Shown here in pieces: positions 1 through 64,000 of a stretch of 64,000 nt of DNA (positions are counted from its first letter, which is position 1; each line of letters opens with the position of its first letter). The notes under the pieces are model-generated. The model saw only the letters and a list, made by a program, of their open reading frames with translations. It was not told where the DNA came from and did not search any database. Source of the stretch: an uncultured bacterium (GTDB taxonomy: Bacteria; Verrucomicrobiota; Kiritimatiellia; RFP12; UBA1067); contig CADCGZ010000010.1 in NCBI GenBank assembly GCA_902801025.1, positions 1,551-65,550 on the forward strand. The letters are read 5' to 3'. The translations under genes were made by a program, and so were the position numbers.

Positions 1-473
1 TCGTATGAGTCTGGTATAAGGTCCACCGGTTCGAGGAGGACTCCGGCGATGCGACGCTCCACGTATGCCTTTGCGAGCGAGACGGCCCACTTGCCCCTGT
101 CCGCCGTGGCCTCGGGCTCTGAGCCGTCGCCCAGGAGCACGTCGTATCCCTTCGCATGGGCAACCGCCGCGATGGCGTCGCACAGGCGCGTGAAGAAGTC
201 TATCTTGCGGTAGTCGGGCGCTATGACGCCGATTGCGCCTGTCGCGTTCCGCGCGGCGAAAGTGAGATACGACCCCGAGCCGGAGCGAGATTCGAGAAGG
301 CCTTCGCGCTTCAGCTCTCGGAGGGCGCGTTCGATGGTCGGACGGCTCACCCCGAATCGGCGCACGAGAGACTCTTCGCTTGGGAACCGTTCCTGCGACT
401 CGTACTTCCCGGCGAGGATGTCGCGCTTGAGCGCTTCTGCTATCAAGAGGTACTTTGCTTCTGGCTTGTCCAT
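1..473 (-). CDS. GntR-family transcriptional regulator with PBP1 (LacI-like) sugar-binding domain; only the 5' part of the gene is in the window, the 3' end runs off the window start
   Basis: Absent from the ORF track because it has no stop in the window. My reverse-strand translation from the ATG (complement of 471-473) reads MDKPEAKYLLIAEALKRDILAGKYESQERFPSEESLVRRFGVSRPTIERALRELKREGLLESRSGSGSYL, a GntR winged-helix signature. It continues AIGVIAPDY...GYDVLLGDG, which is PBP1-like. It is divergent to the ribokinase operon. Confidence 0.8.
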   Translation of the reverse strand, partial: MDKPEAKYLLIAEALKRDILAGKYESQERFPSEESLVRRFGVSRPTIERALRELKREGLLESRSGSGSYLTFAARNATGAIGVIAPDYRKIDFFTRLCDAIAAVAHAKGYDVLLGDGSEPEATADRGKWAVSLAKAYVERRIAGVLLEPVDLIPDSY

Positions 474-479
474 GCTGGC

Positions 480-488
480 ATTATAGCA
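480..488 (-). promoter_or_regulatory. Extended -10 promoter (TGCTATAAT read on the minus strand) for the GntR-type regulator; predicts a leaderless mRNA
   Basis: The reverse complement of 480-488 is TGCTATAAT. Six nt (GCCAGC) follow, then the ATG at 473-471. There is no Shine-Dalgarno sequence. Confidence 0.5.
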
Positions 489-561
489 TATTTTGCAATT
501 GCTTCATCAACCTGCCAAAGCAGGTTTATCGCGCTTGCGCATTGAAGTGGATGGCGAATAA

Positions 562-570
562 TGCTAAAAT
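562..570 (+). promoter_or_regulatory. Extended -10 promoter (TGCTAAAAT) for the ribokinase operon
   Basis: TGCTAAAAT lies at 562-570 and the ATG at 580, so the leader is at most about 3 nt. No SD is visible. Confidence 0.45.
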
Positions 571-579
571 TGCCGCATC

Positions 580-1545
580 ATGAAAAAAATAGTAGTTCTT
601 GGGTCGACCAACACCGACATGGTAATTGCGGGGAAGAAGATTCCCGTGCCCGGCGAGACAGTGTGCGGCGGGAGCTTCCTCATGAACCCGGGCGGAAAGG
701 GTGCGAACCAGGCGGTCGCCGTGGCGCGGCTCTCCGCGAAGAAGGGCGCTTGCATCTTCATCGCCAAAGTCGGCGATGATCTCTTCGGGCGCGAGACAGC
801 GACGCGGCTCAGGCGCGACGGCATATTGCCGCGCCTTGTCGTCGACAGGAAGGAAGCGTCCGGAACGGCGCTCATCCTCGTCGATTCGAAGGGGCAGAAC
901 GTCATATCCGTCGCACTTGGCGCGAACGGCACGCTTTCGCCAAAGGACGTCACGCCGTTCAGGAAGGATATCGAAGGTGCGGCGGCGCTCGTCATGCAGC
1001 TCGAAACGCCACTCAAGACGGTCGAGTGGGCGGCGAAGGTTGCGCATGACGCGGGCGTTCCGGTTATTCTCAACCCGGCTCCTGCGCAGAAGCTTCCCAA
1101 GTCGCTATATCCGCTTGTCGACTGGATCACGCCTAATGAGACGGAAGCGGAGTTGCTGACCGGCGTGAAGGTCGTCGATGCCGCAAGCGCGGCAAAGGCG
1201 ACTGCCGTCCTCAAGAAGCGCGGCGTCGGGCACGTCGTCATCACGATGGGCTCGAAGGGCGCCTATTGCGGCGACATAACCGCTCCTTGCGGGCGCTTGC
1301 GACCCATGGGGAAGCAAGCAGGCCGAGCGGAGCGAGAGCCGAGCGGAAGGCTCTATCCGTGCCGCAAGGTTAAGGCGGTCGACTGCGTTGCGGCCGGCGA
1401 CACGTTCAATGGCGCGTTTGCCGTCGCGCTTGCCGAGGGCAGGACGTGCGCCGACGCCATCGCCTTCGCGCAGAAGGCGTCCGCGATTTCAGTAACGCGC
1501 CCCGGCGCACAGTCGTCGGTTCCGTTTAGAAAGGAGATAAAGTAA
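580..1545 (+). CDS. rbsK: Ribokinase (PfkB family) with a ~20-aa in-frame insertion
   Basis: MKKIVVLGSTNTDMVI...GGKGANQAVAVARL matches the ribokinase N-terminus. The C-terminal motif AVDCVAAGDTFNGAFAVALAEG...SVTRPGAQSSVP is the PfkB anion-hole/ATP motif. Confidence 0.85.
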   Translation: MKKIVVLGSTNTDMVIAGKKIPVPGETVCGGSFLMNPGGKGANQAVAVARLSAKKGACIFIAKVGDDLFGRETATRLRRDGILPRLVVDRKEASGTALILVDSKGQNVISVALGANGTLSPKDVTPFRKDIEGAAALVMQLETPLKTVEWAAKVAHDAGVPVILNPAPAQKLPKSLYPLVDWITPNETEAELLTGVKVVDAASAAKATAVLKKRGVGHVVITMGSKGAYCGDITAPCGRLRPMGKQAGRAEREPSGRLYPCRKVKAVDCVAAGDTFNGAFAVALAEGRTCADAIAFAQKASAISVTRPGAQSSVPFRKEIK

Positions 1546-2564
1546 TGTACTACTGCAGCAACTACGTAACCGCCGTTCTCCTCTGTGTCGTAACCATGTT
1601 CTGCTGGGGCAGCTGGGGCAACACCCAGAAGCTCGCGGGCAAAACCTGGCGCTTCGAGCTTTTCTACTGGGACTATGTGCTTGGGCTTGTCCTCTTTGCA
1701 GTCCTCGCCGGCTTTACGGCAGGCTCGCTCGGCGGCGGACCGTGGAGCTTCGTCGAGAACATCAAATCCAGTTCGCCGTCGCAGTGGGTTTGGCCGTTCC
1801 TCGGCGGAATCGTGTTCAATGCCTCCAACATCCTCCTTTCGGCGGCGATTGCCGTCGCCGGCATGTCGGTTGCATTCCCTGTCGGCGTGGGCCTTGCGCT
1901 TGTCGGCGGCACTGTCGCCAACTGGTTCGTGGACGGGAAGGGAAATCCGTGGCTGATCTGGACTGGCCTTGCGATCATCGTCGTGTCAATCGTCTGCAAC
2001 GCGCTCGCGTTCAAGGCGAAGCAGGACGCATCCGGCGGCGCGTCGGATTCCTCCACGGTGAAGAAGGGCCTTGTGCTCGCCATCTGCGCCGGTCTTCTTA
2101 TGAGCTGGTTCTCGCCGCTCGTCAACCGCGTGGTGGACATGGGCTTTGCGAACGCTGCGCCGGAAGCCGGCAAGATGACGCCCTACACGGCGTTCTTCGT
2201 GTTCACGCTCGGCGTCTTCGCATCCAACTTCGTCTTCAACACGATCATGATGAAGAAGCCAGTTTCAGGCGAGCCCGTCAATATCTCGGCGTGGTTCAAG
2301 GGCAATCCGCTCGTCCACTTCGTCGGCATCCTCGGCGGCTGCATCTGGGCGACGGGCACGCTTCTGTCGTTCGTTACGGCGGGAACCGCCGGCGCGGCGA
2401 TCGCGTATGCGCTCGGACAGGGCGCGACGCTCGTCTCGGCCCTCTGGGGCATCCTCGTGTGGCGCGAGTTCAAGGGCGCGCCCAAGTCGGCCGGCATCCT
2501 GAACTTCTCGATGATAGTCCTGTTCCTCGCGGGCATTGCGCTTCTGATCGTTGCTGGGCAGTAG
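1545..2564 (+). CDS. Polytopic sugar permease (DMT-superfamily, GRP/RbsU-GlcU-like)
   Basis: 339 aa with about 10 hydrophobic segments. The start overlaps the rbsK stop (TAATG). The family call comes from context and composition only. Confidence 0.55.
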   Translation: MYYCSNYVTAVLLCVVTMFCWGSWGNTQKLAGKTWRFELFYWDYVLGLVLFAVLAGFTAGSLGGGPWSFVENIKSSSPSQWVWPFLGGIVFNASNILLSAAIAVAGMSVAFPVGVGLALVGGTVANWFVDGKGNPWLIWTGLAIIVVSIVCNALAFKAKQDASGGASDSSTVKKGLVLAICAGLLMSWFSPLVNRVVDMGFANAAPEAGKMTPYTAFFVFTLGVFASNFVFNTIMMKKPVSGEPVNISAWFKGNPLVHFVGILGGCIWATGTLLSFVTAGTAGAAIAYALGQGATLVSALWGILVWREFKGAPKSAGILNFSMIVLFLAGIALLIVAGQ

Positions 2565-2617
2565 GGGGAGAGTGTGTAAAGTTGAAAGTGTAAAGTGCAA
2601 AACGGAGATATGAAACC

Positions 2618-3766
2618 GTGAATACAGTTTCTGAATGCATGAAGCACCGCATGGCGCTTGCCGGTTCGCTACTTCTTGCCCTCGCGTTTGCGTGGTCGTC
2701 GTCCGCGGAGCCGGTGAAGGTCATCTTCGACACGGACATGATCACCGACTTTGACGACGTTGGCGCGCTCGCGTGCCTGCATGCTCTTGCGGATGCGGGT
2801 GAGTGCGAGATCCTCGCGACGATAAGCTCGACTCGCGGCAACGCGTCAGTCGGCGCCGTCGAGGTGATAAACCACTACTACGGACGCGGAGGCCTTCCCG
2901 TCGGCGCGCCGAAGGGCATGGGCGTGATGGGCGCGCATCCCGGCGCGAAGACAAAGGTCGACCCGTCTGCCCCGCTCGGCGAGAAGACCGGCAACGACGG
3001 CGGGCACTACAAGTACCGCAAGTTGCTCGCGGACTACCCCGGCTGGTACCGCCACGCCGATTCCGACGACGCGCCCGATGCGAACGAGACCTATCGCCGC
3101 GTACTTGCGGCCCAGCCGGACGGGAGCGTCGTCATCTGCTCCGTTGGCTTCATAACGAACATGCGCCGCCTCCTTGAGACGAAGCCCGACGACATTTCCC
3201 CGCTCGACGGCAAGGCGCTCGTCGCGAAGAAGGTGAAGCTGTGGGTCGCAATGGCGTGCCAGTATCCAAACGGCAGGGAATACAACGCGAAGTGGGATCC
3301 GGAGTCGTCGCGCATAGCGTTCAGCCAGTGGCCGACGCCTGTCGTATTTTCAGATGCGAAGTATGGGCGTGACTGCTTCGCGGGGCGCGCCGTCGCAGAG
3401 ATGGACGTCGAGCGCAGCCCTGTCAAGGACGTGTTCGCGGGCAACATCCCGTCGCGGGAGGAGATACGCGCCGATTCCGCGAAGTGGCTCCAGAGGTGTT
3501 TTGGCATGGGCGGGCGCGCCGCGTGGGACGAGACGGCTGTGCTTGTGGCGGTGCGCGGAATCGAGCCATATTTCAACGCCGAGCGCGGCACCTACCGCAT
3601 GGTCGGCAGCAAGGGCGACGACGAATGGGCGCCCGATGCCGAGAACGGGCCGCACCTGCGCATTACCGAGCGCATGCCCAAGGCCGAGGTTGCCAGAGTT
3701 ATCGACGAACTGATGACCCGAAAGCCACAACTATGGCGACATCATCAAAGGACAGAACAGGACTGA
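2618..3766 (+). CDS. Exported inosine-uridine-preferring nucleoside hydrolase (IUNH)-like protein
   Basis: A GTG start lies 9 nt after GGAGA (2604-2608). The signal peptide is MKHRMALAGSLLLALAFAWSSSA. VKVIFDTDMITDFDDVGAL matches the IUNH N-terminal DxDxxxDD metal/ribose motif. Confidence 0.7.
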   Translation: MNTVSECMKHRMALAGSLLLALAFAWSSSAEPVKVIFDTDMITDFDDVGALACLHALADAGECEILATISSTRGNASVGAVEVINHYYGRGGLPVGAPKGMGVMGAHPGAKTKVDPSAPLGEKTGNDGGHYKYRKLLADYPGWYRHADSDDAPDANETYRRVLAAQPDGSVVICSVGFITNMRRLLETKPDDISPLDGKALVAKKVKLWVAMACQYPNGREYNAKWDPESSRIAFSQWPTPVVFSDAKYGRDCFAGRAVAEMDVERSPVKDVFAGNIPSREEIRADSAKWLQRCFGMGGRAAWDETAVLVAVRGIEPYFNAERGTYRMVGSKGDDEWAPDAENGPHLRITERMPKAEVARVIDELMTRKPQLWRHHQRTEQD

Positions 3767-4692
3767 TGGCGTGGCATTCGCCCAAGGCGGAACGCCGCAG
3801 GAATTTCGCGACGTTTGCCGTGTTGACGTTGGCGTCGCTTGTCATGGCCGTCAACTACCGCACGTTCGTCGCGTGGGGAGGGCTGTATCCCGCAGGGGCG
3901 ACGGGGCTTTCGATGCTTGTCCAGCGCATCCTGCAGAAGGTCGTCGACATAAACGGCTGGGGATGGACAGTCCCGTTCTCGCCGATAAACCTCGCGCTGA
4001 ACGCAGTGCCTGTCTGGATCGGCTTCCGCTACATCGGCCGCAGATTCACGATGTGGTCGCTCTACGTCATCTTCATGACTGGCGTCCTGACCGACATCCT
4101 GCCGGTCAACGCGCTCACCTCGTTCATGTCGGAGGGGGATTTGTCGCGCCTCGCGACAGACCCGTTCGTGACGAGCATCTTTGGTGGCATTGTGTTTGGA
4201 TTCGCGATGGCTCTCTGCCTCAGGTGGAATGCGACTACGGGCGGAACTGACTTCATCGCCATATACCTCTCCGAGCAGAAGGGGCGCGAGACGTGGAACA
4301 TCATACTTGCGCTCAACGCCTGCATACTTCTCGCCGGCGGCTTCGTCTTCGGGTGGCCGGGTGCGCTCTATTCCATCGTCTACCAGTTCGTGACGCTCCA
4401 GGTCGTGCACCTCATGTACCGGACCTACCAGTACCAGACGCTCATAATCGTGACGAGCGAGCCGAAGCGCATCTGCGAGGCCATCTACCGTGTCAGCCAC
4501 CACGGGGCGACGGTCATGCGCGGGATCGGAGGGTATTCCGGCAAGCCAGAGGGCATCGTCTATTCCGTCGTGGCGGCGGACGACACGCCGTGCATATACG
4601 CAATCTGCAAGAAGATCGACCCGCAGGCGTTCATAAACACGATGAGCACGTCTCGCGTCATCGGAAGGTTCTACTTGAGGCCGAGGGACTGA
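3766..4692 (+). CDS. YitT-family integral membrane protein (DUF2179 C-terminal domain)
   Basis: Start chosen at the TGATG overlap with the upstream stop; an alternative ATG is at 3733. Sequence blocks: NFATFAVLTLASLVMAVNYRTFV...GGTDFIAIYLS...LIIVTSEP..I...HGATVMRGIGGYSG. Confidence 0.65.
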   Translation: MAWHSPKAERRRNFATFAVLTLASLVMAVNYRTFVAWGGLYPAGATGLSMLVQRILQKVVDINGWGWTVPFSPINLALNAVPVWIGFRYIGRRFTMWSLYVIFMTGVLTDILPVNALTSFMSEGDLSRLATDPFVTSIFGGIVFGFAMALCLRWNATTGGTDFIAIYLSEQKGRETWNIILALNACILLAGGFVFGWPGALYSIVYQFVTLQVVHLMYRTYQYQTLIIVTSEPKRICEAIYRVSHHGATVMRGIGGYSGKPEGIVYSVVAADDTPCIYAICKKIDPQAFINTMSTSRVIGRFYLRPRD

Positions 4693-4714
4693 ACATAGTC
4701 AGGGAGGAGATGAA

Positions 4715-6265
4715 ATGAAGGACGATGGCAGGAGAGCCGCGGCCGGCGGGCCTGAAGAAGGGCGCAAGACGCTTTTGGAGAGAATGGCGGCAAAGGTGCC
4801 GGATCCTGTGGTGCTGTTCATCCTGATGTACGCGGTGCTGTTCGTGGTGACGATTTTCGCCGGCGGCACGACGTTCTCCCTGCCCGGAATAGACCCTGCG
4901 ACCGGCGCCGCGATCCAGGTCGAGCGCACGATCCGCAATATGTCGGATGTCGCGAACATCCAGTGGATCTTCGACAACGCGATCGTGGACAACTGGCTCG
5001 CCTACGCGCACGGGCTAATCGGCATTCTTGTCGTCGCAATGCTCGGCATCGGGACGGCCGAGGGCAGTGGCCTTTTCTCGGTGCTGCTCAAGCTTGCCGG
5101 GGGCAAAGTCAACGAGCGGGTGCTGCCGTACATCATCGTATTCGCCGGCGTTCTTTCGAATGTCGCTGCGGACGCTGGGTATGTCGTCCTGATACCGCTG
5201 GCGGCTGCGCTCTACTGCGCCATGGGGCGCAATCCGCTTATTGGCGTCGCGGCGTCGTTCGCGGGCGTGAGCGCGGGCTTTGGCGCGAACATCATCCCCG
5301 CAACGACGTCGGACCTACTCATCGGCCTTCCGACGAAGGGCTTTGCGCTTGCGCAGGGCGTTCCCTGGCTGTCGCGCCTCGGTGCGCCGCTGAACGAGGC
5401 TACGATGGACTATTTCTACACCTGCTCGCTTGTGTTTGTCTTCACGCTGCTGGGCGGATGGGTCACGAATCGGTTCGTCGCGCCGAAGCTTGAGAAGCTG
5501 TCGTGGAGCGTGCCGGAGGAAATGGCTGGGGAGAAGTTTGCGGTATCCCGCGAGGAGGTCAGGGACCTCAAGTGGGCGCTCCTGGGCCTTGTTGTTGCCG
5601 CGTGCGTCATACTGCCGCTCGGCCTTGGCCCGCTCAAGGGACATTTCGCGAAGAACGTGATACTGTTCGTCTCGTTCGCATTTTTCATGGCGGGGCTCTT
5701 CTACGGCGTGAGGCGCGGGAAGTACCGCGCCGCGCAGGACGTAGTCGCCGCGATGACGAGGCAGGTGAAGGAGCTCGGGTACATGTTCGTCCTCACGTTC
5801 TTCTGCTTCAACTTCCTCGCGCTCCTCACCTACTCTGGCGTCGGTGCGTACATCACCTACGCAGGCGTCAAGGCCATCCTCGCGCTCAACCTCGAGTCAT
5901 CGCCGGTTCTTCTGCTTGTCGCGTTCATCCTGATGGGATCGTTCGTCAACCTGTTCGTGGCGAGCCTTTCCGCGAAGTGGCTGATGCTCGGGCCGATATT
6001 CATTCCGATGCTATACCACGTGAACCCGTCGCTTACGCCCGAGGTCGTGTGCGCGGCCTACCGCACTGCCGACCCCTGCACGAACATCGTGACGCCCGTG
6101 ATGACCTACGCCGGCGTCATACTGCTCTTCTGCCGCCGCTACAGGCCGCAGTTCACCATCGGCGACCTCGCCCTGATGATGACGCCGTACGCAGGCGTGT
6201 TCCTCGTCGTGGCGACGACGGTCATGCTCCTCTGGTTCAAGCTCGGCATTCCGTTCGGGTTCTGA
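4715..6265 (+). CDS. AbgT-family (aminobenzoyl-glutamate/short-peptide type) transporter
   Basis: 516 aa polytopic protein. SD AGGGAGGAG at 4701-4709. LERMAAKVPDPVVLFILMYAVLFV...GTAEGSGLF resembles AbgT N-terminal blocks. Confidence 0.75.
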   Translation: MKDDGRRAAAGGPEEGRKTLLERMAAKVPDPVVLFILMYAVLFVVTIFAGGTTFSLPGIDPATGAAIQVERTIRNMSDVANIQWIFDNAIVDNWLAYAHGLIGILVVAMLGIGTAEGSGLFSVLLKLAGGKVNERVLPYIIVFAGVLSNVAADAGYVVLIPLAAALYCAMGRNPLIGVAASFAGVSAGFGANIIPATTSDLLIGLPTKGFALAQGVPWLSRLGAPLNEATMDYFYTCSLVFVFTLLGGWVTNRFVAPKLEKLSWSVPEEMAGEKFAVSREEVRDLKWALLGLVVAACVILPLGLGPLKGHFAKNVILFVSFAFFMAGLFYGVRRGKYRAAQDVVAAMTRQVKELGYMFVLTFFCFNFLALLTYSGVGAYITYAGVKAILALNLESSPVLLLVAFILMGSFVNLFVASLSAKWLMLGPIFIPMLYHVNPSLTPEVVCAAYRTADPCTNIVTPVMTYAGVILLFCRRYRPQFTIGDLALMMTPYAGVFLVVATTVMLLWFKLGIPFGF

Positions 6266-6750
6266 TTCGTCTGTTCTCGCAGTTGTCATTTTGCCGTTCC
6301 GCCGCGAACAGTATAGCAAATAACAGTTTGACGCGACATGGTTACGGCTGTGGCGGAATAAAGTCGGATAGCGTCTTGTGGCGTCGGCAGCGTGTTGTGG
6401 ACGCGGCGGCAGTGAGGCGGTGGAGCGAAGACCTGGGCGAATGGATACGGCGTATTCGCCGAGGCTCCATGAGCTTTCGGCCGCCGCCTCACGAATCCTT
6501 TTGCGAGTGGTTGAGTTGTGGTTGAGGCATAGTTGAGTCGGAATCGTCCTTTGATTCGACACGAAGGATGGTTGAGTCATGGGTGTTCGCCAAGCGCGGG
6601 ATCGTCCGTCTGGCGGCTTCGGACGGCTGGAATGTTATTGGGAAACGATTGCGGCGTGGTTGTGATTGGCTCGTGATTGTTGGATGGTTGGCGGCGTCAA
6701 TATCGGGATTGGGAAATGGTTGAAGCCAGCCAACTTTTACCCGTAATGCC

Positions 6751-6794
6751 AAAAATACGGCCGCGCGGCACATTTGCCGCGCGGCCGTATTTTT
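6751..6794. terminator. Strong bidirectional intrinsic terminator
   Basis: Perfect 16-bp stem ATACGGCCGCGCGGCA (6755-6770) / TGCCGCGCGGCCGTAT (6775-6790) with a 4-nt loop. It is flanked by AAAA upstream and TTTT downstream. Confidence 0.85.
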
Positions 6795-6881
6795 GTACGC
6801 GGCGTTGAAAATCGCGCAGCACGAAGGGAGGCATTGCTGCGCCCAAGTCTGGTGACGTGTCAAAGTCGGTAGCTCGGCACG

Positions 6882-6945
6882 GCGCATTTTTCACGGTGGA
6901 TTTTGCGCAGAATTCACTGTTCCAGCTTCGCTCATATGGTATAAT
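6882..6945 (+). promoter_or_regulatory. Direct-repeat operator + extended -10 promoter, site a (drives the GH2-PA14 unit)
   Basis: GCGCATTTTTCAC (6882-6894) and GCGCAGAATTCAC (6905-6917) are phased 23 nt apart. N19 follows, then TGGTATAAT (6937-6945). Confidence 0.6.
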
Positions 6946-6974
6946 TCAAGCAGCGAACAAAAGGAGCATTCATC

Positions 6975-9900
6975 ATGGATAGAATCGACATTGCGGCGCT
7001 TGCGGCGCTCGCGGCGCTTCCGGTCATGGCGGGTTCTGTCGTGGACTTGTCCGGCAAAGGCTGGACGTGCGAGCAGAACGGGGTGACGAAGGAGGTGTCC
7101 GTTCCGGCGGACGTCGAGGAGTACTTCGCGGACATGTCCGCGTACGCCGCGCCGAGGATCGACGCAAGCCAGCACGGATCGTGGATCGTCAGGCAGTGGC
7201 TCAAGTGCAAGGGCGAGTCGACATGGCGCAGGAAGTTCACCCTGAAATCCAAGCCGGCCGGCAAGCGCATCGTCCTCATGTTCGAGTCCACGAGGTATTT
7301 CGCCGACATCTTCGTGAACGGGAAGTTCGTGCACCACGACGAGGCTCCTGACACGCCGTACGAGGTCGACATCACGGACGCGGCGAAGTCAGGCGAGAAC
7401 GAACTCCTCGTCAAGATCGTCAACCCCGAAGGCGGCGACTACGACTGGCGGGACTTCAACACCTGCAAGTGGGAGGGCAAGCAAATCCCCGGCGGACGCG
7501 CAATGGGCGGACTCTCCGGACGCGTGAAACTCGACGTGCGCGACATCGTCTCGATCGACGACGTATTCGTCCAGAACACGCCGGCGATCAGCGAGGTCGA
7601 GGTGTTCGTGTCCATCACCAATGCGGGAACCAAGGCGGAAAAGCGTCTGGTCAGGCTCGAGGTGGAGCCCAAAGGCGTCGTATTCTCGAAGGAGATGACG
7701 CTCCAGCCGGGACTTACGGTCGTGAGCGAAAAGGCGTCCGCTCCGGAGGCGAAGCTCTGGGACCTCGATAATCCCAACCTCTACAATGCAGTCGCGACGG
7801 CCGGCGGCGAAACCTTCCGGCGCGAGTTCGGCTACCGCTGGATCGCGCCGGAGGGAATCGGGACCAACGCAGTCCTCCGGCTCAACGGAAAGCGAATAGT
7901 CGTCCGCACCGCCATCGGCTGGGGATGGTATATGGGAAGCGGAACCGTCCCGAGCGACGAAGACGCGCGCCGCGAAGTCGCGACGGCCAAGGCTCTCGGA
8001 CAGAACGGAATAAGCTTCCACCGGCACAACGGTCAGGAGAACATCCTCCGCGAGGCCGACCGCAACGGCCTTCTCATATACGCGGAACCAGGCGCCTTCC
8101 AGGGCGGCCGGCATTCGGATATCGGACGGCGCATAGCGCTGGAGCGCGTGCGCAGGTGGGTGAAGGCGTTCCGCAGCCATCCCTCGCTCTTCCACTACAA
8201 CCTCATCAACGAGTTCGGCGACACGTGCGACGACGCGACGCGCAAGTTCTTCCTTGACGGCGTGAGGCTCGTCCATGAGCTCGATCCTTCACGCACGGTG
8301 ACGCTCATGAGCGCGTGGGGCAAAGACGGCATCAACGTCAGGCATTTCCCGAAGACCCACATGCGCCCGTTCGATCCGGAGCTGTACGAGTCCGGCTGGC
8401 GCGACTCCCATCGCGCAGGCGGACCGGTGATCGGCTGGAGCGCCGGAGCGTACCGCAACAAGGACGCGTACAACAACAGGTCCTCGAACCTCGAGGAGAT
8501 AGTGTACTGGGGCGAGGAGAGTGCCTTTACGGCTCCGCCGCGGCTGCAGCTCATCGTCGACGAACTTGACCGCCGCGGGCGCGACGGAACGGACGGCAGG
8601 GTGTTCCGCGTCTGGGCGGACATGGTGAACAAGTACCTCGACAGAAAGGGGCTGCGGGGGACGTATCCCACGCTCGACGCTTTCTGCCTCGACCTCGGGC
8701 GGCAGAGCCTGTTGCACCAGGGCCGCAACATCGAGCTAGTCCGGATGGACGACGTTGCGGACGGCTACGCAATCAACGGCTGGGAGTCGATGGTCGTGGA
8801 GAACAACTCCGGCATCGTCGACACGATGCGCAATCCCAAGGGCGAGCCGAAGTGGCTTGCCAAGTACAATGCTCCGCTCAAACTCTGCGTGAATTCCAAC
8901 CAGTCGAGGGTGAGAAAGGGCCAGAACATTTCGGTGGACGTCCACATAATCAACGAGGTCGACCTCAAGGGGCCCCAGAAACTCGTCGTGGAGCTGTGGA
9001 ATCTCGAGGGCGGGGAACGCAAACTCGCCGAGGAGCGGCGCGACGTCTCGGTGACTGGCGGAGAGCGCTTCGGGGAATTCCTCTCCGAAAAGATATCGTT
9101 CAACGTTCCGTTCGCCGGCGAGGGCGAGGTGCGCGCGCACCTGGAAGGCGTGAAGGATGCGACGGGCGACTTCCCGTTCACTTCGTTCGACCTCGCCATT
9201 CCCGAATTCCCCGCCGGATACAAAATCGCCGTGGCCGAGGCTGGAGACACCATTCTCAAATGGCTCCGCGGACAGAAGCTTCCGTGCGAAACCTACAAGC
9301 CCGGAGTAAAGGCCGACGTCGTGATCGTCTCCCGCCCGCCCGGCGCGCTGCCGGCGGTTCCGGACGCACAAAGCCTCGTTGGACAGCGCGGCACGCCGGG
9401 CGTGGTCGACGTCAGGTGGTACGTGGGCGAGAAGCTGGCGGCGGAGGATACCCGGAATTCTCTCGAAGTGGAATTTCCGCAGGGGGTTCCGCCCGCGAAA
9501 GGCGTAGATCTTACGACCGGTTATTCCGTCTGCGTCGCTGGCTGCTACGTCGCGAGGTGGGACGGACGCTACCGCTTCAGGATCGAAGGGCCCGACCGCA
9601 ACGCCGACATGCTAAAGTTCTTCTGGAACGGCGATGACGTGAAGTTCGACAGCGACGGCTACATGTCGGTTGAACTCAAGGCGGGAGATTCGATTCCGTT
9701 CTACATTACCATGACACAGCGGCGCGCGAAGAAACTGAGCGTCATCGCCGAGACCCCGGAGCCGGTCGAGGACTTTAATCCCGACGAGCTTGTCGCATGC
9801 GCAAAGAACGACGGCGCGCGGGTCGTGTTCGTCGACAACGTCAAGGTGTGGATGCCTGTTGTCGCAGACATGGTCGGCGTCAAGTACGACGGATGGTTCC

Positions 9901-10232
9901 ATATCGGGCAGAGCTGGCTCGGCGGCGCGTTCTTCACGAAGAAAGGCGATCCTCTCCTGGCGGGCTTCCCCGCAGGAGCCGTCAACGAGGCCTACGAGGA
10001 GATTGCCGGGCACGGCAGCCGCTACGGACTCTTCCTCGAAGGCGAGGATCTCGCGATGGGAGCGTGGCAGTGCGAGAACTGCAAACTCGGCACCGTCGTG
10101 GGACGCATTCCCTGCGGCAAGGGCGAGGTTGTCGTTTCCACGCTGAATCTGGTCAAAAGCCTCAATACATACGGCGGCACGCGCTATTTCTACAATCTTC
10201 TCACGCGCTCCGGCGCCGTTTCGCGCAAGTAA
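6975..10232 (+). CDS. Exported GH2-family glycosidase with C-terminal PA14-like domain
   Basis: SD AAGGAG at 6961-6966 and a signal peptide. GH2 sugar-binding block RIVLMFESTRYFADIFVNGKFVHHDE..YEVDIT. Candidate catalytic Glu motifs NLINEFGD and YWGEESAF. PA14-like block GRYRFRIEGPD..FFWNGDDV. Confidence 0.8.
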   Translation: MDRIDIAALAALAALPVMAGSVVDLSGKGWTCEQNGVTKEVSVPADVEEYFADMSAYAAPRIDASQHGSWIVRQWLKCKGESTWRRKFTLKSKPAGKRIVLMFESTRYFADIFVNGKFVHHDEAPDTPYEVDITDAAKSGENELLVKIVNPEGGDYDWRDFNTCKWEGKQIPGGRAMGGLSGRVKLDVRDIVSIDDVFVQNTPAISEVEVFVSITNAGTKAEKRLVRLEVEPKGVVFSKEMTLQPGLTVVSEKASAPEAKLWDLDNPNLYNAVATAGGETFRREFGYRWIAPEGIGTNAVLRLNGKRIVVRTAIGWGWYMGSGTVPSDEDARREVATAKALGQNGISFHRHNGQENILREADRNGLLIYAEPGAFQGGRHSDIGRRIALERVRRWVKAFRSHPSLFHYNLINEFGDTCDDATRKFFLDGVRLVHELDPSRTVTLMSAWGKDGINVRHFPKTHMRPFDPELYESGWRDSHRAGGPVIGWSAGAYRNKDAYNNRSSNLEEIVYWGEESAFTAPPRLQLIVDELDRRGRDGTDGRVFRVWADMVNKYLDRKGLRGTYPTLDAFCLDLGRQSLLHQGRNIELVRMDDVADGYAINGWESMVVENNSGIVDTMRNPKGEPKWLAKYNAPLKLCVNSNQSRVRKGQNISVDVHIINEVDLKGPQKLVVELWNLEGGERKLAEERRDVSVTGGERFGEFLSEKISFNVPFAGEGEVRAHLEGVKDATGDFPFTSFDLAIPEFPAGYKIAVAEAGDTILKWLRGQKLPCETYKPGVKADVVIVSRPPGALPAVPDAQSLVGQRGTPGVVDVRWYVGEKLAAEDTRNSLEVEFPQGVPPAKGVDLTTGYSVCVAGCYVARWDGRYRFRIEGPDRNADMLKFFWNGDDVKFDSDGYMSVELKAGDSIPFYITMTQRRAKKLSVIAETPEPVEDFNPDELVACAKNDGARVVFVDNVKVWMPVVADMVGVKYDGWFHIGQSWLGGAFFTKKGDPLLAGFPAGAVNEAYEEIAGHGSRYGLFLEGEDLAMGAWQCENCKLGTVVGRIPCGKGEVVVSTLNLVKSLNTYGGTRYFYNLLTRSGAVSRK

Positions 10233-10249
10233 AGAAAGGAGAACGAAAC

Positions 10250-10801
10250 ATGAAATTCCGCAAAGCAGTTCTTTCCGCGTTGATTGCCGCCGCAGCCTCT
10301 GCGGCGGCGGCGGACCAGGCCTCGCCGCGCCTCATCGGGCGCTTTTTCAGCGAGAAGAGCTCCCGGGAGGAGCACAGGCTCGGCATCGCCGCGTTCGCGG
10401 ACATAGACCTTTCCGGCGAGAGCGAGGATTCGCTTGAACTCGCCGGGGAGATCAGGGTCGATTGTCTGCATCCGAATGCGCCCAAGGACTCCGCCTGGAT
10501 GAAAAAGATATGCAACGGCAGGTTCTCCATCGCCGGGACGGACGGCAAGGACATTCAGGTCGCGCCGATGGGGTGCGGCATCGGCGTGCTCGCCGGATGC
10601 GACAAGGCCGACGAGTGGTTTCCCGTCAGCCTCAAGATCCCCCTGTCGCAGCTGAAAGGCTCGAGGATCACTAAACTCGAATTATTCATGTACAACGACA
10701 CCGCGGCGTACGCGCAGCATGCGGACGACGGCAACAAGTGGAACAACGGTTCCGGAATAAAGCTGCGTGCGCGCAATTTCCGCGTGCAGTCGGTCAGGTA
10801 A
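10250..10801 (+). CDS. Small secreted protein of unknown function (HPNAPKD / DGNxWNN domain)
   Basis: ATG at 10250 follows SD AAAGGAG. Signal peptide MKFRKAVLSALIAAAASAAAA. The mature part is homologous to the last ~165 aa of the 1432-aa GH3 (CLHPNAPKD, KIPLSQL, DDGNKWNNGSGIK). Confidence 0.6.
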   Translation: MKFRKAVLSALIAAAASAAAADQASPRLIGRFFSEKSSREEHRLGIAAFADIDLSGESEDSLELAGEIRVDCLHPNAPKDSAWMKKICNGRFSIAGTDGKDIQVAPMGCGIGVLAGCDKADEWFPVSLKIPLSQLKGSRITKLELFMYNDTAAYAQHADDGNKWNNGSGIKLRARNFRVQSVR

Positions 10802-10824
10802 AGTTAACTGGGTGCCATTTTCTT

Positions 10825-10833
10825 TGGTATAAT
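10825..10833 (+). promoter_or_regulatory. Extended -10 promoter (TGGTATAAT) upstream of the oxidoreductase unit
   Basis: TGGTATAAT lies at 10825-10833. A ~30-nt leader with GGGGATCGGAGAG precedes the ATG at 10872. No direct-repeat operator is present in register. Confidence 0.45.
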
Positions 10834-10871
10834 GCTGCCATAAACTAAAAAAAGGGGATCGGAGAGTCCAC

Positions 10872-12185
10872 ATGACAAACACGACAAGAAGGCAGTTCAT
10901 CGCTTCCGCCGCGGCGGCGGGTGTGATGGCGAAGCTCGGTGTCGCCGCGCCGTCGGCTCGGCAGGGCAGGCTCGTGAAGGGCCGCAAGATCAACATTGCG
11001 TGCGTGGGATGCGGCGGAAAGGGCGCGGATGACGTGCGCCAGTTCTCGGGCGAGAACATCGTCGCGCTCTGCGACGTCGACCTCGCGCGCGCCTCGCAGG
11101 CGGTGCTTGCGCATCCGAAGGCGAAGCTCTTCCGCGACTGGCGCGAGATGCTCGCCGTGATGGACGGCGAGATCGACGCTGTCGTCGTTTCCACGCCCGA
11201 CCACATGCACTTCCCGATAGCTCTTCGCGCAATCGAGCTGGGCAAGCACGTGTACGTGCAGAAGCCGCTCACCCATACCGTCAAGGAGGCGCGTCTGCTG
11301 CTCGAGGCCGCGCGCCGCCACAACGTCGTGACGCAGATGGGCAACCAGGGTCACTCGAACGAGAGCACGCGCCTTTTCAAGGAGATGCTCGATGCGGACG
11401 CGATAGGCGACGTCACGGAGGTCAAGATATGGACGAACCGCCCGGTATGGCCGCAGGACAAGGAGCTGCCCAAGGGCGAAATGGCCGTTCCGGCGACGCT
11501 CGACTGGAACCTCTGGCTCGGCGTCGCTCCGTGGCGTCCGTACAACCGCGCCTACATGCCGTTCGACTGGCGCGGATGGTGGGACTACGGCTCGGGCGCG
11601 ATCGGCGACATGGGCTGCCACACGATGGACGCGGCTTTCTGGGGACTCCAGCTCGGCGCGCCCGAGAGCGTCTCCGCCGAGGTCGTCGGAGGAAGCGAGT
11701 TCTCGTGTCCGAAGGGCTCTGTAGTCACCTACAAGTTCCCGGCGCGCGGAAAGCGTCCGCCTGTGACGCTGAAGTGGTATGACGGATGCTGCAAGCCCGA
11801 GCGGCCGGCGGTTCTGCCCGAAGGTGAGCCGATGCCGGGCTCTGGACAGCTGTTCACCGGGACGAAGGGCTTCATCTTCTGCCCCGGCGACTACTGCGAC
11901 TCGGCGAGGCTTCTCCCGAAGAGCCTTGCGGACTCGTTCAAGCGTCCGCCGAAGACGCTCCCGCGCATTGTGAACGGGCACTACCAGAACTGGCTGGACG
12001 GAATACGCGGCGTCGTTGACGCGCCGTGCTCGAACTTCGAGCATGCGGTCCCGCTCACTGAAATCGCGCTCCTCGGCGCAGTCGCGGTGCGCGCCCGCGG
12101 TTCGTTCAAATGGGACGCGGCGGCGCTCAAGTGCGACAATCCCGACGCGCAGCGCTACATCTCGAAGGTGTACCGCATGTTCTGA
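10872..12185 (+). CDS. Tat-exported Gfo/Idh/MocA-family oxidoreductase
   Basis: Twin-arginine signal MTNTTRRQFIASAAAAGVMA. Rossmann block INIACVGCGGKGADD..ENIVALCDVD. Further blocks STPDHMHF and YVQKPL. Confidence 0.85.
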   Translation: MTNTTRRQFIASAAAAGVMAKLGVAAPSARQGRLVKGRKINIACVGCGGKGADDVRQFSGENIVALCDVDLARASQAVLAHPKAKLFRDWREMLAVMDGEIDAVVVSTPDHMHFPIALRAIELGKHVYVQKPLTHTVKEARLLLEAARRHNVVTQMGNQGHSNESTRLFKEMLDADAIGDVTEVKIWTNRPVWPQDKELPKGEMAVPATLDWNLWLGVAPWRPYNRAYMPFDWRGWWDYGSGAIGDMGCHTMDAAFWGLQLGAPESVSAEVVGGSEFSCPKGSVVTYKFPARGKRPPVTLKWYDGCCKPERPAVLPEGEPMPGSGQLFTGTKGFIFCPGDYCDSARLLPKSLADSFKRPPKTLPRIVNGHYQNWLDGIRGVVDAPCSNFEHAVPLTEIALLGAVAVRARGSFKWDAAALKCDNPDAQRYISKVYRMF

Positions 12186-12211
12186 GGAACGGACACGAAA
12201 GGATCTATGAA

Positions 12212-13561
12212 ATGAAAAGGCTTGTTTTCTGTTTTGCGCTCGCCGGATCGCTTTCCGCGCTTGCCGCCGACCTGAGGCTCTCGCTCCAGGCGTACACGTT
12301 CCGCGACCGCTCGTTCGTCGAGACGGTCGAGACGGCCGCTCGCCTCGGCTACACGAACATCGAGGCGTATCCCGGCCAGCGCCTCGGCGGCGGCATGGAG
12401 GGGTCGACCGACTACCACATGAAGCCCGAGACCTTCGCTCAGCTGAAGGAATATCTCGCCAAGGCCCCCGTCAAGGTCGTCTCGTACGGAGTAACCGGTG
12501 CCGGCGGGGACGACGAATGGCGCAGGCTGCTGACGTTCTGCCGCGACCTCGGCATCGAGATCGTGCAGATCGAGGTCGGGCCGGACCACAACCGCCTCGT
12601 GCACATCGCGTCGCTCGCGAAGGAGTACGGCGTGCGCGTCGGACTCCACAACCACCGGCAGGAGCCCGGACGCCCGGAGAAGGTCCTTGCTGCGCTCGGC
12701 GACTGCGATCCGATAGTGGGCTCGAGCGCGGACATCGGGCATTGGCACAACTCGGGCGTCGACCCGGTCGAAGGCGTCAAGGCGCTCAAGGGACGCTTCC
12801 ACAGCATCCACGCGATCGACTCGTCGGCGAAGCAGGGCGGAAAGGACGTCGCGCTCGGGTCAGGCGTCATGGACGTCAAGGCTGTGCTCGATCTCCTCAA
12901 GGAGAACGAGAAGGGCGTCGTGTATGTCACCGTCGAGGACGAGTGGCAGCATGCGGATCTTGAGGAGGCCGTCGCGGCGAGCGCGCGCTGGTTCAAGGCG
13001 TGGGAGCGCGGCGAGCTGACACCGTGCGGACGCATCGGGGTTTCGTCGATTGATTCCCTCTGGAAGGACGTCGACGGGAAGAATCCGCTTCTTTGGGACG
13101 TTTCCATCGTCGGAGGGGAAAACATCGAGGAGAAGGTTTCGCAGATGCGCAAAATCGGCCTTGAGGAAGGCTCGCTCAAGTCCGACGAGAAGGGCATGAA
13201 CGACCGTGAGGACGTCGCGAGCGCGTTCGCGGGCGAAGACGCGAAGTTCTGCCGTCCGTGGAAGGAGAAGGCGTACGTATCCTGCCGCACGACGTTCCTC
13301 GTTGCGGCGAACTACTACACCGTCGCGTCGGCGAACGACGATCCGGGGCGCGATCCAGTGTCGTGGGTGCTCTACGGTTCTAAGGACGGCGGACCGTGGG
13401 TCGAGCTCGACAGGCGCGAGAACCAGAAGTTCCCGCTCAGGAAGCAGCTTCGCGGATACGAGATCAAGAATCCGCAGATGTCCCGCGACTACAAGATCGA
13501 GTTTCTCAAGAACAACGGCGGTAAACTCATCCAGTTCAGCCGCGTCGCGTTCTACGAATAG
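12212..13561 (+). CDS. Secreted xylose-isomerase-like TIM-barrel (sugar phosphate isomerase/epimerase fold) protein fused to a discoidin/F5-8-type-C-like domain
   Basis: Signal peptide MKRLVFCFALAGSLSALAA. TIM-barrel blocks LRLSLQAYTFRDRSFVETVETAARLGYTNIE...GLHNH. C-terminal block YTVASANDDPGRDPVSWVLYGSKDGGPWVELD...IQFSRVAFYE. Confidence 0.75.
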   Translation: MKRLVFCFALAGSLSALAADLRLSLQAYTFRDRSFVETVETAARLGYTNIEAYPGQRLGGGMEGSTDYHMKPETFAQLKEYLAKAPVKVVSYGVTGAGGDDEWRRLLTFCRDLGIEIVQIEVGPDHNRLVHIASLAKEYGVRVGLHNHRQEPGRPEKVLAALGDCDPIVGSSADIGHWHNSGVDPVEGVKALKGRFHSIHAIDSSAKQGGKDVALGSGVMDVKAVLDLLKENEKGVVYVTVEDEWQHADLEEAVAASARWFKAWERGELTPCGRIGVSSIDSLWKDVDGKNPLLWDVSIVGGENIEEKVSQMRKIGLEEGSLKSDEKGMNDREDVASAFAGEDAKFCRPWKEKAYVSCRTTFLVAANYYTVASANDDPGRDPVSWVLYGSKDGGPWVELDRRENQKFPLRKQLRGYEIKNPQMSRDYKIEFLKNNGGKLIQFSRVAFYE

Positions 13562-13609
13562 TCAATGGCCCACGCTTCGCGCGGGGATGTAAATAAAGAA
13601 AATGCAGAA

Positions 13610-16270
13610 ATGAAAATGACATTGTTGGTGTGCGCAGTTGTTGCGCATTGTGCGCCAATTGCCTCCTTATCGTCCTTTGCGGGGGTGTTCCAAGAGCGCG
13701 AGGCGCTGACCGTGACGGGCGAGTGGACGATGGGAAGGGAGTCTGCGCTCTCCGTGTCCGGACGCGCCGTCTCGTCGGCGGGGTTCGACGATTCCAAGTG
13801 GCTCCCGGCCAAGGTGCCGGGGACCGTCTTGGACAACATGGTCCGCAACGGACTCCTCCCCGACCCGTACTATGGCATCAACAACCGCCGCAAGCTCAAG
13901 ACGATCCCCGACCTCAACGACGTAGAACCGGAATACTACACCGCGTGGTTCCGCACGACGTTCGACGTGCCCGCGGACTACAAGGGCAAGAACGTGTGGC
14001 TCGCCCCAGAGGGCATCAACTACCGCGGCGAGATATGGATCAACGGACAGGCCGTCGGCAAGACGGCCGGCATGTTCAGGCGGCAGGTGTTCGACGTGAC
14101 GGATTTCATCAAGCCTGGAGAGAAGAACGTCATCGCAGTTAAGGTGTCGCCGGTCGACATCCCTGGCGATCCGCATCCGCAGGCCAACGGCAAGACGTGG
14201 GGCGCGACGGGCGAGTGGCGCAACGGCGGCGACGGGCAGATCGGCAAGAACGTGACGATGCTCATGTCCATCGGCTGGGACTTCACGTTCTCGGACGGAA
14301 TCCGCGACCGCAACACCGGCATCTGGCGTCCGATCAGGCTCTTCGCGACCGGCCCCACGCGCCTCGCCAATCCGTTTGTCCGCACGAAGTTCCTCGATCC
14401 CGCCCACAAGCAGGTTGAGATTGTCGCCGACATCGAGGTCGACAACTATGCGGGCCGCAGGGGCATGGGCCAGTTCATCGAGTTCACGGTCGAGGGCACG
14501 AGCATAAAGCAGCGCACCCACATCGGCGTGAACCGCGGCGAATACGGCATGCGCACGTTCAAGGTCAAGCTCGACAATCCGAAGCTCTGGTGGCCGCGCA
14601 ACAAGGGCGAGCAGAACCTGTACACCGCGGTGTTCACGTCCTACTGCGACCAGAAGGGGCGCGAGAACGAGGTCTACGACCAGGTGAAGGTGCGCTTCGG
14701 CGTACGCGAAATCACGAGCGACGGCGGGAAGGGCCCCGACGGCAAGGAGCGCGACCGCCAGTTTTACGTGAACGGACGCAAGATGTTCGTGCGCGGCACG
14801 AACTGGATTCCCGAGGCGATGCTGAAGTCGGACGACGCGCGCATGGAGGCGGAGATACGTCTCCTCGCAGAGTCGGGCGTAAACTTCGTCCGCCTCTGGG
14901 GCGGCGGCATCATCGAGAGCGACTACTTCTACGACCTCTGCGACAAGTATGGACTCGTCGTGTGGCAGGAGTTCTTCATGACGGGCGACACGGCGCATCC
15001 GCAGGACCGCGAGCTCTACCTCGCGAACGTCGCGGACTCCGTGAAGCACATACGCAACCACGCTTCGCTCGGGCACTACGTCTGCTCCAACGAGTCCTCC
15101 GAGACGCCCGGCATCCGCGAGCTCATCGCGAAGCTCGACCCGACGCACGCCTACATGCCTTCCTCGGAGACGTTCGGCGTCCACGACGGCAGCCCCTACA
15201 AGATCGTGAACCCCATGCGCTACTACGAGGACACGGCGTCCGACCGCGGCAGCCGCGCGTACGGCTTCAACCCCGAGTACGGCACGTGCGCGCTTCCGGA
15301 CGCGGAGTACCTCCGCACGTTCATGCCAGAGAAGATGCTATGGCCGATGGACCGCGAGGCGTGGCGCTACCGCGAGGGCGGCGGTTTCGACGACATGACG
15401 ACGGTTCACGACGTGATGGTGAACGCCTACGGACGCTCCAAGTCGATCGACGAATACTGCCGCAAGTCCGAGGCCGTCGACGCGATGAACCATCGTGCGC
15501 TCTGGGAGGTGTGGAACCGCGCCTCCGCAACGCGCAAGGCGACGGGAGTTCTCTTCTGGTACGCGAACACGCCTGTGCCGAAGATCGGCTCGCACGCGTG
15601 GGACCACTCGCTCGGGCTCACCTCCGCCTTCTTCGCGCAGAAGAGCGCGCTCGCTCCGCTCCATGCGCAGTTCGACTACCTCGACAACATGGTGTCCGTC
15701 ATGAACGACACGGTCTCCGACAGGTCGGTCGAAGTCGTCGCGCAGGTCTACGACTTCTCCTCGCGCAAGATCGCCGAGAAGAAGGTGTCCGCCAAGGCCC
15801 CCGCCGAGACTTGCACCGACCTCTTCGCGATCGAGCTTCCGGCGGAGCTCACGCCGATCCACTTCATCAGGCTCGCGCTTCTCGAGAACGGCAGGGAGAT
15901 CGACTCGACCGTGTACTGGCGCTCGACGAGCAAGTACACTGGGCCTAAGAAGATGGACGGTCCGACGACGGCTGGATTCGAGACGATGGACAGCCTGCCG
16001 AAGACAAAGCTCTCCGCCAAGGCGGCCCCAGCAAAGGGCGGAACGCTCGTAACCGTCCGCAACGACGGCAAAGGCATCGCTTTCATGGTAAAGCTCCTCG
16101 CCCGAGACGCGAAGGGCCGCAACCTGAAGCCGACGTTCTACTCGGACAACTGGTTCTCGCTGATGCCCGGCGAAACGAAGCAGGTCCTCGTCGAGCCACC
16201 GACCGGCGCTGCGTCCTGGACAGCCGAGGCGTGGAACGCGCCCCGCGTCACGGGTAGTCTGCGGAATTGA
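13610..16270 (+). CDS. Exported GH2 glycosidase (beta-mannosidase / exo-glucosaminidase-like)
   Basis: Start trimmed to MKMTLLVCAV. Blocks WLPAKVPGTVLDNMVRNGLLPDPYYGINN and NVWLAPEGINYRGEIWINGQAVG. WGGGIIESDYFYDLCDKYGLVVWQEF is typical of this GH2 subgroup. Confidence 0.8.
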   Translation: MKMTLLVCAVVAHCAPIASLSSFAGVFQEREALTVTGEWTMGRESALSVSGRAVSSAGFDDSKWLPAKVPGTVLDNMVRNGLLPDPYYGINNRRKLKTIPDLNDVEPEYYTAWFRTTFDVPADYKGKNVWLAPEGINYRGEIWINGQAVGKTAGMFRRQVFDVTDFIKPGEKNVIAVKVSPVDIPGDPHPQANGKTWGATGEWRNGGDGQIGKNVTMLMSIGWDFTFSDGIRDRNTGIWRPIRLFATGPTRLANPFVRTKFLDPAHKQVEIVADIEVDNYAGRRGMGQFIEFTVEGTSIKQRTHIGVNRGEYGMRTFKVKLDNPKLWWPRNKGEQNLYTAVFTSYCDQKGRENEVYDQVKVRFGVREITSDGGKGPDGKERDRQFYVNGRKMFVRGTNWIPEAMLKSDDARMEAEIRLLAESGVNFVRLWGGGIIESDYFYDLCDKYGLVVWQEFFMTGDTAHPQDRELYLANVADSVKHIRNHASLGHYVCSNESSETPGIRELIAKLDPTHAYMPSSETFGVHDGSPYKIVNPMRYYEDTASDRGSRAYGFNPEYGTCALPDAEYLRTFMPEKMLWPMDREAWRYREGGGFDDMTTVHDVMVNAYGRSKSIDEYCRKSEAVDAMNHRALWEVWNRASATRKATGVLFWYANTPVPKIGSHAWDHSLGLTSAFFAQKSALAPLHAQFDYLDNMVSVMNDTVSDRSVEVVAQVYDFSSRKIAEKKVSAKAPAETCTDLFAIELPAELTPIHFIRLALLENGREIDSTVYWRSTSKYTGPKKMDGPTTAGFETMDSLPKTKLSAKAAPAKGGTLVTVRNDGKGIAFMVKLLARDAKGRNLKPTFYSDNWFSLMPGETKQVLVEPPTGAASWTAEAWNAPRVTGSLRN

Positions 16271-16301
16271 CATGATTTAGTACAAGGAGGTAAAGCTGAA
16301 C

Positions 16302-17771
16302 ATGAAAACGACTGGAATCAGGCTCTCAGCATCTGTTTTGTTTTCCGCGGCGGTTTTATCCGCCTCCGCGGATGTCAGGCCCGCTGCCGTCTTCACCGAC
16401 GGCGCCGTGCTACAGGCAAAGCGGCCCGTGCCCGTGTGGGGCATGGCCGATCCGGGCGAAAAGGTCGTCGTCAAGTTCGCCGGCCAGACTAAGACGGCCA
16501 AGGCGGGCGGGGACGGCAAGTGGCGCGTCGCGCTCGATCCGATGGCGTACTCTTCCGTTGGACGTGAGCTGGTCGTCGGTTCGACGAAGTTCTCCGACGT
16601 CCTGGTCGGGGAGGTTTGGCTCGGCATCGGCCAGTCGAACATGGAGTTCTCCTTCGACATCTGCGAGGAGGGCAAGGTCGCGTCCAAGGGCGGGGTGATT
16701 CCGACGACCGTCAGGTACTTCCACCTGCCCAAGGACGGCGACGAGAAGCCGCGCGACATGTTTGCAGTGCCGGAGGGGACGAAGTGGCGCGCCTACACGA
16801 AGGAGAACGAGAAGGAGAACAAGCGCTCGTCGATGCTGTTGGCGCTGTTCGCGCAGAGGCTCTCCGCCGCGCTGGACGTGCCGATTGGCGTAATCGGCGC
16901 GGCTGTGGGCGGCGCGAACCTCGAGACGTGGATGAGCGAGGCGGCGATCGCCGAGGCTGGGACGCAGGAGGAGGCGGCGAAGCTCCTCAAGATGTGCGAG
17001 GGCTGGCACCAGAACGACATCAAGCGCTGGGAGAACCGTCCCGAGAGCGAGAAGAACAGGCCGTTCCCGAAGATCAACTACGAGAGCCGTCCGACGCAGG
17101 TCTGGAACGCGATGGTCCCTCCGCTCGCGCCGTACGCCGTGCGCGGCATGATCTGGTACCAGGGCGAGATGAACTCCGGCTGGCAGAAGTACGAGAAGCA
17201 GTTCCCGTTTTTCGTGAAGCACCTGCGCGCGGCCTTCGGCGTGACGGACCAGCCGCTCTACATCGTGCAGCTGCCCGACTTCAAGCAGGATCACTGGGTG
17301 CGCATCCGCGACGTGCAGCGCAGGATGAGCGAGACCGTCTCCAACTGCGAACTCGCCGTGACGATCGACGGCAACGAGCTCGAGCTGCATCCGAGGGACA
17401 AGACGAAGCTCGCCACGCGCCTTGCGAACCTCGCGCTCGCGGGATGCTACGGACGCAAGATGCTTGCGCGCTCGCCGGCGCCCGAGAAGGCCGCCGCCAA
17501 GGGCGGGAAGGTGCGCGTCGCGTTCAAGAACGCCGGCGATGGGCTCAAGCTGACCGAAGGCGCCGCGCCGCGCACGTTTGAACTCGTGGAGAAGGGCGAC
17601 AAGGGAGTCCCGGTCGAGGCGAAGCTCGTCGGGAAGAACGTCGTCGAACTGACCGTCCCCGAGGGAATGAGCGCGCCGACGCGCGTCAGGTACGCGTGGT
17701 CGCCGGATCCGGACGTCAACCTCGTCAACTCCGCAGACCTCCCCGCCACACCGTTCGAGATCGAGCTGTAG
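16302..17771 (+). CDS. Sialate O-acetylesterase-like (SASA/DUF303) carbohydrate esterase
   Basis: SD AAGGAGG at 16284-16290 and a signal peptide. Blocks VFTDGAVLQAKRPVPVWGMADPGEKV...GGDGKWRV and VWLGIGQSNME. Confidence 0.8.
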   Translation: MKTTGIRLSASVLFSAAVLSASADVRPAAVFTDGAVLQAKRPVPVWGMADPGEKVVVKFAGQTKTAKAGGDGKWRVALDPMAYSSVGRELVVGSTKFSDVLVGEVWLGIGQSNMEFSFDICEEGKVASKGGVIPTTVRYFHLPKDGDEKPRDMFAVPEGTKWRAYTKENEKENKRSSMLLALFAQRLSAALDVPIGVIGAAVGGANLETWMSEAAIAEAGTQEEAAKLLKMCEGWHQNDIKRWENRPESEKNRPFPKINYESRPTQVWNAMVPPLAPYAVRGMIWYQGEMNSGWQKYEKQFPFFVKHLRAAFGVTDQPLYIVQLPDFKQDHWVRIRDVQRRMSETVSNCELAVTIDGNELELHPRDKTKLATRLANLALAGCYGRKMLARSPAPEKAAAKGGKVRVAFKNAGDGLKLTEGAAPRTFELVEKGDKGVPVEAKLVGKNVVELTVPEGMSAPTRVRYAWSPDPDVNLVNSADLPATPFEIEL

Positions 17772-17836
17772 GCGCTGACAGTTGCGGAATGACATTTCTG
17801 CCACGCTGAATTTTCAACAACATAAAGGAACACCCC

Positions 17837-20800
17837 ATGAAGACAAAACTCCTTGCGATTGCGGCCGCCGCCGCGTCAGTTGGTTTCGGAGCCGCGCAGC
17901 CGGCCTACCTCGACACGTCGCTCTCCTTCGAGGAGCGCGCCGCGGACCTCGTCTCGCGCATGACGCTCGACGAGAAGTGCGACCAGTTGGGACGCACGAC
18001 AAAGGCGGTGCCGCGCCTCGGCGTCGCGCGCTACGACTTCTGGAACGAGGCGCTGCACGGAATCCAGAACGGAACAGGCGAGGGCACTAGCTTCCCGATG
18101 CCGCTTTCGCTCGCCGTGACGTGGGACGAGGATTTCATCCGCCGCGTCGCTGAGGCGATCGCGGACGAGTGCCGCGGGCATTCCCAGCCCGTCGCGCAGG
18201 GCGGGCGCGGGCGCGGGCTCTCCTACTGGTGTCCGACGATCAACCTCGCGCGCCATCCCCTCTGGGGCCGCACGAACGAGGCCTGGGGCGAAGACCCGTA
18301 TGTCGCCGGCATGCTTTCGAGCGCGTTCGTCGAAGGCATGAAGGGCGACGACGCGAAGTACCTCAAGACGGTCCCGACGATCAAGCACTACGCGCTCAAT
18401 GACCACGAGAACCAGCGCGGCTCTACGTCGTCCGACGCAAGCGAGGCCGACATCCGCGACTACTACGCGCGCGTCTACCGCTACGTCGTGGAGCGCACGG
18501 ACGTCCCGTCGCTCATGAGCGCGTACAACGCCGTCAACTACACGCCGTCCTCCGGCAACCCGTTTCTGCTGACGACACTTCTCAGGGACACCTTCGGCTT
18601 CACCGGATTCGTGGTCTCCGACTGCGGCGCGATCGACAACCTCGAGCGCCAGCAGAAGTGGCGTCCGGACAGGAACACGGTGCAGCCGAAGAACTACCGC
18701 ACCGTTCCCGGAAAGGCGCTCTCCGACTACGTCGACGACAACGGCGTCGTGACGAAGCCCGGCTCCGTTGCGCTCGCGCTCATGGCGGGATGCGACATGG
18801 ACTGCAACGGCGACATCTATCCCTCCAACGCGCGCCGCGCGGTTGCCGCTGGGATACTGGACGAGAGCCAGGTCGACCTCAACGTCTACCGCAGCGTACT
18901 CGCACGCTTCAAGCTCGGCGAGTTCGACCCCGCGGGCAAGGTCGCTTGGCGCGGCGAGAAGTACTCTTTCGCAAACACGGTCGAGACCAAGGAGCACCGC
19001 GCGCTCGCCGACGAGGCGGCCGCGCGCAGCGTGGTGCTGCTCAAGAACGAGGGCTCGATCCTTCCACTCGACGTAAGGAAGATGCGCAGGATCGTAGTGG
19101 TAGGCGACGGCGCGGACACGTGCTTCCTCGGCAACTACCACGGCAAGCCGAAGGAGAAGAACCGCATCTCGTGCTACGCAGGCATCGACGACTACCTCTT
19201 CGTCCACAACCGCGCGACCGAGCTCAAGCTCGTCGACAAGTTCGGCGAGGACGGCGCGATAAGGGAGGAGGACAAGGCGGCAATCGCCGCGGCTGACTGC
19301 GTCATCGTCGTTGCGACCGACACGCACGACGACTCGAGCGAGGGCAAGGACCGCGAGGCGCTCGTGCTCTCGCGCAGCCAGGACAAGATCGCCGCGAACG
19401 TCGCCGCGATCAACAAAAACACAGTCGTGTTCGTCCAGACCTCGAACGTCGTCGAGCTCGGACGCTTCAAGGACGCGGTCAAGGCGATCCTCTGGTCGTC
19501 GCAGAACGGACAGGGCCAGGGCGTCGGACTCGCCCGCCAGCTCTTCGGCGACGTGAACCCCTGCGGCAGGCTCGTCTTCACGTGGTTCGCGAAGGAGAGC
19601 GAACTCCCGGGCATCCGCCAGTATGGTCTCAGGGAGAAGTTCCTTCCCGAGGAGAAGGACTATCCGAACGGCGGCTATACGTACCGCTATTTCAAGGGCG
19701 CGGTCGACTATCCGTTCGGCTACGGACTCAGCTACACGACGTTCAAGTACGGCAAGGCGTCCGCAAGCGCGAAGAGCGTGGACGCGAACGGCAAGGTCAC
19801 GCTCTCCGTAGATGTCACGAACACCGGCAGGCGCGAGGGCTCCGAGATCGTTCAGGCCTACGTCGTCTATCCGAAGGGATGTTCGCTCCCAGCGAAGGAG
19901 ATCAAGGGCTACGCTAAGGTCGACCTCAGGCCGGGCGAGACCAAGACGGCGAAGATAGTCGTCGACGTTTCCGACTGCGCGTTCTGGGACGGAAGGCGCC
20001 GCGTCGTTCCGACCGGAGACTGGACGGTCGAGATAGGCGCGTCCGCCGAGGACGTCAAGGCGCGCTTCCCGCTCAAGGTCAGCGGACGCCTCGTCGATGC
20101 CGTCGCCGTCGTGACGCCCAATCCCTCGGACGTCGTCGTGGTGCAGGGCAAGACTGTCAAGACTGACCTTCGCTTCTCGCTCAAGGACGACACGATCCTC
20201 CCCGCGTCCGCCGCCAAGGTCGCATACACGTCGTCCAATCCCTCCGTCGCGTCCGTCGACGCGAAGGGCGTCGTGAAGGGCTTGAAGCCCGGCGTCGCCA
20301 CGATCACCGCCAAGGTCGACTACAGGGGTTCCGTGAAGTCCGCGTCGTTCCCGATTGCCGTGACGGACGGGAAGCCCGACACCACCGACGTCTCGAAGGA
20401 CCTCGCCGCGGCGGATGCGCCGCGCGCGGCCGAGAAGCCGAAGGCGGCGCTCTACGACCGCGACGCGCTTGAGGAAGCGATCAGGGTCAAGGTCGTCGGT
20501 GATGACTACGACCCCGCGACGCTGGCCGCGTACTACGCCGGGATCCAGAAGGCCCGCGAGGTGTTCTTCGACGGGAACGCGACCGCGGCGCAGGTCGACA
20601 AGGCGTGCCGCGATCTCCTCGCGGTGAAGTCCAACCTGCGCGACTACAGGTACGTCGTGGCGGACTTCCGCGCTGCCAACCGCCTCTGGCACTTCAACGC
20701 CGGCAAGAGCATCTGGGTCAACTGGGCGCGCATCCGCGACGCCGTGGGCCGCGAGGTCGAGAGCGACTTCACGTCGCACGACCCGAAGAAGCTCGAGCTC

Positions 20801-22135
20801 CGGTTCACGATCACGCTCGAGCCGTCCGACTACCGTACGCCATTCGCCAAGGCCATCGCCGGCGGCTCGTGGATCAAGCTGCGCTCGCGCGACGTCGCGC
20901 AGAAGGACAACGACCCAGACCTCCAGGTGTTCGGCGGGAACCTCGCGGACAACAACGAGCACAACTACGGATGGAACGCGTGCGACTACATCAAGGACTG
21001 GGGCCGCACCGAGGTCGTGATCCCGCTCGCGACGGTCAATCCGGACGGGACGACGGGACTTCCGCTGGTCGACAAGGGCTTCCGCGCGAAGGGGCCTGCG
21101 CACATGTCGCGCGGCAAGATCGACTGGTCGACGATCGACCGCGTGTTCATGAACTTCAACTTCCAGGACGCGTTCAAGAAGTCCGCCTCGGCGACCGCCA
21201 AGGTGGAGAACTGCCGCGTCGTCGACGTGACGCTCGAGGAGGAGCGCGAGAAGGTGGCCGCGATGCTCGACGAGAAGCTCGAGGGCGGCTGCGGCTGCCC
21301 CGACAAGATCGCTGTCTGCGAAAGGGCGTCCGAGGCCGCCCGTGCGGCGATCGCCGGCGAGAACGTCGTCGCGCTGCGCAAGGCCGCGGCCGAAGTCCGC
21401 GAGGCGCGCCAGTCCGTGGGATATGCGGTCAAGGTCGACAAGTCCGCGCTCAAGGCGGCCCTCGCCGCGCAGGCCTCCGGCCTCGCGAAGTACACGAAGG
21501 AGTCCGCCGAGGCTTACACCGCGCTCTTCGCCAACGCGCGCCGCGTCTTCGACGATCCGAAGGCGACCCAGCTGGAGGTCAACCGCGCGGTCCGCTCGCT
21601 CAAGGGAGCCGGGGACGTGCTGAGGCTCGTGCGCGTGCCGCCGCGCCGGATAGCGACTCTGCTCGAAGGGGAGAAGAGCGTGGAGCAGCACGGACTCTTC
21701 GTCGCGGCGGACGCAGGGCTCGACCTTGCGGCGGACGATGGCTATGACGTCACCGTTCGCTACGAGGTGAAGTTCGAGTGCACTCACCCGAACGCGCCGA
21801 AGGACAACAAGTGGCTTCGGAAGCTCGTCAACGGGCGCGCGCGCGCCTGGGGCGTGAAGCGCGGCGGAAACGACGCCGTAGTGGTCGGCTCTGTGAGCTG
21901 CCTGAAGGACAGCCCCCTCGCGGTGTACGAAAGGCCCGGCGAGTGGATGGTCGTGACGCACAAGATACCCGTCGCGCAGCTCCCGGGCGGAAAGCTCACC
22001 CGCTTCGAGACCGGGCTCTTCAACGACGGCAACGGATACGTGGCGGATCCGCCGGACGGAAACAACTGGAACAACGACACGGGCATTAAGATGACCGTCC
22101 GCGACATCGCCGTCTACACCGACAGGCCGGAATGA
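17837..22135 (+). CDS. 1432-aa multidomain GH3 glycosidase (GH3 core + Ig-like Big_2 + FIVAR-like helical repeats + unknown C-terminal domains)
   Basis: GH3 core blocks YDFWNEALHGI, KHYALNDHE, GFVVSDCGAI. Big_2-like block VAYTSSNPSVASVDAKGVVKGLKPGVATITAKV. Helical repeats such as YTKESAEAYTALFANARRVFDDPKATQLEVNRAV. The C-terminus is homologous to the 10250-10801 product. Confidence 0.85.
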   Translation: MKTKLLAIAAAAASVGFGAAQPAYLDTSLSFEERAADLVSRMTLDEKCDQLGRTTKAVPRLGVARYDFWNEALHGIQNGTGEGTSFPMPLSLAVTWDEDFIRRVAEAIADECRGHSQPVAQGGRGRGLSYWCPTINLARHPLWGRTNEAWGEDPYVAGMLSSAFVEGMKGDDAKYLKTVPTIKHYALNDHENQRGSTSSDASEADIRDYYARVYRYVVERTDVPSLMSAYNAVNYTPSSGNPFLLTTLLRDTFGFTGFVVSDCGAIDNLERQQKWRPDRNTVQPKNYRTVPGKALSDYVDDNGVVTKPGSVALALMAGCDMDCNGDIYPSNARRAVAAGILDESQVDLNVYRSVLARFKLGEFDPAGKVAWRGEKYSFANTVETKEHRALADEAAARSVVLLKNEGSILPLDVRKMRRIVVVGDGADTCFLGNYHGKPKEKNRISCYAGIDDYLFVHNRATELKLVDKFGEDGAIREEDKAAIAAADCVIVVATDTHDDSSEGKDREALVLSRSQDKIAANVAAINKNTVVFVQTSNVVELGRFKDAVKAILWSSQNGQGQGVGLARQLFGDVNPCGRLVFTWFAKESELPGIRQYGLREKFLPEEKDYPNGGYTYRYFKGAVDYPFGYGLSYTTFKYGKASASAKSVDANGKVTLSVDVTNTGRREGSEIVQAYVVYPKGCSLPAKEIKGYAKVDLRPGETKTAKIVVDVSDCAFWDGRRRVVPTGDWTVEIGASAEDVKARFPLKVSGRLVDAVAVVTPNPSDVVVVQGKTVKTDLRFSLKDDTILPASAAKVAYTSSNPSVASVDAKGVVKGLKPGVATITAKVDYRGSVKSASFPIAVTDGKPDTTDVSKDLAAADAPRAAEKPKAALYDRDALEEAIRVKVVGDDYDPATLAAYYAGIQKAREVFFDGNATAAQVDKACRDLLAVKSNLRDYRYVVADFRAANRLWHFNAGKSIWVNWARIRDAVGREVESDFTSHDPKKLELRFTITLEPSDYRTPFAKAIAGGSWIKLRSRDVAQKDNDPDLQVFGGNLADNNEHNYGWNACDYIKDWGRTEVVIPLATVNPDGTTGLPLVDKGFRAKGPAHMSRGKIDWSTIDRVFMNFNFQDAFKKSASATAKVENCRVVDVTLEEEREKVAAMLDEKLEGGCGCPDKIAVCERASEAARAAIAGENVVALRKAAAEVREARQSVGYAVKVDKSALKAALAAQASGLAKYTKESAEAYTALFANARRVFDDPKATQLEVNRAVRSLKGAGDVLRLVRVPPRRIATLLEGEKSVEQHGLFVAADAGLDLAADDGYDVTVRYEVKFECTHPNAPKDNKWLRKLVNGRARAWGVKRGGNDAVVVGSVSCLKDSPLAVYERPGEWMVVTHKIPVAQLPGGKLTRFETGLFNDGNGYVADPPDGNNWNNDTGIKMTVRDIAVYTDRPE

Positions 22136-24798
22136 CTTGCGCATCCTTCATCTTCTTTGCTGCAGTCCGCATCGCGCAGCCCTCGCCCGGGCTCGCGGTG
22201 GACGACTTGATCGTGTACACGCACGACGTGACGGAGTTCGGCGCGGACAGGCAGGGCGGCAAGGACTCGACGTCCGCCATACAGTCCGCACTCGACGCGG
22301 CGGCGAAGGAAAAGGGCGGGACGGTGTATCTTCCCGCCGGGCGCTACAAGGTCGAAGGGCGGCTCAAGGTGTCCGGCGGCGTCACGCTCCGCGGCGAATG
22401 GCTCGCGCCCGACAAGGGCGGACTCGGACGAGGGACGATACTCATGGCGTATGCGGGGCGCGGCGAGGAGAAGCCCGATTCGGGCGCGTTTCTCGACGTT
22501 TCGTCCGGTGCGTGCCTGCGGGATGTCGGAATATGGTACCCCGAGCAGAAGGCCGACGACCCCGTGCCGTATCCGGCGGCAATACGCGGCCACGGACACA
22601 GCACCGTATTCAACGTCACGCTCTACAACGCGTGGACCGGGTTCTGGAACAACGACTGCTCGTCGATGCTTATCCGCAGGATGTACGGCACGCCGCTCAA
22701 GCTCGGCGTCCACGGCGCGTACGCCTACGACATCCCCCGCATCGAGCACGTCGCGTTCTCGCCGAAGTACTGGTCCGAGTCCGGGCTGCCCGGCGCACCT
22801 AAGGGCGTGGCGCTTTCGAAACTTAAGTCCTTCCTCCTGAAGAACCTTACGTGCATCCAGGGCGGCGAGCAGGACTGGGGCTACTGGTGGGACCTCGATC
22901 TGGAATACTGCCACAAGGGGCTTTTCCTGACGGCGATTCCCGACGACGCAGTGAAGAAGGTCGTGCCTGGGAACATCTGCGCAGGAAACGTGAAGGTGCG
23001 CAACGCGGGAGTCGGCATTTTCATCGAGAACGCCGGATATCCCGGGTTCATGCTTACCTACGGCGACATTTCCGCCAGGACGTGCCCCGTATACTTCGCG
23101 GACAAGCCGGACTACTCGAAGTACGAGGAGATGGGCATAAGGCCGTCCTACCAGAGGACGTCCTCGCTCCTCTTCACGGGCGTCACCTTCAGGGGCGGAA
23201 AGTATTCCGTGGCGTCCGCCAAGGTGGGACCGTACGGAATCAACGTCGCCGACTGCACCTTCACCGGATACGAGCGCGCGGCGCTGCGGTCCGCCACGGG
23301 GAACATCACCGTCGCGAAGTGCAGCTTCATGCAGAAGAGGATTCCTGCGTTCGAGCTGACGGACAAGGTCGACCAGCTGGTGCTGGTGGGAAACTCGTTT
23401 TCCGGTCCGTCCGACGTCAAGGGCTGGGAAAAGGACGACAGGCGCATAATACGGGAGGACAAGATGGCGAAGGCCGTTCCGTCGATCTCCTACAGCTTCA
23501 ACCATGTGCCGAGGCGGCGTCCGCAGGGAAATGGAATATGGGACGTCTGCGACTTCGGCGCGGCGCGCGGGACTCTCGAGGCAATCCCGCGGGAAGACTC
23601 GACCGCCGCGTTCCAGAAGGCGCTTGACGCCGCAAGGGGGAAGGGCGGCACGGTGTACGTTCCGGCCGGTATATACCGCCTCGACGGCGCGCTGAAGGTC
23701 CCGACAGGCGTCGAGTTGCGCGGCTCATTCGAGGGCGCGCACTACGGCAACTCGACCTCGGCGGGGACGCAGCTCTGGGTCTACGGCGGGAAGGACCGTC
23801 CGTCCGGGCAGCCGTTGGTCACGCTTTCGAAGGGCTCGGGGTTCAAGGGCTTCACGGTGTTCTATCCGGAGCAGGGGTGGATTGACGGTCCCGGAGCAGC
23901 CGAGGCCGAGCGCGTCAAGAAGTATCCGCCGACCGTGCGCACTTCCCAGGACTGCTGGGTGCAGAACTGCACCATCGTGTGCTGCTGGACTGCGATCGAC
24001 GCCATGACGCAGAGGAGCGACAACATAGAGATCGTGGACGTCACGGGTGCGGCGATGAAGACGACTCTAGAGATAGGGCACGGCACCTCGGGCGGAGTCG
24101 TTCGCGACCTCCACTTCAACTATTCCAACTGGACTCACCAGGGTCGCTTCCCGAACAGGCCGAAGGCGGTGGACGGGAAGGACGGGCTCGTGGAGTACAC
24201 AAACCGCGAGGTCAACGGACTCGTCCTCGGCGATGTGTCGAAGGTCGACTTCTTTTCGTGCTTCAACATCCTCGTCTCCGATCAGATCGTCCTCGAACGC
24301 GACAGGTTCACGGGCGGGTCGTTCCGCGGCAAGATGTGGGGCGTCGCGTTCGACGCCGCGCACAACGGCGTCGTTGGGCGCGCCGGTTGCAACGCGGTAA
24401 TAGGGCTTGTTGCGTCCATGGGCGTCTTCAACCAGCGCGGCGGCGGACACTACGCCGTGACCGACCCCGAGTTCCGCGGGCGGATCGTCTTCTCCAACGC
24501 CGACCTCTGGGGCGGCAGTTCGAAAATCTCCGACGTCAACGGCGGGTCCGTCACGTTCTCCCAGCTGCTGTCGTGGTGCAACCTCGAGGCCGTATGCCGC
24601 AAGGGCGGAGAGCTGAACATGATTGCCAGCACATTCGTCGGCGACCATGTCGGACACAACGACAAGCGCGACTGCATAAGGTTCGAGTCCGGATCGAAGG
24701 GAATGGCCGTCGGCAACCTCGACTGCAGGAAGCGGTTCAAGACGACGTTCGACCCGTCTGCCAACGTGACGCGCTCCGCGAACGGACCGTACGAGTGA
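22132..24798 (+). CDS. Tandem right-handed beta-helix protein (two Pectate_lyase_3-type modules; GH55-like architecture)
   Basis: The ATGA overlaps the upstream stop. Two copies of the PF12708-type opening are present: VTEFGADRQGGKDSTSAIQSALDAAAKEKGGTVYLPAGRYKV and VCDFGAARG...STAAFQKALDAARGKGGTVYVPAGIYRL. Confidence 0.65.
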   Translation: MTCASFIFFAAVRIAQPSPGLAVDDLIVYTHDVTEFGADRQGGKDSTSAIQSALDAAAKEKGGTVYLPAGRYKVEGRLKVSGGVTLRGEWLAPDKGGLGRGTILMAYAGRGEEKPDSGAFLDVSSGACLRDVGIWYPEQKADDPVPYPAAIRGHGHSTVFNVTLYNAWTGFWNNDCSSMLIRRMYGTPLKLGVHGAYAYDIPRIEHVAFSPKYWSESGLPGAPKGVALSKLKSFLLKNLTCIQGGEQDWGYWWDLDLEYCHKGLFLTAIPDDAVKKVVPGNICAGNVKVRNAGVGIFIENAGYPGFMLTYGDISARTCPVYFADKPDYSKYEEMGIRPSYQRTSSLLFTGVTFRGGKYSVASAKVGPYGINVADCTFTGYERAALRSATGNITVAKCSFMQKRIPAFELTDKVDQLVLVGNSFSGPSDVKGWEKDDRRIIREDKMAKAVPSISYSFNHVPRRRPQGNGIWDVCDFGAARGTLEAIPREDSTAAFQKALDAARGKGGTVYVPAGIYRLDGALKVPTGVELRGSFEGAHYGNSTSAGTQLWVYGGKDRPSGQPLVTLSKGSGFKGFTVFYPEQGWIDGPGAAEAERVKKYPPTVRTSQDCWVQNCTIVCCWTAIDAMTQRSDNIEIVDVTGAAMKTTLEIGHGTSGGVVRDLHFNYSNWTHQGRFPNRPKAVDGKDGLVEYTNREVNGLVLGDVSKVDFFSCFNILVSDQIVLERDRFTGGSFRGKMWGVAFDAAHNGVVGRAGCNAVIGLVASMGVFNQRGGGHYAVTDPEFRGRIVFSNADLWGGSSKISDVNGGSVTFSQLLSWCNLEAVCRKGGELNMIASTFVGDHVGHNDKRDCIRFESGSKGMAVGNLDCRKRFKTTFDPSANVTRSANGPYE

Positions 24799-24838
24799 GG
24801 CGCATAGTCGCCGTGATTGGCAAACGGATTTCTTCGTT

Positions 24839-24902
24839 GCGCATTTTTCACGATTATTTTTGCGAATAATTCGCGCAATGCTTGTCTGCCTTGTGGTACA
24901 AT
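24839..24902 (+). promoter_or_regulatory. Direct-repeat operator + extended -10 promoter, site b (drives the GH92...GH63 unit; leaderless)
   Basis: GCGCATTTTTCAC (24839-24851) and GCGAATAATTCGC (24862-24874), followed by N19 and TGGTACAAT (24894-24902). The ATG at 24909 is the predicted +1. Confidence 0.6.
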
Positions 24903-24908
24903 CCAAGC

Positions 24909-27062
24909 ATGAAAAAGAGAATGTGTACTTTTGCCGCTGTTGTTGCGGTGAGCTGTTCCGTCTTCGGACGCGATCCCGTCGACTGGGTTAACACGGAGAT
25001 CGGCACGATCAGCCACATGCTGGTGCCGTGCTTCCAGACTACTCAGCTCCCTAACGCCATGCTGCGTGTACTGCCGCCGTACCGCGACTACACGGACGAC
25101 CGCGTCTCCGCGATCTTCCTTCAGACCCCCGACCACCGCGGGCAGCAGGTCTTCGCGGTGCATCCGTTCTCGGGCGACGCGGAGCGGCTCGGCGCGCGCT
25201 GGAGCGGCACGTGGGACTCACCCCACTCGACGCCGTATTCATACGATGTGACGTTCGACTCCGAGTGCGTGAAGTTCTCGATCGTTCCCGCGCGGCAGAG
25301 CGCGCTTGCGTCGTTCGAGTTCCGCCGCGCGGACGCGGTGCACGCCGTGGTGTTCACGGGGCGCGACGCCGAGGTGAGGCTCGACGGCGCGCGTGTCGTC
25401 GCGAAGGACGTGCGGCGCGGACGCTACGCGGCGAGCGACGTCTGGCTTGCGGGCGAGTTCAGCCCGGCGCCCGTGGAGCTCCGCCGCGTCAACGACGGCT
25501 TTGCGCTCGTATTCGCGCCCGAGGCGAAGTCGGCGATGCTGAAGTACGGCATCTCCTACATCGACGCAGAGCAGGCGGCGCGCAACTGCGCGCGGGAGAT
25601 CTCGGGCTGGGACATGGCGGCGCTCGCCGCTACGGGCCGCAGGGCATGGAACGAGAAGCTCTCGAAGATCGAGGTAGAGGGCGGCACCGATGCCGAGAAG
25701 ACGGTCTTCTACTCCTCGCTCTGGCGCTGCTACGAACGCATGGTCAACGTCACGGAGGACGGGCGCTACCGCGGATGGGACGGCAAGGTTCACGAGACAG
25801 GAGGAGTGGACCAGTACACCGACGACTGGATGTGGGACACGTACCGCGCGCACCATCCGCTGATGGTGATCCTCGAGCCGAAGGCCGAGGCGGCGAAGCT
25901 CACGAGCTACATCCGCATGGCCGCCGAGAACAAGGAGAAGTGGATGCCCACGTTCCCGGGGATCAACTGCGACCAGCACTGCATGATCAACCACCACGCG
26001 GCCATTTCGTTCTACGACGCCTGGGTGAAGGGCGTGAGGGGCTTCGACCTCGCGGCCGCGTTCAAGGCGCTCGACTACACCGAGAAGACAGAGTCGCTCG
26101 TGCCGTGGTACCGCGGTCCGCTCACGGAGCTCGACCGGTTCTACGTCGAGAAGGGATATATGCCGGCGCTCAACCCCGGCGACAAGGAGACGTGCACCGC
26201 CGTCGACCAGAACTGGGAGAACCGCCAGACGGTCTCCGTGACGCAGGGCTCGAGCTACGACGCTTGGGCCATGTCGAAGATCGCCGCAATCGTCGGCGAC
26301 GCGGACGGCGTCAAGGAGTACGACCGCCGCTCGAAGTTCTACCGCAACCTGTGGGATCCGAAGACGAAGTTCTTCCGCCCCAGGAACGCCGCGGGCGAAT
26401 TCGTGGAGCCGTTCGACCCGATTATCTGCGGCGGGAAGGGCGCGCGCAGCTACTACACCGAGAACAACGCCTGGACGTACATCTGGGACGTGCAGCACGA
26501 CATCCCGCAGCTTGTCGAGTACCTCGGCGGGCCTGCTGGCATGGCGCGCAGGCTTGACGAGATGCTCAACACGTCCTGCGGAAACCGCTTCCGCTACACG
26601 GCCGAGATGCCGGACGGCGCGACGGGCATGATGGGCATGTTCACGATGGCGAACGAGCCCTCGTTCCACATCCCGTACCTCTACAACTTCGCGGGCGAGC
26701 CGCGCAAGACGCAGAAGTTCGTCCGCAAGACGCTCGACGCGTGGTTCCGCAACGACAGGATGGGCATGTGCGGCGACGAAGACGGCGGCGGAATGTGCTC
26801 CTACGCCGTGTTCTCGATGATGGGCTTCTATCCCGTGACGCCGGGCCTCCCCGAGTACCAGCTCGGCTCCCCGGTGTTCTCGAAGGTGACGATCCACCAG
26901 GAGAACGGCAAGTCGTTCGTCGTCGACGCTCCCAAGTCGAGCCGCGACGCTAAGTACGTCGCCTCTGCGACGATCGGCGGCAGTCCGCTTGTGGGCACGG
27001 CGATTCCGCACGCCGCGGTGGTGTCCGGCGAGACGCTCCGCCTTGAGATGACGGCTGAGTGA
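24909..27062 (+). CDS. Exported GH92 alpha-mannosidase
   Basis: Signal peptide MKKRMCTFAAVVAVSCSVFG. Blocks DWVNTEIGT and YRAHHPLM. MCGDEDGGGMCSYAVFSMMGFYPVTPG corresponds to the GH92 catalytic-region motif. Confidence 0.85.
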   Translation: MKKRMCTFAAVVAVSCSVFGRDPVDWVNTEIGTISHMLVPCFQTTQLPNAMLRVLPPYRDYTDDRVSAIFLQTPDHRGQQVFAVHPFSGDAERLGARWSGTWDSPHSTPYSYDVTFDSECVKFSIVPARQSALASFEFRRADAVHAVVFTGRDAEVRLDGARVVAKDVRRGRYAASDVWLAGEFSPAPVELRRVNDGFALVFAPEAKSAMLKYGISYIDAEQAARNCAREISGWDMAALAATGRRAWNEKLSKIEVEGGTDAEKTVFYSSLWRCYERMVNVTEDGRYRGWDGKVHETGGVDQYTDDWMWDTYRAHHPLMVILEPKAEAAKLTSYIRMAAENKEKWMPTFPGINCDQHCMINHHAAISFYDAWVKGVRGFDLAAAFKALDYTEKTESLVPWYRGPLTELDRFYVEKGYMPALNPGDKETCTAVDQNWENRQTVSVTQGSSYDAWAMSKIAAIVGDADGVKEYDRRSKFYRNLWDPKTKFFRPRNAAGEFVEPFDPIICGGKGARSYYTENNAWTYIWDVQHDIPQLVEYLGGPAGMARRLDEMLNTSCGNRFRYTAEMPDGATGMMGMFTMANEPSFHIPYLYNFAGEPRKTQKFVRKTLDAWFRNDRMGMCGDEDGGGMCSYAVFSMMGFYPVTPGLPEYQLGSPVFSKVTIHQENGKSFVVDAPKSSRDAKYVASATIGGSPLVGTAIPHAAVVSGETLRLEMTAE

Positions 27063-27087
27063 TTTCTCAAATCAACGGAGAAGCAAA

Positions 27088-29319
27088 ATGAGAGACATAA
27101 ATTCGTTGCTGGGTTGCGCGTTCCTGTTTGGCGCGATCTCCTTTGCCCTTGCCGCAAACGCGGCGGATGTCGAAGTGACGTTCTATACGCCATCGATCGC
27201 GCGAATCGTGCGCGCTCCAAACGGCGAGGTCGTCAAAAAGGCCGACATCGTCACGGCGAAGCCGCAGAAGGTGAAGATGTCCGTGCTGGAGAACGACGAC
27301 GCCAAGACCTGGAAGAGCGCTGCGCTTTCCGTGCGGCTCGACAAGAAGACGGGCGGGCTTTCGTTCCTTCGTCCCGACGGCTCGGTCATGCTCGAGGAAG
27401 CCGGGCCCGCCAAGTTCAAGCAGGAGACGTACAAGGGCGGCTACACGGCGACGAAGGTCTCACAGCGCTGGAAGGCCGCGAAGGACATGCCTGTGTACGG
27501 ACTCGGCAGCGTGCAGAACGGACGCCTCGACCAGCGCAACGCCGGGCGATTGAGGCTGCAGCCCGAGAACTGCGACGACGGCATTCCGTTCCTCTGCGGC
27601 ATAGGCGGATGGGGGCTCTACTGGGACAACGTGTCCGTGACTTGGTATTCGACGGATGCGACGAGCGTCGGCTTCTCGAGCGACGTCGGCGACGCGGAGG
27701 ACTACTACTTCATCGCGGGCGGCTCGCTCGACGGCGTCGTAGGCGCGATGCGACACCTGACGGGGAAGGTTCCGATGAACGCGCTCTGGAGCTACGGCTT
27801 CTGGCAGAGCCGCGAGCGCTATACCGACTGCGGCAAGCTCCTCGAGGTCTTGCGCCGATACAGGAAGGACGGAGTGCCGATGGACGGAATCATCCAGGAC
27901 TGGCAGTACTGGGGCGACAACGCCCACTGGAACGCGATGGCGTTTCTCAATCCGGGCTTCGCGGACGCGCAGGCGATGATCGACGAGGTGCATGCCTCGA
28001 ACTGCCACTTCATCATCTCCATCTGGTGCAGCTTCGGACCCGAGACGGCGGCCTACGCCGACTTCGAGAAGGCTGGCGCGCTCCTCGACCTGCCCACATA
28101 CCCCGGCAAGTCGAAGCCCTACGACTGCTACAGCGCGGAGGCGCGAGAAATTTGCTGGAAGCACGCCGCGAAGCTCTACGGATACGGACTCGACGGCTGG
28201 TGGATGGACTCGACCGAGCCGGAGCCGTGGGGGCAGGGTGAGCACCACAACGACATCCCGTGTTCGCTCGGTCGCTACCGCGACGTCAGGCTCGCCTATC
28301 CGTTCTACGCAATCCGCAACATCCACGACCACACCAAGGCGACGCGTCCCGACCGCCGCGTGTTCATCCTCACGCGCTCAGCCTCGGCCGGACTCCAGCG
28401 CACCGGTGCGCACACGTGGAGCGGCGACACCAAGTGCACGTGGGAGGCGCTCAGGAAGCAGATTCCGTGCGGACTCAACTTCGCGCTTTCCGGCAATCCC
28501 AACTGGAGCGGCGACCTCGGCGGCTTCAGCGGTCCGAAGCGCGAGACTTTCGGCGAGCTCTACGCGCGCTGGATGCAGTACGGCGTCTTCCAGCCGATGA
28601 TGCGCAGCCACGGCACCGGAATGTGGCGCGAACTTTATCTCTTCGGCAAGCCGGGCGAGCCGCTTTACGATTCGCTTCTTGCGTCCGTGAAGCTCCGCTA
28701 CCGCTTCCTCCCGCGCATCTACTCGATTGCACACGAAGCGTATGCGTCAAACATGTCGTTCATGCGTCCGATAGTCGCAGAGTTCCCTGATGACCGCCGG
28801 ACGTGGGACGAGAAGGGCTCGTTCCTCTTTGGACGCGACATACTCGTCGCCCCGGTAACGTCCTCGAATGTAACGTCCGTCGCGACGTACCTGCCGCAGG
28901 GCGCGGACTGGTACAACTACTTCACCGGCGAGCGCGCGAATGGCGGAGCGGAGCATGAGATGAAGACCGACCTTTCGAACTTTCCGTTGTATGTTCGTGC
29001 TGGCGCGATTCTTGTCGACGGACCTGACGTGCAATACGTCGGCGAGAAGCCGTGGGACAACCTCGCGGTGACCGTCTATCCAGGTGCGGACGGATCCTTC
29101 GAACTCTACGAGGACGCTGGCGATGGGTACAAGTACGAGAAGGGCGAGTTCACGACGATCGGTTTCTCGTGGAACGACAAGACCAAGACATTGACAATCG
29201 GCGCGCGCAATGGGGCCTATCCCGGCATGCTCAAGGACAGGACTTTCCGCGTGAAGACTCTCGGCGGTGCCGAGAAGACCGTGAAGTACAGCGGGAAGCC
29301 AGTCGAAGTTTCATTGTAA
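27088..29319 (+). CDS. Exported GH31 glycosidase (alpha-xylosidase/alpha-glucosidase type)
   Basis: Blocks VPMDGIIQDWQYWG, GLDGWWMDSTEPE (nucleophile region), FILTRSASAGLQRTGAHTWSGD (acid/base region) and MRSHG. Confidence 0.85.
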   Translation: MRDINSLLGCAFLFGAISFALAANAADVEVTFYTPSIARIVRAPNGEVVKKADIVTAKPQKVKMSVLENDDAKTWKSAALSVRLDKKTGGLSFLRPDGSVMLEEAGPAKFKQETYKGGYTATKVSQRWKAAKDMPVYGLGSVQNGRLDQRNAGRLRLQPENCDDGIPFLCGIGGWGLYWDNVSVTWYSTDATSVGFSSDVGDAEDYYFIAGGSLDGVVGAMRHLTGKVPMNALWSYGFWQSRERYTDCGKLLEVLRRYRKDGVPMDGIIQDWQYWGDNAHWNAMAFLNPGFADAQAMIDEVHASNCHFIISIWCSFGPETAAYADFEKAGALLDLPTYPGKSKPYDCYSAEAREICWKHAAKLYGYGLDGWWMDSTEPEPWGQGEHHNDIPCSLGRYRDVRLAYPFYAIRNIHDHTKATRPDRRVFILTRSASAGLQRTGAHTWSGDTKCTWEALRKQIPCGLNFALSGNPNWSGDLGGFSGPKRETFGELYARWMQYGVFQPMMRSHGTGMWRELYLFGKPGEPLYDSLLASVKLRYRFLPRIYSIAHEAYASNMSFMRPIVAEFPDDRRTWDEKGSFLFGRDILVAPVTSSNVTSVATYLPQGADWYNYFTGERANGGAEHEMKTDLSNFPLYVRAGAILVDGPDVQYVGEKPWDNLAVTVYPGADGSFELYEDAGDGYKYEKGEFTTIGFSWNDKTKTLTIGARNGAYPGMLKDRTFRVKTLGGAEKTVKYSGKPVEVSL

Positions 29320-29369
29320 ACTGTAACTTTTAAGAAAACATAAAATAACATAAACCAAAGGAGGAAATC

Positions 29370-32300
29370 ATGAAAAGCATAATTCGTCATATTCCGAGGG
29401 GGGGGGCAAAAACTGCAAGTTATGTCCTTATGGGATTCTTCCTGTCACCTCTGATTGCATCCGCGGTTGATATGCCGGACGGCTACACACAACTCGACTG
29501 GATCGAGTCGTACAACAAGAGCCAGTGGATCGACACGGGGTACGTCCCCAACGCCAACACGGTCGTCAGCGCGAAGCTGCGCCCGACGGACAGCGGCGGA
29601 TGGACGGCTCTCTTCGGCGTCTTTTCCGAGAACGACAACACCAGCTATGGCATAGGATTTCGCCAAAGCGGTGCAGTGAGCGGAACACTCAACGCCTTTT
29701 TCTGCTCTAACCATTCGGGCAACGATATCGTCTATTCTCCTGGGACGGACTACGAGGTCGAGCTCAAAAGCGGCAGCTACACGCTTTCGTCCGCTGATGG
29801 CACCAATACAAAAACCTTCACTACGACCCCTGCCAACTTCTCGCATTTCAGTGCAGAGAAAGGGACTACGATGCTCGTGTTCTGCGAGCACAATTACTAC
29901 AACAATGCCCCGGAAGTGCGTCGGCATTCGAACATGCGTCTCTATTCGATGTCCATTCTCGAGACCGACGGCGGGGCGCAGACGCCGGTGCGCAATTTCA
30001 TACCTTGCCGGGACGGGAACGGTGCGTGCGGACTGTGGGATTCCGTTGAGGGAAAGTTCTACGCCAACAAGGGAAGCAATGGCGACTTTCGCGGCAGCGG
30101 GATTGTCTATTCCCTTGTTGACGGTGTCGCGACCGTGGCCGAGGGCGGCGTTCTGTCGAAGGCGGAGGCCAACACCATCTCGAAGTTCCTCCTCGGTGCG
30201 TCCTGCACTGACAACAAGATCGTGTTCCGTGCGAGCGAATGGACGCCGGAGGAGTTTGTAGACACGATTACCGGCACCAAGTTTGCTGAGTGGACGGGCG
30301 CCGTTTCCTATACCGGAAGCGTAGGCGACGAGAAGGGGTCGGCGAGTGCCGGGCAGATCCGTCTTGCCGGCGAGGGTGCCAATCTCGTCGTGGATGGCGA
30401 CATTGCGCTTTCGTCCAAGAACATATATGTGACAGGCAACGTGGCGATATCGGGGGAAGACAACGAACTGTCCGTGACCGATGTCCGTTTTTCGAATATT
30501 GTCAAAGGCGACTCGATACTTTCCGTGCGAGACGGAGCGAAGCTCCTGGCGTCGGGAGACGTCGTGCTCGGTACCGCCAACGGGAATGACAACAACTGGT
30601 ACCGCAATTTTCTGATTGTCGACGATGCCGGACTGTCGCTCAATCCGCTTCCGTCGGGATCTGCAAACAAGAGGATCCGACTGGGAGCCGCGAACAGCGC
30701 GAACGGCATTCTCGTCGTCAAGGATGGTGGCGTCGTCAACGACCGCATCACAGGTGGCGACGCAAGCTGGGGCCGTAGCGCCGTGATCATTGAGGCGGGA
30801 GGCGTCGTCACCAACCATTGCGGTGCTGGTAGCGACGGATATATTTCGAAATATGGCTATGGCTACCTCGAGAACGGCGGCGAGTATGTCGTGAAAGGCT
30901 GGCATCAGGTTGCTGGCAACGATGTCAATAATTCCGGCATTATCGGGCTGATCTATCAAAAGGGCGATCTAGTGTTCAATCCGTCGAACAACGGTCAGTT
31001 CGAAATCTGCCGCGGCGCGACAGGCGTCGTGTACCAGACTTCAGGGACGACCGATATAAAGTCCAACAACCTTGAGATCAACTCGCAGGGCTACTCGCGA
31101 AGCAACAGCTTTGGCGTCCTGACAATAGAAGGTTCGGAGTCGATTGCGAAGGCGACGAAGGTCGCCGCGGCGAATGCGCCGAACGTGACCGGCGTGCTGA
31201 ATCTCCGCGAAGGCGGTACGCTCCAATACGACGTGCTGGTGGCGAGGGACACGAACCAGTCCAGCATCGACACGGAACTCTTCTACGTCAACTTCGACGG
31301 CGGATATCTGAGGCACGTGAAATCCGGAAGCACATCTGGAAACCTCTTCGACACGACCGAGGCCAAGCGGCCTACCGCTGTGACGATTTTCGGGGGCGGC
31401 ATGGGCGTGGACGTGCCGGACGGCTACACGACGACGCTCAACATGGCAGTGTCAGCTCCGACGGGACGCGGCGTCGCGTCGATCGCTCTTTCCTCCGAAG
31501 TGCTGGATCAGGAGTACATCGGCGCTCCCTTTGTCAGCATCACCGGCGACGGCTGGGGCGCTACGGCCGTCGCAGTCTACGATTCAGCGACACGGCGCGT
31601 CACTGGCGTCAAGGTGACGTCCCCCGGTTGCGGCTACACGACGGCATCGGCCGTTCTCGCGGGCGGTCGCGTCAACAGCAATGCGGCGCTCCCTGCGGCA
31701 GTGACGCTCACCCCCGACGGCGAAGGCCAGTTGAGCGGCGGGCTTTTGAAGCGCGGCGCTGGTACGCTTGTTCTCGGCGACGGGACGTTGCCCGACAATC
31801 TTCCGCTCACGCTCGAAGGGGGAGTCCTCGACCTAGGCGGCGTCACGTACCACACGCCTGTCCTGACGCTTGCGGGCGGCAAGGTCACGAATGGATCGGT
31901 CGTGGCGAACAAGATCGTGTCGTCAACGGGCGGCGCGGAGTTTCTGCAGAGGGACGGCTTGATCACCCTCGTCCCCGGCGGTTCGCTTTCCGTCGCGAGC
32001 GGCACGCTCACGGTCGACACGCGCGGCGCGGGATTGATGATGACGCTTGTGTCGTGCTCCGACCTCGCCGGAGTCAATGCAGTGATGGATGGTACGACGG
32101 CCATTGACTGGACTGGCGCGACGAGGGTGTTCGACTTCAACAGGGCGAACAGCACGGCAGGCTGGTCCAACTACCAGGTCCTTGCCTACAGGGGCTACAT
32201 CTGGAACCGCGGCGAAAGCGACGCGGCATGCACGTTCGGCGAGGTGTTCGACGACGGTGCGAGCGTCTTCATCGACGGCAAGGCAGTAATGACGTTCCCC

Positions 32301-32927
32301 GGCAACCAAGACTCTTGGAACCATCTCGACCTCGCAACCGTCACGCTGACACCTGGAGCGCATGCGTTCGAGGTTCGTTTTGCCCAGCTCGCCGGTGGTG
32401 CCGGCCCGGCGAACCAGACGTCTGGTCACAACGACACCTGGCCTCCGAGTACGCTCGCATTCGGCATCGACTGGCAGGGGCGCGGAACCTACGACATCAG
32501 CGACTATGACAGGCTGACCGATCTTTGGAGCGGCGAGAGGTTCACCATCTCTTCGACTCAAACCCTGTTTGATGGCACAGCGACGGTCGCGCCAGGCGCA
32601 ATGCTGTCGTTCAATGGAGGCGGACAGGAACTGACGCTGTCGCAGGAGCTGGCGATATCAGCCGCAGACATCCTTGCGGGGCGCTGCATTGCGTTCGAGG
32701 GGGCGTCCGTCTCGTTCGCAGCGGGTGCGACGCTCGCCATAACCGGACTCGACGCGGGCGATCTCGACATCACGCGCAGGTATGTTCTGCTAGAAGCGGA
32801 GGGCGGAATCGAAGGACTCGAAAACCTGACGATCTCGCCGGCCGCGCCGAAGGGATGGAGATACGAGCTGCGCGGCAGCAAGCTGACGCTCGCACCGCAC
32901 ATCGGACTGGCGGTGATTGTACGGTAA
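29370..32927 (+). CDS. 1185-aa secreted surface-type protein: N-terminal jelly-roll (YTQLDWIES..WIDTGY), beta-helical PATR-like repeats, C-terminal PA14-like domain
   Basis: SD AAAGGAGGA in an AT-rich leader, plus a signal peptide. PATR-like block GGLLKRGAGTLVLGDGTLPDNLPLTLEGGVLDLGG. PA14-like block AYRGYIWNRGESDAACTFGEVFDDGASVFIDGK...GAHAFEVRFAQ. It ends with the hydrophobic tail HIGLAVIVR. Confidence 0.7.
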   Translation: MKSIIRHIPRGGAKTASYVLMGFFLSPLIASAVDMPDGYTQLDWIESYNKSQWIDTGYVPNANTVVSAKLRPTDSGGWTALFGVFSENDNTSYGIGFRQSGAVSGTLNAFFCSNHSGNDIVYSPGTDYEVELKSGSYTLSSADGTNTKTFTTTPANFSHFSAEKGTTMLVFCEHNYYNNAPEVRRHSNMRLYSMSILETDGGAQTPVRNFIPCRDGNGACGLWDSVEGKFYANKGSNGDFRGSGIVYSLVDGVATVAEGGVLSKAEANTISKFLLGASCTDNKIVFRASEWTPEEFVDTITGTKFAEWTGAVSYTGSVGDEKGSASAGQIRLAGEGANLVVDGDIALSSKNIYVTGNVAISGEDNELSVTDVRFSNIVKGDSILSVRDGAKLLASGDVVLGTANGNDNNWYRNFLIVDDAGLSLNPLPSGSANKRIRLGAANSANGILVVKDGGVVNDRITGGDASWGRSAVIIEAGGVVTNHCGAGSDGYISKYGYGYLENGGEYVVKGWHQVAGNDVNNSGIIGLIYQKGDLVFNPSNNGQFEICRGATGVVYQTSGTTDIKSNNLEINSQGYSRSNSFGVLTIEGSESIAKATKVAAANAPNVTGVLNLREGGTLQYDVLVARDTNQSSIDTELFYVNFDGGYLRHVKSGSTSGNLFDTTEAKRPTAVTIFGGGMGVDVPDGYTTTLNMAVSAPTGRGVASIALSSEVLDQEYIGAPFVSITGDGWGATAVAVYDSATRRVTGVKVTSPGCGYTTASAVLAGGRVNSNAALPAAVTLTPDGEGQLSGGLLKRGAGTLVLGDGTLPDNLPLTLEGGVLDLGGVTYHTPVLTLAGGKVTNGSVVANKIVSSTGGAEFLQRDGLITLVPGGSLSVASGTLTVDTRGAGLMMTLVSCSDLAGVNAVMDGTTAIDWTGATRVFDFNRANSTAGWSNYQVLAYRGYIWNRGESDAACTFGEVFDDGASVFIDGKAVMTFPGNQDSWNHLDLATVTLTPGAHAFEVRFAQLAGGAGPANQTSGHNDTWPPSTLAFGIDWQGRGTYDISDYDRLTDLWSGERFTISSTQTLFDGTATVAPGAMLSFNGGGQELTLSQELAISAADILAGRCIAFEGASVSFAAGATLAITGLDAGDLDITRRYVLLEAEGGIEGLENLTISPAAPKGWRYELRGSKLTLAPHIGLAVIVR

Positions 32928-32948
32928 AAATCAGACAAAAGGGACATC

Positions 32949-35135
32949 ATGAGAAAAACTGCAGTTGTGTTGGCGGTGGCGGCGGTTGCCGCCGGCGTTG
33001 GTGCCGTTCCGAACGACGCGCGTCGCGCGGAGGCGGAGAAGGAGGCGAGGGCCGTTCTCGAAAAGCTGACGCCGGACGAGAAGGTCCAGATGCTCATGAT
33101 GGACAATCCCGAGATCAAGCGCGTCGGGATCCCGCGCTTCCACTGGTGGAGCGAGGCGCTGCACGGGTACGCGCGGAGCGGACTCGCGACGGTGTTCCCG
33201 CAGGCGATCGGCGCGGCGGCGACGTTCGACGACGAGCTCGAGCACAGGATGGCGGATGCGATTTCGACCGAGGCGCGCGCTAAGGTGAACCTGTACCGCG
33301 CCCAGGGCGAGCGCGGCGGGAACCACTGCCTTTCGCTGTGGAGCCCGAACGTCAACATGGACCGCGATCCGCGCTGGGGGCGCGGGCAGGAGACGTTCGG
33401 CGAAGACCCATACCTCACCTCGCGCATGGGCGTGGCTTTCGTGAAGGGCATTCAGGGCGACGACCCGAAGTACCTGAAGGCCGTCGCGTGCGCGAAGCAC
33501 TACGCCGTCCACTCCGGTCCCGAGAAGAAGCGCCACGAGTTCAACGTGAACCTCGACGACCGCGATCTCTACGAATACTACCTCCCGGCGTTCAAGGCGC
33601 TCGTGAAGGAGGCGAAGGTCGAGAGCGTGATGGGCGCGTACTCGGCGGTCAACGGCGTCCCGTGCTGCGCGAACAAGCGGCTTCTCGTCGACATCCTGCG
33701 CGGCGAGTGGGGCTTCCGGGGAACCGTCGTCAGCGATGTCGGAGCGGTCGACGACATCTGGAAGAACCACAAGTACAGGAAGAACGCGGTCGAAGGCGAC
33801 CTTGCGGCGATCGAGGGCGGACTCGACCTCTGCAGCGAGGCCACGTACCACCACATGCGCGGCCCTGTAAAAGAGGGGAAGATCGACCCCGCGATCTTCG
33901 ACAAGCCGCTCATGCACATCCTAACCACGCGCGCGCTGCTCGGCGACCTCGATCCCAAGGCGAAGACGCCGTGGGACAACCTCGGAGAGAAGGACGTCAA
34001 CAACGCGAAGCACAAGGCAATCGCGCTCGAGTGCGCCGAGAAGTCGCTCGTCCTTCTCAAGAACAACGGCGTCCTGCCGCTCGACGTCTCGAAGATGAAG
34101 CGACTCGACATCTGCGGCCGCAGCCGGGACGAGAACATCCTGATGGGCAACTACAACGGCGAGCCGGCCGATGCGGTGACGATTCTGAAGGGCTTCCTTC
34201 GCACCGTGGGGCCGGGCTGCATCCTCGACGCTTGGTTCGACTCCAACCCGATGGTGCGCGTGATCGGCCTCTGCCCGATCGACGAGGGCGAGGACCACGA
34301 CCGCAATGACATCCGCATGTACCAGCAGCAGCTCAAGGACATACGCAACGACCGCCAGAAGCGTCCCAACCAGAAGGTCATCGCCGTCGTCCCCGGCGGC
34401 AGCTCGATGGATTTGAGAGAAGTGTGCGAGCTTGCGGACGCGGTGCTTGTCTGCTGGTATCCGGGCGAACAGGGCGGCATCGCCGTCGCGAACGCCGTCC
34501 TCGGAAAGGTGAACACCTTCGGCAAGTTGCCCGTCACGTTCTACCGCAATCCCGAGAAGATGCCCGACTTCGAGGACTACACGCTCCCCGGGCGCACCTA
34601 CCTCTACAACGACCAGAACGTCCTCTATCCGTTCGGCTACGGCCTCAGTTACACGACGTTCGGTGTTGCGGAAGTCAAGACCGACCTCGACAAGAAGGCG
34701 TTGGCGCTGGCGGAGAAGCAGGAAGTCTACAATGCGGACTTCTCGATTCATCCGGGCGATGTGAAGGATGCAAAGGCAGAGCAGAAAGACGGATCCGGTG
34801 AGCGTATCGCCGCCAACCTGTCCACGAAGGTGCTGAAGGTCTCCGCCGTTGTCACTAACACTGGTAATGTTGCGGGTGACGAGGTCGTGCAGCTCTACGT
34901 TCGTTCACCCGAAGGTTCGGGTGACCGTCGTCGCCATCACCTCGAAGGCTTTAAGCGCGTCACGCTCAAGCCGGGCGAGTCGAAGAAGGTGACGTTCGAG
35001 CTGACGGCCGCGCAGCTTGCGCAGTTCGGTAAGGACGGCAAACAGTCCCTCGCGAAGGGCTGGTACCGTCTTTTCATCGGTGGCGGACAGCCCGGGTATA
35101 CGGATAACACGCGCTGCGTGTTCGTGGAACTGTAA
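32949..35135 (+). CDS. Exported GH3 glycosidase, paralog A
   Basis: Blocks FHWWSEALHG, WSPNVNMDRDPRWGRGQETFGEDP, KHYAVHSGPE, GTVVSDVGAV (nucleophile Asp) and a C-terminal Fn3-like block GDEVVQLYVRSPEGSGDRRRHHLEGFKRV. Confidence 0.85.
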   Translation: MRKTAVVLAVAAVAAGVGAVPNDARRAEAEKEARAVLEKLTPDEKVQMLMMDNPEIKRVGIPRFHWWSEALHGYARSGLATVFPQAIGAAATFDDELEHRMADAISTEARAKVNLYRAQGERGGNHCLSLWSPNVNMDRDPRWGRGQETFGEDPYLTSRMGVAFVKGIQGDDPKYLKAVACAKHYAVHSGPEKKRHEFNVNLDDRDLYEYYLPAFKALVKEAKVESVMGAYSAVNGVPCCANKRLLVDILRGEWGFRGTVVSDVGAVDDIWKNHKYRKNAVEGDLAAIEGGLDLCSEATYHHMRGPVKEGKIDPAIFDKPLMHILTTRALLGDLDPKAKTPWDNLGEKDVNNAKHKAIALECAEKSLVLLKNNGVLPLDVSKMKRLDICGRSRDENILMGNYNGEPADAVTILKGFLRTVGPGCILDAWFDSNPMVRVIGLCPIDEGEDHDRNDIRMYQQQLKDIRNDRQKRPNQKVIAVVPGGSSMDLREVCELADAVLVCWYPGEQGGIAVANAVLGKVNTFGKLPVTFYRNPEKMPDFEDYTLPGRTYLYNDQNVLYPFGYGLSYTTFGVAEVKTDLDKKALALAEKQEVYNADFSIHPGDVKDAKAEQKDGSGERIAANLSTKVLKVSAVVTNTGNVAGDEVVQLYVRSPEGSGDRRRHHLEGFKRVTLKPGESKKVTFELTAAQLAQFGKDGKQSLAKGWYRLFIGGGQPGYTDNTRCVFVEL

Positions 35136-35149
35136 GGGATTTTCAAACT

Positions 35150-37213
35150 ATGAAGAAGATTTTATTGACAGCTACGGCCGCTCTTGCGGCCACCCAGCTC
35201 ATCGCCGTGACTGACGCGCGTCGCGAAGAATGCCGCGCCAAGGCACGCGAACTCGTCGCGAAGCTTTCGCCGGCGAACTGCGAACGCCTCTCCAACGGCG
35301 GCTCGCCCGAGATCAAGGAACTCGGCATTCCGCGCTATTCGTGGTGGAACGAGGCGTTGCACGGTATCGCCCGGTGCGGACTTGCGACCGTCTTCCCGCA
35401 GGCGATCGGCCGTGCGGCGACCTTTGACCTCGCGGTCGAAAAGGAAGTCGCCGATATTATCGCCATCGAGGCGCGTGCGAAGCACAACCTCTTCCGTGCG
35501 AAGGGTGCGACGGATTTGTATACGGGCCTCACGCTGTGGAGTCCGAACGTGAACCTCTTCCGCGATCCGCGGTGGGGACGTGGACACGAGACCTTCGGCG
35601 AAGACCCGTACCTTACCGGACGGATGGGTGTCACGTTTGTGAAAGGACTCCAAGGCGACGATCCGAACTACCTGATGACGTCTGCCTGCGCGAAGCATTA
35701 CGCCGTCCATTCCGGTCCTGAGGCCAAGCGACATGAGTTCAATGTCAATATCGACAAGCGCGACCTCTACGAGTACTATCTCGCGTCCTTCAAGCCGCTC
35801 GTCACCGAGGCGAAGGTCGATAGCGTGATGGGCGCGTACTCGGCCGTTAATGGCGTGCCGTGCTGCGCAAATAAGTTTTTGCTCCGTGACGTTCTGCGTG
35901 ACGAGTGGGGTTTTAAGGGACACGTCGTCTCTGATGTCGGCGCCTGTTCGGACGTCTGGCGCAACCACAAGTATGTTAAGACGGATAAGGAAGCGGCGCT
36001 CGCGTGCCTTGAGGGCGGCCTTGACCTCTGCAACGACGGCACCTACGGTTCGATTCGTGGCGATCTCGAAAAGGGTAAGATCGACCGCAAGGTCGTGGAG
36101 GAGGCGACCGTCAACCTGCTGGCGACGCGTCTTCTCCTCGGCAACATCGGCGGCGAGAAGACGCCGTGGGACGGCCTCGGCGAAAAGGACATCGCGACGC
36201 CCGAGCATCTCGCCGTCTCGCTCAAGTGCGCGGAAAAGTCGATTGTTCTCTTGAAGAATAACGGCGTCCTGCCGATCGACATGGCGAAGACGAAGCGCAT
36301 CGCGATGTGGGGCCGCCACAAGGAGGAGGGCGTCCTCCTCGGTAACTACAATGGACTCCCCGCCGATCCCGTCTCCATCTACCGTGCGTTCCTGCGCGAG
36401 CTCGGTCCCGGTAAGGGGATCGAAGAGAATTCGCATAACGGTGATGTCGTCATCGCCTGCATCGGCCTCACGCCGGGCGACGAGGGCGAGGGCGGCGACA
36501 AGAAGCACATCAACCTGCGCGACGACCAGCTCAAGCAGCTCCGGAAGGACCGCAAGGAGCATCCGAACGGAAAGATCGTCGCCGTCGTCTACGGCGGCAG
36601 CTGCATGGACCTCCGGGAGGTCAGCGAACTCTGTGACGCTGTCCTTCTCGCGTGGTATCCGGGCGATCAGGGCGGCACGGCGATTTACCGCACGATCGCG
36701 GGCCTTAACAATCCCGCAGGACGTCTCCCGATCACGTTCTATGGCGATACGACCAAGCTCCCCGATTTTGAGGACTACAAGCTCCCCGGCCGCACGTACC
36801 TCTACGGCACGGAGAACGTCGTCTATCCGTTTGGCTACGGCCTGAGCTACACCACGTTCGCGTACGCGAACGTGGAGGTGAAGGCGAAAGGTGAAGGTGA
36901 ACAGCGGACGGTCAAGGTTTCTGTTGCGGTGAAGAACTCCGGGAAGGTCGCGGGCGACGAGGTCGTGCAGCTCTACGTCCGCTCGCCGAAGGGCTCGGGC
37001 GACCGCCGCATCCACCACCTCGAGGGCTTCACGCGCGTCAGCCTCAAGCCCGGCGAGACGAAGACGGTCAGCTTCACGCTCAAGCCCGAGCAGCTCATGC
37101 AGTTCGGGATGGACGGCAAGCAGTCGCTCGCGAAGGGCTCGTACACGTTCTTCGTCGGCGGCGGCCAGCCCGGCTACGCCGAGAACGTCAAGAACGCCCA
37201 GCTGACCTTCTAA
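35150..37213 (+). CDS. Exported GH3 glycosidase, paralog B
   Basis: Same motif set as paralog A: YSWWNEALHG, KHYAVHSGPE, GHVVSDVGAC, GDEVVQLYVRSPKGSGDRRIHHLEGF. Confidence 0.85.
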   Translation: MKKILLTATAALAATQLIAVTDARREECRAKARELVAKLSPANCERLSNGGSPEIKELGIPRYSWWNEALHGIARCGLATVFPQAIGRAATFDLAVEKEVADIIAIEARAKHNLFRAKGATDLYTGLTLWSPNVNLFRDPRWGRGHETFGEDPYLTGRMGVTFVKGLQGDDPNYLMTSACAKHYAVHSGPEAKRHEFNVNIDKRDLYEYYLASFKPLVTEAKVDSVMGAYSAVNGVPCCANKFLLRDVLRDEWGFKGHVVSDVGACSDVWRNHKYVKTDKEAALACLEGGLDLCNDGTYGSIRGDLEKGKIDRKVVEEATVNLLATRLLLGNIGGEKTPWDGLGEKDIATPEHLAVSLKCAEKSIVLLKNNGVLPIDMAKTKRIAMWGRHKEEGVLLGNYNGLPADPVSIYRAFLRELGPGKGIEENSHNGDVVIACIGLTPGDEGEGGDKKHINLRDDQLKQLRKDRKEHPNGKIVAVVYGGSCMDLREVSELCDAVLLAWYPGDQGGTAIYRTIAGLNNPAGRLPITFYGDTTKLPDFEDYKLPGRTYLYGTENVVYPFGYGLSYTTFAYANVEVKAKGEGEQRTVKVSVAVKNSGKVAGDEVVQLYVRSPKGSGDRRIHHLEGFTRVSLKPGETKTVSFTLKPEQLMQFGMDGKQSLAKGSYTFFVGGGQPGYAENVKNAQLTF
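36928..37009 (+). repeat. 82-nt block identical to 41155-41236 (GH3 paralog B copy)
   Basis: Base-by-base comparison of ggtgaagaactccgggaaggtcgcgggcgacgaggtcgtgcagctctacgtccgctcgccgaagggctcgggcgaccgccgc shows no mismatch. Confidence 0.9.
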
Positions 37214-37226
37214 TTGGCGATTGACG

Positions 37227-39380
37227 ATGAAAAGACTTTTGTTTTCGGTAGTCCTTGCCTCGCTCATCGGATCGCTCTCGGCCGAGACGGCCCCGGAGGC
37301 GAAAATCGCCGCTTTCCGCGCCAAGGCGCGGAAACTCGTCTCTCAGATGACGCTTGCGGAGAAACGCAGTCAGCTGGTGAACGGGGCGGCTGGCATTAAG
37401 CGGCTTGGCATCCCGCCCTACGGGTGGTGGAACGAGGCGTTGCACGGCGTGGCGCGCAACGGGCGTGCAACCGTGTTTCCCCAGCCGATCGGACAGGCGG
37501 CGTCGTTCAATCCCGACCTGATCAGGAAGGTGGCCGAGGCGATTGCGGACGAGGGACGCGCGAAGCACGCCGCCTCGCTTGCGAACCGGCGCACCGATTC
37601 GTACACCGGCCTCACCTACTGGAGTCCGAACGTCAACATCTTCCGCGATCCGCGCTGGGGCCGCGGCATGGAGACGTGGGGCGAGGACCCGTTCCTGACC
37701 GGTGTCCTCGGCGGCGCCTTCGTCCGCGGCATCCAGGGCGACGATCCCGTCTACTACAAGGCCACGGCCTGCGCGAAGCATTACGCCGTCCATTCGGGTC
37801 CCGAACCGAAGCGGCACAGCTTCAACGCCAAGCCGCCGAAGAAGGATCTCTACGAGACGTACCTGCCCGCCTTTGAGGCGCTCGTCAGGGAGGCGAAGGT
37901 GCAGTCCGTGATGAGCGCCTACAACGCCGTCTACGGCGAGAGCGCGACCTCAAGCGAGTTTCTGTTGAAGGACGTCCTGCGCAAGAGCTGGGGCTTCGAG
38001 GGCATCGTCGTCTCCGACTCCGGGGCGGTCGCGGACATTCGCGGGGGGCATCACCTCGAGAAGGAGCGCGAAGGCTCCGCGGCGCGTGCGCTGAACCACG
38101 GCCTGACCTACGAATGCGGTAGCGACTTCAGTGCGCTCGAGGGAGCTGTCGCGCGCGGTCTCGTCAAGGAGGAGGTCATTGACGCGGCGGTCGTGGACAT
38201 GCTGACGACGCGCTACCGTCTCGGCATCCTCGACGACGATCCGGACTGCCCGTACAACGCGGTGGACCCGGCTTGCGTCTGCTCCGAGGCGCACCGGACG
38301 CTGGCCCGCGAACTGGCGCGCGAGTCGATGGTGCTCTTGAAGAACGACCGCGGCGCGCTTCCGATCAGGCTTGAGAACCGCCAGCGGTGCATCGCGGTCA
38401 ACGGGTCGATCGCCTTCGACGGCTTCGCGCTGATGGGCAACTACTACGGTTTCAGCCCGAACCTCGTCACCTACATCGAGGGCATCGCGGACGCCCTTGG
38501 CAACGGACTGGGCCTCGCGTACAATCCGGGGTACTACTACGGCAAGACGGGCGGCGCGAGCTCGACCTGGGCCGGCGGCGACGTCGCCATCGCCTTCGTC
38601 GGCAACGTGCCGCTCTTCGAGGGCGAGGAAGGCGACGCCATCGGCTCCTCCGCCGGCGGCGACCGCAAGACGCTGGCGCTGCAGGAGGTGCAGCTCGAAA
38701 TGCTGCGCCGCCTCAGCAAGAGCCGTCCGGGCTACGCGCGTCTCGTCACGGTCGTCACGGGCGGAAGCCCGATCGCCCTCAAGGAGGTGATGGAGCTTTC
38801 GGACGCCGTCATCTTCGCGTGGTATCCGGGCGAGCAGGGCGGCCATGCCCTCGCCGATCTCCTCTTCGGCAAGGCCGACTTCACGGGACGTCTCCCGATG
38901 ACCTTCCCGGTCGATGAGACCGTCCTGCCGGATTTCGAGGACTACTCGATGAAGGGGCGCACCTACAAGTACCAGACCGAGGGCGTCTTCCTCCCGTTCG
39001 GCTACGGACTCTCCCTCGCGTCCGCCTCCTACGAGAAGGTCGAAGTTGCCGCGGATCGCGTTTCCGCTTCGGTGACGCTGAAGAACACCGGCAAGCGCGA
39101 GGCCGTTGAAACCGTCCAGCTCTACGTTGCGACGCCGAACGCCGGCAAGGGCGCGCCGCTCGCGTCCCTCGCCGGATTCGCGCGCGTCACGGTTCCGGCG
39201 GGCAAGACCGTCACGGCGACCGTTCCGATTGCAAACAAGTACGCGTTCACGGAGGTGACCGAGGACGGCGCGCGCGTGACGCCGAAGGGCGTCTACCGCG
39301 TCATCGCCGCCTCCGCCGCGCCCGGTGCGCGGAGCGACGAGCTTGGCGTCCGCAGGTGTGAAACAGCAATCAGGAAATGA
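37227..39380 (+). CDS. Exported GH3 glycosidase, paralog C (more divergent; beta-xylosidase-like)
   Basis: The track ORF starts at TTG 37221; I prefer ATG 37227 (MKRLLFSVVLASLIGSLSA). Blocks YGWWNEALHGVARNG, KHYAVHSGPE, GIVVSDSGAV. Confidence 0.8.
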   Translation: MKRLLFSVVLASLIGSLSAETAPEAKIAAFRAKARKLVSQMTLAEKRSQLVNGAAGIKRLGIPPYGWWNEALHGVARNGRATVFPQPIGQAASFNPDLIRKVAEAIADEGRAKHAASLANRRTDSYTGLTYWSPNVNIFRDPRWGRGMETWGEDPFLTGVLGGAFVRGIQGDDPVYYKATACAKHYAVHSGPEPKRHSFNAKPPKKDLYETYLPAFEALVREAKVQSVMSAYNAVYGESATSSEFLLKDVLRKSWGFEGIVVSDSGAVADIRGGHHLEKEREGSAARALNHGLTYECGSDFSALEGAVARGLVKEEVIDAAVVDMLTTRYRLGILDDDPDCPYNAVDPACVCSEAHRTLARELARESMVLLKNDRGALPIRLENRQRCIAVNGSIAFDGFALMGNYYGFSPNLVTYIEGIADALGNGLGLAYNPGYYYGKTGGASSTWAGGDVAIAFVGNVPLFEGEEGDAIGSSAGGDRKTLALQEVQLEMLRRLSKSRPGYARLVTVVTGGSPIALKEVMELSDAVIFAWYPGEQGGHALADLLFGKADFTGRLPMTFPVDETVLPDFEDYSMKGRTYKYQTEGVFLPFGYGLSLASASYEKVEVAADRVSASVTLKNTGKREAVETVQLYVATPNAGKGAPLASLAGFARVTVPAGKTVTATVPIANKYAFTEVTEDGARVTPKGVYRVIAASAAPGARSDELGVRRCETAIRK

Positions 39381-41440
39381 AGTCGATGAGAAAATTGCTT
39401 TTTGTCGGGACGGCGGCGCTGGTGTCCGCCAATCTGACGGCCGTGCCGTCCGATGCGCGGCGCGCGGAGGCGGAGAAGGAGGCCCAGGCCGTCTATGAAC
39501 AGCTGACGCCGGAGGAGTGCGTGAAGCTGGCGATGATGGACAGTCCCGCCGTGGATCGCATCGGGCTTCCGAAGTTCCACTGGTGGAGCGAGGCGCTTCA
39601 CGGGTATGCGTGGAGCGGGATGGCGACGGTGTTTCCGCAGTCCATCGGCCGCGCCGCGACGTTCGACATCGAACTCGAGCGGCGTATGGCGGACGCGATC
39701 TCGACCGAGGCGCGTGCGAAGGTGAACCTCTATCGCAAGAGGGGTCTCCGCGGCAGCCGTCAGTGCCTGTCGCTGTGGAGTCCGAACGTGAACCTCGTGC
39801 GCGATCCGCGCTGGGGACGCGGACAGGAGACGTTCGGTGAAGACCCTTATCTCACCGGCCGCATGGGCACGGCGTTCGTGAAGGGCATCCAGGGTGACGA
39901 TCCGAAATTCCTCAAGGCCGTTGCGTGCGCGAAGCACTACGCCGTCCACTCGGGACCCGAACCGAAGCGCCACGAGTTCAACGTCGATCTCGACAAGCGC
40001 GACCTCTACGAATACTATCTCCAGTCCTTCAGGCCGCTCGTCACCGAGGGCAAGGTCGAGAGCGTCATGGGCGCGTATTCTGCCGTCAACGGCGTACCCT
40101 GCTGCGCGAGCAAGTTCCTGCTGCAGGACGTCCTGCGCGACGAATGGGGCTTCAGGGGGTCGGTCGTCTCCGATGTGGGTGCCGTCGATGACATCGCGAA
40201 GAACCACAAGTACCGGGCCAACACGTTCGAGGGCTGCCTGGCCGCGATCGAGGGCGGACTCGACCTCTGCAGCGAAGGGACGTACAGCCATCTTCGCGGA
40301 CCGATGCGCGAAGGGAAGATCAAGAAGGAGCTCCTCAAGAAGCCGCTTATGCACCTTTTGACAACGCGCGCGCTCCTCGGCGAGCTCAGTGCGGAGACGA
40401 AGACGCCGTGGGATCACCTCGGCGGCGAGGTGATCAACTGCGAGGCGCACAAGGCCATCGCCCGCGAAATCGCCGAGAAGTCCGCTGTCCTGGTCAAGAA
40501 CAACGGCATCCTGCCGCTCGATCAGAAGAAGTACAATTCGATCGGCGTCTGGGGCTGTGCGACGGACCAGGGAGTCCTGAGCGGCAACTACAGCGGACGC
40601 GCGCCGATCAACATGACGCTCCTGAGCGGGCTCATGCAGGAGGCCGAACCGGGCGTGTGCGTCGACTTCCGCCACGAAGGTGACGTCATCGTCACGGGTT
40701 TCCGCGTCGCCGACGAGGGCGAGGAACACGACCGCAAGGACCTCAAGCTCCAGCAGGGCTACGTCAACGAGCTTCGGAACGACCGCAAGAAGCATCCGAA
40801 CACGCCCGTCATCGGCGTCGTCTACGGCGGCAGCGCGGCGGATATCCGCGATATCATGGAGCTCTGCGACGCGGTGATCGTCGCGTTCTATCCGGGCGAA
40901 CAGGGCGGCACGGCCCTCGCCCGCATCATCTGCGGCAAGGTCTCGCCGTCGGGACGTCTTCCGATCACCTATTACAAGGACGTCGAGAAGCTTCCCGACT
41001 TCGAGGACTACCGGCTCCCGGGACATACGTATCGTTACGGACAGGAGAACGTCCTCTTTCCGTTTGGCTACGGCCTGAGCTATACCTCGTTCGCGTACGC
41101 AAATGTGAAGGTGGAGAAAGTAGGTGGAGGTGGAGGGGTGAAGGTGCGGGCGGAGGTGAAGAACTCCGGGAAGGTCGCGGGCGACGAGGTCGTGCAGCTC
41201 TACGTCCGCTCGCCGAAGGGCTCGGGCGACCGCCGCCGCCACCATCTCGAGGGCTTCAAGCGCGTGAGCCTCAAGCCTGGCGAGTCGAAGACTGTCTCGT
41301 TTAAGCTCAAGCCCGAGCAGATGATGCAGTTCGGCATGGACGGAAAGCAGTCACTCGCGAAGGGCGAGTACACCGTCTTCGTCGGCGGCGGACAGCCCGG
41401 CTTCACCGACGGCGTCCAGTCGGCCAAGGTCGGCTTCTGA
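39377..41440 (+). CDS. Exported GH3 glycosidase, paralog D
   Basis: The ATGA overlaps the paralog C stop. Blocks FHWWSEALHG, KHYAVHSGPE, GSVVSDVGAV, GDEVVQLYVRSPKGSGDRRRHHLEGF. Confidence 0.85.
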   Translation: MKSMRKLLFVGTAALVSANLTAVPSDARRAEAEKEAQAVYEQLTPEECVKLAMMDSPAVDRIGLPKFHWWSEALHGYAWSGMATVFPQSIGRAATFDIELERRMADAISTEARAKVNLYRKRGLRGSRQCLSLWSPNVNLVRDPRWGRGQETFGEDPYLTGRMGTAFVKGIQGDDPKFLKAVACAKHYAVHSGPEPKRHEFNVDLDKRDLYEYYLQSFRPLVTEGKVESVMGAYSAVNGVPCCASKFLLQDVLRDEWGFRGSVVSDVGAVDDIAKNHKYRANTFEGCLAAIEGGLDLCSEGTYSHLRGPMREGKIKKELLKKPLMHLLTTRALLGELSAETKTPWDHLGGEVINCEAHKAIAREIAEKSAVLVKNNGILPLDQKKYNSIGVWGCATDQGVLSGNYSGRAPINMTLLSGLMQEAEPGVCVDFRHEGDVIVTGFRVADEGEEHDRKDLKLQQGYVNELRNDRKKHPNTPVIGVVYGGSAADIRDIMELCDAVIVAFYPGEQGGTALARIICGKVSPSGRLPITYYKDVEKLPDFEDYRLPGHTYRYGQENVLFPFGYGLSYTSFAYANVKVEKVGGGGGVKVRAEVKNSGKVAGDEVVQLYVRSPKGSGDRRRHHLEGFKRVSLKPGESKTVSFKLKPEQMMQFGMDGKQSLAKGEYTVFVGGGQPGFTDGVQSAKVGF
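41155..41236 (+). repeat. 82-nt block identical to 36928-37009 (GH3 paralog D copy)
   Basis: See the paired entry at 36928-37009. The flanking sequence of the two paralogs is clearly diverged. Confidence 0.9.
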
Positions 41441-41479
41441 CTTCGCGAACCCTCAGAAGAAGGACAAGGGGATACGGGT

Positions 41480-43369
41480 ATGCACACCTGCACAAGAAAA
41501 CAGGCATTTGTTCTCGCGCTTGCCACCGCGCTGACGCTCGCCGGAACGGCTGAAGCGACGCGTCTCGGCGAAACGCGCACGCGTCAGTACCGTGAACTCC
41601 AGGCGCGCATATGCCGCGGATGGAACACGTGGTACAACAACAGCATGACGGCGCACACTTTTCTCCCAGACGGCTTCACGGTGAACTTCGGCGTCTCGCT
41701 GCACAACGGAAAGGAATACCGCCGCGAGTTTCTCAAGAACGGAAGATCAAGGACAGGCGTCATTCCGGGGCTGAGGTCCGATGACGGGCGCTACACGAGC
41801 GTCGAGATAGTCCAGAACCAGTTCGCCCTCACGCTCGAGACTGCGGCTGACGGAGAAGACCTCGTCGCGCTTGTGACGCCTTCGAACAAATGCGGGCATC
41901 TCGTCATAGCGGACGTTTTCTATCCGTGGGAGCGCGACGGAACCGTCGGGCGCGCGGGCGATCAGCTCTTCGGAATGCGAGGCGGACGCAGGTTCACCGT
42001 CTCCACCACGGCGGCTCCCGCGAAGATGCCGTACATGCCGTCCGGCTCTCCGCGCCTTGCCGTGCGGCTACAGGGGAAGATCGGCTTCTATACCGGCAGG
42101 GCGCGCACGCTCGAGGAAATCGAGAAGCTCATCGGCGAGCGCCGCGCCGAACAGGAGAAGCGCGTCGCGTCGTGGGGCGAGCATGCCGATTCGTTCCAGG
42201 GCATGCAGACGATCCTCGCGTGGAACACAATCTACGACGCGCCCAACAAGAGGGCCATAGCGCCCGTGAGCCGCAACTGGAACTACAACTGGGAGGGATG
42301 GGTCCTTTTCGACTGGGACACCTACTTCGCGGCATGGATGCTCTCGTCGTTCAACCGCGACCTCGCCTTCGCAAACGCCGTCGAGATCACGAAGAGCGTG
42401 ACGGGAGAGGGATTCGTCCCCAACTACAAGTCCGCGTCTGGCATATCCGCCGACCGCTCGCAGCCTCCCGTCGGCAGCCGCACGATTCTTGAAATCTACA
42501 GGCGCTATCCTGAAAAGTGGCTTCTGGAGGAGACTTACGACGAGCTCATTGCCTGGAATCGCTGGTGGCCGAAGGCCCGCATGTGCGGCGACGGGTTCCT
42601 CGCGTGGGGCACGCACGGCTGGAACAAAGACGGCACGCGCCGCGCCCAGGCGCTGCATCTGGCGAAGTACGAGTCGGGTCTCGACAACTCGCCCATGTTC
42701 GACGAAGCGAAAATGCTTCCGGAGACGTGCACGATGGACCAGGCGGACGTCGGGCTGATGGCGATGTACGTCATGGACTGCAAGGCGCTAGCCGAGATCG
42801 CCGGCATCCTCGACAGGCGCGGCGACCGCGAGGAGCTGCTCGGGCGCGCAAAGTCCTACGCTGACAAGCTCCAGACGATGTGGGACGATAAGACAGGCAT
42901 CTACCGCAACGTCAGGATGCCGGGGAACAGTTTCCTCGACGTCCTCTCGCCCTGCAACTTCTATCCGCTGCTCTCCGGCACGGCGACGAATGAGCAGGCC
43001 GACCGCATGATAAACGAGCACTATTTCAATCCGGAGGAGTTCTACGGCGAGTTCGTGATGCCTGCGAGCGCGCGCAATGCGAGGGGCTTCAAGGACAACA
43101 ACTACTGGCGCGGACGCATCTGGGCACCGCTGAACTTCCTTGTCTACCTCGGCATGAAGGACTACAGGACGCCGACAGTCGACAAGGCTCGCGCAGACCT
43201 CGTGGAGCGCTCGCGCAATTTGCTGATGAAGAACTGGAAGGAGAACGGCGGTATATACGAGAACTACAATTCCGTGACCGGTGCTGGCGGAGACGCAGGC
43301 GCGTCGGATGCCTTCTACCACTGGGGCGCGCTTCTCACGTTCATTGGAATCCTCGACAGCGGCAAGTAG
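41480..43369 (+). CDS. Exported (alpha/alpha)6-barrel glycosidase, GH63-like (MGH1/YgjK-type)
   Basis: Signal peptide present. Blocks WEGWVLFDWDTYFAAWMLS, KYESGLDNSPMFD, NYWRGRIWAPLNFLVYLGM. Confidence 0.7.
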   Translation: MHTCTRKQAFVLALATALTLAGTAEATRLGETRTRQYRELQARICRGWNTWYNNSMTAHTFLPDGFTVNFGVSLHNGKEYRREFLKNGRSRTGVIPGLRSDDGRYTSVEIVQNQFALTLETAADGEDLVALVTPSNKCGHLVIADVFYPWERDGTVGRAGDQLFGMRGGRRFTVSTTAAPAKMPYMPSGSPRLAVRLQGKIGFYTGRARTLEEIEKLIGERRAEQEKRVASWGEHADSFQGMQTILAWNTIYDAPNKRAIAPVSRNWNYNWEGWVLFDWDTYFAAWMLSSFNRDLAFANAVEITKSVTGEGFVPNYKSASGISADRSQPPVGSRTILEIYRRYPEKWLLEETYDELIAWNRWWPKARMCGDGFLAWGTHGWNKDGTRRAQALHLAKYESGLDNSPMFDEAKMLPETCTMDQADVGLMAMYVMDCKALAEIAGILDRRGDREELLGRAKSYADKLQTMWDDKTGIYRNVRMPGNSFLDVLSPCNFYPLLSGTATNEQADRMINEHYFNPEEFYGEFVMPASARNARGFKDNNYWRGRIWAPLNFLVYLGMKDYRTPTVDKARADLVERSRNLLMKNWKENGGIYENYNSVTGAGGDAGASDAFYHWGALLTFIGILDSGK

Positions 43370-43407
43370 CCCTAGATGCTGAAATAGATAGTGCATCCGC
43401 TGCCTTT

Positions 43408-43471
43408 GCGCGATTCTCATGGATTTTTTTACGCTGGCTTCACTTGTTGCTGTTTTAGAATATGATATAAT
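43408..43471 (+). promoter_or_regulatory. Direct-repeat operator (degenerate) + extended -10 promoter, site e
   Basis: GCGCGATTCTCAT (43408-43420) and a second TTCAC at 43439-43443, in 23-nt phase with the first. N19 follows, then TGATATAAT (43463-43471). Confidence 0.5.
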
Positions 43472-43517
43472 TCTCGAAAAGTCGTTTTGCGCCATAATTC
43501 ACTGAGATAATAGAATC

Positions 43518-45857
43518 ATGAAAACATTATTCAGACAACTGCTGGTCCCGGCCGCTGTCTTTGCGACTGCTGTCGCGTGCGCCGACGGTGGAGCGCAACC
43601 GTTCGACCTCTCCGATGTCGCGCCGTCGCGCTGCATCGCCGGAAACACCGAGGCGGGAACTCCTTCGGCCTACAACAATCGCGGCGCGGTGTACGCATTC
43701 AACGGAAGCGGCATCGCCGACGACGGAACATGCGGAGTTGATGCCAACAACGCAATGTTCATGCTGTCATCGAACAACTCAGGATCATTCCCGTGGTACA
43801 TCCAGGTCGATCTCGGCAAAGTCGTCCGCCTCGACGGCGTGAGGCTCTACAACTTCAACTTCGCCGCGGGCGGTAAGTCCTACACGGAGCGCGGCGTCAG
43901 GGAGTTCAAGCTGTACGTCTCGACCGGCGACGCGTGGAAGATGTCGGCAGCCGACATCCAGTCGAACTATTCGCTCGTCCTCTCCAACCGCCTCGCGCGT
44001 GCAACCGGCACTGCCGACTACAAAGGCGAGTATTTCTCGTTCGACAAGCCCGCCGCCGCGCGGTATGTAGCGCTCGTCGCGCTTGACGACTGGGACGATG
44101 GAAAGGCAGTGTTGAACTACAACGGCATCTCCGAGATTCAGCTCTTCCCTGCGGCGGATATGCCGCGCTTCTCCGTCTGCTGCGTCGGCGACTCGATAAC
44201 GGAGGGTGCGAACTATGCCGGAGCGGCGCACAAGTGGACGTACCGCACGTACCTTTCCGCAATGATCGCCGAGAGCGGATTCGGCGACGTCGAATGGAAG
44301 GGCTCGCATGTTTCGCCGAATTCCGGCAACGATCTTCCGAACGAAGGCTGGAGCGGAACGAACGCGGCGGAAATTGCCTCGCAATACATTGCAAACGCAG
44401 AAAACGATAGGGCGGATGTCCTTCTCCTCCATGCCGGACACAACTACAACGTCGATCCAGATACTGCCAATCCTGCGTACAGGCCAGAAGCGCAGATAAT
44501 CGCCGCCGCGACGAATGCTCACGCGCGCATCATAGACGCGGCTCGTGCGCAGAATCCGAATGTCACGGTTCTTTACGCGAAGGTGATTACGAGCGGAAAG
44601 CTCCCCAAGTACAGCTACATCCCCGCGCTCAACGACGCAATAGGCGCGCTTGCCGCCGAACTGAACACCGCTGCCTCGCCGGTACGCGTCGTAGACATGG
44701 CTGACGGATGGGACTGGACAGTTCACTGCATCGACGACAAGGTTCATCCGACGGAGACCGGAGCGCGGCTCATGGCGTCGAAGTGGTTTGCCGCGCTTGC
44801 GGCGTCGCCGTTCATGAGCGGAACGGATGCGCTCGTCGAGGCGGAGTCGTTTGCGGCGAAGGGCGGATGGGTCGTCGATCCGCAGTTCGTCGACGTGATG
44901 GGCTCGCCGTATCTTCTCGCGCACGGCATGGGCGAACCTGTCGCAGATGCGGCGACGAGTGTCGAGTTCGGCTTCGGCGGACTCGTCCGCGCATGGGTTC
45001 GTACCCGCGACTGGACTCCAGACTGGGATGGCGAGAAGCCTGGGCGCTTCCGCCTCGCCGTCGGCGGAGCTACGCTTCCCTCTACACTCGGCGTATCCCC
45101 TGCCGACTGGGGATGGGTTGATGCGGGGATCATCCGCGTCGCGGCAGGTCCGCAGACTGTCTCTCTTAAGGACCTCACGGGATTCGAGGGACGCTGCGAC
45201 GCCGTGTATTTCACTTCTGTCGCCGCGACGAATCCGCCCCCGAACGATGCCGCCTCGCTCGCCGCGTGGCGCGCGGAGAAGCGCGGCGAATCCGCCGCGC
45301 CCGAAGATGTCGTCAATGCCGATCTCGTTGTCGTAGGCGGAGGAATCGCCGGCGTGTGCGCTGCAATCGCGGCGGCGGATGCGGGACTCTCTGTCGCGAT
45401 TGTGCATGACCGTCCGATGCTCGGCGGAAACGCTAGCGACGAAATTCGCGTACGGACGGAGAACGAAGGCGACGAATTCCACTGGATCGTCAAGGCTGTT
45501 CGCAACAACACGGTAAACGCTGCGGACAAGAAAGCCGACGACGCCAACAGACTTGCGGTCGTCGAGTCGTACGGCATCGACTCGCACCTCGGCTGGCGCG
45601 CGTACGGAGTCGAGACGAACGCGCAGCGGAAGATTGTCGCGGTTGATGCACGGAACATCGAAACTGGCGCGAGGCGCAGGTTCGTCGCGCCGCTCTACGT
45701 GGACTCGACGGGCGACGGTTGGATCGGATACTGGGCGGGAGCTGAATTTATGCTCGGACGAGAGGCGAAGACTGAGTTCGACGAGCCGACGCACGGACAG
45801 GACGTACGGGCGAGGCCGATTATGTGTTCCCGTCCGTTCCGTGGGCGACAAAGGTGA
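43518..45857 (+). CDS. Multidomain protein, N-terminal fragment: discoidin-like + SGNH/GDSL esterase + CBM-like + N-half of an FAD-dependent oxidoreductase (frame interrupted)
   Basis: Blocks WYIQVDLGKVVRLDGVRLYNF, CVGDSITEGANY...DDKVHPTETG, and the dinucleotide fold DLVVVGGGIAGVCAAIAAADAGLSVAIVHDRPMLGGNAS. The last ~25 codons look out of frame. Confidence 0.7.
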   Translation: MKTLFRQLLVPAAVFATAVACADGGAQPFDLSDVAPSRCIAGNTEAGTPSAYNNRGAVYAFNGSGIADDGTCGVDANNAMFMLSSNNSGSFPWYIQVDLGKVVRLDGVRLYNFNFAAGGKSYTERGVREFKLYVSTGDAWKMSAADIQSNYSLVLSNRLARATGTADYKGEYFSFDKPAAARYVALVALDDWDDGKAVLNYNGISEIQLFPAADMPRFSVCCVGDSITEGANYAGAAHKWTYRTYLSAMIAESGFGDVEWKGSHVSPNSGNDLPNEGWSGTNAAEIASQYIANAENDRADVLLLHAGHNYNVDPDTANPAYRPEAQIIAAATNAHARIIDAARAQNPNVTVLYAKVITSGKLPKYSYIPALNDAIGALAAELNTAASPVRVVDMADGWDWTVHCIDDKVHPTETGARLMASKWFAALAASPFMSGTDALVEAESFAAKGGWVVDPQFVDVMGSPYLLAHGMGEPVADAATSVEFGFGGLVRAWVRTRDWTPDWDGEKPGRFRLAVGGATLPSTLGVSPADWGWVDAGIIRVAAGPQTVSLKDLTGFEGRCDAVYFTSVAATNPPPNDAASLAAWRAEKRGESAAPEDVVNADLVVVGGGIAGVCAAIAAADAGLSVAIVHDRPMLGGNASDEIRVRTENEGDEFHWIVKAVRNNTVNAADKKADDANRLAVVESYGIDSHLGWRAYGVETNAQRKIVAVDARNIETGARRRFVAPLYVDSTGDGWIGYWAGAEFMLGREAKTEFDEPTHGQDVRARPIMCSRPFRGRQR

Positions 45858-47308
45858 GCGGAAACCGCGCGGACACGAGCGGCGGCTGGACATGGGAAGC
45901 GGGGCTCGATCCCGACGAGGATACGATCTACGACGCCGAGATGCTCCGCGACAGGCTTTTCCGCGCGATCTACGGAAGCTTCTCCAACACGAAGGCCAAG
46001 GCCGGGAACGAGAAGCTCGTGTTCAACTGGGTGCCGTACATCGCGGGCAAGCGCGAGTCGCGCCGCATCGTCGGCGACTACGTCGTCCGGGAGAAGGACA
46101 TCGTCAACCACCGTCCGTTCGAGGATGCGATCGGCATCGCGACGTGGTCCGTCGACCTGCACCGCAAGGACGGAAACTCCGGCTTCATCGCCGCGACGAC
46201 GCACTACAGATACGGCAGGTGGTGGATGCCGTACCGCTCGCTCTGCTGCCGCGACGTGCCGAACCTCTTCCTCGCCGGACGCTGCGCGAGCTACACGCAC
46301 GTCGCGTTCGGTTCGAGCCGCGTGATGCACGCCGGCGGACAGCAGGGCGTCGCGGCGGGATATGCGGCGTCGCTCTGCAAGAAGTACGCGTGCCGTCCGC
46401 GCGAAATCTACCGCGACCCCGCGAAGACGGCCGAGCTCCAGGCGCTCATCAACAAGAAAAACGAATACACATGGCCGAAGGTGGAGACGTCGAGGGAAAT
46501 CGCTTCGGTAATCGTCGACAATGCGGACGCGTCGGGCGTCGAGATTTTCGGCGAGTGGCCGGTAAGCAACTACAACTCCGACCGCTATGGAGCGGACTAT
46601 CTCCACAACAATAAGATCGCGTCGAACGATCTGTGGGTCAGATTCACTCCGGAGATACCGTCGAACGCGACTTATGTCGTGTCGCTTTTCTGGAACGGAG
46701 GCGACTCGCGCGGATCGGCTGTTCCAGTCGAAATTGTCTATGACGGAGGCGTCGCGACCAATTTAGTCGACATGACGCGCAAGTCGTCCGTCTGGAACGC
46801 GATCGGCAGATGGCCGTTCAAGAAGGGGAATTCGGGGTCTGTGCGGATTCTAACCAACGGACAGAAGGACAAGACCGTCATCGCCGATGCGGTTAAGTTC
46901 GCGATCGTGGAGGAGCTCGATCCTCAGGACCTCGACGGGAACGGCTTGCCTGACGCGTGGGAGCGCAGGCATTTCATGCAGAACGGCGGAGTCGACCCGA
47001 AGGCCGACCCGGACGGCGACGGGTTCTCGAACCGCGAGGAGTATCTTTCAGGGACCGATCCGAACGACGCGGGGTCGCCGCTTTATCTTTCGGATTTCGG
47101 TGCGTCCGGCTCGGAGGTATCAATCTCGTGGAAGGACCTCGCGGGGCGGACCTACCGCGTGTACAGTTCTGAAACGCTTGATCTCGCGTCGTTCAAGCCT
47201 TATGGCGGATTTGTCGAAGGGACGAACGGGGAGATGAAGATTTCGTTGCAGTCAGCTTCGCCTTTGGCATTCTTCCGCGTCCGCGACGAGTCAATGTCCA
47301 TGGAGTAA
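45824..47308 (+). CDS. Multidomain protein, C-terminal fragment: C-half of the FAD-dependent oxidoreductase + CBM/golvesin-like domain + TSP3-type Ca-binding repeats
   Basis: Blocks WVPYIAGKRESRRIVGDYVV and LFLAGRCASYTHVAFGSSRVMHAGGQQGVAAG continue the FAD domain begun in the upstream ORF. TSP3-type block DLDGNGLPDAWE..DPDGDGFSNREEYLSGTDPND. Confidence 0.7.
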   Translation: MFPSVPWATKVSGNRADTSGGWTWEAGLDPDEDTIYDAEMLRDRLFRAIYGSFSNTKAKAGNEKLVFNWVPYIAGKRESRRIVGDYVVREKDIVNHRPFEDAIGIATWSVDLHRKDGNSGFIAATTHYRYGRWWMPYRSLCCRDVPNLFLAGRCASYTHVAFGSSRVMHAGGQQGVAAGYAASLCKKYACRPREIYRDPAKTAELQALINKKNEYTWPKVETSREIASVIVDNADASGVEIFGEWPVSNYNSDRYGADYLHNNKIASNDLWVRFTPEIPSNATYVVSLFWNGGDSRGSAVPVEIVYDGGVATNLVDMTRKSSVWNAIGRWPFKKGNSGSVRILTNGQKDKTVIADAVKFAIVEELDPQDLDGNGLPDAWERRHFMQNGGVDPKADPDGDGFSNREEYLSGTDPNDAGSPLYLSDFGASGSEVSISWKDLAGRTYRVYSSETLDLASFKPYGGFVEGTNGEMKISLQSASPLAFFRVRDESMSME

Positions 47309-47331
47309 AGTCATTTTCCTGGCTTGAAATA

Positions 47332-50300
47332 ATGAAAACGATGAAGAAGCACATGCTTATCGGTGCGGCAGCTCTGGCCGCAGCCCGACTTTGCGCAGCG
47401 CCGACGCCCGAGGATGCGGCGCGGCCCGAACCGTGGGCCGACGCGTCCGTGAACTCCATCAACCGTCTTCCCGCCGCGGCGTTTCTGCCGCCGCTTGCGG
47501 ACGAGGCGGCGGCGCTTTCGGACGCGCTTGTCCCGGAAACGCCGTACGTCAAGTCGCTCAACGGCGACTGGCGCTTCAAGTGGGTCGGCGATCCGGCGCG
47601 GCGTCCGCTCGACTTCTGGAAGGAGGATTTCGACGACTCGACATGGGGAACGATAGACGTGCCGTCCTGCGTCGAAATGCGCGGGTACGGAGTTCCGATG
47701 TACACGAACGTCCGCTATCCGCACAAGATAACGCCACCGAAGATACTCGACCGCGACACAGGACGGGCGGACTACAATCCCGTATCCAGCTACCGCACGA
47801 CCTTCACCGTTCCGTCGGACTGGAAAGGTCGCGACGTCATCCTCCGCTTTGACGGCGTCTACTCGGCGTACACCGTCTGGGTCAACGGAAAGCGTGTCGG
47901 CTATGCCGAAGACTCCAAGCTGCCGTCCGAATTCGACATTACGGAGTATTTGAGCGAAGGCGCGAACCTCCTCTGCGTCCAGGTCTTTAGATGGTGCGAC
48001 GGCAGCTATCTTGAAGATCAGGACATGTTTCGCTTCTCCGGAATCTTCCGCGACGTCACCGTCTATGCGCGTCCGAAGGACGGAATCCGCGATGTGGCGG
48101 TAAAGACGCGGCCACTTGACGGCGGATATGAAAGCTGGAGCCTTGAGCTGAAAATGGAGAACGGCGGGTCTGCTTCACTCTATGACGCAGATCAGAAGAA
48201 AGTCGGAGACTTGGCTCCTGTCTCCAACTCCAACTATCAACTCCAACTCAAACCTCGCCTTTGGAGCGCCGAGGATCCGTACCTGTACACCCTCGTCGTG
48301 AAGAAGGGCGATGACATCCGCTCGCTCAAGGTCGGCTTCAAGGAGCAGAAGGTCGTCGGGCACACGTTCATGGTAAACGGAATGCCGGTGAAGCTCAAGG
48401 GCGTGAACAGGCACGAGACAAATCCGGAGAACGGACGCACCGTGTCGCTTGATGACATGATCCGCGACATCACGCTGAAGAAGCGCTACAACATCAACAC
48501 CGTCAGGACGTCGCACTATCCGAACCACCATCTCTGGTACGATCTATGCGACCGCTACGGGCTTTACGTAGTCGCTGAGGCGAACGTAGAGGGACACGAG
48601 CCAGCGTACGGCGACAACGGGCTAGGACGCAAGCCTGAGTGGGATCATACGATCGTCGAGCGCAACGTCAGGCAGGTGCTTTTCTACCGCAACCATCCGT
48701 CCATCACGATGTGGTCGATGGGCAACGAGACAGGTCACGGCGACTGCTTTGTCCATGCGATAGACGCAGTGCGCAAGCTCGATCCGGGGCGCCTCATCCA
48801 CTGGGAGCGCGGCAACACGCTTGCGGACGTCGACTCGCGCATGTATCCCGACGTCGACTGGGTGGACAAGAAGGGCAAGCTCGGCGACGGACCTGCGAAC
48901 GGCGAGACGATGGAGGACAAATACAGCCGTCCCGAGTCCGCGTATTCCGCAGGCAAGCCGTTCTTCATGTGCGAATACGCGCATGCGATGGGCAACGCGC
49001 TCGGAAACTTACAGGAGTACTGGGATGTCATCTACAACCACGAGTCGCTTGTGGGCGGCTGCATCTGGGACTGGATCGACCAGGCGATCTGGAAGGAGAC
49101 GGACCGCATCGGACCCGATGGCAAGCCTGTGCGCGTTCTTGCGTACGGCGGCGATTTCGACGAACAGCCGAACGACGGTCCGTTCTGCGTGAACGGAGTC
49201 ATCGATCCGGAGCGCAACATAACGCCGAAGCTTCTCGAGGTCGGACAGGTCCACCGCAATCTCATCGTGACGAAGCGCGACGACGGATCGTTCGAACTCC
49301 TGAACCGCAACTGCTTCACGAACGCAAACGCGTTCGACGGAAGCTGGCAGCTGATCGCGGACGGGCTGCCCGTCGCGAAGGGCGCGGTTAAGGTTCCGTC
49401 CGTTGCTCCGCTTGCGCGCGGCACGATCGAGGCCCTCGGACTTGCCGATGCCGTCGCTCGCCGTTCGAAGACGGAGGAACTCTTCGTCAACTTCTCCTTC
49501 GCGACTCGGACAGACGCGCCGTGGGCTAAGGCCGGTTGGATCGTCGCTCGCGATCAGATACAGCTGGCCGCCGGAGAGCGGAAGGCGAAATCTGTAGCCG
49601 CAGACGCTTCCGCAGTCCTCTTCGATTCAACAGATGACGCGCTTGCCGTCATCTGCGGAAAGACAGTCGCGACGTTCTCGCGAAGGACTGGCACGCTTTC
49701 GAAGCTTGTCATGGACGGAACGACGATACTTTCCGATGCCGCTCCTGGGTTTGCGTCGGGTCCGCGGCTCACGTGCGCGCGCGGCTTCACTGACAACGAC
49801 AAGTGGATCGCGACGGGAGATTCGTGGCGCAACGAGCGCTCGCGCAGCTTCTTCGGCTCGGGGCTCTCGCAGCTTCGCTACCATCCCGAGCCGCTAGTCG
49901 TCTCCAACGCCACGGTGACGGCAGTAGTAGACGTCGCCGGCGCGAAGGGGTGCGGTTTCAGGCACACGACGAGCTGGACGTTCAATGCGGACGGATCGAT
50001 CGACGTCGCCAACAAGTCCGAGCCGTACGGAAAGCTTCCCGTCCTGGCGCGTCTCGGCGTGTCGCTCAGGCTTTCGCCGGCGCTGGAGCGGATGAAGTTC
50101 TACGGGCGCGGTCCGCAGGAGAACTACATAGACCGCAAGACGTCCGCCTTTCTCGGCGTATGGGAGTCGACAGTCACGGACAGGTTCGTGAGCTATGTGC
50201 GTCCGCAGGACAGCGGCATGGCGTGCGACGTGCGCTGGGCGGAGTTTACCGACGAATCGGGACGAGGCGTTCGCGTGACTGGTCCGGAGCCGCTCTTCGT

Positions 50301-50529
50301 GCAGGCGCTGCACTACACCTGGGAGGACCTCTGGTTCGCTGCGTTCAAGAACGGCGAGGACCGCTATCGCGCGGCGCTTGTGCCGCGTCCGGAGGTGTGC
50401 CTCAACATCGACGCTCGCCAGACTGGACTTGGCGGCGCCTCTTGCGGCCCCGGGCCGATGTGGAAGTACCGCTTCGATTCGTCTAAGCCCGTCAGCTGGA
50501 CGTATCGGCTCGAGAGCGTCGCCCGGTGA
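47332..50529 (+). CDS. Exported GH2 beta-galactosidase (LacZ-type)
   Basis: Blocks SLNGDWRFKWV and WGTIDVPSCVEMRGYGVPMYTNVRYP. NRHE and MCEYAHAMGNALGN are classic LacZ catalytic motifs. The C-terminal small-chain domain block ARQTGLGGASCGP is present. Confidence 0.9.
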   Translation: MKTMKKHMLIGAAALAAARLCAAPTPEDAARPEPWADASVNSINRLPAAAFLPPLADEAAALSDALVPETPYVKSLNGDWRFKWVGDPARRPLDFWKEDFDDSTWGTIDVPSCVEMRGYGVPMYTNVRYPHKITPPKILDRDTGRADYNPVSSYRTTFTVPSDWKGRDVILRFDGVYSAYTVWVNGKRVGYAEDSKLPSEFDITEYLSEGANLLCVQVFRWCDGSYLEDQDMFRFSGIFRDVTVYARPKDGIRDVAVKTRPLDGGYESWSLELKMENGGSASLYDADQKKVGDLAPVSNSNYQLQLKPRLWSAEDPYLYTLVVKKGDDIRSLKVGFKEQKVVGHTFMVNGMPVKLKGVNRHETNPENGRTVSLDDMIRDITLKKRYNINTVRTSHYPNHHLWYDLCDRYGLYVVAEANVEGHEPAYGDNGLGRKPEWDHTIVERNVRQVLFYRNHPSITMWSMGNETGHGDCFVHAIDAVRKLDPGRLIHWERGNTLADVDSRMYPDVDWVDKKGKLGDGPANGETMEDKYSRPESAYSAGKPFFMCEYAHAMGNALGNLQEYWDVIYNHESLVGGCIWDWIDQAIWKETDRIGPDGKPVRVLAYGGDFDEQPNDGPFCVNGVIDPERNITPKLLEVGQVHRNLIVTKRDDGSFELLNRNCFTNANAFDGSWQLIADGLPVAKGAVKVPSVAPLARGTIEALGLADAVARRSKTEELFVNFSFATRTDAPWAKAGWIVARDQIQLAAGERKAKSVAADASAVLFDSTDDALAVICGKTVATFSRRTGTLSKLVMDGTTILSDAAPGFASGPRLTCARGFTDNDKWIATGDSWRNERSRSFFGSGLSQLRYHPEPLVVSNATVTAVVDVAGAKGCGFRHTTSWTFNADGSIDVANKSEPYGKLPVLARLGVSLRLSPALERMKFYGRGPQENYIDRKTSAFLGVWESTVTDRFVSYVRPQDSGMACDVRWAEFTDESGRGVRVTGPEPLFVQALHYTWEDLWFAAFKNGEDRYRAALVPRPEVCLNIDARQTGLGGASCGPGPMWKYRFDSSKPVSWTYRLESVAR

Positions 50530-50550
50530 AGGCGCCTGCTTTTTTGCCCT

Positions 50551-50614
50551 GCGTAAATTTCACGATATTTTCTGCGTTGTGTTCACGCAGCAGAAATGTG
50601 CTATATGCTATAAT
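50551..50614 (+). promoter_or_regulatory. Direct-repeat operator + extended -10 promoter, site c (drives GH3-E; leaderless)
   Basis: GCGTAAATTTCAC (50551-50563) and GCGTTGTGTTCAC (50574-50586), followed by N19 and TGCTATAAT (50606-50614). The ATG at 50621 is the predicted +1. Confidence 0.6.
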
Positions 50615-50620
50615 GAAAAC

Positions 50621-52675
50621 ATGAAAACTGTAAAAATCATGTTGGCGGGCGCGGCGGCTGTAGCTGTTGCGCAGGTTATGGCGATGCCGGGCGCGTCAAG
50701 GCGCGCCGAGGCCGAGGCCCAGGCCAAGGCTATCTTCGAGAGGCTTGCGCCGAACGATGTCGTCTCGATGCTGATGATGGACAACGTCGAGATCAAGGAT
50801 CCGGCGATTCCCCGCCACCACTGGTGGAACGAGGGCCTCCACGGAGTCGCGCGCGCGGGCCTCGCGACGATGTTCCCGCAGACGATCGGGCGCGCCGCGA
50901 CGTTTGACGCAGAACTGGAGCACAAGGTCGGCGACGTCATATCGACCGAGGCGCGCGCCAAGCACAACCTCTTCCGCGCGAAGGGACTTCGCGGAATCTA
51001 CACCGGACTTACGTACTGGAGCCCCAACGTAAACATGTTCCGTGACGCCCACTGGGGCCGCGGACAGGAGACTTTCGGCGAGGACCCGTACCTCGCCGGC
51101 GTCATGGGCACGGAGTTCGTCAAGGGCCTCCAGGGCGATGACCCGAAGTTCATCAAGATCGCCGCGTGCGCCAAGCACTACGCCGTCCACTCGGGCCCCG
51201 AGAAGCTGCGCCACGAGTTCAACGTCGACCTCGACATGCGTGACCTCTACGAGTACTATCTTCCCGCGTTCAGGATGCTCGTCGTCGACGGGAAGTGCGA
51301 GCAGGTCATGGGAGCCTACTCGGCTGTCAACGGAATCCCGTGCTGCGCGAGCAAGTTTCTCCTCAGGGACGTCCTCCGCGGCGAGTGGGGCTTCCGCGGC
51401 ACGGTCGTTAGCGATGTGGGCGCGGTCAACGACGTGTCCGCGAACCACAAGTACACCAAGACCAAGGTCGAGGGGTGCCTTGCGACGATCGCGGGCGGAC
51501 TCGATATCTGCAGCGAGGGCACGTACGACTGCCTGCGCGCCGAGGTGCGCGAGGGACGCGTCACGAAGGAGCAGCTGCGCGAGCCAGTGCTGAACATCCT
51601 CACGACTCGCATCCTTCTCGGCAACATCGGCGACGTGAAGACGCCGTGGGACGGCCTCGGCGAAAATGACGTCGCGACGCCCGAGAACAAGGAGCTTGCG
51701 CTCCAGTGCGCCGACGAGTCGATGGTCCTCCTCAAGAACGACGGAATCCTCCCGCTCGACGTCTCCAAGCTCAAGGCAGTCCGCGTCTGGGGCCGAGAGG
51801 ACGACGTCAAGCCGCTCGTCGGCAACTACGAGGGCTCCGCGAGCGTCTACATGACGGCGCGCGCAGGCCTTGCCGCCGAACTCGGTGCCGGCGTCGCCAT
51901 CGAGGGCGACCACGCCGAGTACTCCGTCGCAATCCTCGGGCTCAATCCCGGCGACGAAGGCGAAGGGCACGACAAGCGTGACTGCAGCATGCACAAGAAC
52001 CATATTGAGCAGTTGAGGAAGTGGCAGGGCGAGCGCAAGCGCCGTCCGATCATCACCGTCCTCTACGGCGGCAGCCCGATAGAGATCAAGGAGGTCTGCG
52101 AGCTTTCCGACGCGGTCATCTTCGCGTGGTATCCGGGCGAGCAGGGCGGACGTGCCATCGCGCGCGTGATCACCGGAAAGGTCAATCCCGCGGGACGCCT
52201 CCCGATTACGTTCATGGAGAACTACGCGGAAGAGGCCGACCTCACGGACTACAAGCTCCCCGGCCGCACCTACCTCTACGCGACGAAGAAGCCGCTCTTC
52301 CCGTTCGGCTACGGGCTCAGCTACACGACGTTCGGATATGACGGACTCAAGGTCTACAAGACCAAGGACGGAGTCGCCGCCACGGTCAAGGTGACGAACA
52401 CAGGCAAGCTCGCGGGCGATGAAGTCGTCCAGCTCTACGTCCGTTCGCCCGAAGGCTCCGGCGACCGCCGCGTCCACCACCTCGAGGGCTTCAAGCGCGT
52501 GAGCCTCAAGCCGGGCGAGTCGAAGAACGTGTCCTTCGCGCTCACGAAGGCGCAGTTGATGCAGTTCGGCATGGACGGAAAGCAGTCGCTCGCGAATGGC
52601 GAGTACACCGTCTTCGTCGGCGGCGGACAGCCCGGCTTCGCAGACGGCGTCCTCTCCGCGAAGACAAGCTTCTGA
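50621..52675 (+). CDS. Exported GH3 glycosidase, paralog E
   Basis: The track ORF (50378) runs through the promoter; I trimmed it to MKTVKIMLAGAAAVAVAQVMA. Blocks HHWWNEGLHG, KHYAVHSGPE, GTVVSDVGAV. Confidence 0.85.
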   Translation: MKTVKIMLAGAAAVAVAQVMAMPGASRRAEAEAQAKAIFERLAPNDVVSMLMMDNVEIKDPAIPRHHWWNEGLHGVARAGLATMFPQTIGRAATFDAELEHKVGDVISTEARAKHNLFRAKGLRGIYTGLTYWSPNVNMFRDAHWGRGQETFGEDPYLAGVMGTEFVKGLQGDDPKFIKIAACAKHYAVHSGPEKLRHEFNVDLDMRDLYEYYLPAFRMLVVDGKCEQVMGAYSAVNGIPCCASKFLLRDVLRGEWGFRGTVVSDVGAVNDVSANHKYTKTKVEGCLATIAGGLDICSEGTYDCLRAEVREGRVTKEQLREPVLNILTTRILLGNIGDVKTPWDGLGENDVATPENKELALQCADESMVLLKNDGILPLDVSKLKAVRVWGREDDVKPLVGNYEGSASVYMTARAGLAAELGAGVAIEGDHAEYSVAILGLNPGDEGEGHDKRDCSMHKNHIEQLRKWQGERKRRPIITVLYGGSPIEIKEVCELSDAVIFAWYPGEQGGRAIARVITGKVNPAGRLPITFMENYAEEADLTDYKLPGRTYLYATKKPLFPFGYGLSYTTFGYDGLKVYKTKDGVAATVKVTNTGKLAGDEVVQLYVRSPEGSGDRRVHHLEGFKRVSLKPGESKNVSFALTKAQLMQFGMDGKQSLANGEYTVFVGGGQPGFADGVLSAKTSF

Positions 52676-52712
52676 TCACTATGTGTGTTGTCGTAGACAA
52701 GGAAAGTAAATC

Positions 52713-54113
52713 ATGAAAAAAATCGCACTGCTGGCCTGCATGGCCGCGGCCATATCCGCTTCGGCGGAAATCCTCATCGGCAACGGTGACAGGATCGCCT
52801 TCCTCGGCGACTCGATCACCGCCAACGGAAACCGCCCGGCCGGATACGTGAACATGGTGATGAAGGGACTGGAGGTCGCAGGTGTAAAGGCCGAGAAGGT
52901 CCCTGCCGGCGTTTCCGGCCACAAGTCGAACGAGATGCTTGCGCGCCTCGACAAGGACGTCATCTCGAAGAACGTGAAGTGGATGACTTTCTCGTGCGGC
53001 GTGAACGACGTGTGGCACTTCGATTGGAACAAGGGCGTTTCGCTCGAGGACTACAAGCGCAACTGCTCCGAGATATTCGACAAGTGCGCGGCGGCCGGCA
53101 TCAAGGTCATCGTCCTCACCGCGACGATGATACGCGAGGACGCGTCCAACAAGCAGAACACGATGCTCGTCGGGTACAACGACTGGCTGCGTGCCGAGGC
53201 GAAGCGCCGCTCCCTGCCTCTCGCCGACCTCAACGCCGACATGCAGGCGGAGCTTGGGCGCATCCGCGCGGCGGACAAGACGCCCGGCAACAAGCTCACC
53301 GTCGACGGCGTGCACATGGCCTTCCCCGGCGACTGCATGATGGCGTGGGGCGTTTTGCGCGCGATGGGCGTCGACGAGTCGAAGAAGGTCGAGATATACG
53401 CCGCGTGGCGCAAGATGCCCGAGGCATGGAAGTACGAGCTAAAGCTGTCGGACGAGGAAAACGAACGCCTGCTCGAGGCCGGGATCTGCCCTGGAGACCT
53501 CGCGCGCCGCGCGCTTGACGCGATGGACGGATGGAAGAGCGTCAAGTGGCGCCGTTCCGCGTTCGAGGGCGGCGTCTGGAAGATGGGCGTCGACGGCGTG
53601 ATGACGGCGACGAAGGACGACGCGATCTGGTCCGACGCGAGCTACTCGAACTTCGAGCTCGACTTCGACTACAAGCTCGAAGCAGGCGCGAACTCTGGCG
53701 TCATCATATACGCCGAGGACACGAAGAACTGGATTCCGAACGCCATCGAGATCCAGCTCCTCGACGACAACCACGAGCGCTGGAAGAAGGACGCCCCTGA
53801 GCTCAAGAACGGCTCGCTCTACGGACATGTCGCGCCGACGGCGTTTCCTGCAAAGGGCGCGGGGCAGTGGAACCACATGACGATCAAGGCGGTCGGCCAG
53901 CAGATCACGGTCACCGTCAACGGCCAGGTTGCGCTCGATTATTCACTTGCGAAGCTTACGGACGGCAAGGTCGCGCCAAGCGGCTTCAAGATCCCTGGCC
54001 ATCTGCCGCGTCCGTGGTCGACGATCCGCACGTCCGGCCCGATCGGCTTCCAGGGCATGCACGGCGGTGCGCTCCCGTACTTCCGCAATGTCCGCATTCG
54101 CAGCGTAAAGTAA
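52713..54113 (+). CDS. Exported SGNH/GDSL hydrolase fused to a DUF1080 (3-keto-disaccharide-hydrolase-like, LamG fold) domain
   Basis: SGNH blocks IAFLGDSITANG, GVNDVWH, DGVHMAFPGD. DUF1080-like blocks SYSNFELDFDYKLEAGANSGVIIY...IEIQLLDD...GPIGFQGMHG..YFRNVRI. Confidence 0.75.
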   Translation: MKKIALLACMAAAISASAEILIGNGDRIAFLGDSITANGNRPAGYVNMVMKGLEVAGVKAEKVPAGVSGHKSNEMLARLDKDVISKNVKWMTFSCGVNDVWHFDWNKGVSLEDYKRNCSEIFDKCAAAGIKVIVLTATMIREDASNKQNTMLVGYNDWLRAEAKRRSLPLADLNADMQAELGRIRAADKTPGNKLTVDGVHMAFPGDCMMAWGVLRAMGVDESKKVEIYAAWRKMPEAWKYELKLSDEENERLLEAGICPGDLARRALDAMDGWKSVKWRRSAFEGGVWKMGVDGVMTATKDDAIWSDASYSNFELDFDYKLEAGANSGVIIYAEDTKNWIPNAIEIQLLDDNHERWKKDAPELKNGSLYGHVAPTAFPAKGAGQWNHMTIKAVGQQITVTVNGQVALDYSLAKLTDGKVAPSGFKIPGHLPRPWSTIRTSGPIGFQGMHGGALPYFRNVRIRSVK

Positions 54114-54129
54114 TCCAAATTCCACCTCG

Positions 54130-54135
54130 TATAAT
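54130..54135 (+). promoter_or_regulatory. Possible -10 box (TATAAT) upstream of GH3-F
   Basis: TATAAT lies at 54130-54135, 21 nt before the ATG at 54157, with AAAGGAA in between. There is no TGn extension and no in-register direct repeats. Confidence 0.3.
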
Positions 54136-54156
54136 TCACATCAAAGGAACTAATAC

Positions 54157-56202
54157 ATGAAAAAGCAGGTTGTTCTTGCCGCGGCAGTCCTCGGAGCCGC
54201 CGCTGCGCAGGCCGTTCCCATCGCCGCCAGCCGCGCCGAGGCGCGCGCGAAGGCGGAGGCGCTCGTCAAGCAGCTGACCGGAGACGAGTGCGTCTCCGAG
54301 CTGATGATGGAGTCTAAGCCCGTAGACAGGCTCGGCATCCCGGCCTACCACTGGTGGAACGAGGCGTTGCACGGCGTCGCTCGCGCGGGTCTCGCGACGA
54401 TGTTCCCGCAGGCGATCGGCGCCGCTGCGACGTTCGATGCGGAGCTCGAGCAGAAGATGGCGGACGTGATCTCGACCGAGGCGCGCGCCAAGTACAACCT
54501 CTTCCGCGCAAAGGGCGCGAGGGAGATATACGAAGGCCTTACGCTCTGGAGCCCGAACGTCAACATGTTCCGCGATCCTCTGTGGGGCCGCGGACAGGAG
54601 ACGTTCGGCGAGGACCCGTATCTTTCCGGCGTGATGGGCTCGGCGTTCGTCAGGGGCATCCAGGGCGACGATCCGAAGTACCTCAAGGCCGCCGCGTGCG
54701 CGAAGCACTACGCCGTCCACTCCGGGCCTGAGAACCTGCGCCACAAGTTCAACGTCGATCTCGACGACCGCGATCTCTACGAGTACTACCTGCCTGCGTT
54801 CAAGGCGCTCGTCGCGGACGCGAAGGTCGAGAGCGTGATGGGCGCGTATTCGGCGGTCAACGGGATCCCGTGCTGCGCGAACAAGAGGCTCCTTACGGAC
54901 ATCCTGCGCGGCGAGTGGGGCTTCCAGGGCCATGTCGTGAGCGACGTCGGCGCGGTTGGCGACATTTCCAGCAACCACAAGTACAAGCCGAACTCCGTAG
55001 AGGGCAGCCTTGCGGCGATTGAGGCGGGGCTTGACCTCTGCAGCGAGGGAACCTACCACTGCCTGCGCAAGGAAGTCGAGGAGGGCCGCGTCAAGAAGGA
55101 GCAGCTCTACCGTCCGCTCGTCAACCTCTTCACGACGCGCTATCTCCTCGGCAACATCGGCGACGAGAAGACGCCGTGGGACAATCTCGGCGAGAAGGAC
55201 ATCGCAACTCCCGAACACCTTGCGCTTTCGCTCAAGGTCGCCGAGAAGTCGATGGTGCTCGTCAAGAACAACGGCATCCTGCCGCTCGATCCGTCAAAGA
55301 TCTCCAAGTACCACATCTTCGGGCGCGACAACAACGTCCGCGAGCTGCACGGCAACTACGAGGGCACGCCGACGGCGTACATCACCGGCAAGCTCGGCAT
55401 CAACATGGTCATCGGCAAGGGCGCGAAGCAGGAGAGGAACTCCGACGTCGCGTTCGCGTTCGTCGGCATCGAGCCTGGCGACGAGGGTGAAGACCACGAC
55501 CGCAAGAACACCGAGATCTACAGCCGCAACCTCGAGGATCTTCGCAAGAACCGCAAGGAGCGTCCGAACCAGAAGATCGTATCCATCGTCTACGGCGGAA
55601 GCGTCCTGGACCTCGTCGAGGTGACGGAGCTCTCCGACGCCGTGATCATGGCGTGGTATCCGGGCGAGCAGGGCGGTCTCGCGATCGCGCGCACGATCTT
55701 CGGCATGAACAATCCGGGCGGACGCCTTCCGCTCACCTACATGGAGAAGAACGGCGAGAAGGCGGACATCAAGGACTACAAGCTCCCCGGCCGCACCTAT
55801 CTCTACGCGGACAAGAAGCCGTTCTTCCCGTTTGGCTACGGTCTCAGCTACACGACGTTCGGCTATGACGGACTCAAGGTCGCCAAGGCGAAGAACGGCG
55901 TTACGGTGTCCGTCAAGGTGAAGAACACCGGCAAGGTGGCGGGCGACGAAGTTGCCCAGGTCTATGTCCGTTCCCCGAGGGGTTCCGGCGACCGCCGCGT
56001 CCACCACCTCGAGGGCTTCAAGCGCATTGCGCTCAAGCCTGGCGAGTCGAAGACTGTCTCGTTTTCGCTCAAGCCCGAGCAGCTGATGCAGTTCGGCATG
56101 GACGGAAAGCAGTCGCTCGCGAAGGGCGAGTACACGATCTTCGTCGGCGGCGGACAGCCAGGCTTCACCGACGGCGTCCTGAGCGCAAAACTCGATCTGT
56201 AA
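54157..56202 (+). CDS. Exported GH3 glycosidase, paralog F
   Basis: Blocks YHWWNEALHG, KHYAVHSGPE, GHVVSDVGAV, GDEVAQVYVRSPRGSGDRRVHHLEGF. Confidence 0.85.
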   Translation: MKKQVVLAAAVLGAAAAQAVPIAASRAEARAKAEALVKQLTGDECVSELMMESKPVDRLGIPAYHWWNEALHGVARAGLATMFPQAIGAAATFDAELEQKMADVISTEARAKYNLFRAKGAREIYEGLTLWSPNVNMFRDPLWGRGQETFGEDPYLSGVMGSAFVRGIQGDDPKYLKAAACAKHYAVHSGPENLRHKFNVDLDDRDLYEYYLPAFKALVADAKVESVMGAYSAVNGIPCCANKRLLTDILRGEWGFQGHVVSDVGAVGDISSNHKYKPNSVEGSLAAIEAGLDLCSEGTYHCLRKEVEEGRVKKEQLYRPLVNLFTTRYLLGNIGDEKTPWDNLGEKDIATPEHLALSLKVAEKSMVLVKNNGILPLDPSKISKYHIFGRDNNVRELHGNYEGTPTAYITGKLGINMVIGKGAKQERNSDVAFAFVGIEPGDEGEDHDRKNTEIYSRNLEDLRKNRKERPNQKIVSIVYGGSVLDLVEVTELSDAVIMAWYPGEQGGLAIARTIFGMNNPGGRLPLTYMEKNGEKADIKDYKLPGRTYLYADKKPFFPFGYGLSYTTFGYDGLKVAKAKNGVTVSVKVKNTGKVAGDEVAQVYVRSPRGSGDRRVHHLEGFKRIALKPGESKTVSFSLKPEQLMQFGMDGKQSLAKGEYTIFVGGGQPGFTDGVLSAKLDL

Positions 56203-56214
56203 ACTAACTTTTAC

Positions 56215-57639
56215 ATGGTCATGAAAATAGCAACATTGGCAGGAAGTTTGCTTTCCGTCGGCTGCGCCGTTGCGGCGCAGGGCGCCGAATTCAGGACGAC
56301 GACATTCGCCGAGCGCTGGCGCGACGCCTCGGCGAATGTGGAGCCGGCGAAGGCATCGGACGCCGACCTCAGGCTTGACCTCGCGGCGACGGACCAGACG
56401 GTGCTCGGGTTCGGCGTGTGCGCGAGCGAGCTCAGCTGGAATTCCCTCTCCGCGCTGGGCGAGACGGATCGGAAGTCGATTCTCGACGAGATGTTCTCGA
56501 AGAACGGGGGCGCGTTTTCGGTTATCCGCACGCCAATCGGTGCGAGCGACTTCGCGACGGACTTCTATTCCTACTCCGAGACGCCCGGCGACTTCGCGAT
56601 GGAGAAGTTTTCCATAGAGCGCGACCGCAAGGCGCTGCTGCCGCTCCTGAAGGAAATTCTTTCGCGAGACGACGGAACGTTCAAGGTGTGGGCCTCGCCG
56701 TGGTGTCCGCCGCTCTGGATGAAGAAGTCCGGCGCATACGCATCGAAGCCGCAGACAGACCCCACATGGCCGAAGAACGACTGCTTGCCCGAACAGCGCG
56801 TGCGCGAGGGTGAAGACGGCTTTCTCTGCGACTACGCGCACTTCGCGGCGTATGCGAAGTACTTCAGGAAGTACGTCGACGCATACCGCGCAGAGGGAGT
56901 CCCGGTTTGGATGGTGATGCCGCAGAACGAGTTCAACAGCGACCAGGTGTTCCCGAGCTGCACGTGGCAGGCGAAGTCGCTTGCGGCGTTCGTCGGGAAG
57001 TACCTCGGTCCTGCGCTCGAGGGAAGCGGCACGGAGCTCTACTTCGGCACGATGGAGCGTCCGTCGCTCGAAATGGCGCGTACCATCCTCGACGACCCCG
57101 ACTGCCGCAGGTACGTGAAAGGCGCGGGTTTCCAGTGGGCCGGCAAGGGCGCGATAGGCAAGGTGCGCGAGCGCTATCCCGATCTTGTCCTCGTGCAGAC
57201 GGAGCAGGAATGCGGCGACGGACGCAACGACTGGCGCAACGCGCGCCATTCGTGGGAGCTGATGAGGCACTACTTCCGCTGCGGTGTCTCCTACTACTGC
57301 TACTGGAATCTTTCGCTCGTTGACAACGCGATGAGTCGATGGGGCTGGAGGCAGAACTCGCTCGTGAGCGTCGTGCCTGCAAAACGCTCCTTCGCGTACA
57401 ACGTCGAGTACCATGTGCTAAAGCAGCTGAGCCACTACGTCGGGCGCGGCGCGCACAGGCTTAAGACGGCGGATGGCGACTGGCTGGCGTTCATCAATCC
57501 CGACGGATCGGTCGTCGTCGCGTTCGGTAACGCCGGGCCTGCCCGCAATGCGACGGTCGCAATCGGCGGCGCGGCGTGGAAGGTTCCGCTTCCGGCGGAC
57601 TCCGTCTCGACGCTCGTCCTACGCCCGGACAGGCGGTGA
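56215..57639 (+). CDS. Exported GH30 glycosidase (glucosylceramidase / beta-1,6-glucanase type)
   Basis: Blocks VLGFGVCASE, IRTPIGASDF, VWASPWCPPLWMK, LVQTEQECG. An alternative start is at 56221. Confidence 0.75.
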   Translation: MVMKIATLAGSLLSVGCAVAAQGAEFRTTTFAERWRDASANVEPAKASDADLRLDLAATDQTVLGFGVCASELSWNSLSALGETDRKSILDEMFSKNGGAFSVIRTPIGASDFATDFYSYSETPGDFAMEKFSIERDRKALLPLLKEILSRDDGTFKVWASPWCPPLWMKKSGAYASKPQTDPTWPKNDCLPEQRVREGEDGFLCDYAHFAAYAKYFRKYVDAYRAEGVPVWMVMPQNEFNSDQVFPSCTWQAKSLAAFVGKYLGPALEGSGTELYFGTMERPSLEMARTILDDPDCRRYVKGAGFQWAGKGAIGKVRERYPDLVLVQTEQECGDGRNDWRNARHSWELMRHYFRCGVSYYCYWNLSLVDNAMSRWGWRQNSLVSVVPAKRSFAYNVEYHVLKQLSHYVGRGAHRLKTADGDWLAFINPDGSVVVAFGNAGPARNATVAIGGAAWKVPLPADSVSTLVLRPDRR

Positions 57640-57704
57640 CCTCCTTGGACCAGGTATCGTTAAAGTAGCATAGTCGCACAATTTAAATTCTGAAAGTTAA
57701 ACAC

Positions 57705-59144
57705 ATGAACATCTATCATCTTGTTACTGCTGCGGTGATTGCCGCAGCAGGGGTTAGAGTGGCTTGCGCGGAGGCGGGCTCCGTAGACCAGCCTTCGGCG
57801 CCAAAGACATACTGCAATCCGATGCCGCTGCCGGGGATTCCGGTTAACAGCGGCTGCCGCAACGGCAAGCCGAGCCGCACGCCGGGCTCGTCCTATCGCG
57901 AGATCGCCGATCCGTCGTTCCTCTATGACAACGGGACGCTCTACCTCTACCCCTCGATGGGCATGGCTTGGAAGTCGAAGGACTGCGGCGCGACATGGGA
58001 GCAGATCGACGTCGGCGTCTACGACCTCGGCTACGCGCCGACGGCGGTGAAGCATCGCGGCAAGTACTACCTCACGACTGGTGGGTCGCAGCTTCACGTC
58101 GCCGACTCGCCGGAGGGTCCGTTCAAGCCTATAGGCCGCATCGCGCGACCCAAGGTCGACGGGAAGGAGATGTCGTACGACGACCCGATGCTGTTCTCGG
58201 ACGATGACGAGCGGCTCTACGTCTACTTCGGCTGCTCCCCGCGCGGCGGCATCTGGGGAATCGAGCTTGACTCCAAGAATCCCCTCGCCTTCATCGGCGA
58301 GCCGAAGCAGCTCATCAAGTTCGAGCCGGAGGAGCATCCGTGGGAGTGCAAGCCCAACCGCCTTGACGAGGCATGGATGGAGGGTTCGTGGCTGACCAAG
58401 ATCAACGGACGCTACTGTCTCGTCTTCTCCGCCTCAGGCACCGAGAACGACACGTACGCGATGGGCGCGGCGTGGAGCGACAGTCCGCTCGGTCCGTTCG
58501 TCAAGCAGCGGAACAATCCGTTCCTGCGCTCGACGACGGGCGTGGTGCGCGGCACTTCGCACGGCAGCATCATCCCGCATCCGATCGCGAAGGACCGCTT
58601 CATGGTCGCCTACAGCATCCTTGTAGGCAACCGCGGCAACTTCGAGCGACTGGTCGGCTTCGACAACCTGCGGCTGGACGCGAACGGCGAGTTCGAGGTC
58701 TCCGAGCCGACCGAGACGCCGCAGTACGCCGACGGTTCCGGCGCGGTGCCGTGGTACCGTCTGCCGTTCACGAACCCGTCTCGTCCTGAGGCGACGGACC
58801 AGAACCTGAAAACTTGGTCGCCGATATACGAATACGGCGCGGAGCCAGTCTTCAAAGCCCCGTATTCTGGCGTCATCCGCGCCGTGCGCATCTGCTGGGC
58901 CGACCTCGGAATGGACTATGCCAACGGCGCCGTTCCGGGTCCGTACAAGTATCTCATCCAGTACCGTTTCAACGGCAAGGACGGATGGAAGACGCTCGTC
59001 GACCGCCGCGACAACGAGAAGGACCTCTACATCGACTACATCGAGACGCCCCGCGTGCGTGCGGACGAGATACGCATCAAGGTCTTCGGCGCACCGAAGG
59101 GCATCACGCCGGCCATTTCCGACATTTCCGTATTCGTTGAATAA
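57705..59144 (+). CDS. Exported GH43 glycosidase with C-terminal discoidin-like domain
   Basis: Blocks IADPSFLYDNGTLYLY, YAPTAVKHRGKYYL, DDPMLFSDDDERLYVYFG, WMEGSWLTKINGRYCLVFSA. C-terminal block YLIQYRFNGKDGWKTLVD...ISDISVFV. Confidence 0.8.
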   Translation: MNIYHLVTAAVIAAAGVRVACAEAGSVDQPSAPKTYCNPMPLPGIPVNSGCRNGKPSRTPGSSYREIADPSFLYDNGTLYLYPSMGMAWKSKDCGATWEQIDVGVYDLGYAPTAVKHRGKYYLTTGGSQLHVADSPEGPFKPIGRIARPKVDGKEMSYDDPMLFSDDDERLYVYFGCSPRGGIWGIELDSKNPLAFIGEPKQLIKFEPEEHPWECKPNRLDEAWMEGSWLTKINGRYCLVFSASGTENDTYAMGAAWSDSPLGPFVKQRNNPFLRSTTGVVRGTSHGSIIPHPIAKDRFMVAYSILVGNRGNFERLVGFDNLRLDANGEFEVSEPTETPQYADGSGAVPWYRLPFTNPSRPEATDQNLKTWSPIYEYGAEPVFKAPYSGVIRAVRICWADLGMDYANGAVPGPYKYLIQYRFNGKDGWKTLVDRRDNEKDLYIDYIETPRVRADEIRIKVFGAPKGITPAISDISVFVE

Positions 59145-59176
59145 GCAAGTTGAACTATGAGCATCAGGTCAAGCTT

Positions 59177-59195
59177 GGCGGCGCTGTTCGCCGCC
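59177..59195 (+). terminator. Hairpin after the GH43 gene (possible weak terminator)
   Basis: GGCGGCG-ctgtt-CGCCGCC gives a 7-bp stem. The T-rich run starts only ~15 nt downstream, so its function is uncertain. Confidence 0.3.
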
Positions 59196-59216
59196 ATACT
59201 GCGTCCTCTTTGTTTT

Positions 59217-59225
59217 TGTTACAAT
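59217..59225 (+). promoter_or_regulatory. Extended -10 promoter (TGTTACAAT) upstream of the GH95 gene
   Basis: TGTTACAAT lies at 59217-59225. A ~45-nt leader with SD AAGGGAG (59264-59270) precedes the ATG at 59277. No direct-repeat operator is in register. Confidence 0.4.
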
Positions 59226-59276
59226 GTCTTACGTGGGATGTGAGAAGGCCCACACAAGTAATTAAGGGAGTACACA

Positions 59277-62144
59277 ATGAGAAATCCGTTGGTTGCCTTG
59301 TCTGCGGTCGTATTTGCGGCAATCGTTGCTGCGGCTGCGTTGCCGACGTTCGCGGACGGGCTGCCCGTTAATCCTGAACTGCCGGTTTCGTTCGGCGTCA
59401 ACTCTCGCGGAGGCGACAGGCTGAAGGGCGAGTTCCTCGACGCCGCCGTATATTCGACCGTGCTCACGCCCAAGACGATCGAGGCGGCGGCAAGGGGCGT
59501 GAAGCCGTCCGTGAAGCCGCTTTGGTCCGGCGTCCCCAAGGCGGGCGACAAGTGCGAGGAGGTGCGCACGGCGAAGTTCCCGCGCGGGTTCACGTTCCTC
59601 GCGACGATCCGCACCGCAGGCGTCGAGACGGCGAGGCTCCTCGACAACGAGGTGCCGGGCAAGGGCGAGGGGTGGATCATCGACCTCATCCAGAACAGGC
59701 TGAGAGTCGTCATACAGGGCGGCAACACGCAGTTCTTCGACGCGCCCATCCCGGCCGACAAGCCTGTGCACGTTGCGGTCACGTACCCCGGAAGCGGAGA
59801 CGAGTACGGCATCTTCGTCGAGGGCAAGCGGCACCGTCCGCTGCCGCCGCCTGCCCTCAAGCCGGCGAGGAAGGGGATGGAGCTGTTCGCGGACCGTCCG
59901 GCGAAGGTGTGGACCGAGGCGTATCCGATCGGCAACGGACGGCTCGGCGGCATGATCTACGGCGGGGACGCGAAGGAGCTGATACCGATCAACGAGGACA
60001 CCATCTGGTCCGGCGGCCCCGGCCAGAACGTTACCGAGGGCATAGGTCCCGACTCGTTCGCCAAGGTCCGGGAGGCGATCTTCGCCGGCGAATACCAGGC
60101 GGAGAAGGAGATCCTGCCGAAGGGCTACCGCGGTTCAAGCGCGTACGAGTACTTCGGCAAGCTCGAGATCGACTTCGGCGACGAAGCGGAGACGGAGGAG
60201 TACGAGCGCACTCTTTCGCTTGACTCGGCGGTTGCGCGCGTGGAGCTCACGCGCGGCGGGGTGAAGTACATCCGCGAGGCGTTCGCGAGCTTCACCGACG
60301 ACGTCATTGTCTGGAGGGTTGCGGCGTCCGAGAAGGGCGCGGTCTCCTTCAAGGCCCGCATACTTCCGCCGTGGAAGGACCGAGCCGTCGTTTCCGAAGG
60401 GAACGACTCGATCGTATACCGCGACAAGACCGAGGGCAAGGGTGTGTTGAAGTTCGAGGGCATAGTGAAGGGCGTAGCGAAGGGCGGACGCATGTCCTCG
60501 GAGGGCGGCGTGCTCACTGTCGAGAACGCGGACGACGTAATCCTCTATATCTCGGTCGGCACGAACTTCAGGAACTTCCGCGACCTTTCCGGCGACGCGC
60601 GCGCAAAGGCGCTCGGCAAGCTCGCTGCCGCGATGAAGAAGCCATACGCCAAGGCGAAGGCGGACCATGTCGCGTTCTACAAGGGACAGGCCGACCGCTG
60701 CACGCTCTACCTCGGACGCGATCCGAGTCCGGGGAAGACGACGTTCGAGCGTCTTCAGGGCTTCGCCGAAACAGGCGATCCCTACCTTGCGGCGCTGTAC
60801 TTCCGCTTCGGACGCTACCTTCTCATCTCCGGCTCGCAGCCGGGAACGCAGCCGCTCAACCTTCAGGGAATCTGGAACGACAGCCGCTGGCCGCCGTGGG
60901 CGGGCAACTACACCGTGAACATCAACACGGAGATGAACTACTGGCCGGCGGAGCCAACGGGCCTCGGCGATCTCGCGGAGCCCATCTGGAAGATGTGCGA
61001 CGAGCTCGCCATCACAGGCGCCGAGGCCGCGCGCGACGTCTACGGCGCGAAGGGCTGGGTGACGCACCACAACACCGACATCTGGCGCATTGCATGGCCG
61101 GCTGGTCCGCGCGGATGCGGCACGTGGCCGTCGGGCGGCGCGTGGCTTTCGATGCACATCTGGTACCACTACCTCTACACGCTCGACAAGGCGTTTCTCG
61201 CCAAGCACTACGAGACGCTCAAGGGCGCGGCGGAGTTCTACCTCTCGTACATGGTGAAGGATCCTGTCAGCGGTAAGATGACCGTCGTGCCGTCGTGCAG
61301 CCCCGAGAACGGAATCCCCGGACTCGGCACGGACCACGGCCCCGGCAACACGATGGACCATGCGATCGCGCGCGACATAGTCAACGTCGTCGCCGATGCG
61401 ACCGAGATACTCGGCAAGGACAAGTCGTACGCGAAGAAGCTGCGCGCGTTCGCGGCCGAGATCGAGCCGTACCACGTAGGCAAGTGGGGTCAGCTGCAGG
61501 AGTGGAGCCGAGACTGGGACAATCCGCGCGACACACACCGCCACACCTCGCACCTCTACGGACTCTACCCCTCGTCCCAGATCACGAAGTCCGCGACCCC
61601 CGAGCTTTTCGAGGCGGCGAAGACGTCGGTCGAACACCGCGGCGACCGTTCGACGGGCTGGGCGATGGGCTGGCGCGTGTGCCTCTGGGCGCGCCTCCTC
61701 GACGGCAACCACGCCTACACGCTGCTGCGCAACCAGCTGACGCTTGTAGGCGAGAAGGGGACGGACTACGGCACGCCGGGATCGGGCGGAACGTATCCGA
61801 ACCTCTTCGACGCGCATCCTCCGTTCCAGATCGACGGCAACTACGGCTGCACGGCAGGCATCGCGGAGATGCTCATGCAGAGCCACGAGCGCACGAAGGA
61901 CGGGAAGGTGCTCATACGCCTTCTGCCCGCGCTTCCCGACGCGTGGCCCGACGGATGCGTGAAGGGCCTTCGCGCGCAGGGAGGGTATACCGTCGACATA
62001 ACCTGGATGCAGGGAAAGATCATCGACTACAAGGTGACTGGCGGCGATCCCAAGGGCTACTGTCTGGTCCTGACGGCGCAGATCGGCGACGCGGTGGACG
62101 AGGTGGCGAATAGTGTCCGCGGCGCTGCGCATTTTTCACGATGA
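59277..62144 (+). CDS. Exported LamG-like domain + GH95 alpha-L-fucosidase-type glycosidase
   Basis: Blocks YPIGNGRLGGMIYGG, NLQGIWND, TVNINTEMNYWPAE, HTSHLYGLYP, FDAHPPFQIDGNYG. The last codons overlap operator site d. Confidence 0.85.
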   Translation: MRNPLVALSAVVFAAIVAAAALPTFADGLPVNPELPVSFGVNSRGGDRLKGEFLDAAVYSTVLTPKTIEAAARGVKPSVKPLWSGVPKAGDKCEEVRTAKFPRGFTFLATIRTAGVETARLLDNEVPGKGEGWIIDLIQNRLRVVIQGGNTQFFDAPIPADKPVHVAVTYPGSGDEYGIFVEGKRHRPLPPPALKPARKGMELFADRPAKVWTEAYPIGNGRLGGMIYGGDAKELIPINEDTIWSGGPGQNVTEGIGPDSFAKVREAIFAGEYQAEKEILPKGYRGSSAYEYFGKLEIDFGDEAETEEYERTLSLDSAVARVELTRGGVKYIREAFASFTDDVIVWRVAASEKGAVSFKARILPPWKDRAVVSEGNDSIVYRDKTEGKGVLKFEGIVKGVAKGGRMSSEGGVLTVENADDVILYISVGTNFRNFRDLSGDARAKALGKLAAAMKKPYAKAKADHVAFYKGQADRCTLYLGRDPSPGKTTFERLQGFAETGDPYLAALYFRFGRYLLISGSQPGTQPLNLQGIWNDSRWPPWAGNYTVNINTEMNYWPAEPTGLGDLAEPIWKMCDELAITGAEAARDVYGAKGWVTHHNTDIWRIAWPAGPRGCGTWPSGGAWLSMHIWYHYLYTLDKAFLAKHYETLKGAAEFYLSYMVKDPVSGKMTVVPSCSPENGIPGLGTDHGPGNTMDHAIARDIVNVVADATEILGKDKSYAKKLRAFAAEIEPYHVGKWGQLQEWSRDWDNPRDTHRHTSHLYGLYPSSQITKSATPELFEAAKTSVEHRGDRSTGWAMGWRVCLWARLLDGNHAYTLLRNQLTLVGEKGTDYGTPGSGGTYPNLFDAHPPFQIDGNYGCTAGIAEMLMQSHERTKDGKVLIRLLPALPDAWPDGCVKGLRAQGGYTVDITWMQGKIIDYKVTGGDPKGYCLVLTAQIGDAVDEVANSVRGAAHFSR

Positions 62145-62189
62145 TTTTTGCGCGTTCCTCAAGTTGAGGAGACATAGTTTTGGTACAAT
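62127..62189 (+). promoter_or_regulatory. Direct-repeat operator + extended -10 promoter, site d (drives the LTD/PA14 gene)
   Basis: GCGCATTTTTCAC (62127-62139) and GCGCGTTCCTCAA (62150-62162), followed by N18 and TGGTACAAT (62181-62189). Confidence 0.55.
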
Positions 62190-62270
62190 AACAACAAACG
62201 TCTGCCAAGCCTTCTTCGCGTACCCGGCGTTGGCCCGGCTTGGCAGGTGCAAAGCAAGGAGGAGTTTGCA

Positions 62271-64000
62271 ATGGCAAAAATGAGCAGAATGGTCTTTGTC
62301 GTCAGGATTCGTCGTGCCATTGCCGCCGCAATGGCCATGTCGGCCTTCGCGGCCTCAGCCGCTCCTTGGTTCGACGCCGGCGTGTCAACGTACGAATCGT
62401 GGCCGAGCGACGGGATGGACAAGGTCCTGACTGGCGTCGGCACCTGGAGCGGAACTGGTGGGGCGAAACTGTCTTCGGGCGAAGGTAGCTCGCGCCTCAA
62501 TGTCGACACGACGGGCGAGGCCCCGCTCGGCTTCGACGCGGCGGTCATGAAAAGCATCGCTGCGGACAAGCCGTCCATCACGACGACCGTCCGCTTCTCC
62601 GCGTCCGACGAAGCTCTTGCCATCGACCCATTGGACAAGGCGCTTGTGACGGTCGCCGCAGTCAACGGCGTGCCGCGCTATTTCGGCCTTGCGGCAGATC
62701 CCGTCGGCGGCACGAACACGCTGTACGCCCTCGACGGTGCGACGCCGGACGAAACCGCCGACGTGGTGCTCGGCTTCTCGTTCAAGGAAGAAAACGGCGA
62801 GACATACGTCAGGTATTCCATCGACGGGGTCGTTCTCAAGCTTGAGGGCTCAGAGTGGCTTCGTACGATCATTCCTGCCGAAAGAGCGTCCGTCGCGTCC
62901 GTAAGCTACGTAGGCATGGGCGATGTCGTCGCACTTTCCGGTGAGGTCGGTTCGGATGAGCCTGCCGCCACAAAGACGCTGACGATTCCCGAGTTCGACC
63001 ATGTGGTTGTGGAGTCCGTAAAGGTTGCCGGCGCTGATGTAGAGCCTGACGAAAAAGGCAACTACATTGTGGAGCAGGGATCCGTTGTGACGGTCGCGTT
63101 CGCGCCTGAAGCCGGATGGGCGCTCAACGTCCATTCGATGACGTTCGTAGTTAATGACGACATGACGCTTCCGACGACGGGACGACCCACTCCTGTGAAC
63201 GTCGCCGCAGATATCACGATCAACGAGGTGATGGCCAAGAACGGCGTCACGCTCCTCACGAAGACCGGCTTCGAGGGACTCGACTGGGTCGAACTCTACA
63301 ACTCAGGAGACGAAGACGCGGACCTCGCCGGATGGTACATGGGCAACGATCCGACGAAGGCTCCTGACAAGTGGAAGGAGATCAAAGGCACATGCGTCGT
63401 CCCTGCGAAGGGCTACAAGATCGTCTGGTTCGACGGCGACAAGCTCAACAAGAACTGGGCGGCGGACGAGGCGTACGTCGAGGCGAACATCTCGACGGAC
63501 GCCGGCAAGCATACGTTGTTCCTCGCGTCCACCAATGCGTCGCCCGACAACATCGTCCAGCAGATCAAGCTGCCCGGCGGCGTCAAGGACATCTCCTATG
63601 GACGCGGACATCTCTCGCGCACGCTCGTCTCATCGACGTCGGCCGCGGAATACAAGGTCGGCAATGGCGAATGGACGGCGGTCGACGGTCCCGTCGGCAT
63701 GAGCGCGGCGGCAGGCGGCTTCACCGTCGTGAGCTACCAGATCAACAAGGACGTCGGCAACATGGACGTCGTAGACGCATGCCTGCTTGATTCGTCGACA
63801 TGGAAAGCGGGCTATCCCGTCACCAACACGACGCAGACGGTGGCGTTTGCCGGTCCGAACCAGACGGTCAGCTTCGACCAGGGCCTGTACAGTGCATTCC
63901 CTGGCGTTTCGGGCAATAACTTCATCTGCGTCGCGACGGCGACGGTGCAGATTCCGGAAAGCGGCGACTGGACGTTCGACGTCGGATCGGACGACGGATT
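62271..64000 (+). CDS. Secreted protein with lamin-tail domain (LTD) followed by a PA14-like domain; 3' end beyond the window
   Basis: Absent from the track because it has no stop in the window. My translation starts at ATG 62271 after SD AAGGAGGAG: MAKMSRMVFVVRIRRAIAAAMAMSAFAASAAP. LTD block ITINEVMAKNG...GLDWVELYNSGDEDADLAGWYMGND. It ends with FICVATATVQIPESGDWTFDVGSDDG, which is PA14-like. I found no in-frame stop to 64000. Confidence 0.75.
   Translation, partial: MAKMSRMVFVVRIRRAIAAAMAMSAFAASAAPWFDAGVSTYESWPSDGMDKVLTGVGTWSGTGGAKLSSGEGSSRLNVDTTGEAPLGFDAAVMKSIAADKPSITTTVRFSASDEALAIDPLDKALVTVAAVNGVPRYFGLAADPVGGTNTLYALDGATPDETADVVLGFSFKEENGETYVRYSIDGVVLKLEGSEWLRTIIPAERASVASVSYVGMGDVVALSGEVGSDEPAATKTLTIPEFDHVVVESVKVAGADVEPDEKGNYIVEQGSVVTVAFAPEAGWALNVHSMTFVVNDDMTLPTTGRPTPVNVAADITINEVMAKNGVTLLTKTGFEGLDWVELYNSGDEDADLAGWYMGNDPTKAPDKWKEIKGTCVVPAKGYKIVWFDGDKLNKNWAADEAYVEANISTDAGKHTLFLASTNASPDNIVQQIKLPGGVKDISYGRGHLSRTLVSSTSAAEYKVGNGEWTAVDGPVGMSAAAGGFTVVSYQINKDVGNMDVVDACLLDSSTWKAGYPVTNTTQTVAFAGPNQTVSFDQGLYSAFPGVSGNNFICVATATVQIPESGDWTFDVGSDDG

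Follow-up and report, generated by a model that had tools for sequence, protein, structure and literature searches.

Five promoters in the 64-kb window, that is, in the whole stretch of DNA that was analysed, a glycan-degradation island matching a Kiritimatiellae contig from a rumen metagenome, share a block of two direct repeats followed at an almost fixed distance by an extended -10 box, and comparison with other genomes shows that this motif, conserved across diverged genomes, is found exclusively at genes for CAZymes and surface proteins with a signal peptide. We favour, with a probability of roughly 0.6, the reading that the block is the operator of a single putative trans-acting factor, which, in a clade of uncultured Kiritimatiellae from the rumen or gut, would coordinate as one regulon the secreted enzymes for glycan degradation and large surface proteins. 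As a kind of feature, the tandem direct-repeat transcription-factor site is textbook; the Kiritimatiellae are abundant, mostly uncultured glycan degraders of rumen and gut, on whose transcription control a literature search found nothing.

The five sites listed in a first-pass annotation are all present in the sequence as it quoted them, the -10 positions given there being the end coordinates of the boxes. All of them are intergenic and on the + strand. A degenerate pattern covering both repeats, with up to three mismatches, matched the window exactly five times, always on the + strand, against 0.08 matches expected from 100 dinucleotide shuffles, none of which reached five. With a 36-nt PWM run on both strands of the window, the five sites scored 33-52 bits, whereas the next-best match (13.8 bits) was only a reverse-strand overlap of site a, and no other match above 14 bits was found on either strand. 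Site a comprises the distal half-site gGCGCATTTTTCACG (6881..6895, + strand, centre around -64, 19.3 bits), the proximal half-site TGCGCAGAATTCACt (6904..6918, + strand, centre around -41, 18.9 bits) and the extended -10 box TGGTATAAT (6937..6945, + strand), with a predicted start at A6952, preceded by a C, and it heads a GH2 gene (6975-10232). An inverted half-site, kept in MAG202, lies upstream of this promoter at 6804-6818. In site b, the half-sites TGCGCATTTTTCACG-N8-TGCGAATAATTCGCG (24838..24875, + strand, 25.0 and 15.3 bits) precede the -10 box TGGTACAAT (24894-24902, + strand), and an ATG at 24909 starts 6 nt later (24894..24911 altogether), opening a GH92 gene (24909-27062), after which come GH31 and other genes. 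Site c combines TGCGTAAATTTCACG-N8-TGCGTTGTGTTCACG (50550..50587, + strand, 23.4 and 16.7 bits) with the box TGCTATAAT (50606-50614, + strand) and an ATG at 50621, also starting 6 nt later (50606..50623 altogether), which opens a GH3 gene (50621-52675) followed by others up to 59144; leaderless mRNAs are predicted at both sites b and c. Site d, TGCGCATTTTTCACG-N8-TGCGCGTTCCTCAAg (62126..62163, + strand), was recovered by PWM and pattern scan, and its distal half-site overlaps the final codons of a GH95 gene (stop 62142-62144); the -10 box TGGTACAAT (62181..62189, + strand) sits at a spacing of 54, not 55, and the predicted start A62196 would give a 75-nt leader to the gene of an LTD/CotH giant protein at 62271. 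Finally, site e is a degenerate pair, TGCGCGATTCTCATG-N8-TACGCTGGCTTCACt (43407..43444, + strand, 33.3 bits, 3 mismatches), which deviates from the consensus at three positions that hardly vary in the other promoters and is identical in sibling assemblies; its -10 box TGATATAAT (43463..43471, + strand), with a predicted start near 43478, heads an F5/8-GDSL-FAD-Golvesin gene from 43518. An additional half-site occurs 3′ of this box, at 43485-43502.

Sites b to e fall in gaps of 90-150 nt between same-strand genes, without a strong terminator in the gap, as would suit an RNA-level signal for the processing or attenuation of transcripts that read through a co-directional gene array, and the GCGCA...TGCGC sequences could pair as a 5-bp stem. 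Such a signal is, in our opinion, scarcely credible: the candidate stem is short, shows no covariation and leaves the conserved proximal TTCAC and the fixed -10 distance unexplained, a strong terminator (6751-6794) precedes site a, and an Rfam scan of the window gave no match.

The repeat unit was delimited with a profile of 25 non-redundant promoters. The repeats had been described as 13-nt direct repeats; their direct orientation stands, but their length does not, as the profile reveals a 15-nt unit, T-GCGC-N4-TTCAC-G, present in two copies; with an 8-bp spacer, this gives every promoter the same 23-bp period. In a column-profile comparison, positions -1..13 correlated with positions 22..36 (offset 23) at r=0.92, in agreement with the 23-nt phase previously reported, while the next-best offset reached 0.40, offset 21 gave 0.32, and offsets 10 and 11 gave 0.20 and 0.26. 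The T before GCGC is found in 23/25 promoters, and the G after CAC in 25/25 distal repeats, where the detection core included this position, and, without such a constraint, in 17/25 proximal ones. Within each asymmetric, bipartite half-site, an A/T-rich N4 linker separates two conserved blocks, GCG and CACG being some of the best-conserved positions, and the half-site is not a palindrome, since only 6 of the 15 positions of the consensus are self-complementary. A palindrome GCGCA-N17-TGCGC and a dyad inside each half-site were both rejected because the positions that symmetry would match are conserved with unlike bases and positions 16-17 vary. The distal half-site is nearly always the stronger one (~23 bits vs ~16 bits for the proximal), and half-site scoring did not reveal any phased third half-site occurring systematically up- or downstream.

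The 16 nt that separate the repeat from the -10 box are nearly devoid of information, and the flanks are also unconserved, while specific positions of the block are near-invariant. This contrast argues against a promoter cassette that was duplicated or is mobile, and against a generic repeat; in either case the similarity would derive from copying and not from selection for a binding site. Some traces compatible with copying do exist, such as the spacer start ttgttgc shared by site e and the L035/L044 family, or the leader features common to site d and L006/L008/L050, even though they drive different genes; spacer indels are, however, almost absent, and neither the window nor the genome scans contained any copy that lay within a gene or was wrongly oriented, so that we regard a cassette as very improbable.

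The TGnTAtAAT box begins 55 nt from the start of the first repeat, and it qualifies as an extended -10 element, with T55 and G56 each in 24/25 promoters and T58, A59, A61, A62 and T63 each in at least 23/25. Among 20 distinct promoters, which were not chosen by their spacing, this interval was 55 nt in 18, 54 nt in one and 56 nt in another, bearing out the fixed distance originally proposed between the repeats and the extended -10 box. Such a near-invariant spacing is best attributed to selection on distance rather than to common descent, and suggests that RNA polymerase is contacted stereospecifically. Farther downstream, position 69 is a C in 17/25 promoters and a purine occupies position 70 in 24/25; in about 10 promoters this last position is the first base of an ATG. 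The -10 box, the conserved C-A and the leaderless ATGs together suggest that transcription starts ~7 nt past the -10 hexamer, which would centre the repeats at about -64 and -41. Counted from this predicted start, the proximal half-site would extend from about -48 to -34, abutting or overlapping the -35 region, and the whole block stops 19 nt short of the extended -10 box and 21 nt short of the hexamer, never overlapping either the box or the predicted start. TTCAC itself was rejected as a -35 hexamer, given its 21-22 nt to the -10 hexamer; the PfkB promoter at 562 shows a normal TTGAAG at 17 nt, which indicates that housekeeping spacing is standard. ExsA-type promoters have a -35/-10 distance of 21-22 nt.

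The sequence TGNTAYAAT occurs eight times in the 64 kb, seven on the + strand and one on the - strand (488), and all copies are intergenic and upstream of a gene start. As the first-pass annotation had pointed out, the promoters at 562, 10825 and 59217 lack the repeats, and the same holds for the one at 488(-), so the motif marks only a subset of promoters and defines a sub-regulon. A recognisable -35 hexamer is also missing at the motif-less promoters 10825 and 59217 and at six promoters of a related locus (L054). The shared architecture that had been described holds, but the missing -35 is a weak sign of an activator, as it does not single out the motif promoters in a lineage whose motif-less promoters lack it too; the near-invariant -10 spacing, of which the first-pass annotation made only partial use, is the better argument.

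In the mechanism that we propose, two protomers would bind head-to-tail to the two asymmetric bipartite 15-bp half-sites, the strong one at about -64 and the weak one at about -41 relative to the start of the extended -10 promoter. From the weak proximal site, one protomer might then reach sigma region 4 or the alpha subunit and help RNA polymerase, a geometry that would correspond to class II activation, as for XylS at Pm or AraC at araI1-I2. Protein binding, activation and two reading heads per protomer are all putative, and it is from the geometry that we infer a class II activator and its family. On the other hand, the boxes found here are near-consensus extended -10 elements, which do without an activator in model bacteria; the motif-less promoters without a -35 hexamer, and a 23-bp period where XylS and AraC have 21 bp, also count against this reading.

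The same promoters could be seen as constitutive ones, silenced by a repressor on the tandem sites until a glycan signal arrives. Near-perfect TGnTATAAT boxes in a lineage whose promoters generally lack a -35 make basal activity plausible, and the extra half-site of site e and the inverted one of site a, conserved in MAG202, could serve for looping or as a roadblock. Repressor sites, however, seldom hold a -10 distance fixed to the single nucleotide over 20 unrelated promoters, and a block that stops short of the extended -10 and never covers it or the start makes repression rather unlikely. We find still less probable an upstream element intrinsic to RNA polymerase, read as a strong-promoter module by the alpha C-terminal domains or by a sigma variant with no separate regulator. 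It would be in line with the fixed distance and orientation to the -10, with the T-tracts at -65..-61 and -52..-48, where UP-element subsites sit, and with the fact that neither the panel search nor the inspection of ORF clusters described below found a regulator gene nearby, but the best-conserved positions are G/C (GCG, CACG), unlike those of UP elements, and the block is missing from motif-less promoters on the same contigs (four in the window, six in L054); an alternative sigma is disfavoured by a -10 box that does not differ from that of the motif-less promoters.

The distribution of the motif was followed by scanning 596 Gb of genomes as well as JGI metagenomes, with extra loci fetched by protein homology. 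The pattern scans and these loci yielded more than 30 further distinct promoters with the motif, and the gene downstream encodes a signal-peptide glycoside hydrolase, an esterase or a giant surface protein in every case but one (L043), probably a chance match in AT-rich DNA with no usable ORF downstream. The strict distal-core pattern matched 15 times in the 596 Gb, against ~0.5 matches expected by chance (a hand calculation assuming uniform base composition), and all 15 were in three Kiritimatiellae MAGs. A signal-peptide ORF follows 70-144 nt downstream in 14/15 of these matches, whereas the fifteenth (L008) is too near the end of its locus for an ORF call. When positions 0-6 and the proximal repeat were left unconstrained in the metagenome scan, the 25 distinct promoters obtained still conserved GCGC and the proximal TTC-C-G. 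Relatives fetched by homology (57-58% amino-acid identity) also carry the motif at CAZyme genes, two in L054 and three in L055, while six TGnTAnAAT promoters of L054, largely among housekeeping genes, are devoid of it (Fisher p=2e-4). The homologues P0008 and P0025 led to a Firmicute and to a V-ATPase contig, both unrelated and both without the motif. The scattering that would betray a generic repeat was not observed, as the motif occurs only before gene starts and in the correct orientation, with L043 as the single exception.

Neither the GntR-type gene at 1-473 nor its intergenic region carries the motif, as already reported; the region 474-579 has a palindrome of its own, AACCTGC-N4-GCAGGTT (508-526), and no half-site of at least 13 bits. 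This neighbouring GntR-PBP1 gene was rejected as the factor on account of that different palindrome in its divergent region, the motif being non-palindromic. A 47%-identical GntR-PBP1 paralogue occurs inside a motif-driven operon of L029, beside a transporter and a kinase, and both proteins look like local sugar-catabolism regulators. A phmmer panel of approximate queries (MarA, AraC, AgrA, PhoB, NarL, LacI, RpoE and CRP) was run against 292 candidate ORFs (~186,000 residues); no AraC-, LytTR- or LuxR-type gene was found among them, MarA and the AraC C-terminal domain giving no match, which agrees with the earlier proposal of a trans factor encoded elsewhere. Besides GntR-PBP1 proteins, next to sugar kinase and transporter genes, this DNA-binding-domain panel gave only an orphan OmpR-type response regulator (L027:1-639) in a housekeeping context of Lnt, ParA-like and GT2 genes. 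Pfam annotation covered part of the loci (ORFs around L027 and L029), inspection of 54 ORF clusters by eye offered no regulator candidate, and none of the motif promoters has a divergent regulator gene.

It is conceivable, though doubtful, that a single master factor replaces the substrate-specific PUL regulators and turns on the majority of the secreted CAZymes and surface proteins. Its targets would include GH2, GH3, GH31, GH43, GH92, esterases and giant adhesin-like proteins, all under one rigid 23-bp-phased tandem operator and with leaderless translation of many of them in the same programme, and the factor might belong to a DNA-binding family new to sugar control or be a lineage-specific polymerase-associated protein. 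More generally, a shared operator before many enzyme families points to global control, unlike the locus-specific regulators of Bacteroidota, and a high-information operator at a fixed -10 distance would make co-regulated enzyme sets readable from metagenome bins. The fixed architecture also predicts transcription starts without RNA data and flags leaderless genes, as for GH92 and GH3, whose starts were trimmed by gene callers relative to the predicted leaderless ATGs at 24909 and 50621, and the 36-bp block could be used as bait for the regulator.

Among known systems, several share part of this architecture. In class II sites of CRP/FNR, a site near -41 whose distance to the start is fixed, and one factor for many sugar operons, recall the arrangement proposed here, but theirs is a 22-bp palindrome centred at -41.5 and not a direct repeat. 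LysR-type regulators have a recognition site near -65 and an activation site near -35 to -45, and their genes usually adjoin the target divergently. The strong site near -65, the weaker one near -41 and a T-N11-A formally present in each half-site are reminiscent of them; LysR recognition is, however, dyad-symmetric, whereas the half-sites here show conserved asymmetry and poor dyad symmetry, and no divergent regulator accompanies the motif promoters, a LysR probe being outside the search panel. OmpR/PhoB-type repeats with a 10-11-bp period do not fit the low correlations at those offsets, and an UP element, A/T-rich from -40 to -60 and with no G/C-specific positions, does not fit the conserved GCG and CACG. 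LytTR regulators bind as dimers to pairs of direct repeats just upstream of promoters with sub-optimal -35/-10 geometry, the proximal repeat of AgrA being centred near -60 (PMC4227749). The motif resembles the sites of AgrA, VirR and ComE in its pair of direct repeats upstream of a promoter, but its proximal repeat is at about -41 and not near -60, and the panel search found no LytTR homologue. The VirR box CCAGTTnTnCAC ends in CAC, as the half-site does here, while LytTR repeats are of 9-12 bp with a 12-13-bp spacer and a period of 21-22 bp, in contrast to the 15-bp unit, 8-bp spacer and 23-bp period of the motif.

At the Pm promoter, XylS recognises two 15-bp direct repeats, each with the form box A-N6-box B, which overlap the RNA polymerase site and are bound head-to-tail by two monomers (PMC5481539). 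The motif has likewise two homologous 15-bp direct repeats, each composed of a 5′ box, a linker and a 3′ box, and its proximal repeat would reach the RNA polymerase site. The XylS repeats span about -70 to -35, a range similar to that of the motif. Differences lie in the period (21 bp in XylS of the Pseudomonas putida TOL plasmid, 23 bp here), in the boxes (TGCA-N6-GGTA vs GCGC-N4-TTCAC) and in the extent of control, with one operon in the former case and dozens headed by the motif in the latter. The araI1-araI2 sites of AraC and the marboxes of MarA/SoxS/Rob are likewise built of bipartite, asymmetric half-sites around an A/T-rich linker, the distal one strong and the proximal one weak and over the -35, and are linked with sugar utilisation. 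The motif is like them in these respects, its position over the -35 being predicted, although their recognition blocks are 10-11 bp apart with a period of 21 bp, compared with 8-9 bp and 23 bp in the motif. Altogether, the two asymmetric bipartite direct half-sites, within the 15-17 bp of the AraC/XylS family and with the proximal one predicted at the -35, match this family, but the period does not, being 23 bp and not 21 bp.

The five promoters quoted in the first-pass annotation (sites a to e, starting at 6882, 24839, 50551, 62127 and 43408, respectively) are all present in the window sequence, where a degenerate two-repeat pattern allowing up to three mismatches recovers exactly these five, all on the + strand, against 0.08 expected from shuffles. 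A 36-nt PWM run over both strands of the window scores them at 33-52 bits, with nothing real above 14 bits elsewhere. In the 64 kb the extended -10 box TGNTAYAAT has only eight copies, seven on the + strand (6937, 10825, 24894, 43463, 50606, 59217 and 62181) and one on the - strand (488), all intergenic and shortly upstream of a gene start, and five of these eight copies carry the repeat block upstream. All genes of the window lie on the + strand except the GntR-type regulator gene (1-473, - strand). The motif precedes a GH2 gene (site a), a long run of GH92, GH31, an unknown 1185-aa protein, four GH3 paralogues and a GH63-like gene (site b), an F5/8-GDSL-FAD protein and GH2 (the degenerate site e), GH3, GDSL/3-keto-disaccharide hydrolase, GH3, GH30 and GH43 genes (site c) and a 2105-aa LTD/CotH protein (site d). 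The promoters at 562 (operon of sugar kinase, permease, nucleoside-hydrolase-like, YitT and AbgT genes), 10825 (oxidoreductase, GH2, SASA esterase, GH3 and pectate-lyase-like genes) and 59217 (GH95) have no motif. The four GH3 paralogues lie in tandem at 32949-41440 (687-728 aa), and three further GH3 genes are found at 17837, 50621 and 54157. At 62126-62144, the distal half-site of site d runs into the GH95 gene, covering its final six codons and its stop codon.

The window corresponds to the rumen metagenome contig ERZ28613875 scaffold_145, identical but for two deletions. At 45805/45806 it misses 46 nt present in the otherwise identical sibling assemblies L057 and L058, a loss that splits the intact 1278-aa F5/8-GDSL-FAD-Golvesin gene driven by site e into overlapping ORFs (43518-45857 and 45824-47308). 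At ~6750 (between 6745 and 6751) the window is without 73 nt found in scaffold_145, directly before a strong bidirectional terminator hairpin (6751-6794) that stands between the first operon and site a; elsewhere the 710-nt gap shows no difference between the two. The ~480 nt preceding this point (6265-6750) have no called gene and no match in Rfam, and contain GGTTGAG three times (6509, 6520 and 6570).

The anatomy of the operator was derived from a profile of 25 non-redundant promoters, in which position -1 and positions 26 onward were free of the detection pattern. A T at position -1 (23/25) is followed by the distal half-site GCGC-A-w-t-TTTCACG (0-13) and by r-T-n-a-TTTTT (14-22), both part of the detection and so partly imposed, and then by the proximal half-site GCGC-nnnn-TTC-a-C-G at 23-36 (T31 in 19, T32 in 21, C33 in 20, C35 in 18 and G36 in 17 of the 25). 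The spacer (37-52) carries nearly no information; after it come a T at position 53 (22/25), the box TGnTAtAAT (55-63) and, at 69-70, a C (17/25) and a purine, A or G (24/25). The T at 53, 2 nt upstream of the TG, extends the box to TnTGnTAtAAT, a form similar to the -16 region (TRTG) of Gram-positive promoters. The repeat unit, initially noted as 13 nt, comprises 15 nt, whereas the 23-nt period stands: across the 25 promoters the column-profile correlation reaches 0.92 at offset 23, and no other offset exceeds 0.40. Half-sites occur at positions 0 and +23 only, always in the same orientation, share on average 10.3 of 15 bases within one promoter, and score ~23 bits (distal) and ~16 bits (proximal). 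The fixed distance to the -10 box also holds, since 18 of 20 distinct promoters not selected for spacing have the -10 block beginning at +55, and the two exceptions, site d (+54) and one other (+56), are off by a single nucleotide. With a predicted start at position 70, the half-site centres fall at about -64 and -41, and 31.5 bp, equal to three helical turns, separate the proximal centre from that of the -10 hexamer. Two isolated half-sites may be auxiliary sites: TTTTGCGCCATAATTCAC at 43485-43502, which falls within site e's 5' leader and has one extra base in its linker, and an inverted one at 6804-6818, ~65-78 nt upstream of site a, kept in the MAG202 orthologue (L011).

The predicted start at position 70 gains independent, though indirect, support from an ATG that begins exactly there in about ten motif promoters, including sites b and c and those of the outside loci L005, L023:22048, L028, L032, L034, L046, L049 and L055:9907. 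An ATG exactly 6 nt past the -10 hexamer, with no Shine-Dalgarno, is seen at 24894-24911, at 50606-50623, at 473-488 (- strand) and at the listed loci, and the mRNAs of GH92, GH3, the GntR regulator and several further secreted enzymes are predicted on this pattern to be leaderless. Gene callers in public assemblies shortened GH92 (713 aa vs 717 aa) and GH3 (678 aa vs 684 aa) at the start. The 75-nt leader of site d holds a potential hairpin at 62202-62246, CTGCCAAGCC...GGCTTGGCAG; the leaders of L006, L008 and L050 show a similar one and the same CAAGGAGnnGTTTGCAATG ribosome-site region, but there the gene driven is a GDSL esterase, and the four sequences offer one compensatory pair only.

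Beyond the window, the strict distal-core pattern GCGYAWWTTTCACGRTNNWTTYYGCG was scanned against 185,579 species (one genome each, 596 Gb), which gave 15 matches for ~0.5 expected by chance according to our own arithmetic. These are confined to three MAGs, JAEDKA01, JAEEOY01 and CAMOCC01, labelled Kiritimatiellae (one under the older name Verrucomicrobia), with nine matches on a single 263-kb contig. Not one of them reproduces the window sequence; seven are new promoters, and some are orthologous to sites a to d, though with the genes in another order. For 14 of the 15 matches, a same-strand ORF with a signal peptide begins 70-144 nt further downstream; the remaining one (L008) sits at the end of its locus. 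The ORFs include SASA esterase, GDSL esterase, GH2-PA14 and large repeat proteins. A metagenome scan with only TTTCACG, TTT, GCG and the -10 box fixed yielded 25 distinct sequences, one of which, the AT-rich L043, is probably a chance match; in the others unfixed positions are conserved too (GCGC at 0-3, TTC-C-G in the proximal repeat). A downstream ORF was found for every sequence except L043 and L046, and these ORFs again encode secreted enzymes or giant surface proteins, with no regulator among them. Further loci were fetched by protein homology and hence not selected by motif; the relatives they come from share just 57-58% identity in a GH43 protein. One such locus (L054) has the motif before a GH43 gene and a GH3 gene, and the six other TGnTAnAAT promoters of that contig, a stretch made up largely of housekeeping genes, are all without it; another (L055) has it before three CAZyme units. 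Motif presence is associated with secreted-CAZyme targets (Fisher p=2e-4).

The motif is very likely a protein-binding site, judging from its sequence pattern, because near-invariant positions alternate with free ones, because it lies at promoters only, in one orientation and before one functional gene class, and because it is conserved across genomes with proteins diverged below 60% identity. A copied cassette fits less well and is very improbable, and an RNA element, fitting less well too, is scarcely credible. For a bound protein, the fixed spacing points to RNA polymerase being contacted stereospecifically (activation or polymerase recruitment) rather than to simple occlusion, because the spacer sequence is unconserved yet its length barely varies. 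A repressor would occupy the same sites and, since the near-consensus extended -10 boxes could be active unaided, is a genuine though unlikely alternative. Direct recognition of the block by the polymerase itself fits less well and is distinctly unlikely. The lack of a -35 hexamer, previously invoked in favour of an activator, was discounted, since the motif-less promoters of the lineage also lack one; a -35-like TTGAAG at 17 nt is found at promoter 562 only. The activating protein would bind head-to-tail on the half-sites, as a protomer that has two reading heads or reads ~13 bp, a type suggested by half-sites that are each asymmetric and bipartite, with an A/T-rich linker.

As for the trans factor, the more than 35 genes downstream of motif promoters include no regulator. 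A panel of MarA, AraC, AgrA, PhoB, NarL, LacI, RpoE and CRP, searched against all candidate ORFs of the window and the retrieved loci, found only GntR-PBP1 proteins and one OmpR-type regulator, whose gene lies among Lnt, ParA-like and GT2 genes. The two GntR-PBP1 proteins, one encoded in the window and the other a paralogue in L029 with 47% identity, were rejected as the motif's factor: both genes adjoin sugar kinase and transporter genes, and the divergent region of the window has its own palindrome. They are regarded as local catabolic regulators. The palindrome, CAACCTGC-CAAA-GCAGGTT at 508-526, sits where the GntR and PfkB promoters diverge; it has no relation to the motif and is likely the operator of the GntR-PBP1 (AraR-like) regulator. 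At L029:11573-13729, the N-terminal domain of an FGGY-type sugar kinase and a GntR-PBP1 regulator are encoded together in one 719-aa ORF, perhaps a fusion, perhaps the result of a frameshift that went unrecognised; this ORF follows an MFS sugar transporter and closes a motif-driven operon. The factor is thus probably encoded elsewhere, as originally proposed, and the motif should be useful for finding it and for regulon reconstruction. Should the motif prove to be a single master switch of the secreted CAZyme repertoire, the finding would be more interesting.

A class II activator of the AraC/XylS or response-regulator type was the earlier proposal; class II activation would fit the geometry, and no family can be assigned. 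The way the motif would work resembles tandem direct-repeat activation by AraC/XylS, and its geometry is reminiscent of the -65/-40 sites of LysR-type regulators. AraC at araI displays the same strong-distal, weak-proximal arrangement. So does XylS at Pm (PMC5481539), and LytTR repeat pairs also recall the motif in geometry (PMC4227749). However, its period differs from that of AraC and XylS (21 bp), LytTR (21-22 bp) and OmpR/PhoB (10-11 bp), and it lacks the palindrome of CRP/FNR, so that it is assignable to no regulator family tested. For Kiritimatiellae, a literature search turned up no promoters or regulators of this type. What is well supported is a new cis-regulatory motif of a familiar kind of system, in a phylum about which little is known.

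Follow-up and report, generated by a model that had tools for sequence, protein, structure and literature searches.

Introduction

Studies of human gut bacteria have described an oxidation–elimination–hydration pathway of glycoside cleavage, encoded by AL1-AL4 in Alistipes and by BT2156-BT2159 in B. thetaiotaomicron (Nasseri et al., bioRxiv 10.1101/2024.03.25.586180; Liu et al., PMC8121099; Liou et al., 10.1101/626366). The AL/BT enzymes are interchangeable, non-obligate partners that act strictly in exo mode, and ordinary glucosides are also cut. The Agrobacterium operon with the O-glycoside beta-eliminase AtOGE (Bitter et al., PMC10628242; PDB 8BVK) uses an FAD-dependent GlycDH as the oxidant. 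In the DgpA plus DgpB/C systems, a Gfo/Idh/MocA oxidant is combined with a metal-dependent TIM-barrel eliminase, as in the pair described here; unlike that pair, DgpB/C has a Glu at beta-5 and needs a second subunit.

In this study, we analysed a stretch of 64,000 nucleotides (the window) from one of the Kiritimatiellae, a rumen bacterium. We believe that two adjacent genes in it are likely to provide the first two steps of a periplasmic non-hydrolytic glycoside cleavage, with their products probably docked to each other in this lineage. The locus is a variant of a known pathway, and its new element is the binding predicted between the two proteins. The preliminary description had proposed a periplasmic oxidation/beta-elimination module, and this core reading is well supported. 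It had named three known routes as models. The Bacteroides/Alistipes route is favoured. The DgpA/DgpBC route is a poor match, given the much larger distance to DgpA and a His, instead of a Glu, as the beta-5 metal ligand, and the Agrobacterium FAD/GMC route was not borne out. A bypass of linkages that resist the hydrolases, also suggested there, is at most a possibility; the known enzymes act on ordinary glucosides as well. In the literature searched, which included few subscription journals, we found no description of such a variant in Kiritimatiellae with 3-keto/lyase chemistry, of a CBM32 combined with 3-keto chemistry, or of a dehydrogenase–lyase heterodimer of this kind.

Gene layout

The genes, domains, residues, gene order and conservation reported below are observations. 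The two ORFs lie on the + strand, as had been proposed, and are separated by 26 nt; the first encodes 437 aa and the second (12212-13561) 449 aa (Table 1).

Table 1. Features of the putative cleavage locus in the window
Feature	Position	Strand	Basis or remark
Extended -10 promoter-like box	10825..10833	+	5' of dehydrogenase gene
Putative Tat-type NAD-dependent glycoside 3-dehydrogenase, AL3/BT2158-like	10872..12185	+	Pfam, PDB/NCBIfam matches, residue alignment
Sec-type signal peptide of TIM-barrel protein	12212..12265	+	Residues 1-18, by eye
Xylose-isomerase-like TIM barrel, 3P6L subfamily	12266..13018	+	Residues 19-269
Linker behind barrel	13019..13117	+	Residues 270-302; conserved L283, W284, W295
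CBM32/discoidin-fold domain	13118..13561	+	Residues 303-449
Secreted GDSL esterase + DUF1080 (3IMM subfamily), probable third component	52713..54113	+	Pfam; adjoins pair elsewhere

The promoter-like box was the sole site in a scan of positions 6000-18500, where 1.6 would be expected by chance. An intergenic motif recurs with constant spacing to -10 boxes and in this resembles an operator. Compared with genome G101, the window is without this motif upstream of the dehydrogenase gene and without a 2078-nt beta-helix gene, the junction being at 10819. Co-transcription with the downstream GH genes is plausible from the shared strand and the short gaps. Among the runs labelled as RNA, some matched no more than 0.63 of the words and carried a flag for likely DNA, and the others matched small shares.

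Dehydrogenase

The first protein begins with MTNTTRRQFI and matches the Pfam domains GFO_IDH_MocA, C2 and C3 (PF01408, PF19051). Its twin-arginine motif RRQF occupies residues 6-9, and RRxF was found in 18/18 relatives, in agreement with the Tat-exported Gfo/Idh/MocA oxidoreductase of the preliminary description. In the PDB, 8TDF and 8TDH were the best matches (E 2e-90 and 7e-90), followed by the next structure at 4e-19, DgpA at 4e-17 and inositol dehydrogenases at about 1e-10. The top NCBIfam match was BT_2158_fam (NF058561) with 426.5 bits, compared with 62 for IolG; this is the best family by far, though the score falls short of the equivalog cut-off of 750 bits, and on sequence the enzyme is filed as AL3-like, outside the BT_2158 equivalog. 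Among the 19 BT2158 matches in the genome, it ranked first.

The AL3 active-site residues Q161, R192, W195, D248, H252 and Y349 correspond in the 8TDF alignment to Q159, R190, W193, D246, H250 and Y341, an identity of 6/6 with a system whose 3-dehydrogenase is likewise Tat-exported and of the Gfo/Idh/MocA family. Five of the six were invariant across 18 partner dehydrogenases, and the Tyr aligned in 16/18. We infer by analogy that the enzyme oxidises glycosides at C3 with a tightly bound NAD. Unlike the AL/BT enzyme, it has a truncated C-terminal tail, which ends in Y434-R435-M436-F437 (YRxF type), and the pair is without an adjacent AL4-like second dehydrogenase or SusR-like regulator.

TIM-barrel protein

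The second protein had been described as a secreted xylose-isomerase-like barrel, and both an AP_endonuc_2 match in Pfam (residues 40-263) and a Sec-type N-terminus, judged by eye, agree with this. Its predicted metal/catalytic site consists of H146, H148, D174, H200 and E242 on beta5-beta8, on strands equivalent to those of H132, H134, D163, H189 and E233 in AtOGE; 8BVK aligns directly with the H/H/D/H residues, and E242 was assigned from its place on the strand instead of a pairwise alignment. The tally covered 117 of the 120 listed homologues; H146, H148, D174 and H200 were invariant throughout, and E242 was found in 115. An H-x-H/D/H/E set is also present in the likewise secreted AL/BT barrels. 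The position of AL1 W214 is taken by H177. For AL1 H103, the motif comparison points to Y92/G93, which is no evident equivalent, and 34/34 full-length relatives lack the Lys of H-x-K-D.

No sequence match to AL1/BT1 was found by phmmer, and the similarity to AtOGE was marginal (E 5e-4). Foldseek placed AL1 at rank 3 as the best characterised match to the predicted fold. The Z score to AL1 was 21.3, which is mid-field, while DgpC, epimerases, AsbF and IolE scored 22-24; by protein, Z was 24.3 for Art22, 23.4 for DgpB/C, 22.6 for IolE, 21.7 for AtHYD and 21.0 for YcjR. Fold searches do not separate a lyase from an epimerase or dehydratase here. The closest solved relatives are the P. distasonis 3P6L group (Z 30.2, rmsd 2.2 A over 248 residues, 29% identity), namely BDI_1903 (3P6L), BDI_1873 (4KW2) and 3LMZ, but these are single-domain proteins. 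The literature searched, with few subscription journals, held neither a function for these three nor a measured activity for any member of the 3P6L subfamily. Unlike AL1/BT1, the window protein belongs to this subfamily and adds a linker and a CBM32; AtOGE also is without a CBM. A comparison of the TIM protein against 100 relatives yielded distant paralogues only.

Fusion to DUF1080 was found in 13/120 listed homologues and in 16/36 long representatives, the latter hand-selected; the domain order in P0141 is TIM-CBM32-DUF1080, and the barrel of P0031 is also fused to DUF1080. The barrel is predicted to work like the AL1/BT1 lyases while sitting outside their subfamily, that is, to be a 3-ketoglycoside lyase with an O-glycoside eliminase site in an uncharacterised subfamily.

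CBM32 domain

The C-terminal domain had no Pfam match at E<=0.001. The discoidin-type carbohydrate-binding-like domain reported before nevertheless proved to have a CBM32 fold by both sequence and structure: it matched the CBM32s of 7NSN (E 1.7e-28; Z 20.1, rmsd 1.9 A over 137 residues) and CBM32 4LKS (Z 16.9, 2.4 A over 139 residues). E333, W350, D376 and R380 align to E105, F122, D148 and R152, the ligand-binding residues of the N-terminal CBM32 of Neobacillus novalis GH92 (7NSN), which unlike ours is attached to a hydrolase. Glycan binding by the NnGH92 CBM32 was not demonstrated in assays, and its authors suggest a structural role too (PMC10167667). In our model, the domain is predicted to hold an oligosaccharide near both enzymes.

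DUF1080 and FAD genes

The DUF1080–esterase fusion was recovered by Pfam as GDSL plus DUF1080. It lies 39 kb from the pair in the window; the DUF1080 gene comes next after the TIM gene in L111, L033 and L034, which represent one near-identical genome and two further loci. These loci and the fusion in P0031 uphold the link between the pair and the distant gene that had been suggested. DUF1080 was adjacent in 4/21 CBM-fused loci. A 3IMM-type DUF1080 was found in 14/15 genomes with the CBM-fused pair (E<=1e-49) versus 10/117 in the genus (E<=1e-35). One genome (G013) has the GDSL-DUF1080 gene and no pair; the GH3-to-DUF1080 junction of the window also occurs there.

The DUF1080 domain matched 8TDA weakly (E 1e-5) and the uncharacterised 3IMM strongly. 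Among the BT2 residues E103, N134, E164, Q166, Y190, K245, Q273 and H275, sought by motif on this weak match, six had candidates (N327, E346, Q348, Y370, Q447 and H450, the last one residue further out), and E103 and K245 were not located. The AL/BT systems also have a DUF1080 partner, and the window protein differs from it: it is 3IMM-type, it carries a GDSL esterase domain, and such genes often lie far from the pair. On these matches we regard 52713-54113 as the probable third component, an alpha-lyase/hydratase. A more canonical DUF1080-Gfo-TIM-TIM cluster is located on another contig of the genome (C43) and could supply the pathway instead.

The FAD-dependent oxidoreductase domain (43518-47308) had also been counted among the components. 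The domain exists (PF12831, with GDSL, F5/8 and golvesin domains), but we rejected a role in the module: it is not of the GMC glucoside dehydrogenase type, compared with G101, where it is a single 1278-aa ORF, the gene has a 46-nt deletion between 45805 and 45806 that breaks it into two frames, and in G101 it lies about 14 kb from the pair. The GMC C-terminal domain PF05199 was absent from the genome while 5 controls were positive, in contrast to the FAD-dependent oxidant of the AtOGE operon.

Conservation and rearrangement

The genome, which is 82.6% complete, contains 22 Gfo/Idh/MocA, 11 AP_endonuc_2 and 9 DUF1080 matches, and adjacency alone means little for this reason. The pair was adjacent in 18/18 CBM-fused loci that had 1.2 kb or more of upstream sequence, compared with 18/112 loci without a CBM, and because of this conservation we believe that the pairing is non-random. 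Both orthologues were present in the same 3/117 genus genomes. The proposed tie to GH2, SASA, GH3 and GH55 genes did not hold: neighbours differ in nearly every relative, and G101 has those genes 37-48 kb upstream.

A misassembly that separates the TIM gene from the DUF1080 gene was rejected on two contigs. One, from run X1 (which may be the source), covers 6751-14987 without a difference, and one from another study (X8) carries the TIM gene, 2212 other letters and the same GH2 gene. An integron-like cassette array, considered since the genes are shuffled between strains, was not supported; there was no tRNA in the window and no integrase among the ORFs scanned, and the recurring intergenic motif is spaced from -10 boxes as an operator would be.

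Predicted complex

Like the folds, the complex is a prediction. The dehydrogenase and TIM protein scored 0.90 in three runs against 0.00 for the best of 3 controls, a score that expresses model confidence and is not a measurement. Contacts agreed by at least 90% between runs, and the partner pLDDT was 91. The mark was reached by 116/157 solved pairs and 2/215 mismatched ones, which is a rough guide with the alignments used here. The YRxF tail is predicted to dock on the TIM linker and barrel helix 8, at an interface of conserved non-catalytic TIM residues (A256, R259, W260, A263, L283, W284 and W295). The linker was found in 25/29 YRxF loci, 0/11 GW-tail loci and 0/113 loci without such a dehydrogenase; this correlation belongs to a single clade and hence represents one event. 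In this lineage, the two enzymes probably associate as a heterocomplex, held together by the dehydrogenase tail and the TIM linker.

The two enzymes could also be independent while performing the same chemistry, with the interface an artefact of the model; this competes only with the complex, and we hold it to be possible but doubtful. The AL/BT enzymes are interchangeable without obligate complexes, the window proteins are exported by different routes (Tat-type and Sec-type signals), related TIMs without the linker exist in the window's own clade (P0031, P0020 and P0039), and the score reflects confidence only. Against independence stand the gap between the score and its controls, the conservation of interface residues that are not catalytic and the co-occurrence of tail truncation and linker. 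In L118-L120, moreover, the TIMs are without a signal peptide while the partner dehydrogenases keep RRxF. We tentatively speculate that the 3-keto pathway of the PVC superphylum may quite possibly be a two-chain machine, in which the GWxL tail was lost and a Trp of the TIM linker completes the dehydrogenase in trans, the lyase of Kiritimatiellota gained a CBM32, the 3-keto-glycoside is channelled, and the lyase of L118-L120 is exported on its partner's Tat signal.

Proposed pathway and alternatives

In the pathway that we favour, Tat would export the dehydrogenase folded with NAD. From AL3 homology, it would oxidise the C3-OH on a terminal gluco- or manno-configured sugar. By identity of the site with AtOGE/AL1, a divalent metal at H146/D174/H200/E242 would hold the 3-keto group while H2 is removed and the aglycone eliminated, giving a 2-hydroxy-3-keto-glycal. 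A DUF1080 protein, most likely 52713-54113, would hydrate the glycal and probably cleave alpha-anomers, and the 3-keto sugar would be reduced by the dehydrogenase with NAD+ regained, both as in the AL/BT system. The predicted heterocomplex would keep the keto intermediate near the lyase.

A different division of labour would make the TIM protein a keto-glycal hydratase or an enzyme that epimerises or isomerises the keto intermediate (YcjR, Art22-like) and leave cleavage to DUF1080. The fold scores to Art22, YcjR and AtHYD are as high as that to AL1, H177 and the lost H-x-K-D Lys suggest altered chemistry, and most loci are without an adjacent DUF1080 gene, so the TIM protein might also hydrate. 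Two-base epimerases have Glu at the beta-5 ligand position. The TIM protein has His there, as do AtOGE and AL1, and its frequent fusion to DUF1080, itself a hydratase, argues for a complementary step; we consider this division unlikely. Action on free monosaccharides or cyclitols by an IolG/IolE-like dehydrogenase and dehydratase is very improbable. IolE shares the fold, with a faint NCBIfam match (E 0.005), and monosaccharides and cyclohexyl rings are among the substrates of AL3-type enzymes, but the cut-offs of TIGR04380 and TIGR04379 were missed (62 of 355 and 16 of 290 bits), no IolE or IolD exceeded its cut-off in the incomplete genome while controls were positive, IolG scores far below BT_2158_fam, and both proteins carry export signals and one a CBM32. 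Hardly any weight is left for deglycosylation of flavonoid C-glucosides of the DgpA/DgpBC type, although DgpB/C ranks high among the fold matches and C-glycosides can be oxidised by AL3/BT3: C-glycoside eliminases carry Glu at the position of H146, which is His in every tallied homologue, DgpA is much further away than AL3, 3-keto-C-glycosides are not cleaved by AL1/BT1, and the second small subunit is absent beside the pair (PF19906, the family of that subunit, had zero matches in the genome and zero in the control genomes too).

Biological meaning

The route became known only recently, from free, interchangeable enzymes of Bacteroidota, and the pair described here suggests that rumen Kiritimatiellae have a version of it. 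Should the complex prove unreal, the pair would be no more than another ordinary example of a widespread pathway. Three elements would be added to that pathway: a predicted function for the 3P6L subfamily of barrels, which has solved structures but no assigned role, a binding module for carbohydrates attached to the putative lyase, and a predicted dehydrogenase–lyase complex. A docked pair with a binding module could attack larger or immobilised glycans than the exo-acting AL/BT enzymes, which would bear on the breakdown of fibre and plant glycosides in the rumen.

Conservation of the Dehydrogenase–TIM-Barrel Pair

The two open reading frames of the pair lie where the preliminary description placed them, with 26 nt between them, in a long run of glycoside-hydrolase genes on the same strand. 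The closest named record, the Kiritimatiellae genome L111, shows 95% nucleotide identity across both genes, and the stretch is contained in bovine gut metagenomes. Because the genome (G000) has 22 Gfo/Idh/MocA, 11 AP_endonuc_2 and 9 DUF1080 matches, family membership alone proves nothing. We fetched 160 loci, 21 with a CBM-fused barrel. A gene resembling the Alistipes enzyme AL3 was directly upstream of the CBM-fused barrel in all 18 loci with enough upstream DNA, several of them close kin, and directly upstream of barrels without a CBM in 18 of 112. Orthologues of the pair co-occurred in the same three of 117 genus genomes. The co-occurrence of the pair holds across relatives, and the proposed link to its GH2, SASA, GH3 and GH55 neighbours is not upheld: the flanking genes, some hydrolases and some housekeeping, differ by locus. 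Because adjacency is kept while the flanks vary, the conserved unit is the pair rather than the nearby hydrolases.

Against solved structures, the dehydrogenase matched 8TDF (E 2e-90) and 8TDH (E 7e-90), with the next match only at 4e-19 and DgpA at 4e-17. Both entries are assigned to AL3 of Nasseri et al. (10.1101/2024.03.25.586180) because the residue spacing agrees. The six pocket residues of AL3 correspond to Q159, R190, W193, D246, H250 and Y341; among the 18 dehydrogenases adjoining CBM-fused barrels, five are invariant and the Tyr is aligned in 16. The protein, the best BT2158-type match within G000, scored 426.5 bits for BT_2158_fam (under the cut-off of 750) and 62 for IolG. Judged from sequence, its AL3-type residues suggest a gluco/manno-configured substrate.

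TIM Barrel and CBM32

In the AlphaFold model of the TIM-barrel protein (pLDDT 87.6), the barrel (19-269) is followed by a linker and a beta-sandwich. Residues matching the metal and catalytic site of the lyase families are present: H146, H148, D174 and H200 do not vary among the 117 homologues tallied (of 120), E242 occurs in 115, and all five lie on the same strands as H132, H134, D163, H189 and E233 of the Agrobacterium O-glycoside eliminase AtOGE. Bitter et al. (PMC10628242) describe AtOGE H134 as catalytic and report that Glu takes the first site position in C-glycoside eliminases. The H/H/D/H/E set is identical in AL1 (Nasseri et al., 10.1101/2024.03.25.586180), but the position of AL1 W214 is His here, and the Lys of H-x-K-D is gone from 34/34 full-length relatives. 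No sequence match to AL1/BT1 was found, fold scores failed to single out lyases among barrel families, and the nearest solved barrels (3P6L, 4KW2, 3LMZ) are all uncharacterised. The missing match, the unspecific fold and the two substitutions argue against simple orthology. DUF1080 fusions, found in 13 of the 120 listed homologues and in 16 of 36 long representatives that we selected from 150 (two carry ThuA), partly fill this gap; one protein, P0141, combines TIM, CBM32 and DUF1080. Separately, P0122, P0123 and P0125 each carry two to four of these barrels in tandem.

Both its fold and its features identify the C-terminal domain as a CBM32. Its E333, W350, D376 and R380, each at least 90% conserved, align with the four mannoimidazole-holding residues of the NnGH92 CBM32 (PMC10167667).

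Predicted Dehydrogenase–Barrel Complex

Among 19 loci with a readable start, three of one clade (L118-L120) encode a barrel without a signal peptide and a dehydrogenase retaining the twin-arginine motif; for this reason, complex prediction was run for the window pair. The score was 0.90 in three runs and 0.00 in the best of three controls, with contacts agreeing to at least 90% and partner pLDDT 91; the score mark is met by 116/157 solved and 2/215 mismatched pairs, counts that are rough for the alignments used here. No solved complex of the two families was present among the structure matches examined, a non-exhaustive set. In the prediction, dehydrogenase residues 431-437 and Rossmann helices contact helix 8 of the barrel as well as the linker (270-302). 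The CBM hardly participates, and conserved non-catalytic A256, R259, W260, A263, L283, W284 and W295 are part of the interface.

Most related dehydrogenases end in Y-R-x-G-W-x-L, and one clade of 29 (support 100/99) ends at Y-R-x-F. A W...W linker follows the barrel at 25 of the 29 loci with a YRxF tail, and by eye three of the remaining four carry a similar extension. It occurs in 0/11 GW-tail loci and in 0/113 loci lacking a dehydrogenase of this kind; the only additional instance, L034, is truncated immediately upstream. The joint occurrence of tail and linker agrees with the predicted complex at the sequence level, and represents one evolutionary event rather than many; W284 may stand in for the lost tail Trp. 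Liou et al. (10.1101/626366) suggested a possible complex. The linker is absent from P0031, P0020 and P0039 (partners not seen), and the AL/BT enzymes are reported to be interchangeable and non-obligate (Nasseri et al., 10.1101/2024.03.25.586180); both points argue against an obligate complex.

Gene Order, DUF1080 and Regulation

In the near-identical genome G101, the GH2-hypothetical-dehydrogenase-TIM block sits between orthologues of window 50378-52675 and the GDSL-DUF1080 gene, whose start lies 36 nt beyond the TIM stop. The same TIM to GDSL-DUF1080 order occurs in L033 and L034, and the fusion P0031, nesting in the window's clade, is 68% (barrel) and 86% (DUF1080) identical to the window's counterparts, so the suggested tie of the distant DUF1080 gene to the pair gains support. 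DUF1080 adjoins the pair in only 4/21 CBM-fused loci. A same-subfamily DUF1080 is present anywhere in the genome in 14/15 with the CBM-fused pair (L116 and L126, lacking the full arrangement, omitted) vs 10/117 in the genus, a contrast inflated by kinship and genome size. The gene order seen in the window is real; genome G013 has its GH3-to-DUF1080 junction and lacks the pair. The FAD gene, once proposed as part of the module, belongs to PF12831 and is dropped; it is one 1278-aa ORF in G101, split in the window sequence by a 46-nt deletion (frameshift). No GMC domain was found in G000.

These close genomes differ by a gene-by-gene reshuffling of the CAZyme array, with blocks relocated and genes lost or gained at intergenic junctions. 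One sequencing run (X8) has 2212 additional letters immediately after the TIM gene.

A conserved operator-like motif precedes the extended -10 boxes of CAZyme genes at near-fixed spacing; there are 14 copies on G101:C96, and the pattern matched 9 times in G000 and never in 20 window shuffles. G101 has it upstream of the dehydrogenase's -10 box; the window lacks both the motif and a 2078-nt gene before the dehydrogenase, and the -10 box remains. Transcription from the promoter of the GH2 gene, near 6888, may read through.

Coordinates of features in the window and related contigs
Feature	Position	Remark
Dehydrogenase	10872-12185	
TIM-barrel-CBM32	12212-13561	
GDSL-DUF1080	52713-54113	
FAD gene	43518-47308	F5/8-GDSL-FAD oxidoreductase-golvesin
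Motif TGCG-A/T-rich-TTCACG-N-TTTTGCG	6888, 24845, 62133	Degenerate near 43405
Repeat after AbgT-family gene	6300-6700	Gap, multi-copy; summed contig depth far above surroundings in 4/4 runs
Hairpin	~6755-6795	Left edge of moved block; recurs in G101
CAZyme array	6758-62144	G101:C96 73000-199000
Secreted 183-aa protein	10250-10801	No match in Pfam or NCBIfam searches; resembles part of large GH3 17837-22135 (35% in L111)
Seven GH3 paralogues	17837-56202	Four tandem at 32949-41440; DNA likeness 60-84%
1185-aa ORF	29370-32927	No Pfam/NCBIfam match; sole relative on G101 contig, 31%
DUF1080, Gfo, TIM, TIM	G000:C43 3200-8200 (L208)	More canonical, BT2156-59-like
Gfo/TIM/DUF1080 groupings	G000:C28, C7, C40, C175, C35 (L209-L213)	TIM-DUF1080 fusions on C28, C175

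Relation to the Known Pathway

The oxidation-elimination-hydration pathway is already known, with further accounts by Liu et al. (PMC8121099), Huang et al., Price et al. and Kaur et al. In the literature searched, which included few subscription journals, no description was found of a CBM32-fused barrel, a function of the 3P6L subfamily or a dehydrogenase-lyase complex. G000 has other such modules; in the more canonical one on C43, the Gfo has six of six AL3 residues, the second-listed TIM matches AL1/BT1 and both TIMs have twin-arginine-like N-termini. By analogy with the AL/BT enzymes and AtOGE, the dehydrogenase with bound NAD would oxidise the substrate at C3, the barrel would carry out a metal-aided elimination, the DUF1080 protein would perform hydration, and the dehydrogenase would complete the final reduction.
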